Shown: positions 1 through 37,500 of the stretch, piece by piece
Numbering within the stretch: position 1 is the stretch's first letter
Layout: the number at the start of each line of letters is the position of its first letter
Source: Patescibacteria group bacterium
Lineage (GTDB): Bacteria > Patescibacteriota > Patescibacteriia > Patescibacteriales > JAQTRU01
DNA: 37,500 nucleotides
Direction: 5' to 3'
Assembly (NCBI GenBank): GCA_041648955.1
Contig: JBAZOD010000002.1
Location: 1-37,500 of the forward strand
Translations under genes and position numbers: made by a program
The notes under the pieces: generated by a model
The model's input: the letters and a program-made list of their open reading frames with translations, nothing else
What the model was told of the DNA's origin: nothing
Databases searched by the model: none

Positions 1-38
1 CTAAGGATTCAATAGTTGAGAAAACTATTTTTATTTTT

Positions 39-112
39 GGAGCGGTAGCTCAGTTGGTTAGAGCGCTGCCCTGTCACGGCAGAGGTCGCGGGTCCGAGTC
101 CCGTCCGCTCCG
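39..112 (+). tRNA. tRNA-Asp (anticodon GTC)
   Basis: Cloverleaf read by hand. Acceptor GGAGCGG/CCGCTCC, D-arm GCTC/GAGC, anticodon stem CTGCC/GGCAG with loop CTGTCAC (GTC), T-stem GCGGG/CCCGT, discriminator G. Near-identical in layout to classical bacterial tRNA-Asp. CCA is not encoded (G-CAG follows). Confidence 0.9.
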
Positions 113-1747
113 CAGTAATAATAAATTAGGGGTAGCAACCCCTTTTTTATTTTTATCTTCGCCGAAATCTTGGGTTATAGTGATAGCTTTTTGTTGATTA
201 TAAGAAATTAGAAATTTATATGGGCTTTCTTCTGTATTTATTAATGTTTTCGCTCTTAATATAGGGTTATAGTAAACAAATTTAAAATAGTCTCTTTTCT
301 CTTCTGGTGAAGCATTTTTAAATTTATCTACTAAATTACGATTAAAGTCTACATAGTTTGAACACAAATTAAACCAACCTTGATTTTGACTTTCTCTATC
401 TCCAATTTTTTCTCTAATTAAAGCTTGGTCTTGTAAAATTTTCCTCTTAAAATCTATAAATTGGTCATCAGATAATAATTCTCCATTTTTATTTTCAGGG
501 GATATTTTAAAATTTAATAAATTATCTAGTCTCGTCCCACATCTGTTTAGTTCTAATTGTTGCTGTTTCATTATTGAATCTCTATTTTTTATTTCTTGTT
601 CGTTTAATTTATTAATTTCTTCCATAGCTAAATTATAAAAGTCCTCATCAATTGAAACCTTTTTTAACCCCTCAATGATTTGCTCCTCAAGCACATCCTC
701 TCTTATATATAATTGTCCCGTGCATTTCATACAACGATAATAAGGATGCCCCTTTGAAGTTAATGCTGATATATTTCCCCCACAAACCCCGCATTTCAGT
801 AAATTTGAATATGTATAAAATCTCTTTTTTCCTATAGGTCGGCTGTGTTCTTTAAGAACTTGCTGAACGCGATAAAATAGTTCCTTGTTCACAATCGGGT
901 CGTGCCTAGTTTCGTCTGGAAGTTCTTCTGGCTCTATTATTACACCTTTCCAAAAAATCGCTCCACGATAAAATGGATTAGTTAATATTCTATAAATAGT
1001 TGCTTTACTTAATTTTTTTTTGCTCCTACCTCCTGTTAATCCCATTTCATAAGTTGTATCTCGTAATTTTTCAAGGGCGTATCTGCCAGTGGCAAAAAGT
1101 TTATATAATTCTAATACTATTGGAGCTAACAAAGGGTCAACCTCAATCCTTTTCAGTTTATTTTTTGAACATAAGATTTTTTGTTTTTCAAAAGTGTATT
1201 GTTTTCCCGATATCTTTTCGTTTTTATCAATATTTAAATAACCAACACAGGCATACCCAGGATATTCTCCTTTTCTAAGTTTTGATTTTATATCTCTTTT
1301 TACATATTCTGAAGTATCGTCAGAACTTTTCTTTTGCATAGCAAATTGAAGAGCGAGCAAAAATTCTTGCCCAGAATTTTTTCTATAAACTTCATTTGGA
1401 GTTCTAATTTCTTTAATAACACCATCTTTTAACATATCAATAATGATTCCTCCGTCTGTCATATTTCTCGCCAACCTTGATAAATGATAAACAAATATGG
1501 CGTTTGCTTTGCCTTTACGGATTAAATTTATCATTTTATTAAATTCTGGTCTTCCTGGCGAATAAGCACTCCTTGCTTCTTCAAACTCAGCGACAATATT
1601 TAAACCATTTGCTTTAGCATATTTAGAATTTTCAACTTTTTGTGCGGGCAAACTTAAAATTTGCCTATCCTCGGCTTCTGATGATTTTCTCCTATATTCT
1701 ACAAAAAACAATATTTCTGGTGTTAAATTTTCTTCTAATGTTAGCAT
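74..1747 (-). CDS. Large serine recombinase / integrase (resolvase catalytic domain, recombinase domain, zinc ribbon, coiled coil)
   Basis: N-terminal YRRKSSE...LSLPAQ serine-recombinase signature and VYHLSRLARN. Central recombinase-domain region. CGVCGG...YYRCMKC zinc ribbon followed by a long charged helical segment. The last roughly 20 codons run antisense across the tRNA gene. Confidence 0.9.
   Translation of the reverse strand: MLTLEENLTPEILFFVEYRRKSSEAEDRQILSLPAQKVENSKYAKANGLNIVAEFEEARSAYSPGRPEFNKMINLIRKGKANAIFVYHLSRLARNMTDGGIIIDMLKDGVIKEIRTPNEVYRKNSGQEFLLALQFAMQKKSSDDTSEYVKRDIKSKLRKGEYPGYACVGYLNIDKNEKISGKQYTFEKQKILCSKNKLKRIEVDPLLAPIVLELYKLFATGRYALEKLRDTTYEMGLTGGRSKKKLSKATIYRILTNPFYRGAIFWKGVIIEPEELPDETRHDPIVNKELFYRVQQVLKEHSRPIGKKRFYTYSNLLKCGVCGGNISALTSKGHPYYRCMKCTGQLYIREDVLEEQIIEGLKKVSIDEDFYNLAMEEINKLNEQEIKNRDSIMKQQQLELNRCGTRLDNLLNFKISPENKNGELLSDDQFIDFKRKILQDQALIREKIGDRESQNQGWFNLCSNYVDFNRNLVDKFKNASPEEKRDYFKFVYYNPILRAKTLINTEESPYKFLISYNQQKAITITQDFGEDKNKKGVATPNLLLLRSGRDSDPRPLP
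107..116 (+). repeat. Proximal copy of island direct repeat (attL-like core) inside the tRNA-Asp acceptor 3' strand
   Basis: cgctccgcag is identical to 15714-15723. Confidence 0.6.
128..148 (+). terminator. Short hairpin plus T-run downstream of tRNA-Asp
   Basis: aggggt-agca-acccct followed by tttttt. It lies inside the 3' tail of the antisense recombinase ORF. Confidence 0.4.
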
Positions 1748-1785
1748 ATAATATTATTATAGCGTATTCGTATGATATTATAAAT

Positions 1786-1932
1786 CTATAAGCTATTTAA
1801 TTTCTTTGGACTAGTATTTATTACTTGAATTAACATTGAAAACTTATCAAAAGCCTCCTGCTCGGTAAGTTTAATTGAGTATTTTTTTTCGTATAGTTCT
1901 ATAAATTTTTTTAGATTTTGCTCGGATATCAT
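1786..1932 (-). CDS. Small hypothetical protein (48 aa), hand-translated and below the ORF-track cutoff
   Basis: ATG at 1932 and TAG at 1786-1788. Translates to MISEQNLKKFIELYEKKYSIKLTEQEAFDKFSMLIQVINTSPKKLNSL. It sits immediately upstream of the integrase on the same strand. No recognisable motif. Confidence 0.3.
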   Translation of the reverse strand: MISEQNLKKFIELYEKKYSIKLTEQEAFDKFSMLIQVINTSPKKLNSL

Positions 1933-2003
1933 TTTACCAAAATAAAAAATAGTCTTATAAGACTATTGTAATATATTGGCGTTTATCTAAATTTAGCTAA
2001 CTG

Positions 2004-2744
2004 TTATCTAACTATATTATTATGATATTTCTCATTGATTTTAATCATTTTCATACTAAGCATTAAAAAATCCCTAACCCTTGCCTCTATCGCAATAGCT
2101 AGATTAATTTCACGACCAGCAGTATAAAATTTACTTATTCTCCCATTTCTTTTATCAATTTCTTCTCCCCAATCTTCAAAAATTTCATCATTATTCCAGT
2201 CATCTTTTGGTTTTTTGAATAAGGTATTTAACAAATCAGCTTGCATCTGTGCTCTGCTGAAATCAATTTCAGCCCCTTTAAAATATAGAATTTTAGTTTT
2301 GCCATTATAGCTTATTTTATCCTGATTATTAAATTTTATTTTTTCGCTGACTTGCTTTATTTTTTCTTTGCCAACAGAAAATTTCAATAACCTATCTCTG
2401 TATCCTTCTAATTTTTCAAAGTCAGGTTTTACTACTATATAACTATTATTTAGAAATTCCCGTTTTTCCTCTTCGGACAAAGGAGTTCCCTTTTCTTCGT
2501 CAATTACAATTTCACCCTCTCCCATAACAAAATCAAAATATTCTATTGCAGAACCAAAGCTCAACAATTTTTTATATTCTAAAAATTTTAAAATATTTAC
2601 AGCCTCTTCCTTGGTAACCCCTTCCTCGGTAAAATAATATTTTGTAATTAAAATTTTATCCCACTCATCTTCTAGGGTTGGATTTTCTTGAAATAAAATA
2701 TAGTCAATAATTTTTATGAGTTTTTCTTTTCTTTTTTCTTGCAT
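2004..2744 (-). CDS. Hypothetical protein (246 aa)
   Basis: Long uninterrupted ORF with non-repetitive composition, divergent from the HTH/methylase operon. No motif recognised. Confidence 0.6.
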   Translation of the reverse strand: MQEKRKEKLIKIIDYILFQENPTLEDEWDKILITKYYFTEEGVTKEEAVNILKFLEYKKLLSFGSAIEYFDFVMGEGEIVIDEEKGTPLSEEEKREFLNNSYIVVKPDFEKLEGYRDRLLKFSVGKEKIKQVSEKIKFNNQDKISYNGKTKILYFKGAEIDFSRAQMQADLLNTLFKKPKDDWNNDEIFEDWGEEIDKRNGRISKFYTAGREINLAIAIEARVRDFLMLSMKMIKINEKYHNNIVR

Positions 2745-2762
2745 ACTTATGTCATTATTTGG

Positions 2763-2791
2763 TTGACCCTATCTATATAATATTATATAAT
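2763..2791 (+). promoter_or_regulatory. Sigma70-like promoter for the HTH-methyltransferase operon
   Basis: TTGACC (2763-2768), 17 bp spacer, TATAAT (2786-2791). A perfect 2 x 10 bp tandem atataatatt (2775-2794) overlaps the -10 and may be an operator. Confidence 0.45.
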
Positions 2792-2821
2792 ATTATTGAG
2801 GTTTGTTGAAGTGCAAATTTT

Positions 2822-3010
2822 ATGCCAAATTCTAACAAAATACTATTAAATATAAACGAAGTAGCCGAACTTTTAGGTGTTCACCCTGAAACTTTAAGGC
2901 GTTGGGACAATGAGGGCAAACTAAAAGCTATTAGGATTGGTGATTTTGGACATAGAAAATACAGGAAAGAGGATATTGATAATTTACTTAATAATCACAA
3001 AAATGATTAA
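2822..3010 (+). CDS. Excisionase/MerR-type helix-turn-helix DNA-binding protein (62 aa)
   Basis: LNINEVAELLGVHPETLRRWDNEGKLKAIRIG...RKYRKEDIDNLL matches the excisionase-family HTH pattern. Its stop overlaps the downstream methylase start (ATGATTAA at 3003-3010). Confidence 0.8.
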   Translation: MPNSNKILLNINEVAELLGVHPETLRRWDNEGKLKAIRIGDFGHRKYRKEDIDNLLNNHKND

Positions 3011-3695
3011 TAACTGGATTAATACAATTCAAAATATTGATTGTTTAGATGGTTTTAAAAAATTATCTGATAATTCCGTTGATTTAATTTTAACTGACCC
3101 GCCTTATGGAATTAGCAGAGAGTTAAATTGTAAAAATCAGCGTTTAGGCACAACGGCTAAGTTAAATTTTCATTTTGGCGAATGGGATAAATTTAATAAA
3201 CTATGGTTTGATATTGCCGTTAAAAAAACAAAGGGCTGGATTATTAGTTTTTGTGCAAAAAAAGATATAGGTTTTTATTGGGATATATTGGAAAAAAATG
3301 ATTTTAAAGCTATTGATGTAATTGTTTGGCAAAAACCAGACCCAATTCCTTTAAACGGAAAAACTAAATTGCTTAATGCTTGGGAAGCCGCGATTATCGG
3401 CAAGAAAGCGGGAGCTCATTTCACCGGCAAATGCCGGCATAATATTTTTAAATATCAGGCACCAAAGGGCAAAAGTAGAATTCACCCGACCCAAAAACCA
3501 GTTGGTTTAATTGAGGATATAATATTACTAACTACTAAAAAGGGCGATATTGTTTTAGACCCATTTATGGGAAGCGGCACAACTGCCGTGGCTTGCATTA
3601 AAACAGGAAGAAATTATATAGGTTTTGAAATTGATAAAAAATATCACCGAGAATCTTTAAAAAGAATAAAGGAAACTCCTACGCCCTTGCTATAG
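3003..3695 (+). CDS. DNA methyltransferase, beta-class N6-adenine/N4-cytosine (M1)
   Basis: Motif IV LILTDPPYG is N-terminal, HPTQKP is present, and motif I FMGSGTT is C-terminal. That motif order indicates the beta group. The start is chosen at the ATG overlapping the HTH stop; the ORF track extends upstream to 2937. Confidence 0.9.
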   Translation: MINNWINTIQNIDCLDGFKKLSDNSVDLILTDPPYGISRELNCKNQRLGTTAKLNFHFGEWDKFNKLWFDIAVKKTKGWIISFCAKKDIGFYWDILEKNDFKAIDVIVWQKPDPIPLNGKTKLLNAWEAAIIGKKAGAHFTGKCRHNIFKYQAPKGKSRIHPTQKPVGLIEDIILLTTKKGDIVLDPFMGSGTTAVACIKTGRNYIGFEIDKKYHRESLKRIKETPTPLL

Positions 3696-4670
3696 TTTAA
3701 AAATGAGCTTAGCTTTTATCTTTTTTAAGTCGCCGTTAGATAGACTTGCTTGTAGACGCCTTAAAATTTTACCTTGTTCTTTAAATCGTCTTTTCTTGGC
3801 ATTTAGTTTTTGCTTTAACCGCTTGATAGTTTTAAGCGAGTCGGCTTCGTAGATTATTTTAATTTCAAAAGCGTCTTTGTCTACCACGGCTAAAATGATT
3901 TTATGGTCGCCTTTATATTTATTTAAAACATTTTTGGAAATATCCTGAAAATTCCAGTTATAATTTTTAGCCACTTTATACTCGTAATATCTGCCCTGTT
4001 TATCAACTGCGTCGTGGCCTAATTGTTCTGATAACACTCTATGCCCCAAAATTAATGAAACCAGTATTTCCCAAAATTTATTACTTGTCAGAACTTCATT
4101 GGTGCCAGTTATTTTTTCTATCTGTTTAGCTATTTTATATATTTCATCAAGCCATTTATAATATTTACCCTGTTTGCAGTTGCAATTATTATATGATTTC
4201 TGAATACCTAAATTTTTCTCAATTTGTTTAGAGCTGACATTAATCATTTTTCTGGCATTTTTAATTGGTTTGGTTTTTTCCGTTAGATAATCAGAAATAA
4301 TTTTTCCTGGCACATCATAATACCAATCAAATTTTGGAAAATTACCCGAATCGTCAATGTGAGCAAAAATTACCGCTTCTGCGTCATTTAACTTTTTTAT
4401 GGTAGTATCAGTATAGTCATTAAATGTCCAAGTGTGGTTAGAACTGTTTTCCTTATAATGTTTGTATTCATATTCGCCACCTTGTTGATTTTTAGCGTCC
4501 CTAGAGCCAGAATGCCCTGGAATTAAAAGGTGATTTAAATCATTGGCAATGACGATTTCAAATATTTTGGAATTTGATATGATATCAGTAACCCCGAATT
4601 TATTAAAAAAGTCGTCCTGAATTGCTTTAAGACGCTTTATAAAAATAGTTATATCTTCTTGTTTAGCCAT
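3690..4670 (-). CDS. Candidate type II restriction endonuclease with internally duplicated PD-(D/E)XK-like module
   Basis: Sandwiched between two methyltransferase genes. Two homologous halves align: SKIFEIVIANDLNHLLIPGHSGSRDAKNQQGGEYEYK...WTFND...VIFAHID and NKFWEILVSLILGHRVLSEQLGHDAVDKQGRYYEYK...WNFQD...IILAVVD. Each half carries a D...E-Y-K pattern. Confidence 0.6.
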   Translation of the reverse strand: MAKQEDITIFIKRLKAIQDDFFNKFGVTDIISNSKIFEIVIANDLNHLLIPGHSGSRDAKNQQGGEYEYKHYKENSSNHTWTFNDYTDTTIKKLNDAEAVIFAHIDDSGNFPKFDWYYDVPGKIISDYLTEKTKPIKNARKMINVSSKQIEKNLGIQKSYNNCNCKQGKYYKWLDEIYKIAKQIEKITGTNEVLTSNKFWEILVSLILGHRVLSEQLGHDAVDKQGRYYEYKVAKNYNWNFQDISKNVLNKYKGDHKIILAVVDKDAFEIKIIYEADSLKTIKRLKQKLNAKKRRFKEQGKILRRLQASLSNGDLKKIKAKLIFKL

Positions 4671-4681
4671 ATTTATAATAT

Positions 4682-5605
4682 ATGCCAGATAAATCTATTA
4701 TCACCATATCAAACAAATTTAATAAAATCAACGATTATAACTTAATTTGCGAGGATACTTTTAAGGTTTTACCGCAAATTCCTGATAATTTTGCCGACCA
4801 TTGCATTACCGACCCGCCCTATAATATTTCTGGTTATGATTTTAAAAAGGAAATTGGCTGGTTAAAATCAAACAAATATTGGAGCGAGCAGAAAAACTTT
4901 AAAAAAATTGAAGAGGACTGGGATAAATTTTCTAATGGCGATTATGAAAAATTTACTAAATTATGGTTAGATGAAATTTTCAGAATAGTTAAGCCAAACG
5001 GAAATATTATTATTTTTGGCAGTTACCATAATATTTATAAAATTGGTTATCTTTTGCAGAAAGACCATAAGAAAATTATTAATTCCGTAGTCTGGTTTAA
5101 ACGTAATGCTTTTCCAAATATAACCCAACGGATGCTTTGCGAAAGCACAGAACATATTATCTGGGCGGTTAATGAAACGGACGATAAGGCTAAAAATTGG
5201 ACTTTCAACTACGAAGAATTAAAAAAATATAATACGGTTAAAGAGTGTGGCAAATGCAAAAAAATTATTGATGCCGAAAATAAATATTGTCCTAATTGTG
5301 GAAATAATATTTTTAAAACCAAAAAATTACAATTAAGGAACTTATGGGATATTCCGTCAACGCCAGCAGGGGAAAGAAAACACGGAAAACATCCATCGCA
5401 AAAACCTATCCAAGTATTAGAAAGATTAATTGTTGGCGGAACGAAGAAAGATGAAATAATAATTGACCCCTTTGCTGGAAGTGGCACGACTGCTTTAGTA
5501 ACAAAAAATTTAGGTAGAAAATTTGTTGCCATTGATAACGACAAAAATTACTGTAAAATAATTTTAAATAGATTAAAAGACGGTTATCAGGAAAATATGA
5601 TTTAA
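4682..5605 (+). CDS. DNA methyltransferase, beta-class N6-adenine/N4-cytosine, with zinc-ribbon insertion (M2)
   Basis: CITDPPYNI (motif IV), HPSQKP, FAGSGTT (motif I). There is an inserted CGKC...CPNCG four-cysteine segment. The start codon is only 11 bp from the divergent endonuclease start. Confidence 0.9.
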   Translation: MPDKSIITISNKFNKINDYNLICEDTFKVLPQIPDNFADHCITDPPYNISGYDFKKEIGWLKSNKYWSEQKNFKKIEEDWDKFSNGDYEKFTKLWLDEIFRIVKPNGNIIIFGSYHNIYKIGYLLQKDHKKIINSVVWFKRNAFPNITQRMLCESTEHIIWAVNETDDKAKNWTFNYEELKKYNTVKECGKCKKIIDAENKYCPNCGNNIFKTKKLQLRNLWDIPSTPAGERKHGKHPSQKPIQVLERLIVGGTKKDEIIIDPFAGSGTTALVTKNLGRKFVAIDNDKNYCKIILNRLKDGYQENMI

Positions 5606-5629
5606 AAGCAGAAAATTTAAATTTAATGA

Positions 5630-5658
5630 TTGATTTTTTACAGTTTTTATGCTAATAT
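5630..5658 (+). promoter_or_regulatory. Sigma70-like promoter with extended -10
   Basis: TTGATT (5630-5635), 17 bp spacer, tgc-TAATAT (5653-5658). Confidence 0.4.
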
Positions 5659-5664
5659 TAAGAT

Positions 5665-5812
5665 AGTATTTAACAATTTATGGTCTAAACCTTAAATTTA
5701 TTTAAGGCATGGCCAAAAGTCCTAGACAGCAGAGATGGTCTTCTGACCAGTTTTAAGCTGTCTAGGCGTATATCCGAAAGGATATATTTAACTGCGTTGG
5801 AAGACCTTTTTT
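5665..5812 (+). ncRNA. Candidate structured leader or small RNA upstream of 5851..6204
   Basis: Hairpins: ccttaaa/tttaagg (5690-5707). A perfect 10-bp stem cctagacagc/gctgtctagg (5721-5730 / 5757-5766) encloses tggtc/gacca. atatcc-GAAA-ggatat (5768-5787). ggtcttc (5737-5743) can alternatively pair with gaagacc (5800-5806), which is followed by T6. Confidence 0.3.
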
Positions 5813-5850
5813 GTATTGAAAATTATCAATTATTTTTAACTCTTGAATTT

Positions 5851-6204
5851 ATGGCGACAATTAATGTATTGGCAGGAAATATAAAAAAGGGTAAATGGCA
5901 TTTTTATGGTTTTTTTGGCTCTACCGTAATGAATAGAGATTTTGGCGAAGATATTGAGTTAAGTAAATATAATGTTAAAAGTATTGAGATGATTAACGAG
6001 GAAAAAAGAAAAAAATTAGCAGGCACGGCTGGTTGGGGGCTTGTTGGAGCAGTAGCGTTAGGGCCGTTGGGAGCTATCGGCGGTATGCTTTTAGGCGGTA
6101 ATAAAAAAGAGGTTATTTTTACTTGCGAGTTAGAAGATGGCAGAAAATTTATGGCTTCAACTGACTCTAAGACTTGGATAAAAATACAATCAGCTAATTT
6201 TTAA
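5851..6204 (+). CDS. Hypothetical protein with glycine-zipper membrane segment
   Basis: ATG at 5851; the track start at 5797 is a TTG inside the structured leader. Contains AGTAGWGLVGAVALGPLGAIGGMLLGG, a glycine-zipper-like hydrophobic stretch. Confidence 0.55.
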   Translation: MATINVLAGNIKKGKWHFYGFFGSTVMNRDFGEDIELSKYNVKSIEMINEEKRKKLAGTAGWGLVGAVALGPLGAIGGMLLGGNKKEVIFTCELEDGRKFMASTDSKTWIKIQSANF

Positions 6205-6222
6205 GAAAATAAATCTAAAATT

Positions 6223-6645
6223 ATGTCTAAGACAAACAGCGACAAGGAAAATAATCAATCCAAAAATGATTTAAACGACAACGGGGAAGAACAAAAAAGT
6301 ATTACTCAATGGCAAACATCACTTTCAAAACAATTTAAGATTATTTTAATATTCTTTTTATTTGTAGCCTTAATTCTTGTCATATCTAATTATCATATTG
6401 TTTTAGACGCGACTGATTTAACTAAACCAATAATTTTTATTGAACGACCTTACTGGGGATTTTCTGATATGATTAGTAGTGTAAAAACTTGCACCGAAGC
6501 TCCCAGATATAGCGTGATGATAAATCACCCGTCCCTATGTAAAGCCTTGCAGAATGCTGGATACTTAGAAAGCGAGGAGGCGGGGATTAAAAGAATAGAG
6601 GCTGAAACTATGCAGAAATTGCAATTGTATAAATTGCTACAATAA
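6223..6645 (+). CDS. Hypothetical single-pass membrane protein (140 aa)
   Basis: Polar N-terminus followed by the hydrophobic helix IILIFFLFVALILVISNYHIV. No motif recognised. Confidence 0.55.
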   Translation: MSKTNSDKENNQSKNDLNDNGEEQKSITQWQTSLSKQFKIILIFFLFVALILVISNYHIVLDATDLTKPIIFIERPYWGFSDMISSVKTCTEAPRYSVMINHPSLCKALQNAGYLESEEAGIKRIEAETMQKLQLYKLLQ

Positions 6646-6690
6646 AGTGATTGGATTGTTTATGCTATAATAAAAGTGTAAGAAAAAAGT

Positions 6691-7662
6691 ATGGAAATAA
6701 GAAAAACTATTGAACTATTGGCTGTTTTTTCTATCGCACTTTTGTTGTTGACTGGATGCGAGGCGACAAACAATTCGCAGGGTAATAATCAAAACGCTAA
6801 CGTAGTGGCGAGTTCTTCTGATAATAATAAACAGGAAGAACCAAAGGCGAAAGAACAAAAACCAGTAGGGCAAGGAAAAAAACAAATAGAAAAGCAAGCA
6901 ACTCAAAAGACCGATACTAAAACAAAAAGTGAAGCTGAAAATAGTATAAGCCAAACAAAAACTGTGGCTGATAATATTTTAAGCGACACAAAAAATAACA
7001 GCGAAGAAATAAAATATTATAAAGTTATTAAAGTAGTGGACGGCGATACAATTGCCGTTGACATTGACGGGGTTAGCGAAACTTTGCGGTTGATTGGTAT
7101 AAATACTCCTGAAACAGTAGACCCCAGAAAACCTGTTGAATGTTTTGGCGTTGAAGCGAGTAATAAAGCTAAAGAATTATTAAGCGGTAAGTCGGTAGCT
7201 TTAGAAAAAGACAACAGCCAAGATGAAAGAGATAAATATGGCAGGCTTTTAAGATATATAAGGACAAAAGAGGGTTTATTCTATAATTTAGAAATTATCA
7301 AACAAGGCTATGCCTATGAATATACTTATGATGTTCCGTATAAATATCAAAGCGAGTTTAAGGAAGCTGAAAATTACGCCCGCACTAAAAAATTAGGTTT
7401 ATGGGCTGACGGGACTTGCCCAGCAAAAATAGATAGCTCTGCTACCGCTCCTGTTGCCCCTGAAATAAAACCAACAGAAACTATAGTTAAGCCGCCCGAA
7501 ACAAAATCACAATGCGAATGTTCATCTAATAAATATAATTGCCCTGATTTTAAAACTCAGGCCGAAGCTCAGGCTTTATGTGAATGGTGTGGCGGAACCA
7601 GTAATGACATCCACAGATTAGACAGCGATAAAGACGGAAAGGTTTGTGAATCATTGCCATAG
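6691..7662 (+). CDS. Secreted lipoprotein thermonuclease (staphylococcal-nuclease fold) with C-terminal Excalibur calcium-binding domain
   Basis: Lipobox LLLLTGC. SNase-like VVDGDTIAV...LRLIGINTPE...ECFG...GRLLRYI...GYAYEY...GLW. C-terminal CPDF...DSDKDGKVCE is an Excalibur DxDxDG motif. Confidence 0.85.
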   Translation: MEIRKTIELLAVFSIALLLLTGCEATNNSQGNNQNANVVASSSDNNKQEEPKAKEQKPVGQGKKQIEKQATQKTDTKTKSEAENSISQTKTVADNILSDTKNNSEEIKYYKVIKVVDGDTIAVDIDGVSETLRLIGINTPETVDPRKPVECFGVEASNKAKELLSGKSVALEKDNSQDERDKYGRLLRYIRTKEGLFYNLEIIKQGYAYEYTYDVPYKYQSEFKEAENYARTKKLGLWADGTCPAKIDSSATAPVAPEIKPTETIVKPPETKSQCECSSNKYNCPDFKTQAEAQALCEWCGGTSNDIHRLDSDKDGKVCESLP

Positions 7663-7761
7663 TTATTTATCATTTATAAAAAACGGGCAAAAAATCTTTT
7701 TCACCCCCTGCTGTAGCAAGGTTGCCATTTAAGATTTTTAAAAGTGGAAGTGTGTATTTTC

Positions 7762-7809
7762 ATAGGGGGGTGGGGTAGGACGATTACTATCGGCTATAAC
7801 TTCAATATT
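7762..7809 (+). repeat. Site S1: recombination-site-like repeat with core ggctataact (7792-7801)
   Basis: The 40 nt ending at the core match 29/40 ungapped with 9531-9570 (S2). The 9-mer ttcaatatt follows the core; the same 9-mer precedes the core at S3. Confidence 0.5.
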
Positions 7810-8188
7810 ATTAGTTTTAAGTAAAAGCCAGCACTACTTATAGGGTGTGTGGCTTTTTTATTAGCTTGTTTTGACCACCCTAAAGTGTAGATTTAATCTA
7901 ACATCAGATAAAAAAGTGGATAACTCGGTTGATTTACGAAATTGCCTGTTTATTAGCCTTTCATTTCCATTTTTATCTGTCGTTCGTTTTTTATTAGGGT
8001 ATGCTTTTAGCTCACTGCCCCTAATTACTACTCACTCCATAGCACCTATTCCTCGGTAAAATTCAGGGCGTAGCAAGTGTTTTGTCATAGACAAGTGGAA
8101 TGATATATCTGCGGGGGATGTGCTGTATACAGGGCTTTAAACATTAAGTTTTAATACCTAAATTAATGCTAATATTAGTTAAATTTAC

Positions 8189-8217
8189 TTGCAAGTTTTA
8201 TATTATTATGCTATTAT
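8189..8217 (+). promoter_or_regulatory. Sigma70-like promoter with extended -10
   Basis: TTGCAA (8189-8194), 17 bp spacer, tgc-TATTAT (8212-8217). Confidence 0.4.
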
Positions 8218-8240
8218 ATAAGTAAGGTTAGCCAAAAAAT

Positions 8241-8321
8241 ATGAAAAAGATAAAAAATATAATCTTTAAATTATGCCTGGTAATTACTATAATCTACTCC
8301 GTTTTGGAGTGGGCAAATTAA
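8241..8321 (+). CDS. Possible 26-aa hydrophobic peptide (hand-translated)
   Basis: Translates to MKKIKNIIFKLCLVITIIYSVLEWAN. About 25 bp downstream of the candidate promoter. Weak ribosome-binding site. It could be chance in AT-rich DNA. Confidence 0.2.
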   Translation: MKKIKNIIFKLCLVITIIYSVLEWAN

Positions 8322-8388
8322 TATTGTTTAATTTAATAAAGCCACTAATAGACAGGCTCCCTGAACAACAAAGGAAGTCTGTTTTTTT

Positions 8389-8727
8389 ATGCGGCAAAAT
8401 TTTATGCAATTAATGACCAAAGAGTTGGAAAAACAATTTAAAAAGGTCGGCAGTCAGGAAGATGTTAAAGACCCGATTGTGGTTTGTAAATTTTTTAATC
8501 CCTCGGGTATTGGCTATTGGTTCGCTACCGAGTATAACCCTGAAGATAAAATATTCTTCGGGTATGTTTCTTTCTTCGGCGACCATAATGATGAGTGGGG
8601 TTCGTTTAGTTTAAAAGAATTGGAGGAATATTGCGGCCCGTTCGGATTGGGCATAGAAAGAGATTTACATTTCCATTCTGAACCTATTAGTAAAGTTATG
8701 CCTAAGGCAATTTTAAATATAATTTAA
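8389..8727 (+). CDS. DUF2958-like protein
   Basis: KELEKQFKKVGSQE...DPIVVCKFFNPSGIGYWFATEY...FGYVS...EWGSFSLKELEE...GLGIERDLHF matches my recollection of the DUF2958 family common on conjugative or integrative elements. The true start may be an internal Met. Confidence 0.7.
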   Translation: MRQNFMQLMTKELEKQFKKVGSQEDVKDPIVVCKFFNPSGIGYWFATEYNPEDKIFFGYVSFFGDHNDEWGSFSLKELEEYCGPFGLGIERDLHFHSEPISKVMPKAILNII

Positions 8728-8750
8728 CAAAAAAGACATACTATTTTGTT
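8726..8750 (+). repeat. Quasi-palindromic site, copy 1 (aacaaaa-N11-ttttgtt)
   Basis: The 15-nt caaaaaagacatact (8728-8742) is identical to 15609-15623. It lies just upstream of the small serine recombinase ATG at 8764. Confidence 0.5.
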
Positions 8751-9534
8751 AATTAAAAAATTTATGCAAGACAAACTAAACTATTATGCATATTTAAGAG
8801 TTTCAACGGAAAATCAAAAAAATGACCAAACTATTCAAATACAGGAAGTAGCCATTAAAGAATACGCCGAAAAGAATAACATTAATATTGTTAAAATGTT
8901 TGAAGATAATGGAGTATCTGGTGGACTTGAAGATAGGCCGGCATTAGCCGAGTTATTTGATGCTCTTGAAACAAACGCTAAAGATATTGAAGGGATTATC
9001 ATTTTCAAATTAGACCGACTCGCTCGGGATGTCAGAATTCAAGAAAATTTAATTTATGACCTGCAAGAAAAGCGGGGAAAGAAAATTATATCTTTAAGCG
9101 AGCCAGACTTAAACTCAAAAGATATAACCAGAGTTTTGATGAGACAAATGATTGGAGCTATCAGCCAATATGAAAAGGGCTTGATAGCAATGCGTTTAAA
9201 GGCTGGAAGAATGAACAAGTTGAGAAAAGGCGGATTTCCAGGCGGTGGCGTTGCCTTGGGCTATGAAATAATTGATAATGATTTAATCTTGAATCAAGAG
9301 GAAGTAAAAATTGTCAAACAGATTTATTACTTAAAGCGGTATAAGCGATTTAATTTAACCGCAATTGCTAAAATCTTAAACAGCAATAACATTAAAACTC
9401 CTAAGGGTGGAATAAAGTGGTATGCGGGAACGGTTAAGTATATTTTAAATAATTCTATCTATCGCGGGCGAATGACTTATAGCGGAGTGGAAGCCATAAG
9501 GGGCGATTTATCTTTAATCCTTAATAAGAAATAG
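8746..9534 (+). CDS. Small serine recombinase (resolvase/invertase family)
   Basis: YAYLRVSTENQ catalytic-serine motif, RPALAEL, IIIFKLDRLARD, and a C-terminal recombinase-domain segment (GGVALGYE...YRGR). The likely true start is ATG 8764 (MQDKLNYYAY); 8746 is TTG. Confidence 0.9.
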   Translation: MLIKKFMQDKLNYYAYLRVSTENQKNDQTIQIQEVAIKEYAEKNNINIVKMFEDNGVSGGLEDRPALAELFDALETNAKDIEGIIIFKLDRLARDVRIQENLIYDLQEKRGKKIISLSEPDLNSKDITRVLMRQMIGAISQYEKGLIAMRLKAGRMNKLRKGGFPGGGVALGYEIIDNDLILNQEEVKIVKQIYYLKRYKRFNLTAIAKILNSNNIKTPKGGIKWYAGTVKYILNNSIYRGRMTYSGVEAIRGDLSLILNKK

Positions 9535-9600
9535 GGTTTTAGGGAAAGACGATAGATATTGACTATAACTAAAAAAAGGCAAAAAATTGCCCTTTTTATG
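9531..9600 (+). repeat. Site S2: recombination-site-like repeat with core gactataact (9561-9570)
   Basis: Its left arm resembles the S1 left arm (29/40). The core plus right arm (aaaaaaaggcaaaaaattgcccttttt) match S3 at 33/40. The right arm forms a small ggcaa/ttgcc hairpin between A and T runs. Confidence 0.5.
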
Positions 9601-9621
9601 CTAAATAAATTAAAGAAAATT

Positions 9622-10428
9622 TTATAGACTTATAATTTTGCAACTATTTACCTCGCCCCGACATTTATATCCTATTGTTAAATCTATAATTTTTCCATAT
9701 CTCTCGGTTGATACTAACGCTCCAATAAATCTTTCATCCTTTAGTTCATTTAATAAATCTAGGGTTTTAAAATTTTTGTTTTTATATTCAATCAAGTTTT
9801 TTGCAACAGGTATTTTTTTTATATTATAAAGCAATTCAGTCAACTCTGATGGTTGCCCAAATTTTGATTCAGATAAATCTAGTTGTCCTCCTAAAAAATG
9901 ACCATTCATTAAATAAAACCAAACCCCGTCATACTCTTTCATTATGGAAGTAAAATTACCTTTTTCGTCATTTGCTCCTGCTTTTATATAAATATATGCA
10001 TCTTCTATTTCTCCTGTTATTTTAATTTTTCTTCCAGCATTTGTTAATGCCTCCTCGTCTTTTTGTATATAATTGTCAGGAGTTTCTATGCCATCTAAAT
10101 AAATAGGGGTTTTCTTATATAAATTTGAATTATATTTTTCAAAATCAGTTTGTTCTTTTACTGCCTCTTCTTTTTCCTCGGGTTTAATATTTTCAATATT
10201 TATCTCTTTGTTGTCAATATTTTGGTTAACGGTAGTCTCTGGAATATTATTATTTTTATCTTTAGATAAATTTTTAACGATATATAAAACACCAAAAATA
10301 GACAATAACAAAATAATTACCGTCATAATATCTAAAGCTATGCCCCTAATTCTTTCTTTTATATTCATTTTGCTTTTTATTTCTTCCTCTATTTTTTCTC
10401 TTAATTTTTGCTCATCACCTTGAGACAT
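9622..10428 (-). CDS. Hypothetical membrane-anchored protein (268 aa)
   Basis: N-terminal charged segment, then the helix IALDIMTVIILLLSIFGVLYIV. No motif recognised. Confidence 0.55.
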   Translation of the reverse strand: MSQGDEQKLREKIEEEIKSKMNIKERIRGIALDIMTVIILLLSIFGVLYIVKNLSKDKNNNIPETTVNQNIDNKEINIENIKPEEKEEAVKEQTDFEKYNSNLYKKTPIYLDGIETPDNYIQKDEEALTNAGRKIKITGEIEDAYIYIKAGANDEKGNFTSIMKEYDGVWFYLMNGHFLGGQLDLSESKFGQPSELTELLYNIKKIPVAKNLIEYKNKNFKTLDLLNELKDERFIGALVSTERYGKIIDLTIGYKCRGEVNSCKIISL

Positions 10429-10778
10429 AAAGTTGATAATGTATTAATGATAAATTTATAGAAACAAAGAAATAGAAAAAAGATAAATGTGATGTGGAAA
10501 TAATTACTCCAATCTTTTATCCTTTCATATCCCACAAAAGTTCCTAAAGCTAAAAGTAGGTTGCTAATATTATCTAAATCAATCATTTGGTCATAGCTCA
10601 TTCCATAGACTTTCTTTACCCATGATAGTAACAATAGACTTGTTAATACTATTCTACTAACTTTCCATAAATTGTCGCTTTCTTCAATAAGTCTATGCAA
10701 TTTAACCAAAATATTCTTTCTGTCTTTTAAAAAATTTATTTCCAACATATTTAAAGATGTATTTTGACACCTTATCAA
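10401..10778 (-). CDS. Hypothetical membrane protein (125 aa)
   Basis: ORF with hydrophobic segments that overlaps the downstream gene by 28 nt. Coding status uncertain. Confidence 0.35.
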   Translation of the reverse strand: MIRCQNTSLNMLEINFLKDRKNILVKLHRLIEESDNLWKVSRIVLTSLLLLSWVKKVYGMSYDQMIDLDNISNLLLALGTFVGYERIKDWSNYFHITFIFFLFLCFYKFIINTLSTLCLKVMSKN

Positions 10779-10838
10779 AATTATTGTATCTAAGTCAAGC
10801 TGTTAATTCTAGATATAAAAAATAAGGTGCGTAATTAA

Positions 10839-11333
10839 CTATATATTGTTTAAATTTTCTTTGATAATTTCAAAATTAATATTATCGCTATGCCTGATAT
10901 GGATAATTTTTATTCCCGCTGATTTTAAAGTGTTATTTACAAAATAATCTCTTCTCTGCCTTTTGGGGCTATCGTGGGTTTTGCCGTCATACTCAATCGC
11001 CAATACGGGTTTAAGATATGGCTTCTCAAAAATAACGAAGTCTATAGTTTTCCTATTAATTTTATTTTGATAAGTCCAAAAACTTCTGACCGAATTATTT
11101 ACATTAACAATACTGCCAAGAACTATCTGGGGGAAGACCACATAATTGTCAGGAATAATTTGTTGGATATTCTCAAAAAATTTTCTTTCAGGAATGTTTA
11201 ATAGAAATTCTTTCTTCTTGTAAGTTTGGAAGTCGTCATATTCTTCCTCTTGAGCCAAAAAATATTCTTTGAAAGCATATACGGCTATGAGCAAGATGAT
11301 TATTCCACCTAAAGTTAGATATGTATTTAGCAT
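10839..11333 (-). CDS. Membrane-anchored DUF2726-like (endonuclease-fold) protein
   Basis: N-terminal helix LTLGGIIILLIAVYAF. PERKFFENIQQIIPDNYVVFPQI...IDFVIFEK...PVLAIEYDGKTHD...RRD resembles the DUF2726 pattern as I recall it. Confidence 0.7.
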   Translation of the reverse strand: MLNTYLTLGGIIILLIAVYAFKEYFLAQEEEYDDFQTYKKKEFLLNIPERKFFENIQQIIPDNYVVFPQIVLGSIVNVNNSVRSFWTYQNKINRKTIDFVIFEKPYLKPVLAIEYDGKTHDSPKRQRRDYFVNNTLKSAGIKIIHIRHSDNINFEIIKENLNNI

Positions 11334-11402
11334 ATAGCTAGAATTTTAATCTTAGCTATATTATATCACAAATTTGGTAATATGCTTTATTTTCTCAATA
11401 TA

Positions 11403-11451
11403 TTCAATATTGGCTATAACTAAAAAAGGGCAAGTAATTGCCTTTTTTGTA
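11403..11451 (+). repeat. Site S3: recombination-site-like repeat with core ggctataact (11412-11421)
   Basis: Preceded by ttcaatatt. The right arm aaaaaagggcaagtaattgcctttttt is homologous to the S2 right arm. Confidence 0.5.
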
Positions 11452-11467
11452 AGTTTATGGACAAAGA

Positions 11468-14400
11468 ATGTTCAAAGTATTAATATTTAAGGGTAATTCA
11501 AAATATATGTCTTATAAAAAGGAGCAAATTAGTCCAACCACAAAAATAAAAGTTTATATTAATTGTGGCGGTAAATGCGGTTTTCCTGAATGCAAGGAAC
11601 ATTTAGTTGAAGAAAATAGTATTATAGGTCAGATAGCCCATATTAAAGCCCAACAACCAGGAGGGCCAAGATTTGATATTACTTTAACCAAAGATAAAAT
11701 AGATGCCCCAGAAAATTTAATTGCTTTTTGTCAAAAACACCATAAAATAATTGATGACCATCCAGATAAATATTCAGTAGAAGATATTTCAAATTGGAAA
11801 AAAGATATTGAGGAATGGGCTAAAAAATCACCAGAAAAAACCGAACTTGGAAAAAAATTAATATTGATAATATTATCTGACTTAGAAAAGGAGTTAGACA
11901 GGGGCAACGGAGAATATGTGCTAAAAACCATACAATCGCTTAAAATTATTACGGAAACGATTATTAAAGATGATATTATTGGCAGTGAAATTGGGATATT
12001 AGAAGCAAAATCAAAACAAGCCCTGGAAGATGTTGAGGGAGCTATAAAAATTTACGAAAGCCTTTCAAAACTTTATCCTAAAAATGTTAAACCTATCTTG
12101 TATTTGGCTGAAATTTATTTAAATAAATGCGACTATGAAAAAAATAAAGAGCTCTTAGAACAGGCAGAGAAAATAGATAATAGCCACTGGCTTTTTGTGA
12201 TTGAACAGCTTATTAGAGAATTTCGTTTAAACAAAAAAATTGATACATCAAAAATAAATGAAAAGGATTTTCCAGAAGATAAGAAGCAAAAGGCAACCTA
12301 CTATCGTATCTATTCCCTGTTTTATCAAAACGAAAAAAACGATATTAAGGCAGATGAGTTTATAGAAAAATCAATTAAACTATATCCCTACTCATTTTCT
12401 GCTTTTAATTTGAAAATATCTCATAATCTACAGAGGTTAATTGAAAAAGGGTTTCCTCTTAATCATATTGAAAAAGCCGAGGACATATTAAGTCAGATTA
12501 AAGAGATTGAAAAAGAAAAAAATAATTGGGACAGATTACATATCAGAGGTAGAGCTACCCTTGAATTTAGAAAATTTTATATTTATATAATACAACAAGA
12601 TGGTAATAAAATTATTTCAACAGGCAAGGGGTTAATTGACCTCATACTTAAGTGCTCATTTGATTTAGATATAGATAATTTTTTATCCTTTCTCCTTGCA
12701 AATTATCGTCCAGAAGAAAAAGACTTTGAAAAAATTATTTCATATTTATCAAATAAAAAAATCTCTTACGATTTAGCTAAAATACTCGCTTTTCAATTTT
12801 GTGAAAAAGGCAAGTTATTAACTGATGGCAAGAATTTTTTATCAGCCAAAAATGAAAAGATTAAAAATTTAATTTTGAATATAGAAGAAAACAAAGAAAG
12901 CGACGTGATTAATTTTCTTAAAGAAGATTTGCAGTTAATGATAACTTTTGCAAATTGCTTAAAAACCAACTCAGGTTTAAGAAAAAAAATAATAGACAGT
13001 GTGCCAGATGATGAGAATATTCAAAAAGATAGAATCTATTTATTGTATTATTCTGACATAAAAGCATATGATGACGCCTTTAGGATTATCCAAAATATTG
13101 ATTTTGAAAATGCAAGTTATCTTGACTGTAAAATATCTTTAAAAGCAGTCCGTGAGAAACAAGCGTGGGAAATGGAGGCAAAAATTTTAGAAAGACTATT
13201 CCAATTAGAAAAAGATGAAAGAATAAAATTATCGTTTAAATTAGACCATTTTACAGCTTGTATGAAGATGGAGGATTATTTGGAAGTTATTAATATAGGT
13301 AAATATTTATTGGATAACCCTAAGACATTTGAGCTAATGGATAAAAAAAATCAAGAATTATTATTAGGACAAACAATCACAGCTTATCTACAAAGAAGTG
13401 AAGAAAAAGAGGCTTTAGGAATGCTTCAAAAATATCCAAATATTATTGAGAGCTTTGAGTTTATTATTTCGGTAGAGGCTGAAGTTTACTTAAAAAATGG
13501 AGATTATAAAAAAGCATTATCATCTTTATGTAGAGGAGTAAAAAAAATTGGGAAACCAACAAAGGAACAATATGGATATTTATTTTTGTCTTTTACTCAA
13601 TTAAGTAATTCTGGTTTTGCTAAAATTGAACCACTTGAAAAAGTTGTAAGTAATTCTTTTATAAAATTCCAAAATCAAGAGCAATGGTATTATATCGGAG
13701 ATGGGGACGAGCTAGACGCCACTAAAATTATTTCAGCAAATAATAAATACAATTTATTAATTAACAAAAAAATAAATGATAATATAGATTTTCCTGAGGA
13801 TAAATATCAAACCAACAAAGAACAGAGAATAGTTGAAAATATTTTGAGTCTAGAGGCTTATATAAATTGGAAATCCCACGATAGCTTTTTTAGTTTATCA
13901 AAACAAGGAAGATGGGACGCAGGAATAGCGATTGAAGTGCCGAATAAAGATGATAGTATAGATGTTAATAATGTAATTAATTTTATTAAAGACCAACAAG
14001 AGAGAGGCAGAAATTTTTTTGATGATTATTGTTCAAATAATTATCCTTTCGCATTTTTAGCTTTAAGCGAGGGGGGAGTAACCAATGCCATCGGCAGAAT
14101 TACAAATGAAAACAAGGGATTTATAAGATTTTCTGATGGTTCAATCCAAGATATTGACCGTCAAAGAAAAGTAGCTGAAAAAATACTTAACGGTTCAGAT
14201 ATTTTTTTAGATGGGACAACGGCTCTTTTCTTGGCTGAAACAGGATTGTTAAAAAAAATAGTGCCTTTCATCCCTAATTTAAAAGTTCCTCAATCAGTTA
14301 TTTCTTTCTTATTTAAAGTATTGGAAAAATTTAATATTTCACCTGGGCAGGTTGGTCATATGCGATGTGCTAATGACCAACTAGTATTTGATAAGGTTGA

Positions 14401-15151
14401 TATTGAAAAAAATAACAAAATAAAAGAAAATTTTAAACAGAGCATAGAAATTTTAGAGAAAGATAAAAAAAGTATTTTTTCTATCTCTCAAGCAAATAAA
14501 TCTGAGCACTTTTCAGAAAGTAATATTGTCCCCGAATTGGTGGATGCCTGTATTTTAGCACAAAAGAATGACGGTATTGTATTAACTGAGGATTTTTTAT
14601 ATTTGCAAGCCAATAATTTGCAAACAAATAAAGGTATACCAGAATATTGTTCACTGTTTTCTTTAATTAAAGAGTTGCTTAAAAAAGATAAAATATCTTT
14701 TGAGGACTATCTGAATGCCTTTTATTATTTGTCATCGTATAGGTGTAGGTTTCTAGATTTAAATACTGGTATTTTAATTAGGGCAATTTTTGGAGAAGAT
14801 AATAAATTGATTTTTGAATTTAAAAATATTAGAAAGTTAAATTTAGCTTTAACTTTATCCGAAGAATATGGAGTAAAAACAGAGGCCGCTATTCAGGTTA
14901 TGGGGGGATTTTTAGTAAGAATTATTATAGCCAATATTGTTTCTGTAGAAAATGCAAATAAAGTTTACAGAGAGGTGTTGCCAACTTTTTTCTTAAATCG
15001 TGATAAAAAAATTATCGGAAGATTATTGTTTGAATATTGTTCAAACTCTTTAGAGAAAATACTTAAAGAAAAATACATTTATTCCTTGCCGATTTTGATG
15101 AGTGAAAAATTAGCGGCTTTAGAAAAACAAATAAACGCACAACTGTTATAG
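11468..15151 (+). CDS. 1227-aa multidomain protein: N-terminal HNH nuclease motif, long TPR-like helical repeat region, C-terminal PIN-like domain
   Basis: HNH: CGGKCGFPEC...QIAHIKAQQPGGPRFD...NLIAFCQKHHKIIDD (about nt 11564-11760). TPR-like: AIKIYESLSKLYPKNVKPILYLAEIYLNKCDYEKNKELLEQA and VYLKNGDYKKALSSL. PIN-like: DIFLDGTTALFLAE (from nt 14198) ... ELVDACILAQKNDGIVLTEDFLY. An alternative start is ATG 11507. Confidence 0.8.
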   Translation: MFKVLIFKGNSKYMSYKKEQISPTTKIKVYINCGGKCGFPECKEHLVEENSIIGQIAHIKAQQPGGPRFDITLTKDKIDAPENLIAFCQKHHKIIDDHPDKYSVEDISNWKKDIEEWAKKSPEKTELGKKLILIILSDLEKELDRGNGEYVLKTIQSLKIITETIIKDDIIGSEIGILEAKSKQALEDVEGAIKIYESLSKLYPKNVKPILYLAEIYLNKCDYEKNKELLEQAEKIDNSHWLFVIEQLIREFRLNKKIDTSKINEKDFPEDKKQKATYYRIYSLFYQNEKNDIKADEFIEKSIKLYPYSFSAFNLKISHNLQRLIEKGFPLNHIEKAEDILSQIKEIEKEKNNWDRLHIRGRATLEFRKFYIYIIQQDGNKIISTGKGLIDLILKCSFDLDIDNFLSFLLANYRPEEKDFEKIISYLSNKKISYDLAKILAFQFCEKGKLLTDGKNFLSAKNEKIKNLILNIEENKESDVINFLKEDLQLMITFANCLKTNSGLRKKIIDSVPDDENIQKDRIYLLYYSDIKAYDDAFRIIQNIDFENASYLDCKISLKAVREKQAWEMEAKILERLFQLEKDERIKLSFKLDHFTACMKMEDYLEVINIGKYLLDNPKTFELMDKKNQELLLGQTITAYLQRSEEKEALGMLQKYPNIIESFEFIISVEAEVYLKNGDYKKALSSLCRGVKKIGKPTKEQYGYLFLSFTQLSNSGFAKIEPLEKVVSNSFIKFQNQEQWYYIGDGDELDATKIISANNKYNLLINKKINDNIDFPEDKYQTNKEQRIVENILSLEAYINWKSHDSFFSLSKQGRWDAGIAIEVPNKDDSIDVNNVINFIKDQQERGRNFFDDYCSNNYPFAFLALSEGGVTNAIGRITNENKGFIRFSDGSIQDIDRQRKVAEKILNGSDIFLDGTTALFLAETGLLKKIVPFIPNLKVPQSVISFLFKVLEKFNISPGQVGHMRCANDQLVFDKVDIEKNNKIKENFKQSIEILEKDKKSIFSISQANKSEHFSESNIVPELVDACILAQKNDGIVLTEDFLYLQANNLQTNKGIPEYCSLFSLIKELLKKDKISFEDYLNAFYYLSSYRCRFLDLNTGILIRAIFGEDNKLIFEFKNIRKLNLALTLSEEYGVKTEAAIQVMGGFLVRIIIANIVSVENANKVYREVLPTFFLNRDKKIIGRLLFEYCSNSLEKILKEKYIYSLPILMSEKLAALEKQINAQLL

Positions 15152-15179
15152 AAAGATTTTATTTTAGAGATTTTAAAAT

Positions 15180-15500
15180 TCACAAATTTTCAATAATCCG
15201 AAAAATTCTAGTAAAATTTTCCCAATCTTTCAATCGTGTCTCCTGCCATCCTCTGCTGGTTCTGATTTTTAAAAAGATTTTTTGCCTCTGAATTATTATC
15301 TGAATGAATTTTACCTTATCCTTTATAAACCAAATTCTTCTCTTAGTAAAAACAACCTCGCAATTATATCTTGCTGGGATTATTTTTATTAATTTATCAG
15401 CTTGACCCCTTAGCCTTAGATTATCCGTGTTTAATAGGTGGTAGCTTAGGTCGTAAAGCCTTGCCTGGCTGGGGCGGGTATATTTATTAGTATTAGTCAT
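15180..15500 (-). CDS. Hypothetical basic protein (106 aa)
   Basis: Intact ORF convergent with the 1227-aa gene. No motif recognised. Confidence 0.45.
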   Translation of the reverse strand: MTNTNKYTRPSQARLYDLSYHLLNTDNLRLRGQADKLIKIIPARYNCEVVFTKRRIWFIKDKVKFIQIIIQRQKIFLKIRTSRGWQETRLKDWENFTRIFRIIENL

Positions 15501-15536
15501 AAAGTTAAGTAAAGGTAATATATAGGCTTTTATTTA

Positions 15537-15592
15537 GGGGGTAAAATTAATGGCTTTTGCTACTTGCCGGCAACGCCATTAATTTTACCCCC
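15537..15592. repeat. Perfect 18-bp inverted repeat with 20-nt spacer
   Basis: gggggtaaaattaatggc (15537-15554) and gccattaattttaccccc (15575-15592). The spacer contains the palindrome ttgccggcaa. It is 37 bp upstream of the minus-strand ORF start at 15500. Confidence 0.8.
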
Positions 15593-15607
15593 TTTAGTAT
15601 TAGCCTA

Positions 15608-15630
15608 TCAAAAAAGACATACTTTTTTGA
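15608..15630 (+). repeat. Quasi-palindromic site, copy 2 (tcaaaaaag-acata-cttttttga)
   Basis: Shares 15 identical nt (15609-15623) and 21/23 overall with 8728-8750, in the same orientation. Confidence 0.5.
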
Positions 15631-15713
15631 CGAAAAAACTTAGCTATGATTTACTGTAGGTATATAATAATAGCCTTTAATAGACTTGAAGTAGGTTATA
15701 GTCTCGTCTATTA

Positions 15714-15723
15714 CGCTCCGCAG
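15714..15723 (+). repeat. Distal copy of island direct repeat (attR-like core)
   Basis: cgctccgcag is identical to the tRNA-Asp 3' end at 107-116. It is flanked on the island side by tatta, whose reverse complement taata flanks the proximal copy on the island side. Confidence 0.6.
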
Positions 15724-15730
15724 AAAAAAG

Positions 15731-15757
15731 AAAAACCCACAATCTGTGGGTTTTTTT
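15731..15757 (+). terminator. Rho-independent terminator, probably the original tRNA-Asp terminator
   Basis: aaaaacccac-aatct-gtgggttttttt. Confidence 0.6.
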
Positions 15758-15869
15758 GCCTCTTGATCTTTTTCCCGTATTATGTTAATTTAAGAATACT
15801 ATTAATTTAATGACCTTTTCTTGGATATGGCCTTGCGCCCATTTCTCGGATAAGGACAAGAAAAAAGCT

Positions 15870-16262
15870 ATGTTAGCAAAAAAAGACAAACAAAAACTCA
15901 TTGCGAAATTCAGAACCCATGACAGCGACACAGGTTCTCCGCAAGTGCAAATCGCCATTTTGACTGAAGAAATCAAACAGTTGACTGAGCATTTAAAAAA
16001 GCACAAACATGATCATTCTTCTCGACGCGGACTTTTAAAAAAAGTCGGGGAAAGAAGAAAATTATTAAAGTACCTGCAAAAAGAAGATGAAAAATCTTTT
16101 AAGGATTTAACCGAAAGATTGAAATTAAAAATAGCCAAGAGAATGCAGGAAGAAGAGGATGAAAGACTGAGGATAGAAGAAGAACTAAACAAAAAGGATG
16201 AGATAAAGGCAGAGGAAGAAGAAGAGGTAGAAGAAGTTGCTGACGACAAAGACGAAGAATAA
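15870..16262 (+). CDS. rpsO: 30S ribosomal protein S15 with about 42-aa acidic C-terminal extension
   Basis: DTGSPQVQIAILTEEI..L..HLKKHKHDHSSRRGLLKKVGERRKLLKYL aligns to canonical S15. Start taken at MLAKKDK (15870). The tail is ...EEEDERLRIEEELNKKDEIKAEEEEEVEEVADDKDEE. Confidence 0.9.
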   Translation: MLAKKDKQKLIAKFRTHDSDTGSPQVQIAILTEEIKQLTEHLKKHKHDHSSRRGLLKKVGERRKLLKYLQKEDEKSFKDLTERLKLKIAKRMQEEEDERLRIEEELNKKDEIKAEEEEEVEEVADDKDEE

Positions 16263-16288
16263 AATACAAACAAACTCTATATAAAAAT

Positions 16289-16786
16289 ATGATAAAACAT
16301 AAAGATCAGCGTGTCGGCGTTTTGGTTGACGTGTCAAACATGTATCACTCGGCGAAAAATCTTTATAGTCAAAAAGTAAACTTCAAAGAAATATTAAAAG
16401 AAGCAGTAGCCGGCAGAAAATTAATCCGCGCTACTGCTTATGTTATAAAGACAGAGGGCGGAGAAGAAATGCCTTTCTTTGAAGCTTTGAGCCAGCAGGG
16501 TTTTGAAGTTAAAATGAAAGATTTGCAGATATTCGCCGGCGGAAATAAAAAAGCTGATTGGGATGTCGGCATCTCGGTTGACGCTATTAAGCTAGCCGAC
16601 AAACTTGACGTGGTCATCTTAGTAACCGGAGACGGCGATTACCTGCCCTTAGTCAGTTATCTCCAAAACACAAAAAGCTGTTTAGTGGAAGTGATGGCTT
16701 TCAGACAAACTGCTTCGTCAAAGCTAATAGAAGAATCCGATGATTTCACAAATTTAAGCGATAACAAAAAATTCTTAAGACAATAA
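16289..16786 (+). CDS. NYN-domain (LabA-like) protein
   Basis: VGVLVDVSNMYHSAKNLY...ATAYV...DWDVGISVDAI...VILVTGDGDYLPLV matches the NYN/LabA pattern. Confidence 0.8.
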   Translation: MIKHKDQRVGVLVDVSNMYHSAKNLYSQKVNFKEILKEAVAGRKLIRATAYVIKTEGGEEMPFFEALSQQGFEVKMKDLQIFAGGNKKADWDVGISVDAIKLADKLDVVILVTGDGDYLPLVSYLQNTKSCLVEVMAFRQTASSKLIEESDDFTNLSDNKKFLRQ

Positions 16787-16878
16787 ATAATTATTAATAT
16801 AAGTTTGGCCGTTAGATAGATAGCGCTGTGAGTAATTTCTCATAGTTCTGTAATCTACCGACCAAGCACAAAAAACAA

Positions 16879-19140
16879 ATGAGTAAAGAACAAGAGTTTT
16901 CTGCTAAATGGCTTGGCCGAACACTCACTATAAAAACAGGCAAACTGGCTAAACAAGCTGATTCTGCCGTAACCGTACAGTATGGAGATACTGTTGTTTT
17001 GGCTACCGTCGTCCAAAGCAAAGAAGAAAGAGACGGAGTTGATTATTTCCCTTTATCAGTTGATTTCGAAGAAAAACTATACGCTGCGGGAATTATAAAA
17101 GGATCACAATGGATAAAACGCGAAGGCCGACCATCAGAAGAATCTATTCTATCTGGCCGCATGGTCGACAGGGCTGTTAGACCATTATTTAATGACTCAT
17201 CCAGAAAAGACGTACAACTCGTGCTTTCTATTCTTTCGGTTGACCAAGAAAATGATCACGATATTGTAGCCTTGATTGCCGCCTCAGCGGCTCTTTCTAT
17301 TTCCGGCGTTAAATGGAACGGACCAATTGGCGGCATCCGCGTTGCCAGAAATGAGGGCAAATTAATTTTTAACCCGACTTATGCAGAAAGAGAAAAAAGC
17401 GATTTGGATTTGACTGTTGCCGGAACAAACAAAAAATCAATCATGATTGAGGCGGGAGCAAGCGAAGTAACAGAGGATGATATGTACGAAGCTATTTTGG
17501 CTGGACAAAAAGAAATGCAGCCAGCGATTGATTTAATCAAAAAATTTGCCGAAAAAATTGGGGCAAAAGAAATAAAAGAAAAAAAAGAAAAGAAGGGCGC
17601 GGATGAAATAGCCAGCGAAAAAGAAAAAGAAGCCTTGATCGCCAAGGCTGACGAATGGCTGAAAAAAAACGTAAATAAAATTTTGTTCAACAAAGAATAT
17701 TATACAAAAGGAGAACGAAAGATGGCCGTGGGTTTAATTAAAGAAGGCCTGGATGAATTTCTATTTTCGGAAGGTGTTTCTAAAGACAACCGGCATTTCG
17801 TTATTGATAAAACAATTGACAAGGCAGTTGATTCTGAAGTAACCAGAGAAATTATAGAAAACAGCAGACGCGTAGATGGTCGAGGTCTGGAAGAAATCAG
17901 AAATTTAGAAGCTGATATTGATGTCCTGCCGAGAAACCATGGAGCTGGTCTTTTTTCCAGAGGAGAAACTCAGGTATTATCTATTGTCACTCTTGGCGCT
18001 GCCGGGCTTGCTCAAAGTATTGAAGGTCTTGAGGGTAATAGCAAAAAAAGATTCATGCATCATTATAATTTTCCCTCATTTTCAGTGGGCGAAGCCAAGC
18101 CAAACCGCGGTCCTAGCAGACGCGATATCGGACATGGCGCCTTAGCGGAAAAAGCTCTTGAAAAAATGATTCCAGCTAAAGAAGATTTCCCTTATACCAT
18201 CCGCGTTGTATCTGAAACTCTTGGCTCTAACGGCTCATCTTCTATGGGCGCAACCTGCGCTTCTACCTTAGCTCTCATGCATGCCGGCGTTCCAATAAAA
18301 AAACCAGTAGCGGGAATCGCCATCGGTCTAGCGTCTAATGACGACATGAGCAAATGGAAAGTTTTAACTGACATCCAAGATTTGGAGGACGGGAAAGGCG
18401 GTATGGATTTCAAAATAACAGGAACAACGGATGGAATCACTGCTATTCAACTTGATACAAAAACAAACGGCCTTACCGAAGAAATTATTAAAGAAGCTCT
18501 CAGACAAGGACGCGAAGGCAGGCTGAAAATTTTGGAAGTTATCAAAAAAACTATTCCTGAGCCGAACAAAGAACTTTCAAAATATGCGCCAAGAATTACC
18601 AGCTTCCATATCAATCCTGACAAAATTAGAGAGGTCATCGGAACAGGCGGAAAAATTATCAATGAAATTATTGCTAAACATGAAGTTCAAATTGATATTG
18701 AAGATGACGGCCTAGTAATGGTTTGCGGGGTTAATGCCGAGGGCGTTGAAAAAGCCGTGGCTTGGATTAAAGACATTGTCAGAGAAATTGAAGCAGGCGA
18801 AAAATTCACCGGCAAAGTTATGCGCATGCTAGATTTTGGCGCCTTCGTAGAATTACTTCCGGGCAGAGACGGTATGGTTCATGTGAGCGAAATGGCCCCA
18901 TACAGAGTCGGAAAACCAAGCGATCTCCTAAAAGAAGGCGACATTGTCACCGTGATCGTGAAAGAAATTGACGAAAAGGGAAGAGTAAATTTGACCATGA
19001 AAGGCCTGCCTGAAAATCAAGCGCTTTGGAAAGATGAAAAAGGAAAATCAGACGGTAATGGTGGAGACCGGCCAAGATTCGGAGGCGGAGGACGAGATAA
19101 ATTTTCCGGACGCGGAGATGGCGGCAGACGAAGATTTTAA
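16879..19140 (+). CDS. pnp: Polynucleotide phosphorylase with RGG-rich C-terminal tail
   Basis: Two RNase PH-like domains (RVDGR...IR, GSSSMGATCASTLALM), KH (IREVIGTGGKIIN) and S1 (GKVMRMLDFGAFVEL). The tail is GDRPRFGGGGRDKFSGRGDGGRRRF. Confidence 0.95.
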   Translation: MSKEQEFSAKWLGRTLTIKTGKLAKQADSAVTVQYGDTVVLATVVQSKEERDGVDYFPLSVDFEEKLYAAGIIKGSQWIKREGRPSEESILSGRMVDRAVRPLFNDSSRKDVQLVLSILSVDQENDHDIVALIAASAALSISGVKWNGPIGGIRVARNEGKLIFNPTYAEREKSDLDLTVAGTNKKSIMIEAGASEVTEDDMYEAILAGQKEMQPAIDLIKKFAEKIGAKEIKEKKEKKGADEIASEKEKEALIAKADEWLKKNVNKILFNKEYYTKGERKMAVGLIKEGLDEFLFSEGVSKDNRHFVIDKTIDKAVDSEVTREIIENSRRVDGRGLEEIRNLEADIDVLPRNHGAGLFSRGETQVLSIVTLGAAGLAQSIEGLEGNSKKRFMHHYNFPSFSVGEAKPNRGPSRRDIGHGALAEKALEKMIPAKEDFPYTIRVVSETLGSNGSSSMGATCASTLALMHAGVPIKKPVAGIAIGLASNDDMSKWKVLTDIQDLEDGKGGMDFKITGTTDGITAIQLDTKTNGLTEEIIKEALRQGREGRLKILEVIKKTIPEPNKELSKYAPRITSFHINPDKIREVIGTGGKIINEIIAKHEVQIDIEDDGLVMVCGVNAEGVEKAVAWIKDIVREIEAGEKFTGKVMRMLDFGAFVELLPGRDGMVHVSEMAPYRVGKPSDLLKEGDIVTVIVKEIDEKGRVNLTMKGLPENQALWKDEKGKSDGNGGDRPRFGGGGRDKFSGRGDGGRRRF

Positions 19141-19152
19141 AAAAAATAAAAT

Positions 19153-19186
19153 AAAAAAGATGAGATTAAAATCTCATCTTTTTTAT
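19153..19186. terminator. Bidirectional terminator between convergent pnp and the ATP-grasp gene
   Basis: aaaaaagatgagat-taaa-atctcatctttttt: a perfect 9-bp stem flanked by A and T runs. Confidence 0.65.
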
Positions 19187-19200
19187 TAAAAAATTTTATC

Positions 19201-20175
19201 TTATAATGTCGTAATCGGCCGAGACTGAGTAATATAAAATTTCCCGCCTGCCAAGGCCCATTCAATATCCTGCGGTTTTTTGTAATGCTTTTCAATTTTG
19301 TCGCAAAGTTTGGCAAGCTCAACAATTTCTTTACCCGTTAAAGTTTGCTTTTCTTGTTTTGCTTTTGGCACAATTTTCCAAATATTTCCGCCAGCTGGTT
19401 TTCTCACGAGCATTTTTTTCTGTTCCGCGACATTAATATCCGACAAACTGAAATCGCGTTTGTCTATTACATAAGTATCTGGCGTAATTTGCCCGGACAC
19501 AATCGCTTCCCCCAAGCCATATCCAGCTTCAATTACCATCTGATTTTTATCTTTTGTAATTGGATGAACCGTAAAACAAATTCCGGAAATTTCCGATTGA
19601 ACCATTTCTTGCACCACCACTGCGACTGAAACTCTCTGATCAATCATTTTCTTTTCATAGCGATAAAAAATCGCCCGCGGGGTAAAAAGAGAAGACCAGC
19701 ATTTTTTTACATTAGTAAGCAAGCTCTTTTCTTCGGTATTAAGATAAGTTTCCAGCTCGCCTGCCCAGGAAGCGATTGAAGAATCTTCAGCCGTGGCGGA
19801 ACTTCTCACCGCCACATATTTAGCTTTGAGTTTTTTGAATTCAGCCGTAATCTCTGTGGCCAGTTTTCCCGGAACCATCGTATCCCCCATAATATCACGA
19901 ATAATATTTGAAGCCTGGTCAATAGAATTGGTGTCGTCATAATTAACTTTGGAAAGCTGAGCGGTAATATCAAGCCCAGTTTGACCCGCTGGTGATTTTG
20001 GCGTATTATCCATAAAATAATCAAAGGCTGGAGCCAATATTACAAAACCAGGTGGCACTGGAATGCCAGCCCGAGTCATTTCTCCTAAGGAGGCACCTTT
20101 ACCTCCAGCAATTCCCACGTCTTTTTTGCTTAAATTAGCAAAATTTTTTATAAATTGTTGTTTTTTACTTGACAT
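19201..20175 (-). CDS. Stand-alone PEP-synthase/PPDK-type ATP-grasp (nucleotide-binding) domain protein
   Basis: GIAGGKGASLGEMTRAGIPVPPGF, VAVRSSATAEDS, GEAIVSG, PQDIEWALAGGKFYITQSRPITT. It aligns with the N-terminal domain of PpsA and ends exactly at its boundary. There is no His-swivel or PEP/pyruvate domain. Confidence 0.85.
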   Translation of the reverse strand: MSSKKQQFIKNFANLSKKDVGIAGGKGASLGEMTRAGIPVPPGFVILAPAFDYFMDNTPKSPAGQTGLDITAQLSKVNYDDTNSIDQASNIIRDIMGDTMVPGKLATEITAEFKKLKAKYVAVRSSATAEDSSIASWAGELETYLNTEEKSLLTNVKKCWSSLFTPRAIFYRYEKKMIDQRVSVAVVVQEMVQSEISGICFTVHPITKDKNQMVIEAGYGLGEAIVSGQITPDTYVIDKRDFSLSDINVAEQKKMLVRKPAGGNIWKIVPKAKQEKQTLTGKEIVELAKLCDKIEKHYKKPQDIEWALAGGKFYITQSRPITTL

Positions 20176-20286
20176 AATGTTTAAAAAATGATATACTTAT
20201 ATATTGACTGTTCCTTTACATTTTAACAGAATTTATTGAAATTCACCATATAATACATTATATTTCACACTGAACAGGAGAAAGTC

Positions 20287-20913
20287 ATGCGAACCTTTCG
20301 TGAACTTCGTAAAGACGAAAGCAGAGTTATTCTTGTGCGGCACGCGCCCCACAAAAACAATATCATTTTACCGAAATATATCATGCTTTGCCAAGCAATT
20401 GGTAGAGCGCTCAAGCAATCCGGGATTGAACTCGCCTCTTGCGTTTCATCTTCCATATTGCGTGCAAAATCAACAGCGGAAAATATTCTCAATGGAGCTG
20501 ATAGTTCTTTGTGCGTTATTGAAGCCCTGGAGCTGATCGATTTAATGGCTTTAGCCCCGGATGCGAAAATAATCGCTAAGGCCGAGGCAATCGCGACAAG
20601 TCTGAATTTTGCCGGAGATGAGGGATTATTCAAAATTATGTTTGATTCTTCTTTCCCGGAATTCTATGGGTTAGTCAAAAGCCGCGGCGAAGAAACTGCG
20701 AATTTTTTAAGGCAGCTTGCCGAAAAAAACCAGGAGTCAAATTGTCTTATTGTCACACACTTGGGGAGAATCCCAAACTCCTTGCAGATTCTGCACGGTG
20801 AAGAAATTCATCCGCCCGATCGGCTGGCAGGCAATTGTCAGGTTATTGAATTGATTTTTTCTAAAGGAAAATTGATCAAGGAAAATTGGCTTGATATAAA
20901 TGAACTTTTGTAG
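20287..20913 (+). CDS. Histidine-phosphatase superfamily protein (phosphoglycerate-mutase/SixA-like)
   Basis: N-terminal VILVRHAPH (RH catalytic motif) and a distal IVTHLG histidine. GC is intermediate between background and the next gene. Confidence 0.6.
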   Translation: MRTFRELRKDESRVILVRHAPHKNNIILPKYIMLCQAIGRALKQSGIELASCVSSSILRAKSTAENILNGADSSLCVIEALELIDLMALAPDAKIIAKAEAIATSLNFAGDEGLFKIMFDSSFPEFYGLVKSRGEETANFLRQLAEKNQESNCLIVTHLGRIPNSLQILHGEEIHPPDRLAGNCQVIELIFSKGKLIKENWLDINELL

Positions 20914-20924
20914 GGGGAAGGACC

Positions 20925-22184
20925 ATGAAAATTCTAGTCATTGTTTTGGGATTGTTTTTTACCATAAACCATTCTTTCGCGGAGGAAATCATGACTCCAA
21001 AATTACTGCAAGCGGCGCAAAACATGCAGAGTTATGTCGCCAATATCAGGGAGTATCTGCATCAACATCCGGGTATTCGGTTTTCAAAAGAAGAAACGGC
21101 GGCTCTCGAGTTTATCCAGGCGGAAGTCAAAGCCAAAATAAATTCCTCCCCTTACCGCGTAACCATACGCATGATGTCGGGAGGACTCGTCGTTGATGTC
21201 GAAGCCGATCCGAAATTCAACTGGATTCTGTTCAGGGCGGATATCGATGCTCTGGGCGTGGCCGAGGAAACCGGTTTGCCATATTCTTCGCAGACCCTGG
21301 GTGTCTCGCATGCCTGCGGTCATGACGCGAACAGCGCCATGCTCCTGGGCGCGCTCCGCCGCATTATTGAAGGCAAGCTCCCGATCAAACACAACATCCG
21401 CTTCGTGTTCCAGAGAGCCGAGGAAAACCCGATCACCGAATCGGGCGGAGCCATGCTCGTCCGCGAAGGCGTGCTTGACGGCGTATCCGCCGTCTATGCA
21501 ACGCACATCTTCACGGAGAACCAGGCGCCCAGCGGCCAGTGGCAGACTCGGCGCGGCCCGTTCATGAGTAATTCCGGACGCGTGAAAATCGAAATCACGT
21601 GCGAAGGCGGTCACGTCGCGACCCCGAACGAGGGGTCAAACGCGACGGAGATTATGGCCGACATCATCGTCGGGATGCGGAGTTTCGCTATAACGCATCT
21701 CGGGCCGTTGGAACCGACCAGCATTGTGCCCGCGACCGCTTCCGCTGGCGAGCCCAATGCGTCAAACGTCCGCCCGGGAAGCGCGGTGCTGTGGTTTTCT
21801 TTTCGCCATTTGCTTTCCCCCGAAAAGGCGGGAAAGATCAAGGCGGAAATGAAAACCCGGATTGAAGCAATCGTGTCGGCTTATCCCGACGCGGAAGTGA
21901 AAATCACTTTCTACGACGGCCACCCGGCTCTTCGCAACGATCCGGCCGAAACGCAGAAGGTCATAGATCTTCTCGCCGCGGCGGGTGAAAAAGACGTGGT
22001 GGAAATCGACCCGCTCTTCGGCGGAGAAGATTTCGCCCACTATCTGAACAAGGTGCCGGGAACGATGGTCTTCCTCGGAGCCTGGCAGAAGGGATCTGGT
22101 ACTCATCACCAGAAAAATTTCAACCCCGATCCTTCCGTGTTCTGGAAAGGCGTGTTTTACTGGTTGCTTCTTGCAACCAACTGA
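20925..22184 (+). CDS. M20D-family amidohydrolase (N-acyl-amino-acid/hippurate hydrolase-like), GC-rich
   Basis: LHQHPGIRFSKEET, HACGHD, GGEDFAHY. Alternative start ATG 20991 is preceded by GGAGG (20981-20985). The upstream 22 codons (MKILVIVLGLFFTINHSFAEEI) look like a signal peptide. Confidence 0.85.
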   Translation: MKILVIVLGLFFTINHSFAEEIMTPKLLQAAQNMQSYVANIREYLHQHPGIRFSKEETAALEFIQAEVKAKINSSPYRVTIRMMSGGLVVDVEADPKFNWILFRADIDALGVAEETGLPYSSQTLGVSHACGHDANSAMLLGALRRIIEGKLPIKHNIRFVFQRAEENPITESGGAMLVREGVLDGVSAVYATHIFTENQAPSGQWQTRRGPFMSNSGRVKIEITCEGGHVATPNEGSNATEIMADIIVGMRSFAITHLGPLEPTSIVPATASAGEPNASNVRPGSAVLWFSFRHLLSPEKAGKIKAEMKTRIEAIVSAYPDAEVKITFYDGHPALRNDPAETQKVIDLLAAAGEKDVVEIDPLFGGEDFAHYLNKVPGTMVFLGAWQKGSGTHHQKNFNPDPSVFWKGVFYWLLLATN

Positions 22185-22200
22185 TCCCTTTCCAAATAAA

Positions 22201-22241
22201 TAATTACCCCCGTCATGCAAATGATGGGGGTAATTTTTTTT
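22201..22241. terminator. Bidirectional terminator between convergent genes
   Basis: taattacccccgtcat-gcaa-atgatgggggtaatt followed by a T-run. A 14-bp stem with one G-U pair. Confidence 0.7.
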
Positions 22242-22243
22242 GA

Positions 22244-23170
22244 TTAAACTTTTATATCCAGCAAATAAGTTACAACCGCCAGTCCCGCTTCCACATAAGG
22301 CTCTTGCTGTGTGTAGACCGCTCTTGGGTCCGAATCAACTTCTTTCTCAATTTCAAAGATGCGCGGTTTTAGCATTAACAATATGGCGTCTTTTCTTAAT
22401 TTTTTCATGTGCTCGGTGTTGATAGACTTATAGCTTTTTAAAATTATCTCTTCTTTTTCTTTTGAAAATTTGTCCGCGGGTATGATTCCTTTTTGCAGTC
22501 CTCTGGTTACAATTAAAACATCAACATCTCCGATAAAATTATCAAGCTTGTCATAACGCAAACTTTTTATGCCGTTGGCTCGGGCGCGGTCTTCCACTTC
22601 TTTCGGCAACGGGAAATGGCCCAAGTCGTCAATCACCATATCAACATTATACATGCCAAGAATTGGAACAAGCGCTTTAGTCACGCGATTTATTTCCGGC
22701 GTGCCATAGATTCCAACCTTGATACCCTCAAGTGGTCGCTTTAAATAATGACCCAAGAAACAAATTAACAAAGGCGTTGCTACTCCGTGTTCTCTTGAGC
22801 CACTGCCACTATTTATCACGGGGACGAATGAAGATTTAGCGGCTCTCTCCGAAGAATCGTCATCAGGATGCCGCAAAGCGATGCAATCGGCGAAACTACC
22901 ATATTCTCTGATAGTCTCTTCTAGCGTTTCTCCCTTGCCCATAGAAAGAGCGTCTTCTCCTGTTACCCCGATCCATCCTCCGCCGGCGCGCAACATCGCT
23001 GACTGAAACATATTCATAGTTCTGGTGGAAGGCTGAAAAAATAAAGTGGCGACAATTTTGCCTTTGCAAAGGTCATTCGGAATTCCTTCGGTCATAAATT
23101 TTTGAAATCTTCTTTGTATTTCAATATACTCGCTTTTATTAAGATCTTTAGAATAAATTAAATGTTTCAT
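22244..23170 (-). CDS. Aspartate/ornithine carbamoyltransferase-fold protein with degenerate active-site motifs
   Basis: FFQPSTRTMN (STRT carbamoyl-phosphate motif), KGETLEET, ALRHP and PVINSGSG are retained. HPTQ is replaced by HGVAT, and the C-terminal HPLP is replaced by LMLKP. Confidence 0.7.
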   Translation of the reverse strand: MKHLIYSKDLNKSEYIEIQRRFQKFMTEGIPNDLCKGKIVATLFFQPSTRTMNMFQSAMLRAGGGWIGVTGEDALSMGKGETLEETIREYGSFADCIALRHPDDDSSERAAKSSFVPVINSGSGSREHGVATPLLICFLGHYLKRPLEGIKVGIYGTPEINRVTKALVPILGMYNVDMVIDDLGHFPLPKEVEDRARANGIKSLRYDKLDNFIGDVDVLIVTRGLQKGIIPADKFSKEKEEIILKSYKSINTEHMKKLRKDAILLMLKPRIFEIEKEVDSDPRAVYTQQEPYVEAGLAVVTYLLDIKV

Positions 23171-23264
23171 AAATATTTTTTTAATAATAAATATACTTAA
23201 TTTTTTATTTTGCCGATTTTGTCCAAGAGCTCAAGCGATTGGCAACAAAATCGAGCATCCCGCC

Positions 23265-24761
23265 CTAGCGGCGGGATAACTTCCTCACTATTCCATTATT
23301 TGCATCAACCTCTACTATATCTCCGTCTTTTAGCAATAACATCACTCCCTGTACGCCGACAATGCAGGGAATTTTTAATTCTCTTGCCACAATAGCCGAG
23401 TGGCAGGTGATTCCTCCCTCTTCACTAATAATCGCGCCGGCCATTTTCATAATCGGAACGTATTCCGGCCGGGTGTTGGGAGCGACCAAGATATTTCCCT
23501 TTTTCATTTTATAAAAATCATTTTTGTCTTTGATAATTTTTACTTCCCCCTTCACAAAGCCCCTATAAGCCGCCATGCCTTTTAAATCTTTCTTCCGGGC
23601 AATCAACTTTCCTAAAAACCGATTTAGAGCGCCAGCCTCTTCCCCACAATACTCTTTTTCTCCTCTGATAAAGCCCCCGACAAAAAATAAAATTCCCTCA
23701 ACGCGGCTTAAAACCCGGCGCTTATCAGCGGAAGTGAGTTTTAAAATATCTTTTATTTCCCAAAAAAATGAATTTTCGATTATTTTAATGTCCAGTTTAG
23801 TTTTTTTAGCGAAAGCAGCCGCGAATTTTTTCAAAACCGCTCCCGCCATTTGATTATAGCTTTTCCGCTCATCCCTTAAATTCCCCAGGACAGACAAAAA
23901 ATTTAAAATATTTCTGGTTTCTGCCGGCAATCTATATTTTTTTATAATTTTCTCTTTTTTTCTTTTTAACTCCGCCAAATATTTCTTCATCTCTTGTTCG
24001 GCGCGAAGTTTATTTCTATCTTTTAATAACAATAATAAATTTTTATAAAAATAATCTGAACCCAAATAAATAACGCTGGCAAAATCGTTATGAAGCCAAT
24101 GATATTTGGCGCTATGCGCTTGTAGTTCTTTTTTTATTACAATTTTTAATATCTTATTATTTTTTAATACCCGTTCCGCAATATCTAAAAGCTCCAGCCT
24201 TTCCTTTTGCAGCCAAGAAGGCCTGGGCGGAGTTAATAATATTTCCAGCTCCGCCGGCTTGATCTCTTTGCTGTTTTTCTTAAGAGCCTTTTCTAAAATT
24301 TCTTCGCCACAATAGTCAAAACCGTCCAGAAAAATAACTTCTGACCACAAGTCTAAATATATCTTCGTAAAAATTTTAAAATGACAAAATAATTCTTTTA
24401 AATTTAACCCGGAAAAATCCAAATTAAAATATTCTTTCAAGGATTTTAAAAAAGGTAAGACATTATTTTCTTTCCAATTTTTATCCAATTCATAAATAAA
24501 CTTTTTATTTTTTCGCTGCTCACCAAAATAAAAATAAGCAACCTTTCTTAAAGATCTAATTGAAATATAATCAGACATGAAGTTATTTTTCAAAAAAACC
24601 GCTATTTCATATTTTGATTTTATTGTTTTTCCGAAAACTTTAAAATGCGAACAGGCATAAATCGGATAAGCAATATAAAAGGGTTTAACAGCGCCGCCTT
24701 GTAAATACCATTCTAATTTACCCAATTTATTTTTAATTAGTTTAATGCGATTATTTGTCAT
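23265..24761 (-). CDS. Paralogue 1: unrecognised N-terminal region plus PEP-utilizer phosphohistidine (swivel) domain
   Basis: C-terminal GNILVAPNTRPEYVPIMKMAGAIISEEGGITCHSAIVARELKIPCIVG. Shares the KYHW and RDERK blocks with the other four paralogues. Confidence 0.8.
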   Translation of the reverse strand: MTNNRIKLIKNKLGKLEWYLQGGAVKPFYIAYPIYACSHFKVFGKTIKSKYEIAVFLKNNFMSDYISIRSLRKVAYFYFGEQRKNKKFIYELDKNWKENNVLPFLKSLKEYFNLDFSGLNLKELFCHFKIFTKIYLDLWSEVIFLDGFDYCGEEILEKALKKNSKEIKPAELEILLTPPRPSWLQKERLELLDIAERVLKNNKILKIVIKKELQAHSAKYHWLHNDFASVIYLGSDYFYKNLLLLLKDRNKLRAEQEMKKYLAELKRKKEKIIKKYRLPAETRNILNFLSVLGNLRDERKSYNQMAGAVLKKFAAAFAKKTKLDIKIIENSFFWEIKDILKLTSADKRRVLSRVEGILFFVGGFIRGEKEYCGEEAGALNRFLGKLIARKKDLKGMAAYRGFVKGEVKIIKDKNDFYKMKKGNILVAPNTRPEYVPIMKMAGAIISEEGGITCHSAIVARELKIPCIVGVQGVMLLLKDGDIVEVDANNGIVRKLSRR

Positions 24762-24763
24762 AT

Positions 24764-26266
24764 TTATTCTATTTTTTTGACTACTCCTTTTTTTAAATCT
24801 ATCTCTACCTCGTCGCCGTTTTTGAAAGAATAGGTAGCGACTTTTGTCCCTGTTATACAGGGTTTGTTCATTTCCCTGGCAACGATAGCGGCGTGACAGG
24901 CCATTCCGCCTTCGTTGGTAATAATAGCCTTAGCTTTGTGCATCAGGGGAACAAATTCAACCCTAGTCATACTGGTAATTAAAATTTCTCCGTCCAAAAA
25001 TTTTTCTTTTTCCGGATTATTTATAATTCTCACTCTTCCTCTGACAATCGAATTATCACCAACGCTCGCCACTGTTCCCTTTACTTCTTCGCTAAAATTT
25101 TTTGGCGCTACTATTTCTAGCAGTCCTCTTGCTTCTTCTCCAAAAAACATCTTTACTGGTTTATTTTTTTCATAGGCAAAAAATACTTCTTTCTGTCTCC
25201 GCGCTATTTCACCTTTTTTCAACCTCTCTCCTTTTTCTAAGAGATTAAAAATATCCCTCAAAGTATAAAATGATATTTCTCTATAATCCATTTTAAAACT
25301 TTTTGCTATATCTTCGGCCATTATGAAAAAATAATAAAATATGCTCATCATGACCATCTTCCGAAAATCAACCAGACTGAAAATCTTTTGAGAGAAAAGT
25401 GTTTCTTTTTTATCTAAAAGCGAAAAACTCATTTTTCCAAGAAGTTTCTGACGTTCAACCTCTATGCCTTTTATTTTTTTACGATTGCTTCTCAATTCCC
25501 TCATTATTCCTGTTAAACCTGTTTTTTTAATTTCATCTTTTGCTCTCCTTGTTATAGATCCATTCGAAATTTTTCCTGCTCCAAAAAAAGTCGAAGCGAA
25601 CCAAAAATACTTCTCTCGATAATTTGCCAGTAATTTAAGAATACTTTTAGATTGTCTATTTTTTTCTTCTTGTTTTGCGATCTCTAAACAAATATTCAAA
25701 AAATCTTTTCTTTCGCTATTATAAATAGCGGACTCCTTTGGATGAGCTAAAACATTTATTACTCTCTGCGCTTCCGACTCAGACAAATTATGTCGCGCTT
25801 GAAATTTTGGAACAACCATTCTGTTTATTACTTCTCCTTTATCCTCTAAGACACAGGCATATTTCCACCACATAACAGAGTACCTAATAAAATCCTTAAA
25901 AATTCTATTAAAATCTGCAGATATTTTATCCTCCTTAAGTTCTTTATATTCTTCCCAATTTTTATCAATCTTTTCTTTTAATTCTTCCTGACGACTACGA
26001 AACAAATCTAAACTTCTTGGATTTTTCATATACACCCGATAAATCTTATTAGAAATTTCAATATCTTTCTTTTGTATAATCTGATAAAAGGGTTTGAGAG
26101 TAGCTGTGTCTATATAGGAAAAAACATATTGATAGGTATATTCTGGGATAACGTGGCCATTCGTATATGACCCGAAACAAAAATCAAGCGCCAAGACGGA
26201 AGCGATGGCGTTTTGGATATCAAATTCGCTTTGGGCAAGGACTTTTTTTAACTGTTTTTTGTTCAT
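24764..26266 (-). CDS. Paralogue 2: unrecognised N-terminal region plus PEP-utilizer phosphohistidine domain
   Basis: C-terminal ILITSMTRVEFVPLMHKAKAIITNEGGMACHAAIVAREMNKPCITG. Contains the KYFW block. 2-nt gap to paralogue 1. Confidence 0.8.
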   Translation of the reverse strand: MNKKQLKKVLAQSEFDIQNAIASVLALDFCFGSYTNGHVIPEYTYQYVFSYIDTATLKPFYQIIQKKDIEISNKIYRVYMKNPRSLDLFRSRQEELKEKIDKNWEEYKELKEDKISADFNRIFKDFIRYSVMWWKYACVLEDKGEVINRMVVPKFQARHNLSESEAQRVINVLAHPKESAIYNSERKDFLNICLEIAKQEEKNRQSKSILKLLANYREKYFWFASTFFGAGKISNGSITRRAKDEIKKTGLTGIMRELRSNRKKIKGIEVERQKLLGKMSFSLLDKKETLFSQKIFSLVDFRKMVMMSIFYYFFIMAEDIAKSFKMDYREISFYTLRDIFNLLEKGERLKKGEIARRQKEVFFAYEKNKPVKMFFGEEARGLLEIVAPKNFSEEVKGTVASVGDNSIVRGRVRIINNPEKEKFLDGEILITSMTRVEFVPLMHKAKAIITNEGGMACHAAIVAREMNKPCITGTKVATYSFKNGDEVEIDLKKGVVKKIE

Positions 26267-26287
26267 AACTAAAAATATTCTAAATTA

Positions 26288-27859
26288 TCAATCTTTTATT
26301 TTTCTAACCCAGCCGTGATTAGCGTTTACTTCCACTAAATCTCCGTCTTTCAAGACTTTAGTGGCAATTTTAGTTCCAATAATGCAGGGGATGCCTAACT
26401 CACGTGCCACGATAGCAGCATGACAGGTAATTCCGCCCTCATCCGTAACTAAGGCACCGGCATTCTTTATGCCAACAATGTAATCTGGCCTAGTCATAAC
26501 TGCTACCAGAATATCTCCTTTTTCAACTTTACCAACCTCTTTAACGCTTTTTATTATTTTTACCCGCCCCCGGGCTTTGCCACTGGCGGCGGAAAGTCCG
26601 CGAAAATCATTAATTTCTCCCTGCTTTTTATCATTGGTAAAAATCTGCTTAATCGCCTTTTCTGCTTCTAGACCGGAATATATTTCGTAAAAATTATTTT
26701 TCTGGTAAATTAAAGACAATTTCTTCCGCTCCTCCAAATCCTTCGCGCGGAAAGTATTTTTTCCCTGAAGCAAATCCATAACTTCCCGGCTCGTTAAATA
26801 TTTCATCCCGTCAAGCGAATGTTTTGTCCGCTGGCCGATGATTTCAAGAAGTATGGAAGCGTAATGCGTAAAATGAAAGGTCATTTTCTTTCGTTCATCC
26901 TGCCAATGGGTAAAGTCTTCCGAAATTTCCAGTAAGTTTAAAAGAAAATTATCAGGCTTCAGCTGGGAGATTATTTTTTTCTTCTCCAATTTATTCAAAA
27001 ACGGCGTTTTTTTAATTCTAAACAGTTCTCTTTCCAAATTCACCGAGCTAGATATCAAGCTTTTAAGTTCTTTAATAAAATAATTTATGTCTAATATATT
27101 ATTATCGTAATAATTATTTTTTGACCAAAAATAATTTTTAGCATGGATTTCCAGGTGTTTTTTAAAAATAGGGGATAACGCGAGCTTGTTTTTAATTTTC
27201 GCGATTTCACTCGTAAAAAATTTTTTTAATTTTTTATCCTTTTTAATTTCAATCGCCAGTCTTATCAACGATAGCTCCGCCTCATTTATAAATGACTGGT
27301 GAACAGGCGCGGTGAGTTTGGAAAAAATAATTCCTCTGCCTTTATCAATTCCTCTTTTATCTAAAAAATCATTAATCTTTTTTTGCACGATTTCATCAGT
27401 CCCAAGGGCAAATCCATCGATAAGAGATGACGAGCTGATAGCGCGCCTATAAACTTCCGTGAATTTTGAATATAAATCGCCAAGTTCTCTTATAGTTATA
27501 ACTTCCAAATGTAATTTATCAATTTTTCGGCAATAATTTAAAAATCCTTTTTCATCCCCTCTCCATTGGCTAATTATTTTCTTCCCGATATTTTTACCGT
27601 TTTTAGCTTTCTTCAAAAATAAGCTCGTTACTCTTTCAATATCTTCCCTGTCTATATACCAATCAACCGTGTTATTTTTGAATATGCCGAAGTGGGAGGA
27701 AAAATTTCCTCCCTTCATTTTTCTTTTTTCTGGTCTCATTTCTCCTTCGCTAATCATCCAAATCAAATTTATACACCCATCAAAACGCTGGTTGTACCAT
27801 TTTTTATTTCTAATAACCTCTAAATTCTTTTTAATTAAATCTTTTTGATGCTCAATCAT
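26288..27859 (-). CDS. Paralogue 3: unrecognised N-terminal region plus PEP-utilizer phosphohistidine domain
   Basis: C-terminal ILVAVMTRPDYIVGIKNAGALVTDEGGITCHAAIVARELGIPCIIG. Contains the NYFW and WQDERK blocks. Confidence 0.8.
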   Translation of the reverse strand: MIEHQKDLIKKNLEVIRNKKWYNQRFDGCINLIWMISEGEMRPEKRKMKGGNFSSHFGIFKNNTVDWYIDREDIERVTSLFLKKAKNGKNIGKKIISQWRGDEKGFLNYCRKIDKLHLEVITIRELGDLYSKFTEVYRRAISSSSLIDGFALGTDEIVQKKINDFLDKRGIDKGRGIIFSKLTAPVHQSFINEAELSLIRLAIEIKKDKKLKKFFTSEIAKIKNKLALSPIFKKHLEIHAKNYFWSKNNYYDNNILDINYFIKELKSLISSSVNLERELFRIKKTPFLNKLEKKKIISQLKPDNFLLNLLEISEDFTHWQDERKKMTFHFTHYASILLEIIGQRTKHSLDGMKYLTSREVMDLLQGKNTFRAKDLEERKKLSLIYQKNNFYEIYSGLEAEKAIKQIFTNDKKQGEINDFRGLSAASGKARGRVKIIKSVKEVGKVEKGDILVAVMTRPDYIVGIKNAGALVTDEGGITCHAAIVARELGIPCIIGTKIATKVLKDGDLVEVNANHGWVRKIKD

Positions 27860-27860
27860 A

Positions 27861-29306
27861 TTATTTATTTAAAATCGTTATAACCCCCTTATTCGCGTCA
27901 ACATCAACTCTATCTCCATCTTTTAAGACCTTGGTAGAAATTTTAGTTCCGACAATGCAGGGAATATCAAGCTCGCGCGAAATAATCGCAGCGTGACAGG
28001 TTAAGCCCCCTTCATCGGTGATAATACCCCTCACTTTCTTTAAAATCGGCACGAATTCCGGTCTGGTCATGCTGGCGACCAAAATATCACCAGCTTTAAC
28101 TTTTTTTAAATCCATTATGCCCTTACAGACAACCACTCTGCCGATTGCTTTGCCCTTATTGGCGATTGTTCCTTTTAATTCACTTTTCAAATAATTTTTA
28201 TTCAAATTTTCTCTAAATTCCAATATTTTTTTATAATCGTTCCCGACCGCCGAGATTTCAGTATTTTTTTTCATTATAAAAAATACGCCATTTTTTCTTT
28301 CTCGCAATTCCGGCAAAATTTTTTTAAGAGAATGAATAGATAATTTTTTCCGCATATCAGCCGCGCTTAAATAATTTAGCGATTCCCTGTCTATTTTAAA
28401 CCGCCGGCTAATTTCATCAGCCACTAAATCAATATAATGGACGACTTTAATTGAATTGGCCTTCCGCTCATCCTGCCAAGTGCTCGCGAATTCAACTAAT
28501 TTAATAAGCTTCTTGCCCGCCGCATTCAAGCGCAACTCGAAAATTAATTTTTCTTTCTTTGCATTTGATATTAATTTATTTTGTCTGGGTTCAATTTTTA
28601 TTTTTTCCATTCTTTTTCTCAAAGACCTGATGGTAATTTCTTTCGGGCCAGCGTAGCTGTTTTGCACCCAAAAATATTTCTTCAAGTGTTTTTTTAGCGC
28701 TTCCTCTCTTTTTTCAACCGGCAACTTTTTTATTTCGAACAATGACTGCTCTTCCTGGGCGATAAATGACATTTCTAAAGGAGATGATAATAAGCTTATA
28801 AAATTATCCGCCTCTTTTTTATTTTTTATCTGCTTCGAGATCTCATTTCTAAAATCTTTTTCAATTTCCAGGCCGAACGGGTCAACAACATGAGCAATCC
28901 CCACGGCATCAATTTGTGCTATCGCGACTTTTTTAAATAAGCCGAACAACTCGTCTTCGCTGACTTTCTTTAAATCATAATTATTCAACTTTTCAAAAAA
29001 AATCTCATGTTCAAAAAAATTTTTTTCATATCTTATTTTCAACTTTTTTAAATAATCTGGATCCTTTTTTAATTCCAATTTTATTCTTTTAAAAACATCT
29101 TTTAAATCTTTTTTATAATAATACATTTCTCCGTAATCGCCCTTGTAATTGAACAAAAAAATCGTATAACCAAAGCCTAAAATTTTGCGAATTTTAAAAC
29201 CGCTATAGGCCGCGTGATTCAGATATGTTGGCAAAGCGCTAAAACCTTGGACAAACCAGTCGCGCGCTAATTCTTTTCTAAATTGATTTAAAATATCCAT
29301 ATCCAT
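27861..29306 (-). CDS. Paralogue 4: unrecognised N-terminal region plus PEP-utilizer phosphohistidine domain
   Basis: C-terminal ILVASMTRPEFVPILKKVRGIITDEGGLTCHAAIISRELDIPCIVG. Contains the KYFW and WQDERK blocks. 1-nt gap to paralogue 3. Confidence 0.8.
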   Translation of the reverse strand: MDMDILNQFRKELARDWFVQGFSALPTYLNHAAYSGFKIRKILGFGYTIFLFNYKGDYGEMYYYKKDLKDVFKRIKLELKKDPDYLKKLKIRYEKNFFEHEIFFEKLNNYDLKKVSEDELFGLFKKVAIAQIDAVGIAHVVDPFGLEIEKDFRNEISKQIKNKKEADNFISLLSSPLEMSFIAQEEQSLFEIKKLPVEKREEALKKHLKKYFWVQNSYAGPKEITIRSLRKRMEKIKIEPRQNKLISNAKKEKLIFELRLNAAGKKLIKLVEFASTWQDERKANSIKVVHYIDLVADEISRRFKIDRESLNYLSAADMRKKLSIHSLKKILPELRERKNGVFFIMKKNTEISAVGNDYKKILEFRENLNKNYLKSELKGTIANKGKAIGRVVVCKGIMDLKKVKAGDILVASMTRPEFVPILKKVRGIITDEGGLTCHAAIISRELDIPCIVGTKISTKVLKDGDRVDVDANKGVITILNK

Positions 29307-29310
29307 TTTT

Positions 29311-30744
29311 TTACAAAATTTTAATTACACCCTTATTTGCATCCACCTCCACCAAATCGCCATTTTTCAGCACCTGCGTCGCAATTTTTGTCCCAACAAC
29401 ACAGGGAATTCCCAGCTCACGCGAAATAATTGCGGCGTGGCAGGTGATTCCGCCCTCGTCAGTAATTATTGCCTTAGCTTTTTTCATCGCCGTTACATAA
29501 TCTGGCAATGTCATTGGACAAACAAGAATATCTCCTTTTTTTATTTTTTTTAAAGCCTCTTCAGCTCCGTTACATATCTTAACTTTTCCAAATACTTTTC
29601 CGAGCGAAGCTCCCACTCCCTTTAAATCTTTAATCTTATTTTCTTTATATACTATTTCATGGTTAGCAAATTTAATAGCCTTTTCACCACTTAATAATTT
29701 ATAGCCTTTTTTATCAACTAAAACCAAAACTGCTTTTTTCCGCCTAACAATTTCCTTTTTATCTAAACGTGCTCTGGCTAAAATTAATTTTATCTCATTT
29801 CTGTTTAACCACTCCAAATCATTCCAATCCAATTTAACGCGCCGAGCCACTTCTCTTAATATTAAATTACCGGCATAAACGGTTTTAACTTGCATTTCCT
29901 TACGAAGATCATGCAAATAAAAAAACTTCTCCATTACATCAAGCCAACCACGGAATTCTTTTGAAAAATCATATTTTTTTATAATTGCTCTTCGCAATTT
30001 TATATTCTCTTGAACACGACTATTTAATTTTAAATATTTTCCCTTTAAGTCTCGAGCTTTTCTTAATTTTAAGATTTTGTTATTAAAAAATTTCTTGGAA
30101 TAAGGGAGAATAGTTTCCCAACCAAGCCTGGTCCACCAAAATTTTTTAAAAACTTTATTTATTTCTTTCTCAATCTCCGTTCTGCTTAAAGCAGCTCTCA
30201 CCATCGCCAATTCCTGTTGATTGATGTATGAACGGTAAATAGGTCTAGAAATATTTTCATAAAGTTTATAAAAATCTTCTTCAGAAAAAAAAGCGGGTAA
30301 TTCTTCTCGCAATTTATCTTGCAAAAATTTTTCGAATACAATGTCTATGGAATCAACTTCCGTTGTCATCACAACATGCGCGCACGATCCCTCTTCAAAT
30401 AAATAATCCAATAAATTTCTTAATTCTCTATCAGACAATTTTTTTAAATCAATTTTTTTTATTTTTTCAGCTGCCAATATCGCTCTCCTGGCGTAGCTCT
30501 TTATCGTTTTAAAATATTTTTCTACTCCACCCTTACTACTACAAATTTTAATAATTTCATCACCAAGATTTTTAATTTCTCTTTTATTCCATGACCAAAA
30601 AAGTACGGGCCCATTATTAAAATAAAAAACCGCTGAAAAATTCGTTGGTAATAATTTCCGGATTGATTTTTGATTTATTTCTTCCATTATTAAAGATACC
30701 CTAAATAACGGAATTGTGCCTCTTTTATAAACTTCCCATTTCAT
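29311..30744 (-). CDS. Paralogue 5: unrecognised N-terminal region plus PEP-utilizer phosphohistidine domain
   Basis: C-terminal ILVCPMTLPDYVTAMKKAKAIITDEGGITCHAAIISRELGIPCVVG. Contains the KFWW block. First gene of the minus-strand array. Confidence 0.8.
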   Translation of the reverse strand: MKWEVYKRGTIPLFRVSLIMEEINQKSIRKLLPTNFSAVFYFNNGPVLFWSWNKREIKNLGDEIIKICSSKGGVEKYFKTIKSYARRAILAAEKIKKIDLKKLSDRELRNLLDYLFEEGSCAHVVMTTEVDSIDIVFEKFLQDKLREELPAFFSEEDFYKLYENISRPIYRSYINQQELAMVRAALSRTEIEKEINKVFKKFWWTRLGWETILPYSKKFFNNKILKLRKARDLKGKYLKLNSRVQENIKLRRAIIKKYDFSKEFRGWLDVMEKFFYLHDLRKEMQVKTVYAGNLILREVARRVKLDWNDLEWLNRNEIKLILARARLDKKEIVRRKKAVLVLVDKKGYKLLSGEKAIKFANHEIVYKENKIKDLKGVGASLGKVFGKVKICNGAEEALKKIKKGDILVCPMTLPDYVTAMKKAKAIITDEGGITCHAAIISRELGIPCVVGTKIATQVLKNGDLVEVDANKGVIKIL

Positions 30745-30820
30745 AAAATTATTCTAATATTTATCTATATTTTCTCCCTTTTTTCACTATTTGTAAATAT
30801 ACAATCCAATTATCAATCGC

Positions 30821-30849
30821 TTGACTTCTCTCAACTATTAGGTTAATAT
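30821..30849 (+). promoter_or_regulatory. Sigma70-like promoter upstream of rpsP
   Basis: TTGACT (30821-30826), 17 bp spacer, TAATAT (30844-30849). Confidence 0.4.
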
Positions 30850-30923
30850 CAAGTTATTGAATTAAATAATAAAAAGGCGGTATTATGCGACGCTCTCCAT
30901 AGAACCGCGGGAATTCTTAAATT

Positions 30924-31307
30924 ATGCTAACAATAAGATTATCAAGAATCGGTAAGAAAAATAAGCCGATGTACCGTTTAACGGTTTCAGAAAAATCAAA
31001 AGACTTATATGGCCGCTCCCTTGAAATATTAGGGTCATATAACCCGCACAGTAAGGAATTACAAGCAAAAACCGATAGAATACAATATTGGATAAGCAAG
31101 GGCGCCGGCACTTCACCAACTGTTAATAACCTGCTTATAGAAAAAGGGATAATTAAGGGAGATAAAATCAAGGCTTCTATAGCTAGAGTAAGCAAAAAAG
31201 CGCCGAAAAAACAGCCAGCTGCTCCTGCGGCTCCGGCAGAACCGACACCAAGTGAAGTGAAAGAAACTGAACCTAAAGTAGAAGAAACCGCCGAAAAAAC
31301 AGAGTAA
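30924..31307 (+). CDS. rpsP: 30S ribosomal protein S16 with Pro/Ala/Glu-rich C-terminal extension
   Basis: MLTIRLSRIGKKNKPMYRLTV...GSYNP...RIQYWISKGAGTSPTV aligns to S16. About 45 extra residues follow (KKAPKKQPAAPAAPAEPTPSEVKETEPKVEETAEKTE). Confidence 0.9.
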   Translation: MLTIRLSRIGKKNKPMYRLTVSEKSKDLYGRSLEILGSYNPHSKELQAKTDRIQYWISKGAGTSPTVNNLLIEKGIIKGDKIKASIARVSKKAPKKQPAAPAAPAEPTPSEVKETEPKVEETAEKTE

Positions 31308-31332
31308 TTTGATTTACTCTTGACCCCACTTC

Positions 31333-31350
31333 GTCCCGAGGCTTCGGGAC
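31333..31350. repeat. GC-rich hairpin gtcccga-ggct-tcgggac (family copy 1)
   Basis: Same 7-bp stem as 37356-37373, with a different loop (ggct versus cgct). Embedded in cccc...gggg flanks just after the rpsP stop. Confidence 0.6.
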
Positions 31351-31431
31351 TTCGAGGGGCGAGATGGAGTAGCTCAGAAACTGAAATTTTAAACCAAATT
31401 TTTACAATTTAACCCATGAATACGGTTACTC

Positions 31432-31459
31432 TTGACAAATATCTGTAATGTGTTATAAT
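31432..31459 (+). promoter_or_regulatory. Near-consensus sigma70 promoter with extended -10 upstream of the KH-protein gene
   Basis: TTGACA (31432-31437), 16 bp spacer, tgt-TATAAT (31454-31459). Confidence 0.5.
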
Positions 31460-31574
31460 ATATAAATACACCCTGCTAAGCTTAAATAAGGCAAGGTACT
31501 AATTAATAACGAGCTCTTTCAAATCTGACCGATGGAAAATAAATATCAGTCAATTTGGAAGAAAAGAAAAAACT

Positions 31575-31907
31575 ATGGCGAAAGCTGAATTTGACAAAGA
31601 ATTCTTGGAAGGAATCGTAAAAGCCATTGTCTCCAACCCTGATAAGGTATCAGTGGACAGAACAGTGGACGAAATGGGCGTTCTTTTGACCCTTAAAGTT
31701 GACCCGTCTGATATGGGTTACGTAATTGGTCGAAAAGGACAAACCGCTCAAGCAGTCAGAACTTTATTGAAGATTGTCGGAGCCAAAAACAACGCTAGGG
31801 TCAATTTAAAAATCTATGACCCAGAAGGAGCTCAAAGATCAGGCGGCAGAATGGAATCTCGCCCAACTGACATCGACACTTCTTCTGTTGATGATTTAAA
31901 AATCTAA
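31575..31907 (+). CDS. KH-domain RNA-binding protein (YlqC/UPF0109-like) with C-terminal extension
   Basis: LEGIVKAIVSNPDKVSV...LTLKVDPSDMGYVIGRKGQTAQAVRTLLK...V.LKI. It occupies the conserved position after rpsP. Confidence 0.85.
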   Translation: MAKAEFDKEFLEGIVKAIVSNPDKVSVDRTVDEMGVLLTLKVDPSDMGYVIGRKGQTAQAVRTLLKIVGAKNNARVNLKIYDPEGAQRSGGRMESRPTDIDTSSVDDLKI

Positions 31908-31927
31908 AACAAATCAGATAGAAAAAC

Positions 31928-31960
31928 AAAAAACCACAACTTCTTAGTTAGTGGTTTTTT
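31928..31960 (+). terminator. Rho-independent terminator after the KH gene
   Basis: aaaaaaccac-N13-gtggtttttt. Confidence 0.55.
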
Positions 31961-32005
31961 GTTTTATTTAGTATAATATAATCATCTTATAAATCTATAA
32001 TTAAT

Positions 32006-32665
32006 ATGAATTTTCACATTATCACAATTTTTCCGGAAATATTCAAATCATACTTTTCTGAAAGTATCCTTGGGCGAGCGCAAAAAGAAAATATCATAAA
32101 GATAAAAATCTATGATTTGCGCCAATGGGCAAATGACAAACGTAGAACTATTGATGATACTCCTTATGGCGGCGGCGCCGGCATGATAATGAAAGTTGAA
32201 CCGCTATATAAAGCCTTGCAATCCATCAAAACTAAAAATAAAAAAATAATTCTACTTTCAGCCAAGGGAAAAAGATGGAACCAATCTTTTGCAAAAAAAT
32301 ATTCAGGAATCAAAGATGTCGTCTTAATTTGCGGACGCTATGAAGGAATTGATGAGAGAATAAAAAAATTCGTTGACGAGGAAATTTCTATCGGCGACTA
32401 TGTTCTTACGGGCGGAGAAATACCGGCTATGGCAATTGTTGATTCTGTCACCAGGCTATTGCCTGGCGTCCTTGGCAATGCCCAAAGTTCGATAGAGGAA
32501 TCGCACTCTACGCCGGGAATTTTGGAATATCCTCAATATACCAAACCAGAAACGTTTATAGTTAAAAATAAGAAATATAAAGTCCCCAAAATACTCCTCT
32601 CTGGCCACCATCAAAAAATAAAACAATGGCGGGAGAAAAAACAAAAAAAGATATTACCACTGTAA
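32006..32665 (+). CDS. trmD: tRNA (guanine37-N1)-methyltransferase
   Basis: IITIFPEIF...[14 protein letters not shown]...[13 protein letters not shown]...[17 protein letters not shown]...GHH..I..WR are canonical TrmD motifs. Confidence 0.95.
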
Positions 32666-32680
32666 AAAATTTAAAATAAA

Positions 32681-32708
32681 AAAGGCGCGTCCATTGGGTG
32701 CGCCTTTT
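32681..32708. terminator. Bidirectional terminator between convergent trmD and the FGase-like gene
   Basis: aaaggcgc-gtccattgggt-gcgcctttt followed by a further T-run. Confidence 0.6.
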
Positions 32709-32715
32709 CTTTTTT

Positions 32716-33435
32716 TTAGATTACTGGCGGAAAATTATTTTTTATAAACTCCGCCAAATCACAAGATAACTTTTTGCCTTCTTCTTCTCCTCCTTTAGTT
32801 CTAAAATGTCTCGCTATCTCAATCTGGATGGCGTCGATTCCGAATTCTTCCGAATAACGGCAGACTGTAAATCCGCCATTATAATGGCTACAATTTTTAT
32901 CAGGAGTATCTTCTTCTGGCAAAAAAACCCGATAACCTCTTTCTCTTAAAAATACTGCCAACTTAAAATCGATGTCAGTTTTAACCGTAGCGCGATTCTT
33001 GGTACCGAGAATAATATCAAATTCTTCCGCAAACGGCTGCCGGCTGAATCCATGCAAATCCAAAAGAAGAGGGCTGGCATCAGATTCTCTTATCATTCTA
33101 ATAAAAGAAAAAATCGCTTCATGATAAGAATGATGCGAAGAGACCAACTTATTGTCAACTTCAGGAAGACGATTATAATCCACTAAAAACCGGGGAAATA
33201 AACCGCGTATCGCATAAACTCCAGCTTCCGCTAAAACATCTTTGGCAATCCGCCAAACATATTTATCGCTGCCGAATTCAACCGTCTTTCTCTCTGGCCA
33301 AAATCCAAAAAAATCTCCGGGCGACAAACCATCATGAGAAATCGTTATAATAACATTAGCATCTCCCATTGGCTCAAAAATCAAAACTTGATTTTCAGAA
33401 AAAACTCTGTAGCCGATACCTGTTTCAAAGAACAT
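32716..33435 (-). CDS. N-formylglutamate amidohydrolase-family protein
   Basis: ITISHDG, LLLDLHGF, YNGGFTV and AIQIEIARHF resemble the FGase-family pattern as I recall it. Confidence 0.6.
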   Translation of the reverse strand: MFFETGIGYRVFSENQVLIFEPMGDANVIITISHDGLSPGDFFGFWPERKTVEFGSDKYVWRIAKDVLAEAGVYAIRGLFPRFLVDYNRLPEVDNKLVSSHHSYHEAIFSFIRMIRESDASPLLLDLHGFSRQPFAEEFDIILGTKNRATVKTDIDFKLAVFLRERGYRVFLPEEDTPDKNCSHYNGGFTVCRYSEEFGIDAIQIEIARHFRTKGGEEEGKKLSCDLAEFIKNNFPPVI

Positions 33436-33450
33436 TTTTTCCTCCCCATT

Positions 33451-34437
33451 TTAAATTATCTCCCAGCTCTCTCCGTCTCTTTTTAATTTCCCTTCCAAAA
33501 CAAACCCTGAGGCCTTTTTATGACCTCCTCCTCCTAGAGCTACAGCCAGTGCGGAAACATCTGCACTGGAGTGAGCGCTGCGCAAACTTCCTTTTAAACG
33601 CCCGTCCTCTATCTCTCGCAAAAACAATACTCCATTCACGCCGTAAAGATTGCTTAAAAATCCAGAGATAGAATCAAAAATATCATCATTGCCCCCATTT
33701 TTTTCAACTTCATCCAGAGTCAAAACAGAAAAAGCAAAATTATATTTTTTGTTTATTTTCAAACCGCTCAGGGCCATTCCCCATAACTTCATCGCTGCCA
33801 AACTTTTATTATGCACTGTATTTTTAACTATCTGCGGAAATTTAGCACCGTGAAGAAGCATTTCGGAAGCAATACTCATTGTTTCCTCGGATGTCATCGG
33901 ATAAAGAAAGTTTCCCGAATCAGTCAAAATTCCTGTCAAAAGACAATTAGCGATATTTTTTGTTATCTTAATCTTGTTGGCTTTAAAAAAATAATATAAA
34001 ATTTCTGCTGTTGCTGCTGCTTCTGATTTTCTTATTTCCAAATCAGAATATTTTTTTATCATTGGATGATGATCAAATTCAATCACAAATTGTCCCGCCT
34101 GTCTTTTTTCTATCTCTTCAGCCAAACCCGTCCTTTCCAAGCTGCCGCAGTCAAGAGTAATAATTAAATCAAAATCATGAAAATTTAACTTTTTATTTTC
34201 GCCGGAAATTTTAAAAATATTTTCAAAAATAATTTTTTCTATGTGCGGCAAAAAAGAAAAATGATTGATCGGCTGTCCCTGACAAAAAGCCGTATATTTC
34301 TTGCCGTAATTTTCAAATAAATCAATCATAGCACAAAGCGAAGCAACCGCATCTCCATCCGGACGTTCGTGCGCCACCAAAAGAATATTTTTTGCTTTGC
34401 TGATTTTTCCAAAGGCTTCTTTAAATTTTTCCTTCAT
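33451..34437 (-). CDS. DHH/DHHA1 phosphoesterase (NrnA-like nanoRNase/pAp phosphatase)
   Basis: ILLVAHERPDGDAVAS, ITLDCG, EFDHHP, GILTDSG, GGGGHKKASGF. Start placed at MKEKFKEAF (34437), preceded by ggggatagag. The ORF track extends to 34509. Confidence 0.85.
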   Translation of the reverse strand: MKEKFKEAFGKISKAKNILLVAHERPDGDAVASLCAMIDLFENYGKKYTAFCQGQPINHFSFLPHIEKIIFENIFKISGENKKLNFHDFDLIITLDCGSLERTGLAEEIEKRQAGQFVIEFDHHPMIKKYSDLEIRKSEAAATAEILYYFFKANKIKITKNIANCLLTGILTDSGNFLYPMTSEETMSIASEMLLHGAKFPQIVKNTVHNKSLAAMKLWGMALSGLKINKKYNFAFSVLTLDEVEKNGGNDDIFDSISGFLSNLYGVNGVLFLREIEDGRLKGSLRSAHSSADVSALAVALGGGGHKKASGFVLEGKLKRDGESWEII

Positions 34438-34553
34438 CTCTATCCCCATGAAATTTTTAATATTTAAATAAGAATATATTAGTATAACAAAAAAGAACCC
34501 AGAAAGCAATAATAGCTATGGGCTCTAATTTTATCTATTTTTTTAATTTTTTA

Positions 34554-34889
34554 TTAATTGCTTTCTTTAATTTTTTCTATCAAATCCTCAATGGCGCTCG
34601 CTTTGGCCTCAGTATCATCAATTTCCCATTGGAAATGAGGAATTCTTCGCAAACGTGTTTTTTTTCTTAAAACTTGAGCGAAAACTCCTGATTTTTGCCG
34701 AAGATTTTTCAAAGCTGTACCGGCTAAATTATGAGGTAAAACAGAAATTCCAATTTTGGCAAAATTGAAATCCGGAGAACATTCAACAAAACTTATGGTA
34801 ATCAAACCATTTTCCAAACAAGCCTCTCTATTTATTGAATCGGCTAATTCTCTTTTTATCAATTCATTTACTTGCTCTGGTTTAGACAT
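34554..34889 (-). CDS. rbfA: Ribosome-binding factor A
   Basis: RELADSINRE...ITISFVECSPDFNFAKIGISV...LRKKTRLRRIPHFQWEID. It is directly downstream of infB. Confidence 0.85.
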   Translation of the reverse strand: MSKPEQVNELIKRELADSINREACLENGLITISFVECSPDFNFAKIGISVLPHNLAGTALKNLRQKSGVFAQVLRKKTRLRRIPHFQWEIDDTEAKASAIEDLIEKIKESN

Positions 34890-34896
34890 AAAAATT

Positions 34897-36876
34897 TTAT
34901 ATTTGCCCTTTTGTTTCCTCTAATTTGAAAAAAACTAAAATATCACCCTCTTTTATCACCGGCTTACCCGCGTATTGTAACCCGCATTCCTGATTCTCCT
35001 CAACCGAATTAACATCTTGTTTGTTTAATTGCAGTTTTGTTACTTTTCCTTTTTCAATTATTTCACCATCGCGAGTTATTTCCACTAAACTATCTGACTC
35101 TATTTTTCCGTCCAAAACTTTACCGCCAATAATCTGTTCACTGTCCTTTGTTCGAAAAACTGTCAGCACTTTCAACCTGCCCAAATCCACTCGCTTCATC
35201 TCCATCTCAACAAGTTTTTGCATTTCCTCTTTTATATAATTAATTAAATCGTAAATTATAGTAAATACCTTCACCTTTGCTCCCTTTTCTCTAATTAAAT
35301 TTTCTATCGCCGGAGTAATTTTTACATTAAAGCCAATTACTTGAGCATCGCTATCTTCTGCTTTTTTTATATCCCCCTCGGTGATATTCCCCAGACCTTT
35401 GCTAAGAATTTTTACCTTGATGCGATCCCCGCTTATTTTAGCCAGAGACTCTTCAATAGCTTCCGCTGAACCAAGAACATCACTTTTTATAATTAGGTTT
35501 ACTTTTTTCGCCCGATCATCGCCGTTGCCTGTTTGTTGAGTGGCGCTAATATTTCCGCGTCTCGCTTTAGCTTCTAAGGAATGAACATTTTTTATCCTCT
35601 CTCCTTCCCCAACTTCTAAGACATCTCCAACAGCTGGTGATATTTTCAAACCCAAAACTCTAGCGGGAGTTGACGGTCCGGCTTTATCTATATTTTCTCC
35701 TTTATAATTTTTTAATGCCCGCACCTTGCCATAAATATTTCCATTAAAACACAAAGTATCACCTACGTGTAAAGTCCCATTTTGAATTAAGACAGTGGCT
35801 ACTGGCCCTGCGCCCTTATCTATATGAGATTCAACCACTGTACCAGCCGCTGATGAATCAGGATTTGCCTTTATATTGTCCGCTTCCATTTCTGATGTCA
35901 GCAAGATCATGTCCAATAATTCCTCTACTCCTTTTCCAGTCTTAGCCGAAACTAAAGCGCAAATAGTTTTTCCTCCCCAATCTTCCGGGGTGATATTTAA
36001 TTGAGTTGATAATTCTTGTTTAGTTTTATTGACATCAGCGTCTTCTTTGTCAATTTTATTTATCACCACTATAAAAGGAATCTTGGCGGCTTCAATGATT
36101 CTAAAGGCCTCAACTGTTTGCGGCTTCACTCCATCATCAGCCGCTACCACTAAGATAGCAATGTCCGCTACTCTGGCACCGCGACTACGCATAGCAGTAA
36201 AGGCTTCATGCCCGGGAGTATCAATAAAAGTAATGGTCTTGTCTTTTCTTGTCACTTGATAGGCTCCTATGTGCTGAGTTATGCCTCCCGCTTCTCCGGC
36301 CACAACGTCAGTTGTTCTAATGGCATCCAATAACTTTGTTTTTCCATGATCAACATGTCCCATTACAACAATAACTGGGGGACGGTTCTGCAAATTGCCT
36401 TTTTCCTCTCTCCCCAATATCTCACCCAGTTTCACGGTTCCGCCTTCTTGTTCTTCTGACTGGCGATCATCAAATTTTACTTCCAACCCCAAATCTGAAC
36501 CAATAATAGAGGCGGTGTCGAAATCTATTTTTTCATTCATGGAAGAAAAAATTCCGTTTTTCATTAATTCTGCCAAAATTTTATTTACCGGCAATCCAGA
36601 CATATCAGCAAAATCACGAACAATTATAAAATGAGGGACTGACACAATCTTTTTTTCCGGAGCTGTACCTAATTCGTTTTGTCTTTCCTCTATTTCTGAT
36701 TTTTTTTGTTTTTCTAATTGGCGAATTAGATTCGGCCATTCTTTTATGATTTTTTGAGCGGTTCTATTGTCAATTTTTATAGCTTTTTGCCCAATATGAA
36801 AACCAATCTGCGGTAAAGTATCACGCAAATCCTGAGGAGTAACTTTTAAAATTCTGGCGAGTTCTGTTAAATTCAT
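34897..36876 (-). CDS. infB: Translation initiation factor IF-2
   Basis: [29 protein letters not shown] and NKIDK GTPase motifs, plus the IF-2 C-terminal domains. Confidence 0.95.
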
Positions 36877-37025
36877 AATCTTAAAAAGGGCTTTTGGCCC
36901 AAAAAATCATTAAGAGAGTATTTATTATTTATTTAACTTTACAATATTTTTCTTAAATAGTCAACAATAATCCCATAAATAACAAGGGCGGGAATATCTC
37001 CCACCCTTGTTGTTTTTTTTAAAAT

Positions 37026-37298
37026 TTATTTTTTCTCATCCCAATATTTTTCTGCTCTTTCCTCCATCTCAGCCAATCTAGTGTAATAATCAGGAAATTC
37101 ATTCAGATGAGCTAAAGCAATTTTCCCAGTCATAAGCGGATCATCGTTAGTAACATTTGTTTTCGCATCAACTAAACCATGTTCTAATTCCACATCCATG
37201 CCCATCCGAAACTGTTCCACATTGAACCGGCTCCAATCAATTCCTAGAGATTCGCCGATTCTTTTTGCTTCTTCGCTTGTAAATTTTTTGTTTGCCAT
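37026..37298 (-). CDS. Small conserved protein, DUF5661-like
   Basis: EEAKRIGESLGIDWSRF..EQFRMGMDVELEHG...TNVTNDD...KIALAHLNEFPDYYTRLAEME matches my recollection of that family. The name is low-certainty. Confidence 0.6.
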   Translation of the reverse strand: MANKKFTSEEAKRIGESLGIDWSRFNVEQFRMGMDVELEHGLVDAKTNVTNDDPLMTGKIALAHLNEFPDYYTRLAEMEERAEKYWDEKK

Positions 37299-37344
37299 AA
37301 TATTAAAATAAAAAATTAATTTAAAGTGACAAATCAGCTCTTAT

Positions 37345-37475
37345 TGTCATTCTGAGTCCCGACGCTTCGGGACGAAGCCTGCCTGCCGGCAGGCAGGAAT
37401 CCCAAAAACAACGAGCTGTTCGTAAATAATAATAACCATAACGCCACGGGATCCTTCGCTTCGCTCAGGATGACA
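37345..37475. repeat. Composite GC-rich palindromic element (about 131 bp)
   Basis: Outer arms tgtcattctgag (37345-37356) and ctcaggatgaca (37464-37475). Inner arms atccc/gggat. Internal hairpin gtcccga-cgct-tcgggac (37356-37373). Perfect 20-bp palindrome cctgcctgccggcaggcagg (37378-37397). Confidence 0.6.
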
Positions 37476-37500
37476 GAATCAATTTATTCTGCTAGCTCTC

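Follow-up and report, generated by a model that had tools for sequence, protein, structure and literature searches.

An island probably inserted by a serine integrase at a tRNA-Asp gene of a Patescibacteria genome, with the crossover core inside the integrase reading frame

Bases 116-15713 of the window (the whole 37,500-nucleotide stretch analysed, from a Patescibacteria group bacterium) very probably form an integrative island that was inserted at the 3' end of tRNA-Asp(GTC) by a large serine recombinase (LSR), a judgement that covers the mechanism as a whole. The crossover core (attP) lies inside the integrase ORF, and the gene is complete only on the excised circle. This arrangement is hidden by the label "integrase-only" that a first-pass annotation had given the island, although the accessory cargo recognised there was confirmed. 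tRNA genes are textbook targets of tyrosine integrases, which is why a serine integrase at tRNA-Asp is unusual. The excerpted paper on a much-used database of islands states that no serine recombinases are known to have such targets (PMC4383910).

The island measures 15608 bp (about 15.6 kb; Table 1). The exact 10-mer that marks its ends occurs twice in the window; the second copy is where the first-pass annotation had put it, and the first begins at 106, one base before the 107-116 given there. Identity over 10 bp is peculiar to this island, the core shared across the family being CCGCA only. The 5-bp inverted repeats reported beside the core are present as described and recur in four relatives, where ACTA...TAGT is found at the same spacing. 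At attL the centre of this symmetry is CC at 110-111, and exchange most likely takes place at this dinucleotide, which closes the acceptor stem. The terminator expected at the displaced outer flank is also there, as a hairpin with a T-run, and the island is indeed more AT-rich than its surroundings (30.5% GC, compared with 37.7% elsewhere in the window and 36.6% in the genome). Only 38 bases of left flank fall within the window because it is an entire contig (G000:C2), and continuity on this side rests on contig C74 of the same assembly and on synteny in the sister-genus genome G001.

Table 1. Coordinates of the target, attachment sites and genes of the island and its right flank.
Feature	Position	Strand	Evidence and remarks
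tRNA-Asp(GTC), integration target, no encoded CCA	39..113 (ARAGORN); 39-112 (Rfam)	+	RF00005, 69.7 bits
Large serine recombinase, integrated form, 557 aa	74..1747	-	Resolvase PF00239, Recombinase PF07508, Zn_ribbon_recom PF13408
attL core	106..115		10-mer also at attR; CCGCA at 110-114 common to all relatives
Island-borne hairpin and T-run directly 3' of the tRNA	128..153	+	Inside the integrase ORF (other strand); replaces the native tRNA terminator; hairpin-and-T-run terminator placed at 128-143
246-aa ORF upstream of integrase, same strand	2004..2744	-	No Pfam, PADLOC, PHROGs or NCBIfam match
N4/N6 DNA methyltransferase (type II)	2937..3695	+	PF01555 3.3e-41; PADLOC MTase_II 2.8e-51
Candidate restriction endonuclease, flanked by both methylase genes	3690..4670	-	Weak PvuII-like PF09225 2.3e-4, 21.6 bits vs cut-off 25; PADLOC REase_II 7.4e-5
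Second N4/N6 DNA methyltransferase	4682..5605	+	PF01555 1.7e-43; PADLOC MTase_II 1.7e-72
LOOT RNA	5682..5800	+	Rfam RF03000, 62 bits vs gathering score 46.4
Staphylococcal-nuclease-type nuclease with Excalibur Ca-binding domain	6691..7662	+	PF00565 7.9e-23; PADLOC SNc+LTD 1.7e-47; NCBIfam NucI-like 1.2e-32, below cut-off
DUF2958 protein	8389..8727	+	PF11171 7.6e-18
Second serine recombinase, truncated to its N-terminal half, 262 aa	8746..9534	+	PF00239 3.1e-31, partial PF07508; phrog_95 integrase, positions 83-321 of 651
Repeat-bounded block with three minus-strand ORFs	9556..11448		42-bp direct repeats 9556-9597 and 11407-11448, 88% identical
DUF2726 nuclease-like protein, inside the block	10839-11333	-	
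1227-aa protein, TPR-GreAB-C-PIN type	11468..15151	+	N-terminal endonuclease-effector-like domain, TPR repeats, PIN domain; PF20698 2.7e-9 and TPR families; PADLOC effector/SduA N-terminal to 1e-27
106-aa ORF	15180..15500	-	No Pfam, PADLOC, PHROGs or NCBIfam match
P arm: last 24 integrase residues and stop	15640..15713	-	Continuous with the integrase ORF on the excised circle alone (571 aa)
attR core	15714..15723		Second copy of the 10-mer
Native tRNA terminator, hairpin and T-run	15731..15755		Now behind attR; contig C74 has this junction too, after its 19-nt repeat
rpsO, first right-flank core gene, then NYN gene and pnp	15810..16262	+	PF00312 2e-32; syntenic in relatives

The integrase gene is at the tRNA-proximal end, as the first-pass annotation had it. 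Its product has the make-up of an LSR, with a catalytic domain (PF00239, 7.6e-19, residues 16-161), recombinase and zinc-ribbon domains (PF07508, 6.5e-13; PF13408, 3.7e-8) and a predicted coiled-coil insert, the last taken from the AlphaFold model of a 57% identical homologue (P0017), in which two long helices (364-411 and 423-466) have pLDDT >90. An alignment of 74 homologues that includes the window protein shows no variation in the Y..R.S motif, the catalytic Ser and Arg or the four zinc-ribbon Cys; the nearest NCBIfam model is XisF/CcrB, below its cut-off. Enzymes of this class act on short attP and attB sites, exchange at a 2-bp central dinucleotide and need a directionality factor for excision. 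None was recognised in the island.

In the integrated form, the last 13 codons of the integrase (74-115, stop included) are antisense to tRNA-Asp, and the TGA stop falls in the anticodon loop. When the island ends are joined by coordinates, the ORF stays open for a further 24-27 codons, reaching 571 aa in this island and 568 aa in its relatives, and ends in a tail with the core motif ITYF...YY.IP. Codon variation in four relatives shows purifying selection on this circle-only frame (12 of 28 codons vary only synonymously, four change the residue), and in the present island the tail codons are still open and keep the motif. Two further islands, one at tRNA-Ser(cga) in G024 and one at tRNA-Gln(ctg) in G046, yield the same motif once their ends are joined. 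Of the 120 database homologues listed, no fewer than 59 terminate in residues antisense to a tRNA (RDSNP-type), and the tail motif of the circle type is found in 16, including three from contigs of 8.5-12.2 kb; contig L059 has the circle-type tail without a tRNA. As encoded in the chromosome, the integrase is missing this conserved tail, and it might be inactive.

LSR homologues were found in 163 of 301 genomes. In five other genomes, which hold the closest integrase relatives (52-59% identical; G059, G044, G009, G081 and G119), the ORF ends 40-41 nt inside a convergent tRNA-Asp(GTC), and the same holds for a 30%-identical relative in G133. Homologous attL and attR ends, with the conserved P arm followed by CCGCA at attR, are present in four of the five, which substantiates the target and boundaries proposed at first pass. 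These four islands measure 12360, 8177, 14024 and 8664 bp; the fifth relative is on a short contig. More broadly, the LSR reading frame terminates within a convergent tRNA gene at 24 of the 29 best non-self loci (Ser 8, Asp 6, Asn 5, Gln 2, Tyr 2, Arg 1), and two of the five exceptions run off their contig. Tandem arrays occur in G009 and on contig C20 of G000. The island belongs to an extensive clade of LSR elements found across this small-genome (Patescibacteria-type) order; within the clade, each subgroup is tied to one tRNA species. The five relatives share three backbone genes beside the integrase (HTH_36, DUF5659 and a 283-aa protein), none of which is in this island.

An island-less variant is provided by contig C74, where window bases 1-115 and 15714-15812 are exactly shared and the island is absent. 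The plain empty site that the first-pass annotation had proposed to look for was seen nowhere: C74 has another element of 197 bp in its place, with a 19-nt tRNA repeat on its flanks, and in G001 the site is taken up by a two-gene cassette of 1.2 kb. In X1, the likely source run of the assembly, contigs break at 86-115 and 15714-15743, and depth, taken from contigs as a coarse measure, is 9.3, 7.8 and 8.8 for island pieces versus 25.9, 23.7, 24.9, 22.5 and 20 for flank pieces (about one third); this evidence is not independent, because X1 probably produced the assembly. Only a fraction of the sampled population carries the island. Pieces of it with 0-2 differences over 313-561 bases were also found in a lake-water run from another study (X2), which suggests recent spread. 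The circular junction proposed earlier as a check (15713 joined to 117) did not turn up; neither an attP nor a plain attB junction is in the assembly or among the 15 of 65 X1 joints listed.

The predicted cargo is accessory only, and comprises a putative type II restriction-modification system whose endonuclease is a candidate, nucleases and the TPR-PIN protein. Seven island ORFs have no family, namely six of the 15 scanned and an unscanned 62-aa ORF (7871-8059). The truncated second recombinase is a relic of another element. No tyrosine recombinase domain and no relaxase, coupling-protein or T4SS Pfam family was found in the 15 island ORFs scanned, and neither ParB nor RecF was found with Pfam or NCBIfam. 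The earlier statement that no phage structural or conjugation genes are visible is in line with these searches and with PHROGs, in which 10 island ORFs gave no match to structural, packaging or lysis families.

That last result bears on whether the island is a prophage remnant or phage satellite whose serine integrase served lysogeny. LSRs are typical of temperate phages, and distant homologues (about 30% identical) lie on IMG/VR contigs, but no capsid, packaging or helper-hijacking gene was found here (PHROGs, 10 ORFs; Pfam), and the relatives' islands carry restriction-modification systems, a LexA-like repressor and DUFs rather than virion genes. We consider a phage origin of this kind very improbable, and the satellite-like nature suggested at first pass finds no support. 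It is more improbable still, to the point of being negligible, that the 10-bp repeat arose by chance and the AT-rich block is a variable chromosomal region lacking site-specific boundaries. With up to one mismatch allowed, the 10-mer has three matches in the window versus 0.49 expected, and 1 of 100 shuffles also reached three, so that the repeat judged by match count alone is only weak evidence. Against coincidence stand the homologous attL and attR ends in four other genomes, the assembly-graph breaks exactly at both 10-mer copies and the ORF that runs across the joined ends under purifying selection.

A more serious alternative, which we nevertheless think unlikely, is that an LSR inserted the island once and that it is now an immobile, fixed relic, the presence/absence pattern reflecting old strain divergence. 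The tail-less integrase and absent directionality factor are consistent with this, as are the lack of attP and plain attB junctions in the assembly and the C74 allele, which is not an excision product because a different element is there. The missing backbone genes and the truncated second recombinase are the reasons why the island may be a decaying composite, and together with the repeat-bounded block they also fit a relic. The integrase ORF, however, is intact with its catalytic and zinc residues conserved, the circle-only codons remain open with their motif, and the near-identical lake-water pieces suggest recent spread. The data show the boundaries, the target, the geometry common to the family, purifying selection on the circle-type tail codons and the presence/absence polymorphism; present-day mobility of the island is something that we infer.

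By the mechanism judged very probable above, the LSR recombined attP on the circular island with an attB made up of the tRNA acceptor end and its terminator. The tRNA remains intact and is served by the island-borne terminator. On the circle, the recombinase ORF has 571 codons and finishes with the conserved tail; integration severs the last 24 residues, which then lie at the distal island end, while the integrated ORF closes with 10 residues that derive from the antisense strand of the tRNA. It is possible, and we put it forward tentatively, that this tail swap acts as a built-in state switch across the clade of tRNA-targeting serine integrases, the full enzyme being made only from the circle and the tRNA-tailed chromosomal form differing in activity. 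That form might be either inert, which would lock the island in, or excision-competent. Directionality would then come from the topology of the element's own gene and not only from a separate directionality factor; any such function is one that we infer.

The closest known case is that of the islands in the tmRNA gene (ssrA) of Dehalococcoides, taken up below. The phage LSRs A118, TP901-1, phiC31 and Bxb1 share with this enzyme the resolvase, recombinase and zinc-ribbon domains with a long coiled-coil insert, and short att sites with little attP/attB identity, although similarity to solved LSRs is low (E ~1e-5). They target protein-coding genes or intergenic sites, and their attP lies beside the gene, not inside it. 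The SSV-type integrases of archaeal viruses are tyrosine recombinases whose gene is partitioned by integration because attP lies inside it; there the gene body is split, whereas the exchange in the present case is confined to the final 24-27 codons.

As described in the excerpts of McMurdie et al. 2011 (PMC3146451), the Dehalococcoides islands have a CcrB-like serine recombinase of about 540 aa (DsiB) on the reverse strand beside attL, whose gene encloses the att repeat, together with accessory cargo and tandem arrays. The present family shares the reverse-strand recombinase beside attL with the att repeat within its gene, the arrays, the cargo and the 3' end of a tRNA-like gene as target. According to the same excerpts, the Dehalococcoides target is a tmRNA gene with a 20-bp repeat and exchange in the T loop, unlike the true tRNA and 5-10 bp core at the acceptor end seen here; their module includes a small serine recombinase (DsiA), RecF, ParB and Mom, whereas the module here lacks a DsiA-like partner, and no ParB or RecF was found; and a conserved circle-only C-terminal tail is not described in them (PMC3146451). 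Islander-type detection looks for an intact tDNA, a displaced fragment and a tyrosine integrase, and the present island, with its serine integrase and displaced fragment of 10 nt, falls outside it. Tyrosine islands of that type, as excerpted from PMC4383910, likewise combine an intact tDNA with a displaced 3' copy, an integrase beside the tRNA and a restored tRNA, but differ in their unrelated enzyme family, in fragments of tens of nucleotides rather than 5-10 nt and in the arm-type sites absent here. A one-sentence mention in the streptococcal literature places the recombination site of IME_Spy2096_SNF2 within its serine integrase gene; that element disrupts the snf2 gene of an ICE, and the excerpted text describes neither a tRNA target nor a conserved swapped tail (PMC5357655). 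Prochlorococcus tycheposons are also cargo islands that use site-specific integrases, and a figure legend depicts them with complete as well as partial tRNA genes; 910 of 937 have tyrosine recombinases and "the rest" (27 of 937) a large serine recombinase, many carry replication genes, and the integration sites of the LSR-bearing ones are not stated in the portion drawn on (10.1101/2020.12.28.424599).

Contrary to textbook expectation, these islands reveal an extensive clade of serine integrases at tRNA genes, with six amino-acid specificities represented among the targets. At such loci the identity of the tRNA can be read from the last residues of the integrase, which provides a simple means of finding islands and their targets in metagenomes, and the clade adds natural integrases with short, conserved and predictable target sites. 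The islands also point to a route by which very small genomes acquire defence genes, and the circle-only tail offers a directly testable idea of how a serine integrase could sense its integration state.

The window is a complete contig (C2) of the source assembly G000 (1.0 Mb in 104 contigs, 85% complete), which begins 38 bases ahead of the tRNA-Asp(GTC) gene. The 10-mer that the first-pass annotation had taken for the direct repeat of an integrated island does occur in two exact copies, the second at 15714-15723 as annotated and the first at 106-115, one base below the position it had been given. The 15,598 bases between the copies have a GC content of 30.5%, versus 37.7% for the remaining window and 36.6% for the genome. 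On its own, the 10-mer repeat is weak evidence for an island; the island is made solid by three independent lines of evidence, which are the integrase family, the far ends of its relatives, and presence/absence polymorphism. Family-wide, the identity between attL and attR (the island ends with their shared core) is limited to CCGCA, and the 10 bp of the window are a local extension of this core. The short inverted repeats reported next to the core are found in relatives too, with unchanged spacing and a centre of symmetry at the CC closing the acceptor stem. A short core with imperfect dyad symmetry is typical of serine integrase sites (coordinates are collected in the table).

Coordinates of features in the window and on other contigs
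Feature	Location	Strand	Remark
tRNA-Asp(GTC) gene	39-113		target of the island
LSR (large serine recombinase), 557 aa	74..1747	-	Resolvase, Recombinase and zinc-ribbon domains (domain search)
Hairpin and T-run	128-143		directly after tRNA-Asp
LOOT RNA (RF03000), 62 bits	5682-5800	+	between a methylase and an ORF annotated without function
Hairpin and T-run	15731-15755		directly after the second 10-mer copy; then rpsO, NYN gene, pnp
PPDK N-terminal (ATP-binding) domain gene	19201-20175	-
M20-family peptidase gene	20925-22184	+
Five tandem paralogous genes	23265-30744	-	477-523 aa
GC-rich palindrome-containing segment	~37350-37420		CTGCCGGCAGG type
Second LOOT RNA copy	G000 C6:10480-10618
Module copy	L021 (C74) 90-288	-	~200 nt, GC-rich
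Module copies elsewhere in G000	C11:3392-3590; C20:2016-2210, 4406-4624, 14323-14516, 14527-14749
Second LSR, 548 aa	L054 (G009:C18) 14208-15854	-	28% identical to the first
Two-gene cassette	L002 (G001:C3) 2650-3975	-	194 and 134 aa

The last 13 codons of the island's LSR cross the first repeat copy into antisense tRNA-Asp, and its stop codon lies in the anticodon loop. A PDB sequence search with the protein returned weak LSR matches only, of which the A118 match spans residues 251-399. Homologues (E<=1e-20) were found in 163 of the 301 genomes sampled from the order. The 29 best-scoring loci, all from other genomes, were examined for tRNA overlap. At 24 loci the stop codon of the LSR falls within a convergent tRNA gene, with an overlap of 39-42 nt in 13 of the 24; two of the other five run off the contig and three have no called tRNA. 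The targets at the 24 loci are tRNA-Asp (6), Asn (5), Ser (8, with four anticodons), Gln (2), Tyr (2) and Arg (1). All five closest relatives (52-59% identical; genomes G059, G044, G009, G081 and G119), which belong to five different families of the order, are located at tRNA-Asp(GTC). The far end was found in four of these, the fifth contig being too short, and comprises a conserved stretch of ~60 nt with GGTTATA and a terminal CCGCA, 8.2-14.0 kb downstream of the tRNA; its counterpart is recognisable at 15660-15722 of the window. The G009 locus (L054) has a second LSR that crosses the attR core of the first island and stops within its P arm, the segment corresponding to 15640-15713(-) of the window, so that two LSR islands lie in tandem at one tRNA-Asp.

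Joining the island ends by coordinates revealed that the LSR frame stays open across the core and gains 24 residues, encoded by 15640-15713(-), to give a protein of 571 aa. Likewise, end joining in the four relatives yields a 568-aa protein whose last 27 residues form the tail; the four tails are almost identical to one another and align with the tail of the window through a common motif, ITYF...YY.(I/V)P. Among the 28 tail codons of the four relatives (stop included), 12 show synonymous-only variation and four show residue-changing variation, all of it in the last seven positions. Third-position variation of this kind is not expected from constraint on a DNA-binding site, which indicates that purifying selection acts on the tail as a protein sequence, although only the circular form links its frame to a start codon.

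Public protein sequences are in agreement with this. Among the 120 listed homologues considered, at least 59 end in an antisense translation of the tRNA T arm (RDSNPRP-like), and 16 have the circle-type motif. Three of these 16 (P0015, P0017 and P0019) are encoded on contigs of 8.5, 12.1 and 12.2 kb, lengths that match whole islands, and a 2.6-kb metagenome contig (L059) encodes a circle-type tail and contains no tRNA. The motif is also present in two distant homologues on IMG/VR contigs, and it reappears on end joining in a 5.9-kb island of G024 at tRNA-Ser(cga) with a 19-nt repeat, where the frame phase at the true repeat was checked by hand from coordinates, and in an 11.3-kb island of G046 at tRNA-Gln(ctg). 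The circle-form tail of the tRNA-Glu(ttc) integrase on G000 contig C20 has no conserved motif, which means that the motif is not established for every subgroup. For the circle-form homologue P0017, the AlphaFold model has a mean pLDDT of 87.7 and is confident to about residue 518; its tail (525-566) is a low-confidence helix with pLDDT 45-56, which is uninformative on function.

Analysis of the same assembly revealed a second allele, on contig C74, that has no island. Here, tRNA-Asp is identical through window base 115 and the right flank is identical to 15714-15812, while tRNA-Leu and tRNA-Val lie upstream of tRNA-Asp in the left flank. The insert between the flanks consists of 197 GC-rich bases followed by a 19-nt copy of the tRNA 3' end. 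The right-hand junction (tRNA 3' end and native terminator) is exactly common to the island and this unrelated insert, and the simplest account would be two independent insertions into the attB reconstructed in the first-pass annotation. In run X1, a landfill metagenome that contains all sampled query words and is probably the source run, hence not independent, contigs break at 86-115 and 15714-15743. Contig depths in X1 are 9.3, 7.8 and 8.8 for three island pieces versus 25.9, 23.7, 24.9, 22.5 and 20 for five flank pieces, which indicates, with the caveats that apply to contig depths, that the island is present in roughly a third of the sampled population. Run X2, from lake water and another study, contains island pieces with 0-2 differences over 313-561 bases. 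Runs X3 and X4 contain near-identical flank pieces and only diverged island bits; this is a small share of the query words and not evidence of island absence.

The plain empty site predicted from the sequence, tRNA-Asp joined to 15724, was not found in the assembly, on C74, in the sister-genus genome G001 or in genomes of the G059 genus. An exact search of G000 with junction strings built from coordinates returned neither the attP junction nor the plain attB junction, and none of the run-contig joints listed (15 of 65) falls at 115/15724 or 15713/116. In the five genomes of the G059 genus that were searched with the right flank of the G059 island, the locus is rearranged and the plain empty site was not seen; the orientation of tRNA-Asp is reversed in G109 and G006, and a different att-like remnant is present in G087. 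Both flanks are syntenic in G001, which has a 1.2-kb two-gene cassette between tRNA-Asp and rpsO. This cassette ends in CCGCA after a sequence that is faintly P-arm-like, and could be an LSR element that has decayed.

A tyrosine-integrase scar was also considered for the GC-rich segment of C74, a reading that was dropped because LSR islands on G000 contig C20 carry the same module at their far ends. The segment has no match in Rfam at E up to 1. Nine copies from eight genomes, beside tRNA-Asp, Glu, Ser, Gln and Leu, can be folded into one shared structure with 46 pairs in 8 helices, in which 92% of cells are paired versus 34-44% when the partners are slid, and 18 pairs have changes on both sides versus 3-7 when slid; the observed values were reached by 0 of 500 shuffles. 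The covariance model R1 finds seven copies in G000 and detects the module in 44 of 150 genomes of the order, with as many as 13 copies in one genome and some copies arranged in tandem. Every copy is bordered by the terminator of a tRNA on one side and by 13-21 nt repeated from the 3' end of that tRNA on the other, and the 5' segment of the module reads antisense to this tRNA's T arm. On C20, the module makes up the far end of two elements at tRNA-Glu(ttc), of which the first contains an LSR. It thus looks like the far-end part of a second family of LSR elements, often left alone as a miniature element.

Related repeats were noted elsewhere. For eight of the 54 tRNA calls in G000 (Asn, Leu-caa, Glu-ctc, Lys-ttt, Arg-tcg, Cys and two Asp), a stretch of 12 nt or more from the gene's 3' end is repeated 70-240 nt downstream. 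For tRNA-Glu(ttc) on C20, 3'-end copies lie 7.9 and 10.3 kb downstream and bound two elements, an LSR island that includes two methylases and a Rep_ORF2/G2P-like gene, and a second element of 2.4 kb that encodes a CARDB protein. Towards the right end of the window, a GC-rich palindrome-containing segment resembles the ends of miniature tRNA-linked elements.

Within the island, a weakly PvuII-like ORF lies between two N4/N6 DNA methyltransferases; together these are probably a type II restriction-modification (R-M) system in which the nuclease is a candidate only. Other cargo includes a staphylococcal-type nuclease with an Excalibur domain, a DUF2958 protein followed by a truncated second serine recombinase, a block between 42-bp repeats that contains a DUF2726 protein, and a 1227-aa protein that combines an endonuclease-like N-terminus with TPR repeats and a PIN domain (TPR-GreAB-C-PIN type). 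Seven island ORFs have no family match. Searches with Pfam (15 island ORFs) and PHROGs (10 island ORFs) found no virion, packaging, relaxase or secretion genes, and the element can fairly be described as an accessory or defence island without transfer genes of its own. Relatives have a backbone beside the integrase, consisting of an HTH_36 protein, a DUF5659 protein and a 283-aa protein, that is absent from the island of the window; their cargo also features other R-M systems, a LexA-like repressor, DUF4238 and DUF5677. The LOOT RNA of the island has a second copy in G000 that is 77% identical, and a literature search on the term 'LOOT motif' found no paper.

The right part of the window contains five paralogous genes, each with a terminal PEP-utilising-enzyme mobile domain, and a separate PPDK N-terminal domain gene lies near them. 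The M20-family peptidase gene has 51-57% GC in a 37% GC genome and is possibly foreign.

A mechanism is proposed where the circular island would express the full-length integrase, as suggested by selection on the circle-only frame and by the circle-type database proteins. The integrase would pair attP, the circle junction within the 3' end of its own gene, with attB, formed by the tRNA-Asp acceptor end and terminator. The conserved ends and the symmetry point to CC as the probable position of strand exchange. The sequence of the integrated form shows the two outcomes directly: the tRNA is regenerated and has gained the hairpin terminator of the island, and the integrase gene has lost its tail and ends in tRNA-antisense codons.

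Only tyrosine recombinases are known to target tDNAs according to the Islander paper (PMC4383910). The nearest precedent is provided by the Dehalococcoides ssrA islands, in which a CcrB-like serine recombinase, DsiB, is described as reversed and beside attL at the tmRNA gene, with the att repeat embedded in the DsiB gene and islands in tandem (PMC3146451). Two further reports describe one streptococcal IME with a recombination site within its serine integrase gene (PMC5357655) and tycheposons with an LSR in 27 of 937 elements (preprint 10.1101/2020.12.28.424599). In the openly searchable main texts of the literature, neither tRNA-targeting serine integrases in Patescibacteria/CPR nor a conserved circle-only integrase tail were found described. 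The island is thus best described as a serine-integrase tDNA island whose kind is extended from tmRNA to many tRNAs, with a gene-splitting geometry that is under selection.

Follow-up and report, generated by a model that had tools for sequence, protein, structure and literature searches.

We consider there to be about an even chance that three related but non-equivalent sites, S1, S2 and S3, found in a Patescibacteria integrative island, record how its cargo zone was assembled and do not operate together as att sites. The island is 15.6 kb long, lies at about 114-15723 of the window (the whole stretch of 37,500 nucleotides that was analyzed) and is integrated at a tRNA-Asp gene (Table 1). It ends with a large serine recombinase (LSR) gene on the left, whose 3' end overlaps the tRNA-Asp gene, and with a 106-aa gene on the right; rpsO and pnp come next after the attR core. 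About ten related Patescibacteria elements have a common backbone, consisting of a LOOT RNA (present in 9/10), a conserved non-coding element that we call nc1, a small peptide, usually a DUF2958 protein, whose gene is syntenic in the majority of relatives, and a 256-aa serine recombinase, the mini-LSR. No published description of this element family was found in the literature searched. A conserved 26-aa ORF is served by a promoter of its own and by a terminator located at 8351-8388, and the 106-aa gene, which adjoins the integrase in related elements, has blastp matches in L001, L002, L091, L093, L096 and L097.

Table 1. Coordinates of the island's features in the window.
Feature	Position	Strand	Description	Evidence
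tRNA-Asp	39..113	+	island's integration target	ARAGORN, Rfam
LSR, 557 aa	74..1747	-	island integrase	Pfam Resolvase + Recombinase + Zn_ribbon_recom
attL core	106..115	+	left terminal direct repeat CGCTCCGCAG, at tRNA 3' end	exact 10-nt repeat
LOOT RNA (RF03000)	5682..5800	+	backbone component	62 bits in window
nc1	7666..7874	+	conserved non-coding element	nhmmer matches in 9 distinct elements; alignments
S1	7762..7801	+	18-bp palindrome 7778-7795 GGACGAT-TACT-ATCGGCT; core 7792-7801	
AT-rich spacer, 22 nt	7802..7823	+	TCAATATTATTAGTTTTAAGTA	alignments
Terminator T1	7827..7859	+	conserved hairpin of nc1	covariation; fold
26-aa ORF	8241..8321	+	hydrophobic, conserved	five-element alignment
DUF2958 protein	8389..8727	+		Pfam 7.6e-18
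Hairpin P	8728..8748	+	CAAAAAAG-ACATA-CTATTTTG; 16 nt upstream of mini-LSR ATG	fold
Mini-LSR	8764..9534	+	serine recombinase	Pfam, NCBIfam, PDB sequence search, AF2 model + Foldseek
S2	9531..9598	+	left arm; 18-bp palindrome 9547-9564 AGACGATA-GA-TATTGACT; core 9561-9570; bidirectional terminator 9571-9598	
Cargo slot A	9622..11333	-	268-aa and 125-aa ORFs, DUF2726 protein	
Promoter and pseudogene remnant	11357..11411	-	extended -10 promoter TGTGATATAAT	nucleotide homology to L001, L002, L007
S3, partial S2 copy	11407..11448	+	right half-palindrome; core 11412-11421; terminator	37/42 to S2
Slot B promoter and 5' UTR	11449..11506	+	different genes downstream in L007	conserved with L007
Cargo slot B	11507..15151	+	HNH-like nuclease + TPR + PIN protein	Pfam
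106-aa backbone gene	15180..15500	-	right border of cargo zone	blastp; relatives' contexts
Hairpin D	15609..15629	+	20/21 identity to hairpin P	fold
attR core	15714..15723	+	right terminal direct repeat CGCTCCGCAG	exact 10-nt repeat

A sequence-only reading of the window had proposed that copies of a GRCTATAACT-core site divide the island into cassettes, and the repeat on which it was built is sound. The cores are found at 7792-7801, 9561-9570 and 11412-11421, all on the + strand, and no further copy occurs on either strand of the 37.5-kb window (3 copies against 0.08 expected; 0/100 shuffles reached 3). The left arm plus core of S1 and S2 agree at 29/40 positions (73%; 7762-7801 versus 9531-9570), their anchored 30-nt arms at 20/30 (p ~1e-4 against random island 30-mers), and S2 and S3 at 37/42 (88%; 9556-9597 versus 11407-11448), a match that takes in a terminator hairpin whose type occurs at no other place in the window. 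These arm similarities far exceed chance expectation. The 9-mer TTCAATATT is likewise present 3' of the S1 core (7801-7809) and 5' of the S3 core (11403-11411), but the argument drawn from it is marginal, with p ~0.01 for a single arm pair and ~0.04 when the four unmatched pairs are taken together; a third copy lies at 10192.

S1 is a palindrome with a TTATAAC core and a terminator at the 3' end of nc1, an element that also contains an invariant AGGGGGGT. It had been taken for the hybrid product of an insertion and for the left border of a cassette ending at S2, neither of which survives comparison with the relatives. S1 lies mid-nc1, in an element conserved in nine elements, and both of its flanks are backbone. 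Homology to L001 and L007 extends from 7659/7666 to 9596/9598; it begins 130 nt to the left of S1 and runs unbroken through the DUF2958 and recombinase genes to the last T of the S2 terminator, where backbone homology ends. The supposedly foreign right arm of S1 is the indel-variable 22-nt spacer, missing in L001, L007, L008 and L085 and present at the same position in L093, followed by the conserved terminator. On these alignments S1 is not a cassette border. The gene content reported for the S1-S2 segment is correct (DUF2958 at 8389-8727 and an ORF with Resolvase and Recombinase domains at 8746-9534), except that the recombinase probably starts at ATG 8764, since its homologues have the resulting length of 256 aa.

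The mini-LSR is a serine recombinase with a catalytic domain, an alpha-E helix and an LSR-type recombinase domain; it keeps the invariant catalytic residues and is without a zinc ribbon or coiled coil. The 18-bp palindromes of S1 and S2 are probably its binding sites, and its involvement at S2 is possible. In one subclade S2 directly follows the stop codon of the mini-LSR gene and forms the right end of the conserved backbone, with the variable, defense-like cargo beginning exactly there. A 40-nt site profile gave exactly two matches per element, in the five closest elements only, and across these five the S1s cluster with S1s and the S2s with S2s, which points to an old duplication and not to recent exchange. 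On this comparative evidence S2 is an old S1 paralogue restricted to the closest subclade. Moreover, the centers of the S1 and S2 palindromes are unlike in 5/5 elements (AC versus GA in the window), a difference that makes S1 x S2 recombination unlikely.

S3 is located between divergent genes. In L001 and L002, the 106/109/129-aa backbone gene has a 3' end homologous to the left flank of S3, which is a remnant of the last ~15 codons of that gene: its translation, PILNILRK*SILPNL*, matches DILEKQSILLNL* and contains an in-frame stop. The remnant brings with it a minus-strand promoter, which overlaps the stop codon of the 106/129-aa gene. S3 is a scar that joins a C-terminal remnant of the 106/129-aa gene to part of an S2 copy (right half, core and terminator), and its earlier description as a hybrid junction with a foreign left arm and an S2-type right arm holds. 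L007 shares the S3 region together with the promoter downstream of it, yet the slot A and slot B genes differ. Whether the two S3s derive from a single event is uncertain: that of the window is 37/42 and 33/42 identical to S2 sequences versus 30/42 to the L007 S3, which could mean independent events or gene conversion, and either would favor a site-specific process.

Variable, defense-like cargo occupies the region between the mini-LSR and the 106-aa gene, where S3 separates two slots whose contents vary among relatives. The region is indeed a mosaic, and S2 and S3 bound a variable cargo block beside a serine recombinase, as had been proposed. In slot A the DUF2726 gene (10839-11333) was correctly recognized, but family searches with the other two minus-strand ORFs, of 268 and 125 aa, gave no match, and the slot A genes have no homologue in the related elements. 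The slot B protein matches the PADLOC effector nuclease and PDC-M68A models. Cargo elsewhere comprises OLD+UvrD and AAA_15+HNH (L094), SocA and RelA/SpoT (L093) and CHAT (L001).

We infer tandem integration followed by deletion, only from the end products. Two related elements, rec-S2-cargoA-106aa and rec-S2-cargoB-106aa, would have come into tandem at one att site, and a deletion would then have taken everything between the interior of the first 106-aa gene and the S2 of the second element; put equivalently, cargo A plus its right flank would have been joined into S2. The product would be rec-S2-cargoA-(106aa'/S2')-cargoB-106aa, with later exchange of content in both slots, most simply via recombination in the conserved flanks. 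The mini-LSR may have catalyzed the joins at S2, or hairpins may have favored them. We found no intermediate bearing the same cargo. On one 17-kb MAG contig, two copies of the module (92% identical) stand in direct order, separated by the 109-aa gene and an LSR; the contig fits a tandem array and could also represent a circular form assembled chimerically from different strains.

A credible though unlikely alternative is a serine-recombinase cassette system in which S2-type palindromes are the mini-LSR crossover sites. Cargo A would have entered as a circle at S2, as at an integron attI or an SCC integration site, yielding a second S2-type site, S3, whose decay (through deletion of 2 central nt in L007 and disappearance of the left half in the window) fixed the cassette; S1 would be a non-partner or regulatory copy. 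The palindromes are of even length with a 2-bp center, S2 comes immediately after the recombinase gene, and in NCBIfam the enzyme best matches the N-terminal halves of CcrB and CcrC, both cassette chromosome recombinases. S2/S3 identity in the window begins at the second base of the central dinucleotide of the S2 palindrome, the expected outcome of a serine-recombinase crossover, and L007 S3 retains both half-sites, but the left arm of the window S3 is a gene remnant unlike the S2 half-site. An independent partial duplicate of S2 (46 nt, 91%) occurs between two cargo operons of L001, and the two independent joins at cargo junctions, of the window/L007 type and the L001 type, fall within ~45 nt between the recombinase stop codon and the terminator, which hints at a preferred site. 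Cargo always starts directly 3' of the recombinase gene, yet S2 occurs in about five elements only, relatives at 63-75% identity are without any S2, and in L002, L091 and L093 cargo lies within 2-3 nt of the stop codon. Moreover, the terminator of S2, which lies right of the palindrome, tracks the recombinase phylogeny and remains with the backbone when cargo changes, and a search for empty sites, circles and variant junctions found none.

We regard as rather improbable a reading at the RNA level, in which S1 and S2 are a shared 3'-end module (G-rich tract, stem-loop, CUAUAAC and intrinsic terminator) of two transcripts, a small RNA from nc1 and the mRNA of the recombinase, recognized by a common RNA-binding or processing factor, with S3 a non-functional relic. 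On the coding strand an intrinsic terminator directly follows each of the two sites, and S3 is situated between start codons that diverge, a place where transcripts are not expected to end. Compensatory GC<->AU changes occur in the S1 stem and the S2 stems of 3/5 elements tolerate G-T (G.U on the + strand), but palindromic protein-binding sites show like covariation, folding z-scores are weak (-1.4 to -1.7) and comparison with Rfam gave no family match. The 5' 100 nt of nc1 are highly conserved in sequence, and consensus structure prediction gave none for them, which points instead to DNA or protein recognition.

That three equivalent sites, each with a left arm, core and right arm, recombine at GRCTATAACT and shuffle cassettes now, S1 and S3 being insertion hybrids, is very improbable and largely refuted by the comparative data. 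The threefold core in direct orientation, the mosaic arms and the marginal 9-mer common to the odd arms speak for it; however, both S1 flanks are conserved backbone, the core varies among elements (CTTTAAC, CTTTATC, CTTTATA) and the cargo breakpoints lie after the S2 terminator, ~28 nt past the proposed core. In the sole sequencing run holding this DNA, contigs span all three sites and no alternative junctions or population variants were found. Chance likeness of AT-rich intergenic DNA (GC ~0.3) or of generic terminators, although a hairpin makes up part of the S2/S3 match, is a negligible explanation and was rejected on the core count, arm identities at p of 1e-4 or less, the terminator type restricted to S2 and S3 and the retention of S1 and S2 in five elements.

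Among known systems, the Tn3/gamma-delta resolvase-res and plasmid multimer resolution systems also pair a small, catalytically intact serine recombinase with palindromes near its gene, and the TTATAA-like motif recalls what we take to be the center of res site I. However, the C-terminal part of the mini-LSR is an LSR-type recombinase domain instead of a helix-turn-helix of ~40 aa, a res with three subsites was not identified here, and the gene lies between the two palindromes, which are 1.8 kb apart and have differing centers. As in integrons (IntI, attI, attC), the recombinase gene adjoins the start of variable cassettes and hairpin-forming sites lie at cassette ends, but IntI is a tyrosine recombinase acting on folded single-stranded attC, whereas the island has two slots only, no attC-like repeat per gene, and cargo genes with their own promoters in both orientations.

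Composite staphylococcal SCC elements (CcrAB/CcrC) resemble the island in that the serine recombinase is nearest CcrB/CcrC in NCBIfam, direct repeats lie between cargo blocks, as they do at every junction of tandem SCC elements, and the arrangement probably arose by tandem accretion of related elements. Unlike the mini-LSR, Ccr proteins are full-length LSRs with a zinc ribbon and coiled coil; SCC repeats bound the whole island as true att cores, whereas S1 is no junction and the present island ends in a different repeat, CGCTCCGCAG, used by the separate 557-aa LSR. Integrative elements, prophages and satellites can have hotspots, for example of the P2/P4 type, in which conserved core genes surround variable defense genes. 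The island differs from these in its Patescibacteria host, in having a serine recombinase gene plus a palindromic site as left flank, and in a backbone with a LOOT RNA and a long conserved non-coding region. It resembles them in that unrelated and for the most part defense-like cargo is bracketed by conserved flanks, mini-LSR/S2 at one end and the 106-aa gene with the integrase at the other; this cargo differs between close relatives and carries flank scars between its concatenated blocks.

The three GRCTATAACT-core sites, S1, S2 and S3, are real, and two of the three mark the borders of cargo blocks. The core has three copies, all on the + strand; neither strand of the window contains a fourth, and shuffled sequences lead one to expect 0.08. 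As the sequence-only reading had reported, S1 and S2 share left arm and core (7762-7801 versus 9531-9570, 73% over 40 nt) and S2 and S3 match over their arms (9556-9597 versus 11407-11448, 88% over 42 nt), the two matches being the top repeat families. When 30-nt arms are anchored on the core, 20/30 and 24/30 positions are identical (null p ~1e-4 for at least 20/30), and a terminator hairpin (AAAAGGGCAA..AATTGCC) is restricted to S2 and S3. The 9-mer TTCAATATT, also invoked in that reading, is present at 7801 and 11403 but recurs at 10192, and as evidence it is marginal once four arm pairs are considered, two random island 30-mers sharing a 9-mer with p ~0.01.

The sites lie in low-GC DNA from a landfill metagenome, whose relatives are Patescibacteria MAGs, within an integrase-bearing island whose ends are defined at a tRNA gene. 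The frame of the 557-aa large serine recombinase (LSR) enters the tRNA-Asp gene, so that integration shapes the LSR C-terminus, and because CGCTCCGCAG is repeated at the tRNA 3' end and directly before rpsO, an NYN-domain gene and pnp, the island extends over about 114-15723. Encoded on it are two DNA methylases, a PvuII-like nuclease, the LOOT RNA, 135- and 140-aa genes and an SNase, followed by the region of S1-S3, an HNH-TPR-PIN protein and, at the right end, a 106-aa gene, upstream of which is a perfect 19-nt inverted repeat. Elsewhere in the window, GC rises to 0.57 at 20500-22500 over an M20 peptidase gene (genome ~0.30), for which a chimeric assembly or the recent gain of foreign DNA could account. 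Also found is a tandem run of five paralogous genes, 477-523 aa long; the three scanned (3/3) have a C-terminal PEP-utilisers mobile domain alone, and a PPDK_N gene adjoins as a separate gene.

Coordinates of features in the window and in related Patescibacteria elements (L numbers)
Feature	Position	Remark
tRNA-Asp	39-113	integration target, overlapped by 3' end of 557-aa LSR
557-aa LSR with zinc ribbon	74-1747	
10-nt direct repeat CGCTCCGCAG	106-115 and 15714-15723	left copy at tRNA 3' end; bounds island
LOOT RNA (RF03000)	window 5682-5800; L001 8281-8409; L002 8293-8419; L007 2359-2477; L008 2196-2324; L085 5900-6032; L091 2742-2867; L093 2571-2695; L094 4975-5103; L105 8991-9115	
nc1	7666-7874	conserved non-coding element
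S1, S2 and S3 cores	7792-7801, 9561-9570, 11412-11421	GRCTATAACT, + strand
26-aa ORF	8241-8321	terminator 8351-8388
Hairpin copies	window 8728-8748 (P), 15609-15629 (D); L091 5136, 11484; L094 7519, 15904; L002 9967, 15311, 16229; L093 4347, 10230, 11150	
Small serine recombinase ORF	8746-9534	
HNH-TPR-PIN cargo protein	11507-15151	
19-nt inverted repeat AGGGGGTAAAATTAATGGC ... GCCATTAATTTTACCCCCT	15536-15554 / 15575-15593	near right end of island
PPDK_N gene	19201-20175	
M20 peptidase gene	20925-22184	
Tandem paralogous genes	23265-30744	minus strand

We recovered about ten distinct related elements, sited beside tRNA genes and with an LSR or a tyrosine integrase; the integrase adjoins the tRNA also in L002, L093 and L094. 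Their common backbone consists of the LOOT RNA (present in 9/10 elements scanned), the 135/140-aa genes, a ~700-nt non-coding region, usually DUF2958 and a small serine recombinase, the mini-LSR, with a 98-129-aa gene beside the integrase as a further shared part. The LOOT RNA is always upstream of the 135/140-aa genes, 1-2 kb before the mini-LSR. From the mini-LSR to the 98-129-aa gene the content is unrelated between elements and looks defensive: AAA_15 with HNH and OLD-TOPRIM with UvrD in L094, SocA and RelA/SpoT in L093, CHAT in L001, methylases in L105, and DUF2726 and HNH-TPR-PIN in the window. Close relatives thus have the organization of a hotspot, with syntenic conserved flank genes and unrelated cargo between them. 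The HNH-TPR-PIN protein, whose start is likely ATG 11507 and not 11468, has at its N-terminus an HNH-like nuclease, recognised by the PADLOC CBASS-type effector and PDC-M68A models, and also contains TPR repeats and a TPR-GreAB-C-PIN type PIN domain. On the 17-kb MAG contig JBAZFW010000020.1 (L005, L008 and L107), copies of the DUF2958/mini-LSR module, 92% identical and in direct order, are found at both ends and enclose a 109-aa gene and an LSR; the contig may represent two related elements arrayed in tandem, or else a circular form assembled as a strain chimera.

In the literature searched we found no published description of a family combining LOOT RNA, nc1, mini-LSR and cargo zone, and nothing relevant on DUF2958, LOOT or serine recombinases in Patescibacteria. 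The family appears to be undescribed and is the more interesting outcome of the analysis. Scans with the recombinase yielded six loci in metagenomes, all of lineages already known, and nothing closer than 53% identity among viral contigs. Whichever reading of the sites holds, the orphan LOOT RNA gains a genomic context and its function becomes testable.

Nucleotide homology between the window and L001/L007 extends from 7659/7666, just past the SNase stop codon, to 9596/9598, the last T of the S2 terminator. S1 is found 100-130 nt inside this block, within nc1, which nhmmer matched in nine distinct elements and which contains, in order, an invariant AGGGGGGT, a palindrome, a TTATAAC-type core (CTATAAC, CTTTAAC, CTTTATC, TTATAAC and others) and a covarying terminator, T1. 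The 5' 100 nt of nc1 (7666-7760) are strongly conserved, for example at CCATTG.GATTTTTAAAAGTGG and AGATTT....AGGGGGGT, but secondary-structure prediction gives no consensus for them, which suggests that this part is recognised as DNA. Its CGTAGCAA...AAGTGGAA...GGGGG recurs at 8068-8110, and the conserved motifs and this recurrence may be protein-binding sites. The proposal that S1 is a hybrid site fails, because the spacer of 22 nt (7802-7823) that forms its "X arm" is missing from four close relatives and has a counterpart at the same position in L093, the right flank being conserved backbone. The L093 spacer marks this position as an indel-variable spot, and the idea that the 22-nt spacer is a recombination footprint was therefore rejected. 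Nor is the S1-S2 segment a cassette, as had been supposed; it is fixed backbone, never absent in the ~five close elements available. A pattern scan of genome and viral contigs for empty nc1 sites returned two already known elements and five unrelated matches.

A hydrophobic ORF of 26 aa, MKKIKNIIFKLCLVITIIYSVLEWAN, is conserved in L001, L002, L007 and L008 and has a promoter and a terminator of its own; it could encode a type I toxin-like peptide. An origin of replication was considered for the non-coding region and rejected, because the DnaA-box-like TGTGGATAA of L001 and L008 is not conserved in L007 or L002.

A 40-nt profile of left arm plus core has exactly two matches per element, S1 and S2, and only in the five closest elements (window, L001, L007, L085 and L005/L008), across which the S1s cluster together and the S2s cluster together. 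Elements at 63-75% recombinase identity have no S2, and in L002, L091 and L093 only 2-3 nt separate the recombinase stop codon from the end of a convergent cargo gene. S1 and S2 each include an 18-bp palindrome, in register with one another (GGACGAT-TACT-ATCGGCT in the window S1, AGACGATA-GA-TATTGACT in S2). Its arm positions vary between elements but its centre does not, being AC in all S1 and GA in all S2 copies. A serine-recombinase crossover site is expected to have this geometry, of even length and with a 2-bp centre; given AC against GA, an S1 x S2 exchange would be predicted to leave mismatched overhangs and fail. The S2 terminator tracks the recombinase phylogeny, and L007 and L085 have near-identical S2 terminators followed by different DNA, so the breakpoints of cargo replacement lie to the right of the terminator and not at the core, where exchange had been placed, or at the palindrome.

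S3 is a right-border remnant of one cargo zone joined to the left border, a copy of S2, of a cargo zone, because its left flank is homologous to the 3' end of a backbone gene. Window 11357-11411, left of the S2-like 42 nt, has homology to L007, L001 and L002, and its homologue in L001 and L002 is the 3' end of the 109/129-aa gene, whose stop codon TGA is part of a minus-strand extended -10 promoter (TGATATAAT) from which minus-strand cargo is expressed. Translated on that strand, the window fragment reads PILNILRK*SILPNL*, and the L002 protein ends in DILEKQSILLNL*. What survives of the mosaic-site idea is that S3 joins two border types and that S2 and S3 bound cargo; the three are not interchangeable att sites. 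The S3 terminator copy is positioned between two divergent start codons, where it has no use. L007 has the same S3 arrangement with a homologous downstream promoter and 5' UTR, and its genes in slot A (S2-S3) and slot B (S3 to the 106-aa gene) are unrelated to those of the window; in its S3 both halves of the palindrome survive but 2 nt are deleted at the centre, and the window S3 is missing ~9 nt, with the left half gone. Independently, L001 has between two plus-strand cargo operons a 46-nt stretch that copies the S2 terminator and the promoter region after it at 91% identity; its near-twin L005 has no such copy.

Accretion is the simplest route to S3: two related elements would first share one att site as a tandem, and the junction would then arise by deletion from within the small gene of the first to the S2 of the second. 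Such a tandem may exist in nature, on contig JBAZFW010000020.1, unless that contig is a chimeric assembly. We give about an even chance to this reading, in which conserved sites are combined with an accretion scar. If this conservative reading holds, the analysis provides a first outline of a seemingly undescribed element family and a nucleotide-level picture of how the defence-cargo zone of a CPR element has grown by the joining of two elements' cargo.

The recombinase most likely starts at ATG 8764, giving 256 aa, the same as its homologues. It has a resolvase-type catalytic domain (PF00239, 3e-31, Pfam), in which Y16, R18, S20, D90, R91 and R94, including the DRLxR motif, are invariant in 23 homologues, and, after a long alpha-E helix, a Recombinase domain (RD; PF07508, 9e-12) matching profile positions 2-64 of 102, the first two-thirds. 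Unlike the 557-aa LSR of the island, it has no PF13408 zinc-ribbon match, and it ends ~15 residues past the RD at a length of 256-262 aa. The best NCBIfam matches are to the N-terminal 240 residues of CcrB and CcrC, and the top Foldseek matches of the AlphaFold model (pLDDT 76), which cover the catalytic and recombinase domains, are to the integrases of SPbeta, Bxb1 and phiC31, an A118-type RD being matched at 2.1 A over 88 residues. Because the catalytic and recombinase domains are kept and the zinc ribbon is absent, the protein is a "mini-LSR", an LSR without the zinc-ribbon/coiled-coil module. Such ~250-aa truncated LSRs are widespread, with 1615 matches in many phyla, nearly all of about this length.

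In all elements the mini-LSR start codon is preceded, at a distance of 10-20 nt, by a family-specific hairpin, CAAAAAAG-N5-CTTTTTTG, which has a second copy near the far end of the element; the window copies, P and D, are 20/21 identical. The pair is significant, and its stem and loop variants are element-specific and common to both copies (covarying). Since L002 and L093 have extra copies just upstream of their integrase and small-gene (106-aa type) starts, P and D seem more likely to be a shared regulatory hairpin than recombinase sites, for which the 8+5+8 geometry is odd and unlike a serine-recombinase crossover site. The hairpin may serve as a shared operator or attenuator, or as an alternative recombination site.

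Identity between the window S2 and S3 sets in with base two of the central dinucleotide of the palindrome, the ~45 nt between recombinase stop and terminator contain two independent joins, and the window S3 is nearer to S2 sequences (37/42, 33/42) than to the S3 of L007 (30/42). These details would fit a site-specific contribution. A true serine-recombinase cassette mechanism at S2 we nevertheless consider unlikely: most of the family lacks S2, the terminator stays with the backbone while cargo changes, the S3 left arm is unlike any S2 half-site, and the available contigs contain no variant junctions. Decidedly unlikely is the more specific proposal that the mini-LSR is a dedicated cargo recombinase, acting at 18-bp S2-type palindromes after its own gene to capture, concatenate or swap defence-gene blocks in Patescibacteria integrative elements. 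Were it active at S2, the mini-LSR would count as a minimal serine recombinase whose site is short and simple, with consequences for cargo movement between elements and possible use as a compact genome-engineering enzyme. We find improbable a mainly RNA-level role for S1 and S2, although the S1 palindrome in nc1 shows GC<->AU compensatory changes; a search of 7600-8420 and 9500-11520 at thresholds as loose as E = 10 matched no known RNA family. The sequence-only model as written, with recombinase-driven cassette shuffling among three sites, is very improbable. In the Logan contigs of the single public run holding the window DNA, no population variants were seen at S1-S3, the contigs 6600-8606 (S1) and 8886-12600 (S2 and S3) being unbranched, a weak negative; of three 'joints' reported, with sides of 20-21 nt in AT-rich DNA, none touches the sites except for one spurious end at 9605. 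Chance similarity of the three sites can practically be dismissed, core count and arm identity both lying beyond expectation.

Compared with known recombinases, the mini-LSR differs from LSRs of 400-700 aa in lacking the zinc-ribbon domain with embedded coiled coil, a module that controls att-site choice and directionality. It also lacks the short C-terminal helix-turn-helix and 180-200 aa length of small resolvases and invertases, whose structures align with it over the catalytic domain only, its C-terminal ~100 aa being an LSR recombinase domain. The arrangement is not that of a serine invertase or shufflon, with inverted sites around an invertible segment, because S1, S2 and S3 are all in direct orientation and neither repeat nor site-profile search found a significant inverted copy in the region. 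Integrons have an IntI tyrosine recombinase beside attI and an attC palindrome ending each promoterless cassette, whereas here the recombinase is a serine enzyme, the slots hold 1-3 genes in either orientation with their own promoters, and the site profile found no copies beyond the known sites. In an SCC-like array the same core is found at the outer ends and at every junction; here the outer ends carry CGCTCCGCAG, GRCTATAACT is internal only and S1 is no junction. Among the ~five close elements the S1-S2 unit is never absent and no slot is empty, and the contents of S2-S3 and of S3 to the 106-aa gene differ between relatives. Were the mini-LSR a cargo recombinase, the cassette platform would be distinguished by a serine instead of a tyrosine recombinase, and S3-type half-sites would be its decayed products.

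Follow-up and report, generated by a model that had tools for sequence, protein, structure and literature searches.

What is the role of a giant single gene with a nuclease signature at each end, lying in a low-GC island of a patescibacterial genome, and does it represent a defense system of its own? We addressed this question in a 37,500-nucleotide stretch of DNA (hereafter, the window) from a Patescibacteria group bacterium (contig JBAZOD010000002.1). The gene occupies positions 11468..15151 of the forward strand, stop codon included, and encodes 1227 amino acids from ATG 11468. It is one uninterrupted reading frame, as an earlier sequence-only reading had described it, and all peptide strings quoted in that reading are found within it. 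The true start is probably ATG 11507 (M14), with a product of 1214 amino acids, since the aligned methionine is the start in 93% of HNH-bearing homologs and the gene caller product is also 1214 amino acids long. We show that the protein has four domains, from N to C terminus: an HNH nuclease, TPR repeats, a GreA/B C-terminal-like (GreA/B-C) domain, and a PIN domain. Neither a Walker A motif nor an NTPase family match (Pfam, PADLOC, and NCBIfam profile searches) was detected, which agrees with the earlier observation that an ATPase motif is lacking.

The N-terminal domain (residues ~17-125; 11516..11842, + strand) is an HNH (His-Me finger) nuclease of the Cap5/SPARHA clade. The Cys-rich HNH signature recognized at first reading is supported by the PADLOC models CBASS/SAVED-HNH, SduA, and PDC-M68A, which match residues 12-152 with E-values down to 1e-27, and by PDB matches to 9om4 (E = 3e-17) and Cap5 (7rwm; E = 9e-8). 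Across 28 HNH-bearing relatives, neither the catalytic residues (H58, N83, and H92) nor the zinc ligands (C37, C42, and C88) vary, and these residues align to 9om4 and 7rwm. Members of this clade are activated by tetramerization, as a dimer of dimers (PMC12738770); by analogy, we infer that the HNH domain described here may be activated in the same manner.

Two systems with matching HNH models were considered and rejected. Membership in CBASS is rejected because the PADLOC matches are limited to the HNH part (residues 12-152), the protein lacks a SAVED domain, and none of the neighboring genes encodes a cyclase. Shedu is rejected because the SduA model matches only via its HNH-like N-terminal part (protein residues 15-112 against positions 11-110 of a 326-position profile) and Pfam gives no DUF4263 match.

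At the other end of the protein, the predicted PIN nuclease proved sound as well. This domain (residues ~910-1060; 14195..14647, + strand) belongs to PF20698, which matches residues 914-1047 with 37.8 bits (cut-off, 27.8) and the excised region with 40.4 bits. The best Foldseek matches of the region are PIN domains (3ix7, VapC, and SMG6). Among 114 relatives, D915, S943, D1026, and D1042 are conserved at 95-99%; active-site residues are thus retained in the HNH and PIN domains alike. The PIN domain is followed by a conserved, all-helical C-terminal extension (residues ~1061-1227; 14648..15148, + strand) with no recognizable fold match. A VapC-type toxin-antitoxin system was rejected, as the PIN domain is embedded in a 1227-amino-acid protein and no small neighbor gene is conserved.

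A helical repeat region (residues ~150-715; 11915..13612, + strand) follows the HNH domain. TPRs are clear at residues ~180-320, where Pfam TPR_19 matches residues 187-237 above its cut-off (E = 1.9e-7) and the NCBIfam PrsT TPR model matches residues 187-313 (E = 3.4e-10). The remainder aligns with the TPR region of the family and yields weak TPR matches, so that most of the 565-residue region has no significant one. The repeats had been described as TPR-like over about 800 residues; their TPR character holds for at least residues ~180-320, while the region as a whole is shorter, at ~565 residues.

Between the repeats and the PIN domain lies a beta-rich domain that was overlooked in the first reading. 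Residues ~724-795 (13637..13852, + strand) form a GreA/B-C (FKBP-related) domain, a predicted RNA-polymerase-docking module in which W740 and G744 are conserved. Sequence support for this assignment is weak: Pfam searches of the whole protein and of the excised region gave no match, nor did a family profile search for Gre among PDB sequences. When relatives were scanned against Pfam member by member, GreA_GreB was the top family, yet only 2 of the 18 members gave a match to it (best E = 0.007). Structure prediction and Foldseek were decisive. An AF2 model of residues 715-815 has a pLDDT of 88.5, and its best 14 Foldseek matches in the PDB are all of the Gre family (Rnk, GreA, GreB, and Gfh1). 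Twelve of these have probabilities of 0.85-1.00, with modest E-values (0.03-0.3), and most superpose at an rmsd of 2.6-4.3 Å over 73-82 columns with 14-20% sequence identity. GreA and Rnk were also matched in a Foldseek search with a larger model. The predicted structure thus confirms the GreA/B-C fold. A helical linker, as modeled (residues ~796-909; 13853..14194, + strand), connects this domain to the PIN domain.

With its four domains in place, the protein matches a named architecture, which the sequence-only reading had been unable to find. TPR-GreA/B-C-PIN (TGP) proteins were predicted to be a conflict system by Kaur, Iyer, Burroughs & Aravind in 2021 (eLife 10:e70394; PMC8195603). HNH and REase are among the 13 interchangeable N-terminal effectors listed for TGP, and in the published model, it is through GreA/B-C that the protein connects with RNA polymerase (PMC8195603). 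Furthermore, PF20698 is the dedicated Pfam model for the TGP PIN. The gene is therefore not a new system; it is a fresh example of the already described TGP proteins, and we refer to its product as HNH-TGP. A search of the PADLOC catalog (v2.0.0), which had been proposed as a check, matched only the HNH, and no PADLOC model matched the TPR-GreA/B-C-PIN core.

We find that the N-terminal domain is exchanged among relatives. Of 114 full-length relatives, 73 have a Lamassu-LmuA-like N terminus (PADLOC LmuA, E = 1.2e-9), 29 have an HNH, and 12 have another domain; the swapped N termini include nuclease, SIR2-like, and transmembrane effectors. Most relatives thus have an LmuA-like nuclease at this site and not an HNH, which marks the effector position as a modular one; GreA/B-C and PIN, meanwhile, are strictly retained. 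The two nucleases are therefore not equivalent effectors: the PIN is part of the constant core, and the HNH is a swappable module.

The clade is small and scattered. It comprises 195 representative clusters among 1.84 billion proteins, with ~35-45% identity across the family and a patchy distribution across unrelated phyla. A search of a phage genome collection gave no match. Defense or mobile genes adjoin several relatives: neighbors include SoFic, HEPN with an rve integrase, and DUF1156/DUF499. One relative is carried on a conjugative plasmid (Fluoribacter), two genes downstream of a GNAT/DUF1778 toxin-antitoxin pair, with a recombinase gene between. The gene, like these relatives, lies in a mobile or defense-rich context.

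In the window, the gene lies inside a ~15.6-kb low-GC island at tRNA-Asp (GC content: gene, 0.286; island, 0.305; flank, 0.378). As first reported, the island also holds a restriction-modification (R-M) module and a DUF2726 gene; we additionally find SNase and two serine recombinases. Recombination-site-like repeats had been claimed to flank the gene. The only statistically significant pair is one of 42 nt (9556/11407; 88% identity, E = 4.6e-8), and the gene lies outside it. A 24-nt pair (8725/15606) encloses the small recombinase, the TGP gene, and what lies between them, but it is not significant in self-BLAST and was not counted as evidence. We found no long direct repeat matching the 3' end of tRNA-Asp that could serve as attR. 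The best match is 10 nt long (15714-15723, E = 5.4); its position is suggestive, and it is not statistically significant. Three genes of RNA metabolism, rpsO, NYN, and pnp, lie just downstream of the gene.

The gene stands alone, without a conserved partner. None of its neighbors in the window (DUF2726, a 106-amino-acid ORF, a membrane protein, SNase, and methyltransferases) recurs across 28 related loci. We also considered a mobile cassette of serine recombinase plus TGP, an idea that arose from the Fluoribacter plasmid and the small recombinase in the window. This was rejected, as recombinases are nearby in 3 of ~26 independent loci.

What, then, does the protein do? We consider it likely that HNH-TGP is a single-polypeptide immune protein against phages or other mobile elements, which combines a constant core with a swappable HNH DNase and works by guarding RNA polymerase. 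The original proposal of a stand-alone, ATPase-less defense or abortive-infection protein that pairs a DNase with an RNase-type nuclease is consistent with all our findings and with the literature. Its view of the TPR array as the sensor was incomplete, as it left out the GreA/B-C domain and the published link of that domain to RNA polymerase. From the literature, the GreA/B-C domain would dock at the secondary channel of RNA polymerase, on the beta-prime rim helices, and would report a polymerase captured by phage, and the PIN domain would cleave transcripts on or close to that polymerase. Once activated, probably by oligomerizing via the TPR scaffold, the protein would gather the HNH domains into the tetrameric form known for Cap5/SPARHA. 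The tetrameric HNH would then degrade DNA nonspecifically and thereby abort the infection.

One TGP system has been tested experimentally. Bab/Agp of Escherichia coli ECOR25 defends against phage T5, and this defense is lost when either the GreA/B-C or the PIN domain is mutated (bioRxiv 10.1101/2024.11.07.622273). The PIN mutation also destabilized the protein, and the link of Bab/Agp to RNA polymerase was inferred solely from mutants that mimic GreA mutants (bioRxiv 10.1101/2024.11.07.622273).

The same domains could follow another logic, although we regard this as unlikely. Here, the TPR array would sense a phage protein directly, like ATPase-less analogs of Avs/STAND; the GreA/B-C domain would tether, scaffold, or position the HNH on transcribed foreign DNA (transcription-coupled cutting); and the PIN would be secondary or regulatory. 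Ligand sensing is a common role of TPR arrays, and fusions of Cap5/SPARHA-clade HNH domains to STAND sensors with TPRs are frequent (PMC12738770). Furthermore, the constant TPR region of TGP is rapidly evolving (Kaur et al. 2021, PMC8195603), as expected of a phage-contacting surface, and identity in the family is as low as noted above. However, the retention of GreA/B-C and PIN while the N terminus swaps marks them as part of a sensing or first-response core rather than optional parts, and point mutants of GreA/B-C abolish Bab/Agp defense.

[quoted passage not shown] This would amount to transcription-coupled restriction at a phage-modified polymerase, with the PIN clearing nascent RNA. If true, it would provide direct, nonsuicidal immunity in a reduced-genome host.

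It is very improbable that the gene is a selfish addiction or stabilization module, whose toxin-like nuclease would kill any cell from which the island is lost. Its location inside a recombinase-bearing island would suit such a role, as would the PIN fold, the classic toxin of toxin-antitoxin pairs (hence the VapC matches), and the toxin-antitoxin pair near the plasmid-borne relative. Nevertheless, no conserved small neighbor is fit to be an antitoxin, a protein of ~1200 amino acids with sensor-type domains is unlike such toxins, and phage resistance has been demonstrated in experiments for a TGP relative. Finally, a housekeeping factor for transcription or RNA quality control, Gre-like with nuclease domains, is the least probable reading: the Gre-family C-terminal fold and the position upstream of rpsO, NYN, and pnp speak for it, but that adjacency is seen in no other locus of the relatives, and such a role is at odds with the rarity and patchiness of the clade, the low GC content of gene and island, the swapping of nuclease, SIR2-like, and transmembrane effectors at the N terminus, and the missing catalytic coiled coil of Gre factors.

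An RNA polymerase-guarding immune protein thus remains our preferred reading. TGP proteins are predicted immune sensors of this kind and have been little studied, with one preprint on a different variant. HNH-TGP is a compact single gene with both active sites conserved, which makes it a convenient construct for examining GreA/B-C binding, the trigger, and the coordination of the PIN with the DNase. Its presence in Patescibacteria also adds to the sparse record of defense systems there.

HNH-TGP combines parts known from several systems. Its ~110 N-terminal residues are homologous to those of Cap5, the SAVED-HNH effector of CBASS, and of SPARHA HNH-APAZ (PDB 7rwm, 7rwk, and 9om4), with which it has the catalytic His/Asn/His and zinc-binding Cys residues in common. 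The sensor platform differs, being SAVED (for cyclic nucleotides) in Cap5, a short Argonaute in SPARHA, and TPR-GreA/B-C-PIN in HNH-TGP. In most relatives in the clade, the effector position is held by a nuclease like LmuA of Lamassu, whereas HNH-TGP has the HNH there and lacks both the LmuA domain and the SMC-like partners LmuB/LmuC. GreA, GreB, Gfh1, and Rnk have a globular C-terminal domain that binds to the beta-prime rim helices of RNA polymerase, and HNH-TGP shares its fold. Unlike in these factors, the Gre-like domain is embedded in a 1200-amino-acid multidomain protein, and the Gre N-terminal coiled coil, which reaches the secondary channel with its catalytic acidic tip, is absent.

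The closest likeness is to TGP proteins themselves. Compared by described architecture, Agp (1094 amino acids) has the same TPR-GreA/B-C-PIN core, acts by abortive infection, and needs an intact GreA/B-C domain. The N terminus of Agp bears an amyloid motif (BASS11), and its executioner is a second protein, Bab, which targets the membrane and receives the signal from Agp; in HNH-TGP, the HNH DNase is part of the polypeptide itself, and there is no gene for a partner. HNH-TGP comes from an AT-rich genome, and its clade is dominated by LmuA-like and HNH effectors, in contrast to the archetypal EAD10 version of TGP. Against TGP as described by Kaur et al. (2021), we find no architectural difference: the variable N terminus, with HNH listed, and the stand-alone gene without conserved neighbors are both shared, and the order of the core (TPR, GreA/B-C, and PIN) is identical.

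We find that every architectural element of the TPR-GreA/B-C-PIN (TGP) conflict system is present in the 1227-amino acid protein encoded at 11468..15151 (+), which is thus an HNH-type TGP protein. The sequence-only reading had been unable to match it to a named system. Kaur, Iyer, Burroughs, and Aravind (eLife 2021, PMC8195603) describe a constant region of TPR repeats, GreA/B-C, and a PIN version that had gone undetected, encoded by genes that mostly stand alone. They already catalogue this architecture, including the HNH variant, to which the window's copy adds a member. It is useful chiefly as a compact case for testing the TGP family, which has hardly been studied experimentally.

As first read, the gene is a single uninterrupted ORF, and all the peptide strings quoted from it are present. 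The gene caller's product begins at M14 (1214 amino acids), and the aligned methionine is the start in 93% of HNH-bearing homologs. Thus, ATG 11507 is probably the true start. The proposed N-terminal HNH domain is borne out by PADLOC models for CBASS SAVED-HNH, SduA, and PDC-M68A, which match residues 12 to 152 (E down to 1e-27). The top-ranking PDB sequence, 9om4 (E = 3e-17), belongs to SPARHA, a short-Argonaute system, as its HNH effector (PMC12738770); structures of the CBASS effector Cap5 rank next (e.g., 7rwm, E = 9e-8). TPR repeats were also correctly recognized: Pfam TPR_19 matches residues 187 to 237 above cut-off and NCBIfam TPR families cover about 180 to 313, with only weak TPR matches across the helical region at about 320 to 715. 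A Walker A motif is absent, in agreement with the lack of a visible ATPase. The PIN assignment holds, with Pfam PF20698, titled "PIN domain associated with the TPR-GreAB-C-PIN system," above cut-off over residues 914 to 1047.

PF20698 names an architecture that requires a GreA/B-C domain between TPR and PIN. This domain, overlooked initially, is barely visible to sequence methods. A model of residues 700 to 1227, predicted with a 24-sequence family alignment (pLDDT 89.3), retrieved PIN domains from the PDB as the leading Foldseek matches (3ix7, VapC, SMG6, and EST1A; probability 0.8 to 0.99), and also GreA (9a7t_B, probability 0.91) and the Gre-like Rnk. For a separate model of residues 715 to 815 alone (pLDDT 88.5), the top 14 PDB matches were exclusively Gre-family C-terminal domains, including Rnk 3bmb, GreA/GreB 2pn0, Gfh1 2etn/3aoi/2f23, GreB 2p4v, and GreA 1grj. 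Twelve of the 14 had probabilities of 0.85 to 1.00, and 12 had rmsd of 2.6 to 4.3 Å across 73 to 82 columns; FKBP and trigger-factor folds came next, at low probability. By these models, a GreA/B-C domain is present at about residues 724 to 795. After PIN, residues 1061 to 1227 (14648-15148) form an all-helical stretch of ~165 residues conserved across the family (S1062, R1092, S1131, Y1134, and G1135 each >90%). It was confidently modelled, yet matched no PDB fold, and the passages cited from the TGP description make no mention of it.

The family is small. When the constant C-terminal half was run with HMMER against all 1.84 billion representatives, only 195 clusters scored E ≤ 0.001. The N-terminus is a domain matching the Lamassu effector nuclease LmuA (PADLOC LmuA E = 1.2e-9) in 73 of 114 full-length representatives, an HNH domain in 29, and of other kinds in 12 (SIR2-like, transmembrane, or Mrr/REase-like by eye). 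The effector is thus exchanged among close relatives on a constant core. Without exception, 28 HNH-bearing members keep the HNH residues C37, C42, H58, R68, N83, C88, and H92, and PIN residues D915, S943, D1026, and D1042 are 95 to 99% conserved in 114 members; judged by these residues, both nucleases look active. Relatives are found in Parcubacteria (72% identity over the full length, including HNH). Others occur in Gracilibacteria, Peregrinibacteria, Acidobacteriota, Bacteroidota, Chloroflexi, Nitrospirae, Ignavibacteria, Thermodesulfobacteriota, and further groups, and one lies on a conjugative plasmid of Fluoribacter dumoffii. None was found in the phage genome collection searched.

The suggested mobile island is supported: the gene (GC 0.286) lies in a low-GC segment (0.305; flank 0.378) with restriction-modification genes, DUF2726, and serine recombinases. 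First in the segment is tRNA-Asp (39-113), whose 3′ half is overlapped by the last ~13 codons of a large serine recombinase (74..1747, minus). In a compact restriction-modification module (2937-5605), a minus-strand PvuII-like endonuclease, whose match to PvuII (E = 2.3e-4) falls short of the Pfam cut-off, is flanked by two N4/N6 DNA methyltransferases (Pfam E = 3e-41 and 2e-43), the second with a zinc-ribbon insert. The gene for this second methyltransferase and a 135-aa ORF enclose a match to the full-length Rfam model of LOOT RNA (RF03000; 5682-5800, +; 62 bits versus a gathering threshold of 46.4), an RNA for which a literature search found no description. After the module come SNase, DUF2958 (8389-8727), and a small serine recombinase, then three minus-strand genes (a 268-aa membrane protein, a 125-aa ORF, and DUF2726), followed by TGP itself and an ORF of 106 aa. 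At 15714-15723, where GC rises just before rpsO, 10 nt repeat the tRNA-Asp 3′ end (CGCTCCGCAG); a strong terminator hairpin comes next, the two together spanning 15714-15757. This copy, not significant alone, fits a putative attR remnant, and the arrangement is consistent with integration of a ~15.6-kb element into tRNA-Asp.

A 42-nt direct repeat with a terminator-like hairpin in each copy (9556-9597 and 11407-11448; 88% identity, E = 4.6e-8) exactly flanks the three minus-strand genes. This suggests insertion of the block between two genes, the small serine recombinase and TGP, that would otherwise adjoin as they do on the Fluoribacter plasmid. The 106-aa ORF is followed downstream by an 88-nt imperfect palindrome (15522-15608, 75% self-complementary), directly after which comes a 24-nt repeat (15606-15629) whose second copy (8725-8748; 22/24 identical) overlaps the small recombinase's start codon. 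The pair spans 8.7 to 15.6 kb and is statistically not significant. Housekeeping genes follow the segment. The predicted S15 of rpsO (15810-16262) carries ~45 extra C-terminal residues, highly acidic and rich in Glu and Asp, and may also be extended N-terminally; a NYN-domain (LabA-like) RNase gene separates rpsO from pnp. Further on, GC peaks sharply at 21001-22000 (0.57 versus ~0.38 around), with several overlapping ORFs on both strands (20925-22220) and no Rfam match.

Neighbors of TGP relatives are variable and often defence or mobile genes: SoFic, HEPN with an rve integrase, DUF1156/DUF499, serine recombinases, SNase, and PIF1 helicase. None of the genes neighboring TGP in the window recurs beside TGP at other loci. 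The island's DUF2958 is 66% identical to one near the TGP homolog of a Syntrophobacteraceae MAG (16259-16570 in that locus); this likeness, unusually high for such distant hosts, suggests shared mobile-element cargo.

We consider the original observation sound and its defence inference reasonable. The analysis establishes the domain set, the conserved active sites, a modular effector, a gene that stands alone, and a mobile or defence setting. Kaur et al. (2021) propose that GreA/B-C, docked at the secondary channel of RNA polymerase, detects phage-hijacked polymerase. Genetic support comes from the TGP protein Agp of E. coli ECOR25, which with its partner Bab confers abortive-infection resistance to phage T5. 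Resistance is abolished by point mutations in GreA/B-C that mirror GreA mutants deficient in RNA polymerase binding; a PIN active-site mutation also abolishes it, but reduces protein levels (bioRxiv 10.1101/2024.11.07.622273). A rival reading is that the TPR array senses directly, with GreA/B-C as a tether. Roles as an addiction module or a housekeeping factor are poorly supported. Under polymerase sensing by GreA/B-C, PIN would cut transcripts and HNH would be the terminal abortive-infection effector. The closest relatives of this HNH domain are those of Cap5 and SPARHA, which are active only once oligomerisation assembles HNH tetramers (PMC12738770); by analogy with these two systems, the switch would most likely be trigger-induced oligomerisation of the TPR scaffold.

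Follow-up and report, generated by a model that had tools for sequence, protein, structure and literature searches.

One free ATP-grasp subunit and five diverged RPH-like partners in a candidate-phyla-radiation bacterium: a probable in-trans dikinase system

Gene content of the locus

The window, that is, the whole stretch of 37,500 nucleotides analysed here, derives from a candidate-phyla-radiation bacterium and contains the gene of a single ATP-binding subunit together with five diverged partner ORFs of the rifampin phosphotransferase (RPH) type. The ATP-binding subunit is a stand-alone ATP-grasp protein of 324 aa encoded on the minus strand (19201..20175). As originally predicted, PPDK_N (PF01326, E 6.9e-93) is its only Pfam domain, and the match spans positions 3–311 of the 328 in the profile. 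The protein aligns to positions 2–337 of 798 in the NCBIfam PEP synthase model and 2–313 of 864 in that of RPH. Against the PDB it scored 258 bits with the PEP synthase (PEPS) 8a8e, 220 bits with RPH-Lm's ATP-grasp domain and, below both, 172 bits with 9goj (387 aa), which is probably HpeI. The gene is not a truncation remnant, as its best 120 homologues are all 310–369 aa long, contain PF01326 only and share 66–91% identity with it. In the 20 genomes retrieved via the ATP-grasp, the ORF measures ~311–357 aa, and two copies are shorter (230–234 aa; L008 and L024).

The five partner genes form a tandem array on the minus strand (23265..30744) with intergenic gaps of 2, 21, 1 and 4 nt, and their predicted coordinates and lengths were confirmed. 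From the highest coordinate downwards, paralogue 5 (par5; 477 aa, subfamily D) occupies 29311..30744, par4 (481 aa, subfamily C) 27861..29306, par3 (523 aa, subfamily A, the most widespread) 26288..27859, par2 (500 aa, subfamily L, the most divergent) 24764..26266 and par1 (498 aa, subfamily K), the last array gene, 23265..24761. A terminator-like hairpin (23278..23256, minus strand) overlaps the par1 stop codon. All six ORFs, including that of the ATP-grasp protein, are intact. The only Pfam match in each paralogue is PF00391 (PEP-utilizers) at the C-terminus (E ~1e-23 to 1e-28; 1.1e-27, 7.6e-26, 5.1e-25, 7.1e-23 and 1e-25 for par5 to par1, respectively). In agreement with the prediction, Pfam detected neither an ATP-grasp domain nor a PEP-utilizers_C TIM barrel in any of the five, and PF02896, the TIM barrel model, matched no ORF in the window.

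The predicted catalytic histidine lies 42–45 residues from the C-terminus in all five paralogues, inside the limit of ~50 residues used for the RPH superfamily. It corresponds to His436 in par5 (codon 29437-29439), His438 in par4 (27993-27995), His480 in par3 (26420-26422), His458 in par2 (24893-24895) and His454 in par1 (23400-23402). The predicted swivel motif GG(I/L/M)(T/A)CH(A/S)AI(V/I)(A/S)RE is exact in each, and the signature T/SxxGGxxxH occurs in each as (T/S)(D/E/N)EGG(I/M/L)(T/A)CH, with the variants SEEGGITCH, TNEGGMACH, TDEGGITCH, TDEGGLTCH and TDEGGITCH from par1 to par5. The swivel of par2 has Ala instead of Thr two residues ahead of the histidine.

The ATP-grasp gene lies on the same strand as the array and 3.1 kb downstream of it. 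Because of this distance and the three intervening genes, one OTCace-like and two on the plus strand, it is probably transcribed separately, and its location outside the array operon counts against a two-component reading. The gene directly downstream of the array encodes an aspartate/ornithine-carbamoyltransferase-like (OTCace-like) protein (308 aa; 22244..23170, minus strand; OTCace_N E 6.6e-25, OTCace 3.2e-9) that scores 150.7 bits, under the NCBIfam ATCase cut-off of 236.95. It occupies the same position in the related loci L003 and L004, and its family occurs in nine array loci. The first plus-strand gene encodes an M20 amidohydrolase (419 aa; 20925..22184; Peptidase_M20 E 4.1e-29) with a signal-peptide-like N-terminus, which scores 205 bits with an NCBIfam amidohydrolase subfamily model, over its cut-off of 153.75. 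It is a conserved neighbour in L003 and L004 and has the same relative position, on the opposite strand, in L003. The GC content of this gene is 55% versus 35% for the window. The second plus-strand gene (20287..20913) encodes a histidine-phosphatase-superfamily protein of 208 aa (His_Phos_1, E 2.2e-7). It might be an accessory enzyme, a phosphatase or mutase whose target is either phospho-His or the products, although its membership of the system is uncertain. At least 21 other array loci have divergent RHG-type histidine phosphatases as neighbours, which are only weakly related to the window copy (hhalign E 0.0027). The other neighbours in the window are housekeeping genes, with no aromatic-catabolism context.

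Fold and catalytic block of the paralogues

The N-terminal regions of the paralogues are homologous to each other, as had been proposed, with pairwise identities of 21–26% (E 1e-12 to 1e-4), compared with 27–30% for the whole proteins. All five contain the (K/N)(Y/F)(F/H/W)W block. The second block thought to be shared, WQDERK/RDERK, is exact in three paralogues, but the other two have LVDFRK and LHDLRK, so that the common element reduces to D-x-R-K. This block lies at 29899-29910 in par5 (D279-x-R281-K282), 28461-28472 in par4 (WQDERK), 26888-26899 in par3 (WQDERK), 25358-25369 in par2 (LVDFRK) and 23862-23873 in par1 (LRDERK). The statement that the N-terminal regions match no recognisable domain holds for Pfam, which has no model for them, but not for profile searches, whose alignments continue beyond the swivel for ~130 aa on its N-terminal side, within the central domain of RPH.

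AF2 models were made for the most typical paralogue, par5 (pLDDT 93.7), and for the most divergent, par2 (pLDDT 91.3). In Foldseek searches, the six top PDB matches of both models were RPH-Lm entries (E 3.4e-15 for par5 and 1.6e-15 for par2, with ~570–590 aligned columns). The remaining matches span the swivel alone, leaving RPH-Lm as the sole full-length match. The query-normalised TM-scores of 0.56–0.58 and an rmsd of ~9 Å show the modelled proteins to have the same fold as RPH, but with an acceptor domain that is smaller and packed differently, a point against the two-component reading. In par5, the RPH-like acceptor domain comprises residues ~1–365 and is followed by the swivel domain. The profile alignment of par5 covers RPH residues 623–866 and places D279 on Glu667 and K282 on Lys670. 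The Asp replacing Glu667 and the Lys670 equivalent are invariant in all five paralogues and in alignment A2. The position of RPH Arg666 is occupied by H, Q, R or V across the five paralogues, a variation that counts against the two-component reading, and an invariant Arg directly precedes the Lys. An 'Arg-Glu and Lys' block is kept even in distant clades (Stogios et al. 2016, PMC4844700).

A rival reading is that the genes share no function and are either remnants of a fragmented or decaying PEP synthase (a split ppsA, pseudogenes) or ORFs called in error. The ATP-grasp protein and the swivels do score highest against PEP synthase models and structures, and relatives are publicly annotated as 'pyruvate, water dikinase' or 'putative phosphoenolpyruvate synthase'. 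However, with the PEP synthase (EC 2.7.9.2) model NF005057 the ATP-grasp reaches 325 bits and the paralogues 102–129, versus a cut-off of 598; none has the TIM barrel; the six ORFs are intact; the models are RPH-like with high confidence; and clustering of the paralogue family at 50% leaves 4278 representatives, mostly ~450–530 aa long. This reading is contradicted, and we give it almost no credence. The public PEP synthase labels are likely to be wrong, since the proteins lack the PF02896 TIM barrel and have an RPH-like third domain that comes before the swivel, not after it.

The paralogues could instead be ATP-dependent activating or condensing enzymes like PigC/RedH, in which phosphorylation by the swivel His would activate a carbonyl or hydroxyl for substitution and the final products would not be phosphate esters. 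PigC-type proteins also have the order ATP-grasp, central domain, swivel, and their models reach as far into the N-domain as those of RPH (par3 180–519 aligns with PigC 527–880 at 69.5 bits). Yet the scores of ~60–77 bits compare with cut-offs of 1300–1350, there is no biosynthetic cluster context, and the phosphatases, adenylyl/cytidylyltransferase and HD/HAD hydrolases found as neighbours suit phosphorylated intermediates. We consider activation of this kind improbable.

Linkage in related loci and the proposed reaction

The comparison covered 98 related loci with 328 paralogues. The predicted co-occurrence of the two gene types was borne out: 19 of the 20 loci found via the ATP-grasp contain 1–6 swivel paralogues of at least 300 aa within 10 kb, usually immediately upstream and in the same orientation, and a stand-alone ATP-grasp gene lies within ±10 kb in 28 of 75 paralogue loci, with a fused one in four. 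Many arrays are thus distant from an ATP-grasp gene, which counts against the two-component reading. Where a locus has both, they share a strand in 44 of 46 cases, with a median gap of 48.5 nt, and in 26 loci the ATP-grasp gene closes the array at its 3′ end. Arrays elsewhere contain up to ten paralogues per ATP-grasp, and no second intact ATP-grasp ORF was found in any of the 98 loci, in line with the proposed one-to-many relation. Natural fusions include P-R-s (L052 and L065), P-Rs-Rs, P-Rs-Rs-Rs and Rs-Rs-Rs-P-Rs. Across the 98 loci, the His motif is kept in 321 of the 328 paralogues and T/SxxGGxxxH is matched by 309. The ATP-grasp of the window has a median identity of 61% with those of 41 other loci, compared with 34% for the best paralogue match; at the sequence level, this conservation reads as a hub-like constraint.

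As far as computation goes, the fold, the D-x-R-K alignment, the linkage and the fusions support the original prediction of an RPH-like enzyme split in trans, which also agrees with the domain content and the one-to-many gene ratio. We propose that the locus probably encodes an in-trans two-component small-molecule dikinase of the RPH superfamily, with one hub and several spokes, in which the ATP-grasp protein would be a shared ATP-loading component by analogy with PpsB/CreI/HpeI. The 324-aa protein would bind ATP and offer it to the swivel domain at the C-terminus of every paralogue in the array, whose histidine (H454, H458, H480, H438 or H436) would attack the β-phosphate, with AMP and then Pi leaving. 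The phospho-His domain would then return to the RPH-like helical N-domain of the same protein, where the D-x-R-K block would catalyse phosphoryl transfer to the bound substrate, giving the net reaction ATP + X + H2O → AMP + Pi + X-P. Phosphate would probably reach each of the five partners from the free ATP-grasp, in this direction and with small molecules as acceptors.

Alternatively, the paralogues could work without the free ATP-grasp, as a transphosphorylation network charged by PEP, by acyl- or carbamoyl-phosphate or by a different phosphometabolite, in which the swivel His would hand phosphate from one small molecule to the next. An ATP-grasp is missing within ±10 kb in 47 of the 75 paralogue loci, and enzymes producing acyl-phosphates (Pta, OTCace-like) recur beside arrays. 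There is also a precedent, as HpeH alone moves phosphate from 4-phosphoacetophenone to acetovanillone (PMC12167813), and some paralogue activity without the ATP-grasp is therefore conceivable by analogy. Against such a network stand the close same-strand linkage of the two genes, the ATP-grasp fusions and the fact that stand-alone ATP-grasp genes nearly always adjoin paralogues. Moreover, the window has no PEP-binding TIM barrel, and all 46 paralogue-like ORFs without a recognisable N-domain in the related loci have the swivel at the C-terminus and not ahead of a TIM barrel. We therefore regard donor-driven transfer as unlikely.

The paralogues of the window belong to old subfamilies: for each, orthologues elsewhere score 2–4 times above any paralogue in the window. 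Subfamily C (par4) has orthologues in 12 other loci at 270–430 bits versus at most 222 bits for the other window paralogues, subfamily A (par3) has orthologues in 21 loci, including those of DPANN archaea, and subfamily K (par1) has a Moranbacteria orthologue at 482–539 bits. At least 20 subfamilies, each present about once per array, are common to Patescibacteria and DPANN archaea. Since each of the five represents an old subfamily of its own, the sequences suggest that there are most likely five different substrates, and the system as a whole probably phosphorylates several small molecules. The acceptors may be scavenged metabolites, which phosphorylation would trap in the cell of an organism with minimal biosynthesis.

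Recurrent neighbours of the arrays are phosphatases, adenylyl/cytidylyltransferase, HD/HAD hydrolases, Pta and OTCace-like proteins. Organisms of the CPR and DPANN live by fermentation and are limited in energy, which would suit a reverse flux that conserves energy, with phosphate passing from a phosphometabolite to the swivel His and on to form ATP from AMP and Pi, as in glycolytic operation of PEP synthase/PPDK. The recurrence of acetyl-phosphate-forming Pta and transcarbamylase-like genes, one of which abuts the window array, fits this direction. However, by standard free energies, hydrolysis of acetyl- or carbamoyl-phosphate yields ~-43 to -51 kJ/mol, too little to drive AMP + Pi → ATP + H2O, for which only PEP-class donors suffice, and at least 20 subfamilies are hard to square with a handful of high-energy donors. 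Reverse flux seems very unlikely.

The two-component dikinase reading can be extended, more speculatively, to a general hub-and-spoke system. One highly conserved ATP-grasp 'charger' might serve from 5 to more than 10 acceptors from at least 20 subfamilies, with each spoke phosphorylating a different scavenged metabolite and with dedicated hydrolases (of the histidine-phosphatase, HAD and HD types) and nucleotidyltransferases acting on the products. This would be a major unrecognised part of the small-molecule kinase repertoire of Patescibacteria/CPR and DPANN, replacing canonical kinases that they lack. We hold this extension to be possible but doubtful; if true, phosphorylation would trap or activate each metabolite in ultra-small symbiotic prokaryotes.

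Comparison with known systems

In sequence, the ATP-grasp and swivel of the window are closest to PEPS, and the motif GGxTCHAAI(V/I)(A/S)RE is PEPS-like, including the Thr two residues before the His. The window differs from PEPS and pyruvate phosphate dikinase in lacking PF02896 and in having an RPH-like third domain ahead of the swivel. PigC/RedH/HapC belong to the same superfamily and share its three-module logic, and their NCBIfam models cover part of the N-domain and the swivel; however, they are single polypeptides of ~880 aa from pigment clusters, and the window scores are more than 15-fold under their cut-offs.

RPH-Lm (PDB 5FBS/5FBT/5FBU/5HV1) resembles the paralogues in fold over their full length and in the aligned Glu667/Lys670 block, and the rare fused relatives (P-R-s) have the same domain order as RPH. 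RPH is a single chain of ~865 aa whose RIF-binding domain measures ~430 aa, whereas in the window the ATP-grasp is separate and the acceptor domain has ~365–410 aa, with ~15% identity. With the models for RPH proper (NF041857/NF000283), the paralogues score 53–70 bits and the ATP-grasp 291 bits versus a cut-off of 999, and nothing in the window analysis suggests rifamycin as a substrate. NCBIfam models of the PRK08296 type, which we take to represent PpsA/HpeH, match the window paralogues no further than the swivel.

The original prediction held the layout to be undescribed. The split in trans is known from PpsAB (phenylphosphate synthase), CreHI and HpeHI, characterised two-component RPH-like dikinases that form a transient complex and produce AMP and Pi (PMC12167813), but no paper describing the one-to-many layout was found in the literature searched. 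These systems are split identically to the window, with a free ATP-grasp subunit of ~40 kDa and a second subunit that joins an RPH-like domain to a C-terminal His swivel with T/SxxGGxxxH. Their acceptor subunits are ~70 kDa and share ~45% mutual identity, whereas those of the window have 477–523 aa and belong to different subfamilies. In Actinobacteria and Proteobacteria they are encoded 1:1, as pairs of genes within clusters for aromatic catabolism, whereas the ratio is 1:5 in the window and up to 1:10 elsewhere, in Patescibacteria and DPANN. The split in trans is thus not new, but the layout of one ATP-grasp to many acceptors looks new.

Domain architecture of the acceptor and ATP-grasp proteins

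The five minus-strand genes par1 (23265..24761), par2 (24764..26266), par3 (26288..27859), par4 (27861..29306) and par5 (29311..30744) stand back to back in the mechanical ORF list, with the predicted gaps of 2, 21, 1 and 4 nt. The sole Pfam match in each product is the C-terminal PEP-utilizers mobile domain, hereafter the swivel (E 1e-23 to 1e-28), and Pfam detected neither an ATP-grasp nor a PEP/pyruvate TIM barrel in any of them, as originally proposed. The anticipated motif GG(I/L/M)(T/A)CH(A/S)AI(V/I)(A/S)RE is exact in all five, with the catalytic His at positions 454, 458, 480, 438 and 436 of par1 to par5, and the (K/N)(Y/F)(F/H/W)W block is likewise exact throughout. The WQDERK/RDERK block, in contrast, is exact in three of the five rather than in all, the common core being D-x-R-K. 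The T/SxxGGxxxH signature of two-component dikinases (PMC12167813) occurs in the paralogues, most of which also retain a PEPS-type Thr at the second position ahead of the His. Pairwise identities are 27–30% for whole proteins and 21–26% for the N-terminal regions alone (E 1e-12 to 1e-4), confirming that the latter are mutually homologous.

Pfam holds no family model for the acceptor N-domain and NCBIfam gives partial matches only. Profiles built from the five paralogues and from 44 family sequences both align to RPH-Lm, the structurally solved rifampin phosphotransferase (RPH), from ~623 through the C-terminus, and so take in ~130 residues ahead of the swivel, within the rifampin-binding domain. 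The h-D-x-R-K-e block of the family aligns on R666-E667-x-x-K670 of RPH, with Asp in place of Glu667 and a conserved Lys; the Arg666 position varies, and an invariant Arg precedes the Lys. This 'Arg-Glu and Lys' block of RPH stays conserved even in the most distant RPH-superfamily clades (Stogios et al., PMC4844700). AlphaFold2 models of the most typical paralogue, par5 (pLDDT 93.7, pTM 0.92), and of the most divergent, par2 (pLDDT 91.3, pTM 0.89), were compared with the PDB by Foldseek, as the original prediction had suggested. For both models, the top six matches were the six RPH-Lm entries (E ~1e-15, TMq 0.56–0.58), spanning 570–590 aligned columns. Because these entries lead and all other matches cover the swivel only, the modelled N-terminal regions are best described as RPH-type acceptor domains, shorter than that of RPH (~365–410 aa against ~430 aa) and ~15% identical to it.

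The stand-alone ATP-grasp ORF (19201..20175, minus strand, 324 aa) lies on the array's strand 3.1 kb downstream of it and matches PPDK_N only, over nearly the whole Pfam profile (E 6.9e-93). Its product aligns to positions 2–337 of the 798-position NCBIfam PEP synthase model and thus ends, as predicted, where PpsA runs on into its His domain. It is not a truncation remnant, since each of its 120 best homologues in 5.8 billion clusters measures 310–369 aa and carries PF01326 only (66–91% identity). In the 20 genomes retrieved with it the ORF measures ~311–357 aa, apart from shorter copies of 230–234 aa at loci L008 and L024. A split or decayed PEP synthase is rejected: a TIM barrel was found nowhere, the window's other ORFs included, the reading frames are unbroken, and the family is both large and conserved. 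The genes cannot encode PEP synthase because the PEP/pyruvate domain is missing, and we accord the decayed form a very small probability. Across 41 loci the median identity to the window proteins is 61% for the ATP-grasp and 34% for the acceptors, as expected for a subunit that fits many partners.

Linkage, gene ratio and natural fusions

The two gene types co-occur, as the original prediction required: 19 of the 20 loci found via the ATP-grasp hold swivel paralogues within 10 kb, numbering one to six (at least 300 aa each) and lying mostly immediately upstream on the same strand. The apparent exceptions are L016, which sits at a contig end and has no paralogue, and L024, which has only a 110-aa swivel fragment. 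In the reverse test, a paralogue profile run against 185,579 species genomes yielded at least 596 stretches, of which the best 75 distinct loci were used. These carry a median of three and up to ten tandem paralogues, and the locus views, covering ±10 kb around the matches, include a stand-alone ATP-grasp in 28 and a fused one in four. Donor-independent transphosphorylation by the paralogues, which would dispense with such a partner, is in our judgement improbable. Of the 46 loci that combine the two gene types, 44 have all these genes on one strand and 26 have the ATP-grasp as the 3'-terminal gene of the array; the median gap between the ATP-grasp and the nearest paralogue is 48.5 nt. A second intact ATP-grasp ORF was found in none of the 98 non-redundant loci.

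Natural fusions join the same modules, namely ATP-grasp (P), RPH-like acceptor domain (R) and swivel (s). ORFs at L052 (8849-11341) and L065 (1515-3926) have the P-R-s order of RPH, and a 1993-aa ORF at L034 (247-6230) begins R-s-P. Database representatives (P0125, P0136, P0150 and P0214) include P-Rs-Rs, P-Rs-Rs-Rs and Rs-Rs-Rs-P-Rs fusions. Proteins in which the ATP-grasp is fused to one to four acceptor-plus-swivel units span 830–2309 aa, and there are also tandem Rs-Rs(-Rs) fusions that lack the ATP-grasp; gene-calling merges are possible in principle for the database proteins, while the L052, L065 and L034 ORFs are open under genetic code 11. The multi-unit fusions directly support, at the genomic level, the idea that several acceptor modules share one ATP-grasp, and the fusions as a group would be ready-made constructs for biochemistry.

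In the window, terminator-like hairpins lie exactly at the array end (23256-23278), between the convergent M20 and OTCace-like genes (22202-22235, 15-bp stem) and after the ATP-grasp gene (19150-19187, 17-bp stem). These are consensus matches only, and promoter matches are near shuffle expectation; the scans lend weak support to the operon boundaries. The hairpin pattern fits separate transcription units for the array and the ATP-grasp gene.

Distribution, age and genomic neighbourhood of the family

A profile of the N-domain alone retrieved 4278 representatives at 50% clustering with E <= 1e-3, and 625 with E <= 1e-30. Among the 140 listed matches tabulated, 110 are plain acceptor-plus-swivel proteins, mostly of 450–530 aa and with residue 1 as the first position of the domain. 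The family occurs in Patescibacteria/CPR and in DPANN archaea (Woese-, Nano-, Micr-, Iain- and Undinarchaeota), plus a few bins with doubtful labels. The window's Patescibacterium is close to Falkowbacteria/Buchananbacteria, whose ATP-grasps are 80–84% identical to its own, and its flanking genes are bacterial housekeeping genes (IF-2, PNPase, S15 and TrmD among others). Clustering of 328 locus paralogues separated at least 20 subfamilies. Each is represented about once in an array, and most are common to both domains of life; in these labels the window array reads D-C-A-L-K, from par5 to par1. Because orthologues elsewhere score 2–4 times higher against each window paralogue than any paralogue of its own array does, the array is a collection of old, distinct enzymes. 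Recent lineage-specific duplication, as in a 'rapidly diversifying battery', is ruled out by the closer orthologues in distant genomes, archaea included.

In the DPANN loci L039, L057 and L071, the subfamily A orthologue is 45–46% identical to par3 (26288-27859) and the ATP-grasp only 36–43% identical to its window counterpart (19201-20175), the reverse of the bacterial pattern, which hints that individual acceptor subfamilies moved between domains of life. A further 46 ORFs in related loci (for example L003 11446-12456, L021 3530-4567 and L087 1664-2674) keep the swivel but have an N-domain missed by the family HMM; these shorter array members measure ~330–390 aa, some 426–520 aa, and may represent further acceptor-domain types.

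Divergent histidine-phosphatase-superfamily proteins with invariant RH...R...H residues recur beside the arrays, and their profile matches PhoE and phosphoglycerate-mutase structures (E 4.5e-10). RHG-type members of ~200–330 aa form three or four sequence clusters (10 + 6 + 5 loci), with examples at L001 (20216-21139), L003 (18019-18942), L013 (1123-2049), L014 (13085-14056), L020 (6024-6899), L021 (8049-8897 and 10965-11852) and L032 (11174-12163), among others; a further family, the 158-aa 'THG' proteins, occurs in six loci. By analogy with SixA, these phosphatases might strip phosphate from the products or from the phospho-His itself. In the window, three genes separate the array from the ATP-grasp gene: an OTCace-like gene (22244-23170, minus), an M20 amidohydrolase gene (20925-22184, plus) whose product starts with a signal-peptide-like hydrophobic stretch, and a His_Phos_1 gene (20287-20913, plus; Pfam). 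Another Patescibacterial genome, at L003, mirrors this arrangement with the order array, His-phosphatase, OTCace-like, M20 (opposite strand) and ATP-grasp, its OTCace-like and M20 counterparts (18962-21126) having the same order and orientation. The OTCace-like protein, whose family occurs in nine array loci, keeps STRT and RHP and scores under both the ATCase and OTCase equivalog cut-offs. The M20 gene has a GC content of 55%, where the window as a whole has 35% and the array 34%, and its L003 counterpart reaches 39% in surroundings of 31%, possibly through horizontal acquisition or compositional constraint.

Other tight recurrent neighbours are a small RfaE-II/TagD-like adenylyl/cytidylyltransferase, HAD-IA and HD hydrolases, an LbH acetyltransferase, Pta and an MtxX-like protein. 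These neighbours fit a metabolism of phosphorylated intermediates, although as generic partners they identify no substrate. Pta and the transcarbamylase-like proteins also recur as potential acyl-phosphate sources for a reverse, ATP-forming operation, which is thermodynamically doubtful except with PEP-class donors and which we hold to be very unlikely. Subfamily-specific pairings (J with HAD and then His-phosphatase, T with HD) miss the window's D, C, A, L and K, and we therefore assign no substrate to its paralogues. In a Moranbacteria genome (GCA_000995965.1, L001/L002 14377-16237), flavokinase, riboflavin synthase (Lum_binding) and lumazine synthase genes lie inside an array of at least seven paralogues, which may point to a flavin-related substrate of a neighbouring subfamily.

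The left part of the window (1-15500) has a low GC content (28–32%) and resembles a mobile or defence island. It encodes serine recombinases (74-1747, 8746-9534), N4/N6 DNA methylases (2937-3695, 4682-5605), a weakly matching PvuII-like endonuclease (3690-4670), an SNase-domain protein (6691-7662), a DUF2726 nuclease-like ORF (10839-11333) and a 1227-aa protein (11468-15151) that combines TPR repeats with a defence-effector-like endonuclease region at its N-terminus and a PIN domain of TPR-GreAB-C-PIN type. Although restriction-modification and nuclease genes abound in the left third of the window, a known anti-phage defence system was rejected, as PADLOC matched none of the system proteins.

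Proposed mechanism and relation to known dikinases

The original reading, an RPH-like enzyme split in trans with one ATP-grasp for five acceptor-plus-His subunits, is supported in silico by the observed modules, fold, catalytic residues, linkage, fusions and gene ratio. By analogy, the best-supported interpretation is a two-component dikinase of the kind of PpsAB, CreHI and HpeHI. In such enzymes the ATP-grasp subunit presents ATP, the partner's swivel His attacks the beta-phosphate and the gamma-phosphate is hydrolysed, after which the phospho-His domain moves back to the substrate-binding domain of its own subunit and passes the phosphate to the substrate (PMC12167813). In the window system, the free ATP-grasp protein would present ATP to the swivel His of each of the five paralogues, which would take the beta-phosphate with hydrolysis of the gamma-phosphate; the phospho-His swivel would then swing back to its own RPH-like acceptor domain, where the substrate would be phosphorylated. 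The two-component complex is transient (PMC12167813), which would exactly suit a shared hub. We infer transfer in trans to all five partners, in the forward direction and onto small-molecule substrates. That a general hub-and-spoke kinase system replaces missing canonical kinases in ultra-small symbionts is a tentative extension that we consider possible but rather unlikely.

If this interpretation is correct, thousands of proteins labelled 'PEP-utilizing enzyme', 'pyruvate, water dikinase' or 'putative PEP synthase' are substrate-specific dikinases with one ATP-loading subunit, and CPR/DPANN reconstructions that may count such genes as gluconeogenic PEP synthase need correction. It would also provide a testable entry point to metabolite capture and activation in minimal host-dependent cells, a poorly understood process, and extend two-component dikinases to a one-to-many architecture.

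The original prediction knew of no described system with this layout, a point that holds in part. Splitting in trans was already known, PpsAB dating from the 2000s and HpeHI having been explicitly shown in 2025 to be a two-component RPH homologue (PMC12167813), whereas our literature searches found no description of the one-to-many arrangement, the CPR/DPANN restriction or the multi-unit fusions. The novelty is narrower than first supposed, yet real for system architecture and distribution. MarK, considered as a related aromatic kinase, is unrelated, being a UPF0261 protein that produces ADP. The window system fails the curated cut-offs and the architecture of RPH proper, PEP synthase and PigC/RedH alike, and PigC-like activation chemistry seems to us an improbable alternative to the dikinase reading. 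The two-component dikinases characterised so far are 1:1 pairs for phenolic substrates; the window system would work as they do, but departs from them in the 1:1 pairing and the catabolic context, having instead a one-to-many organization.
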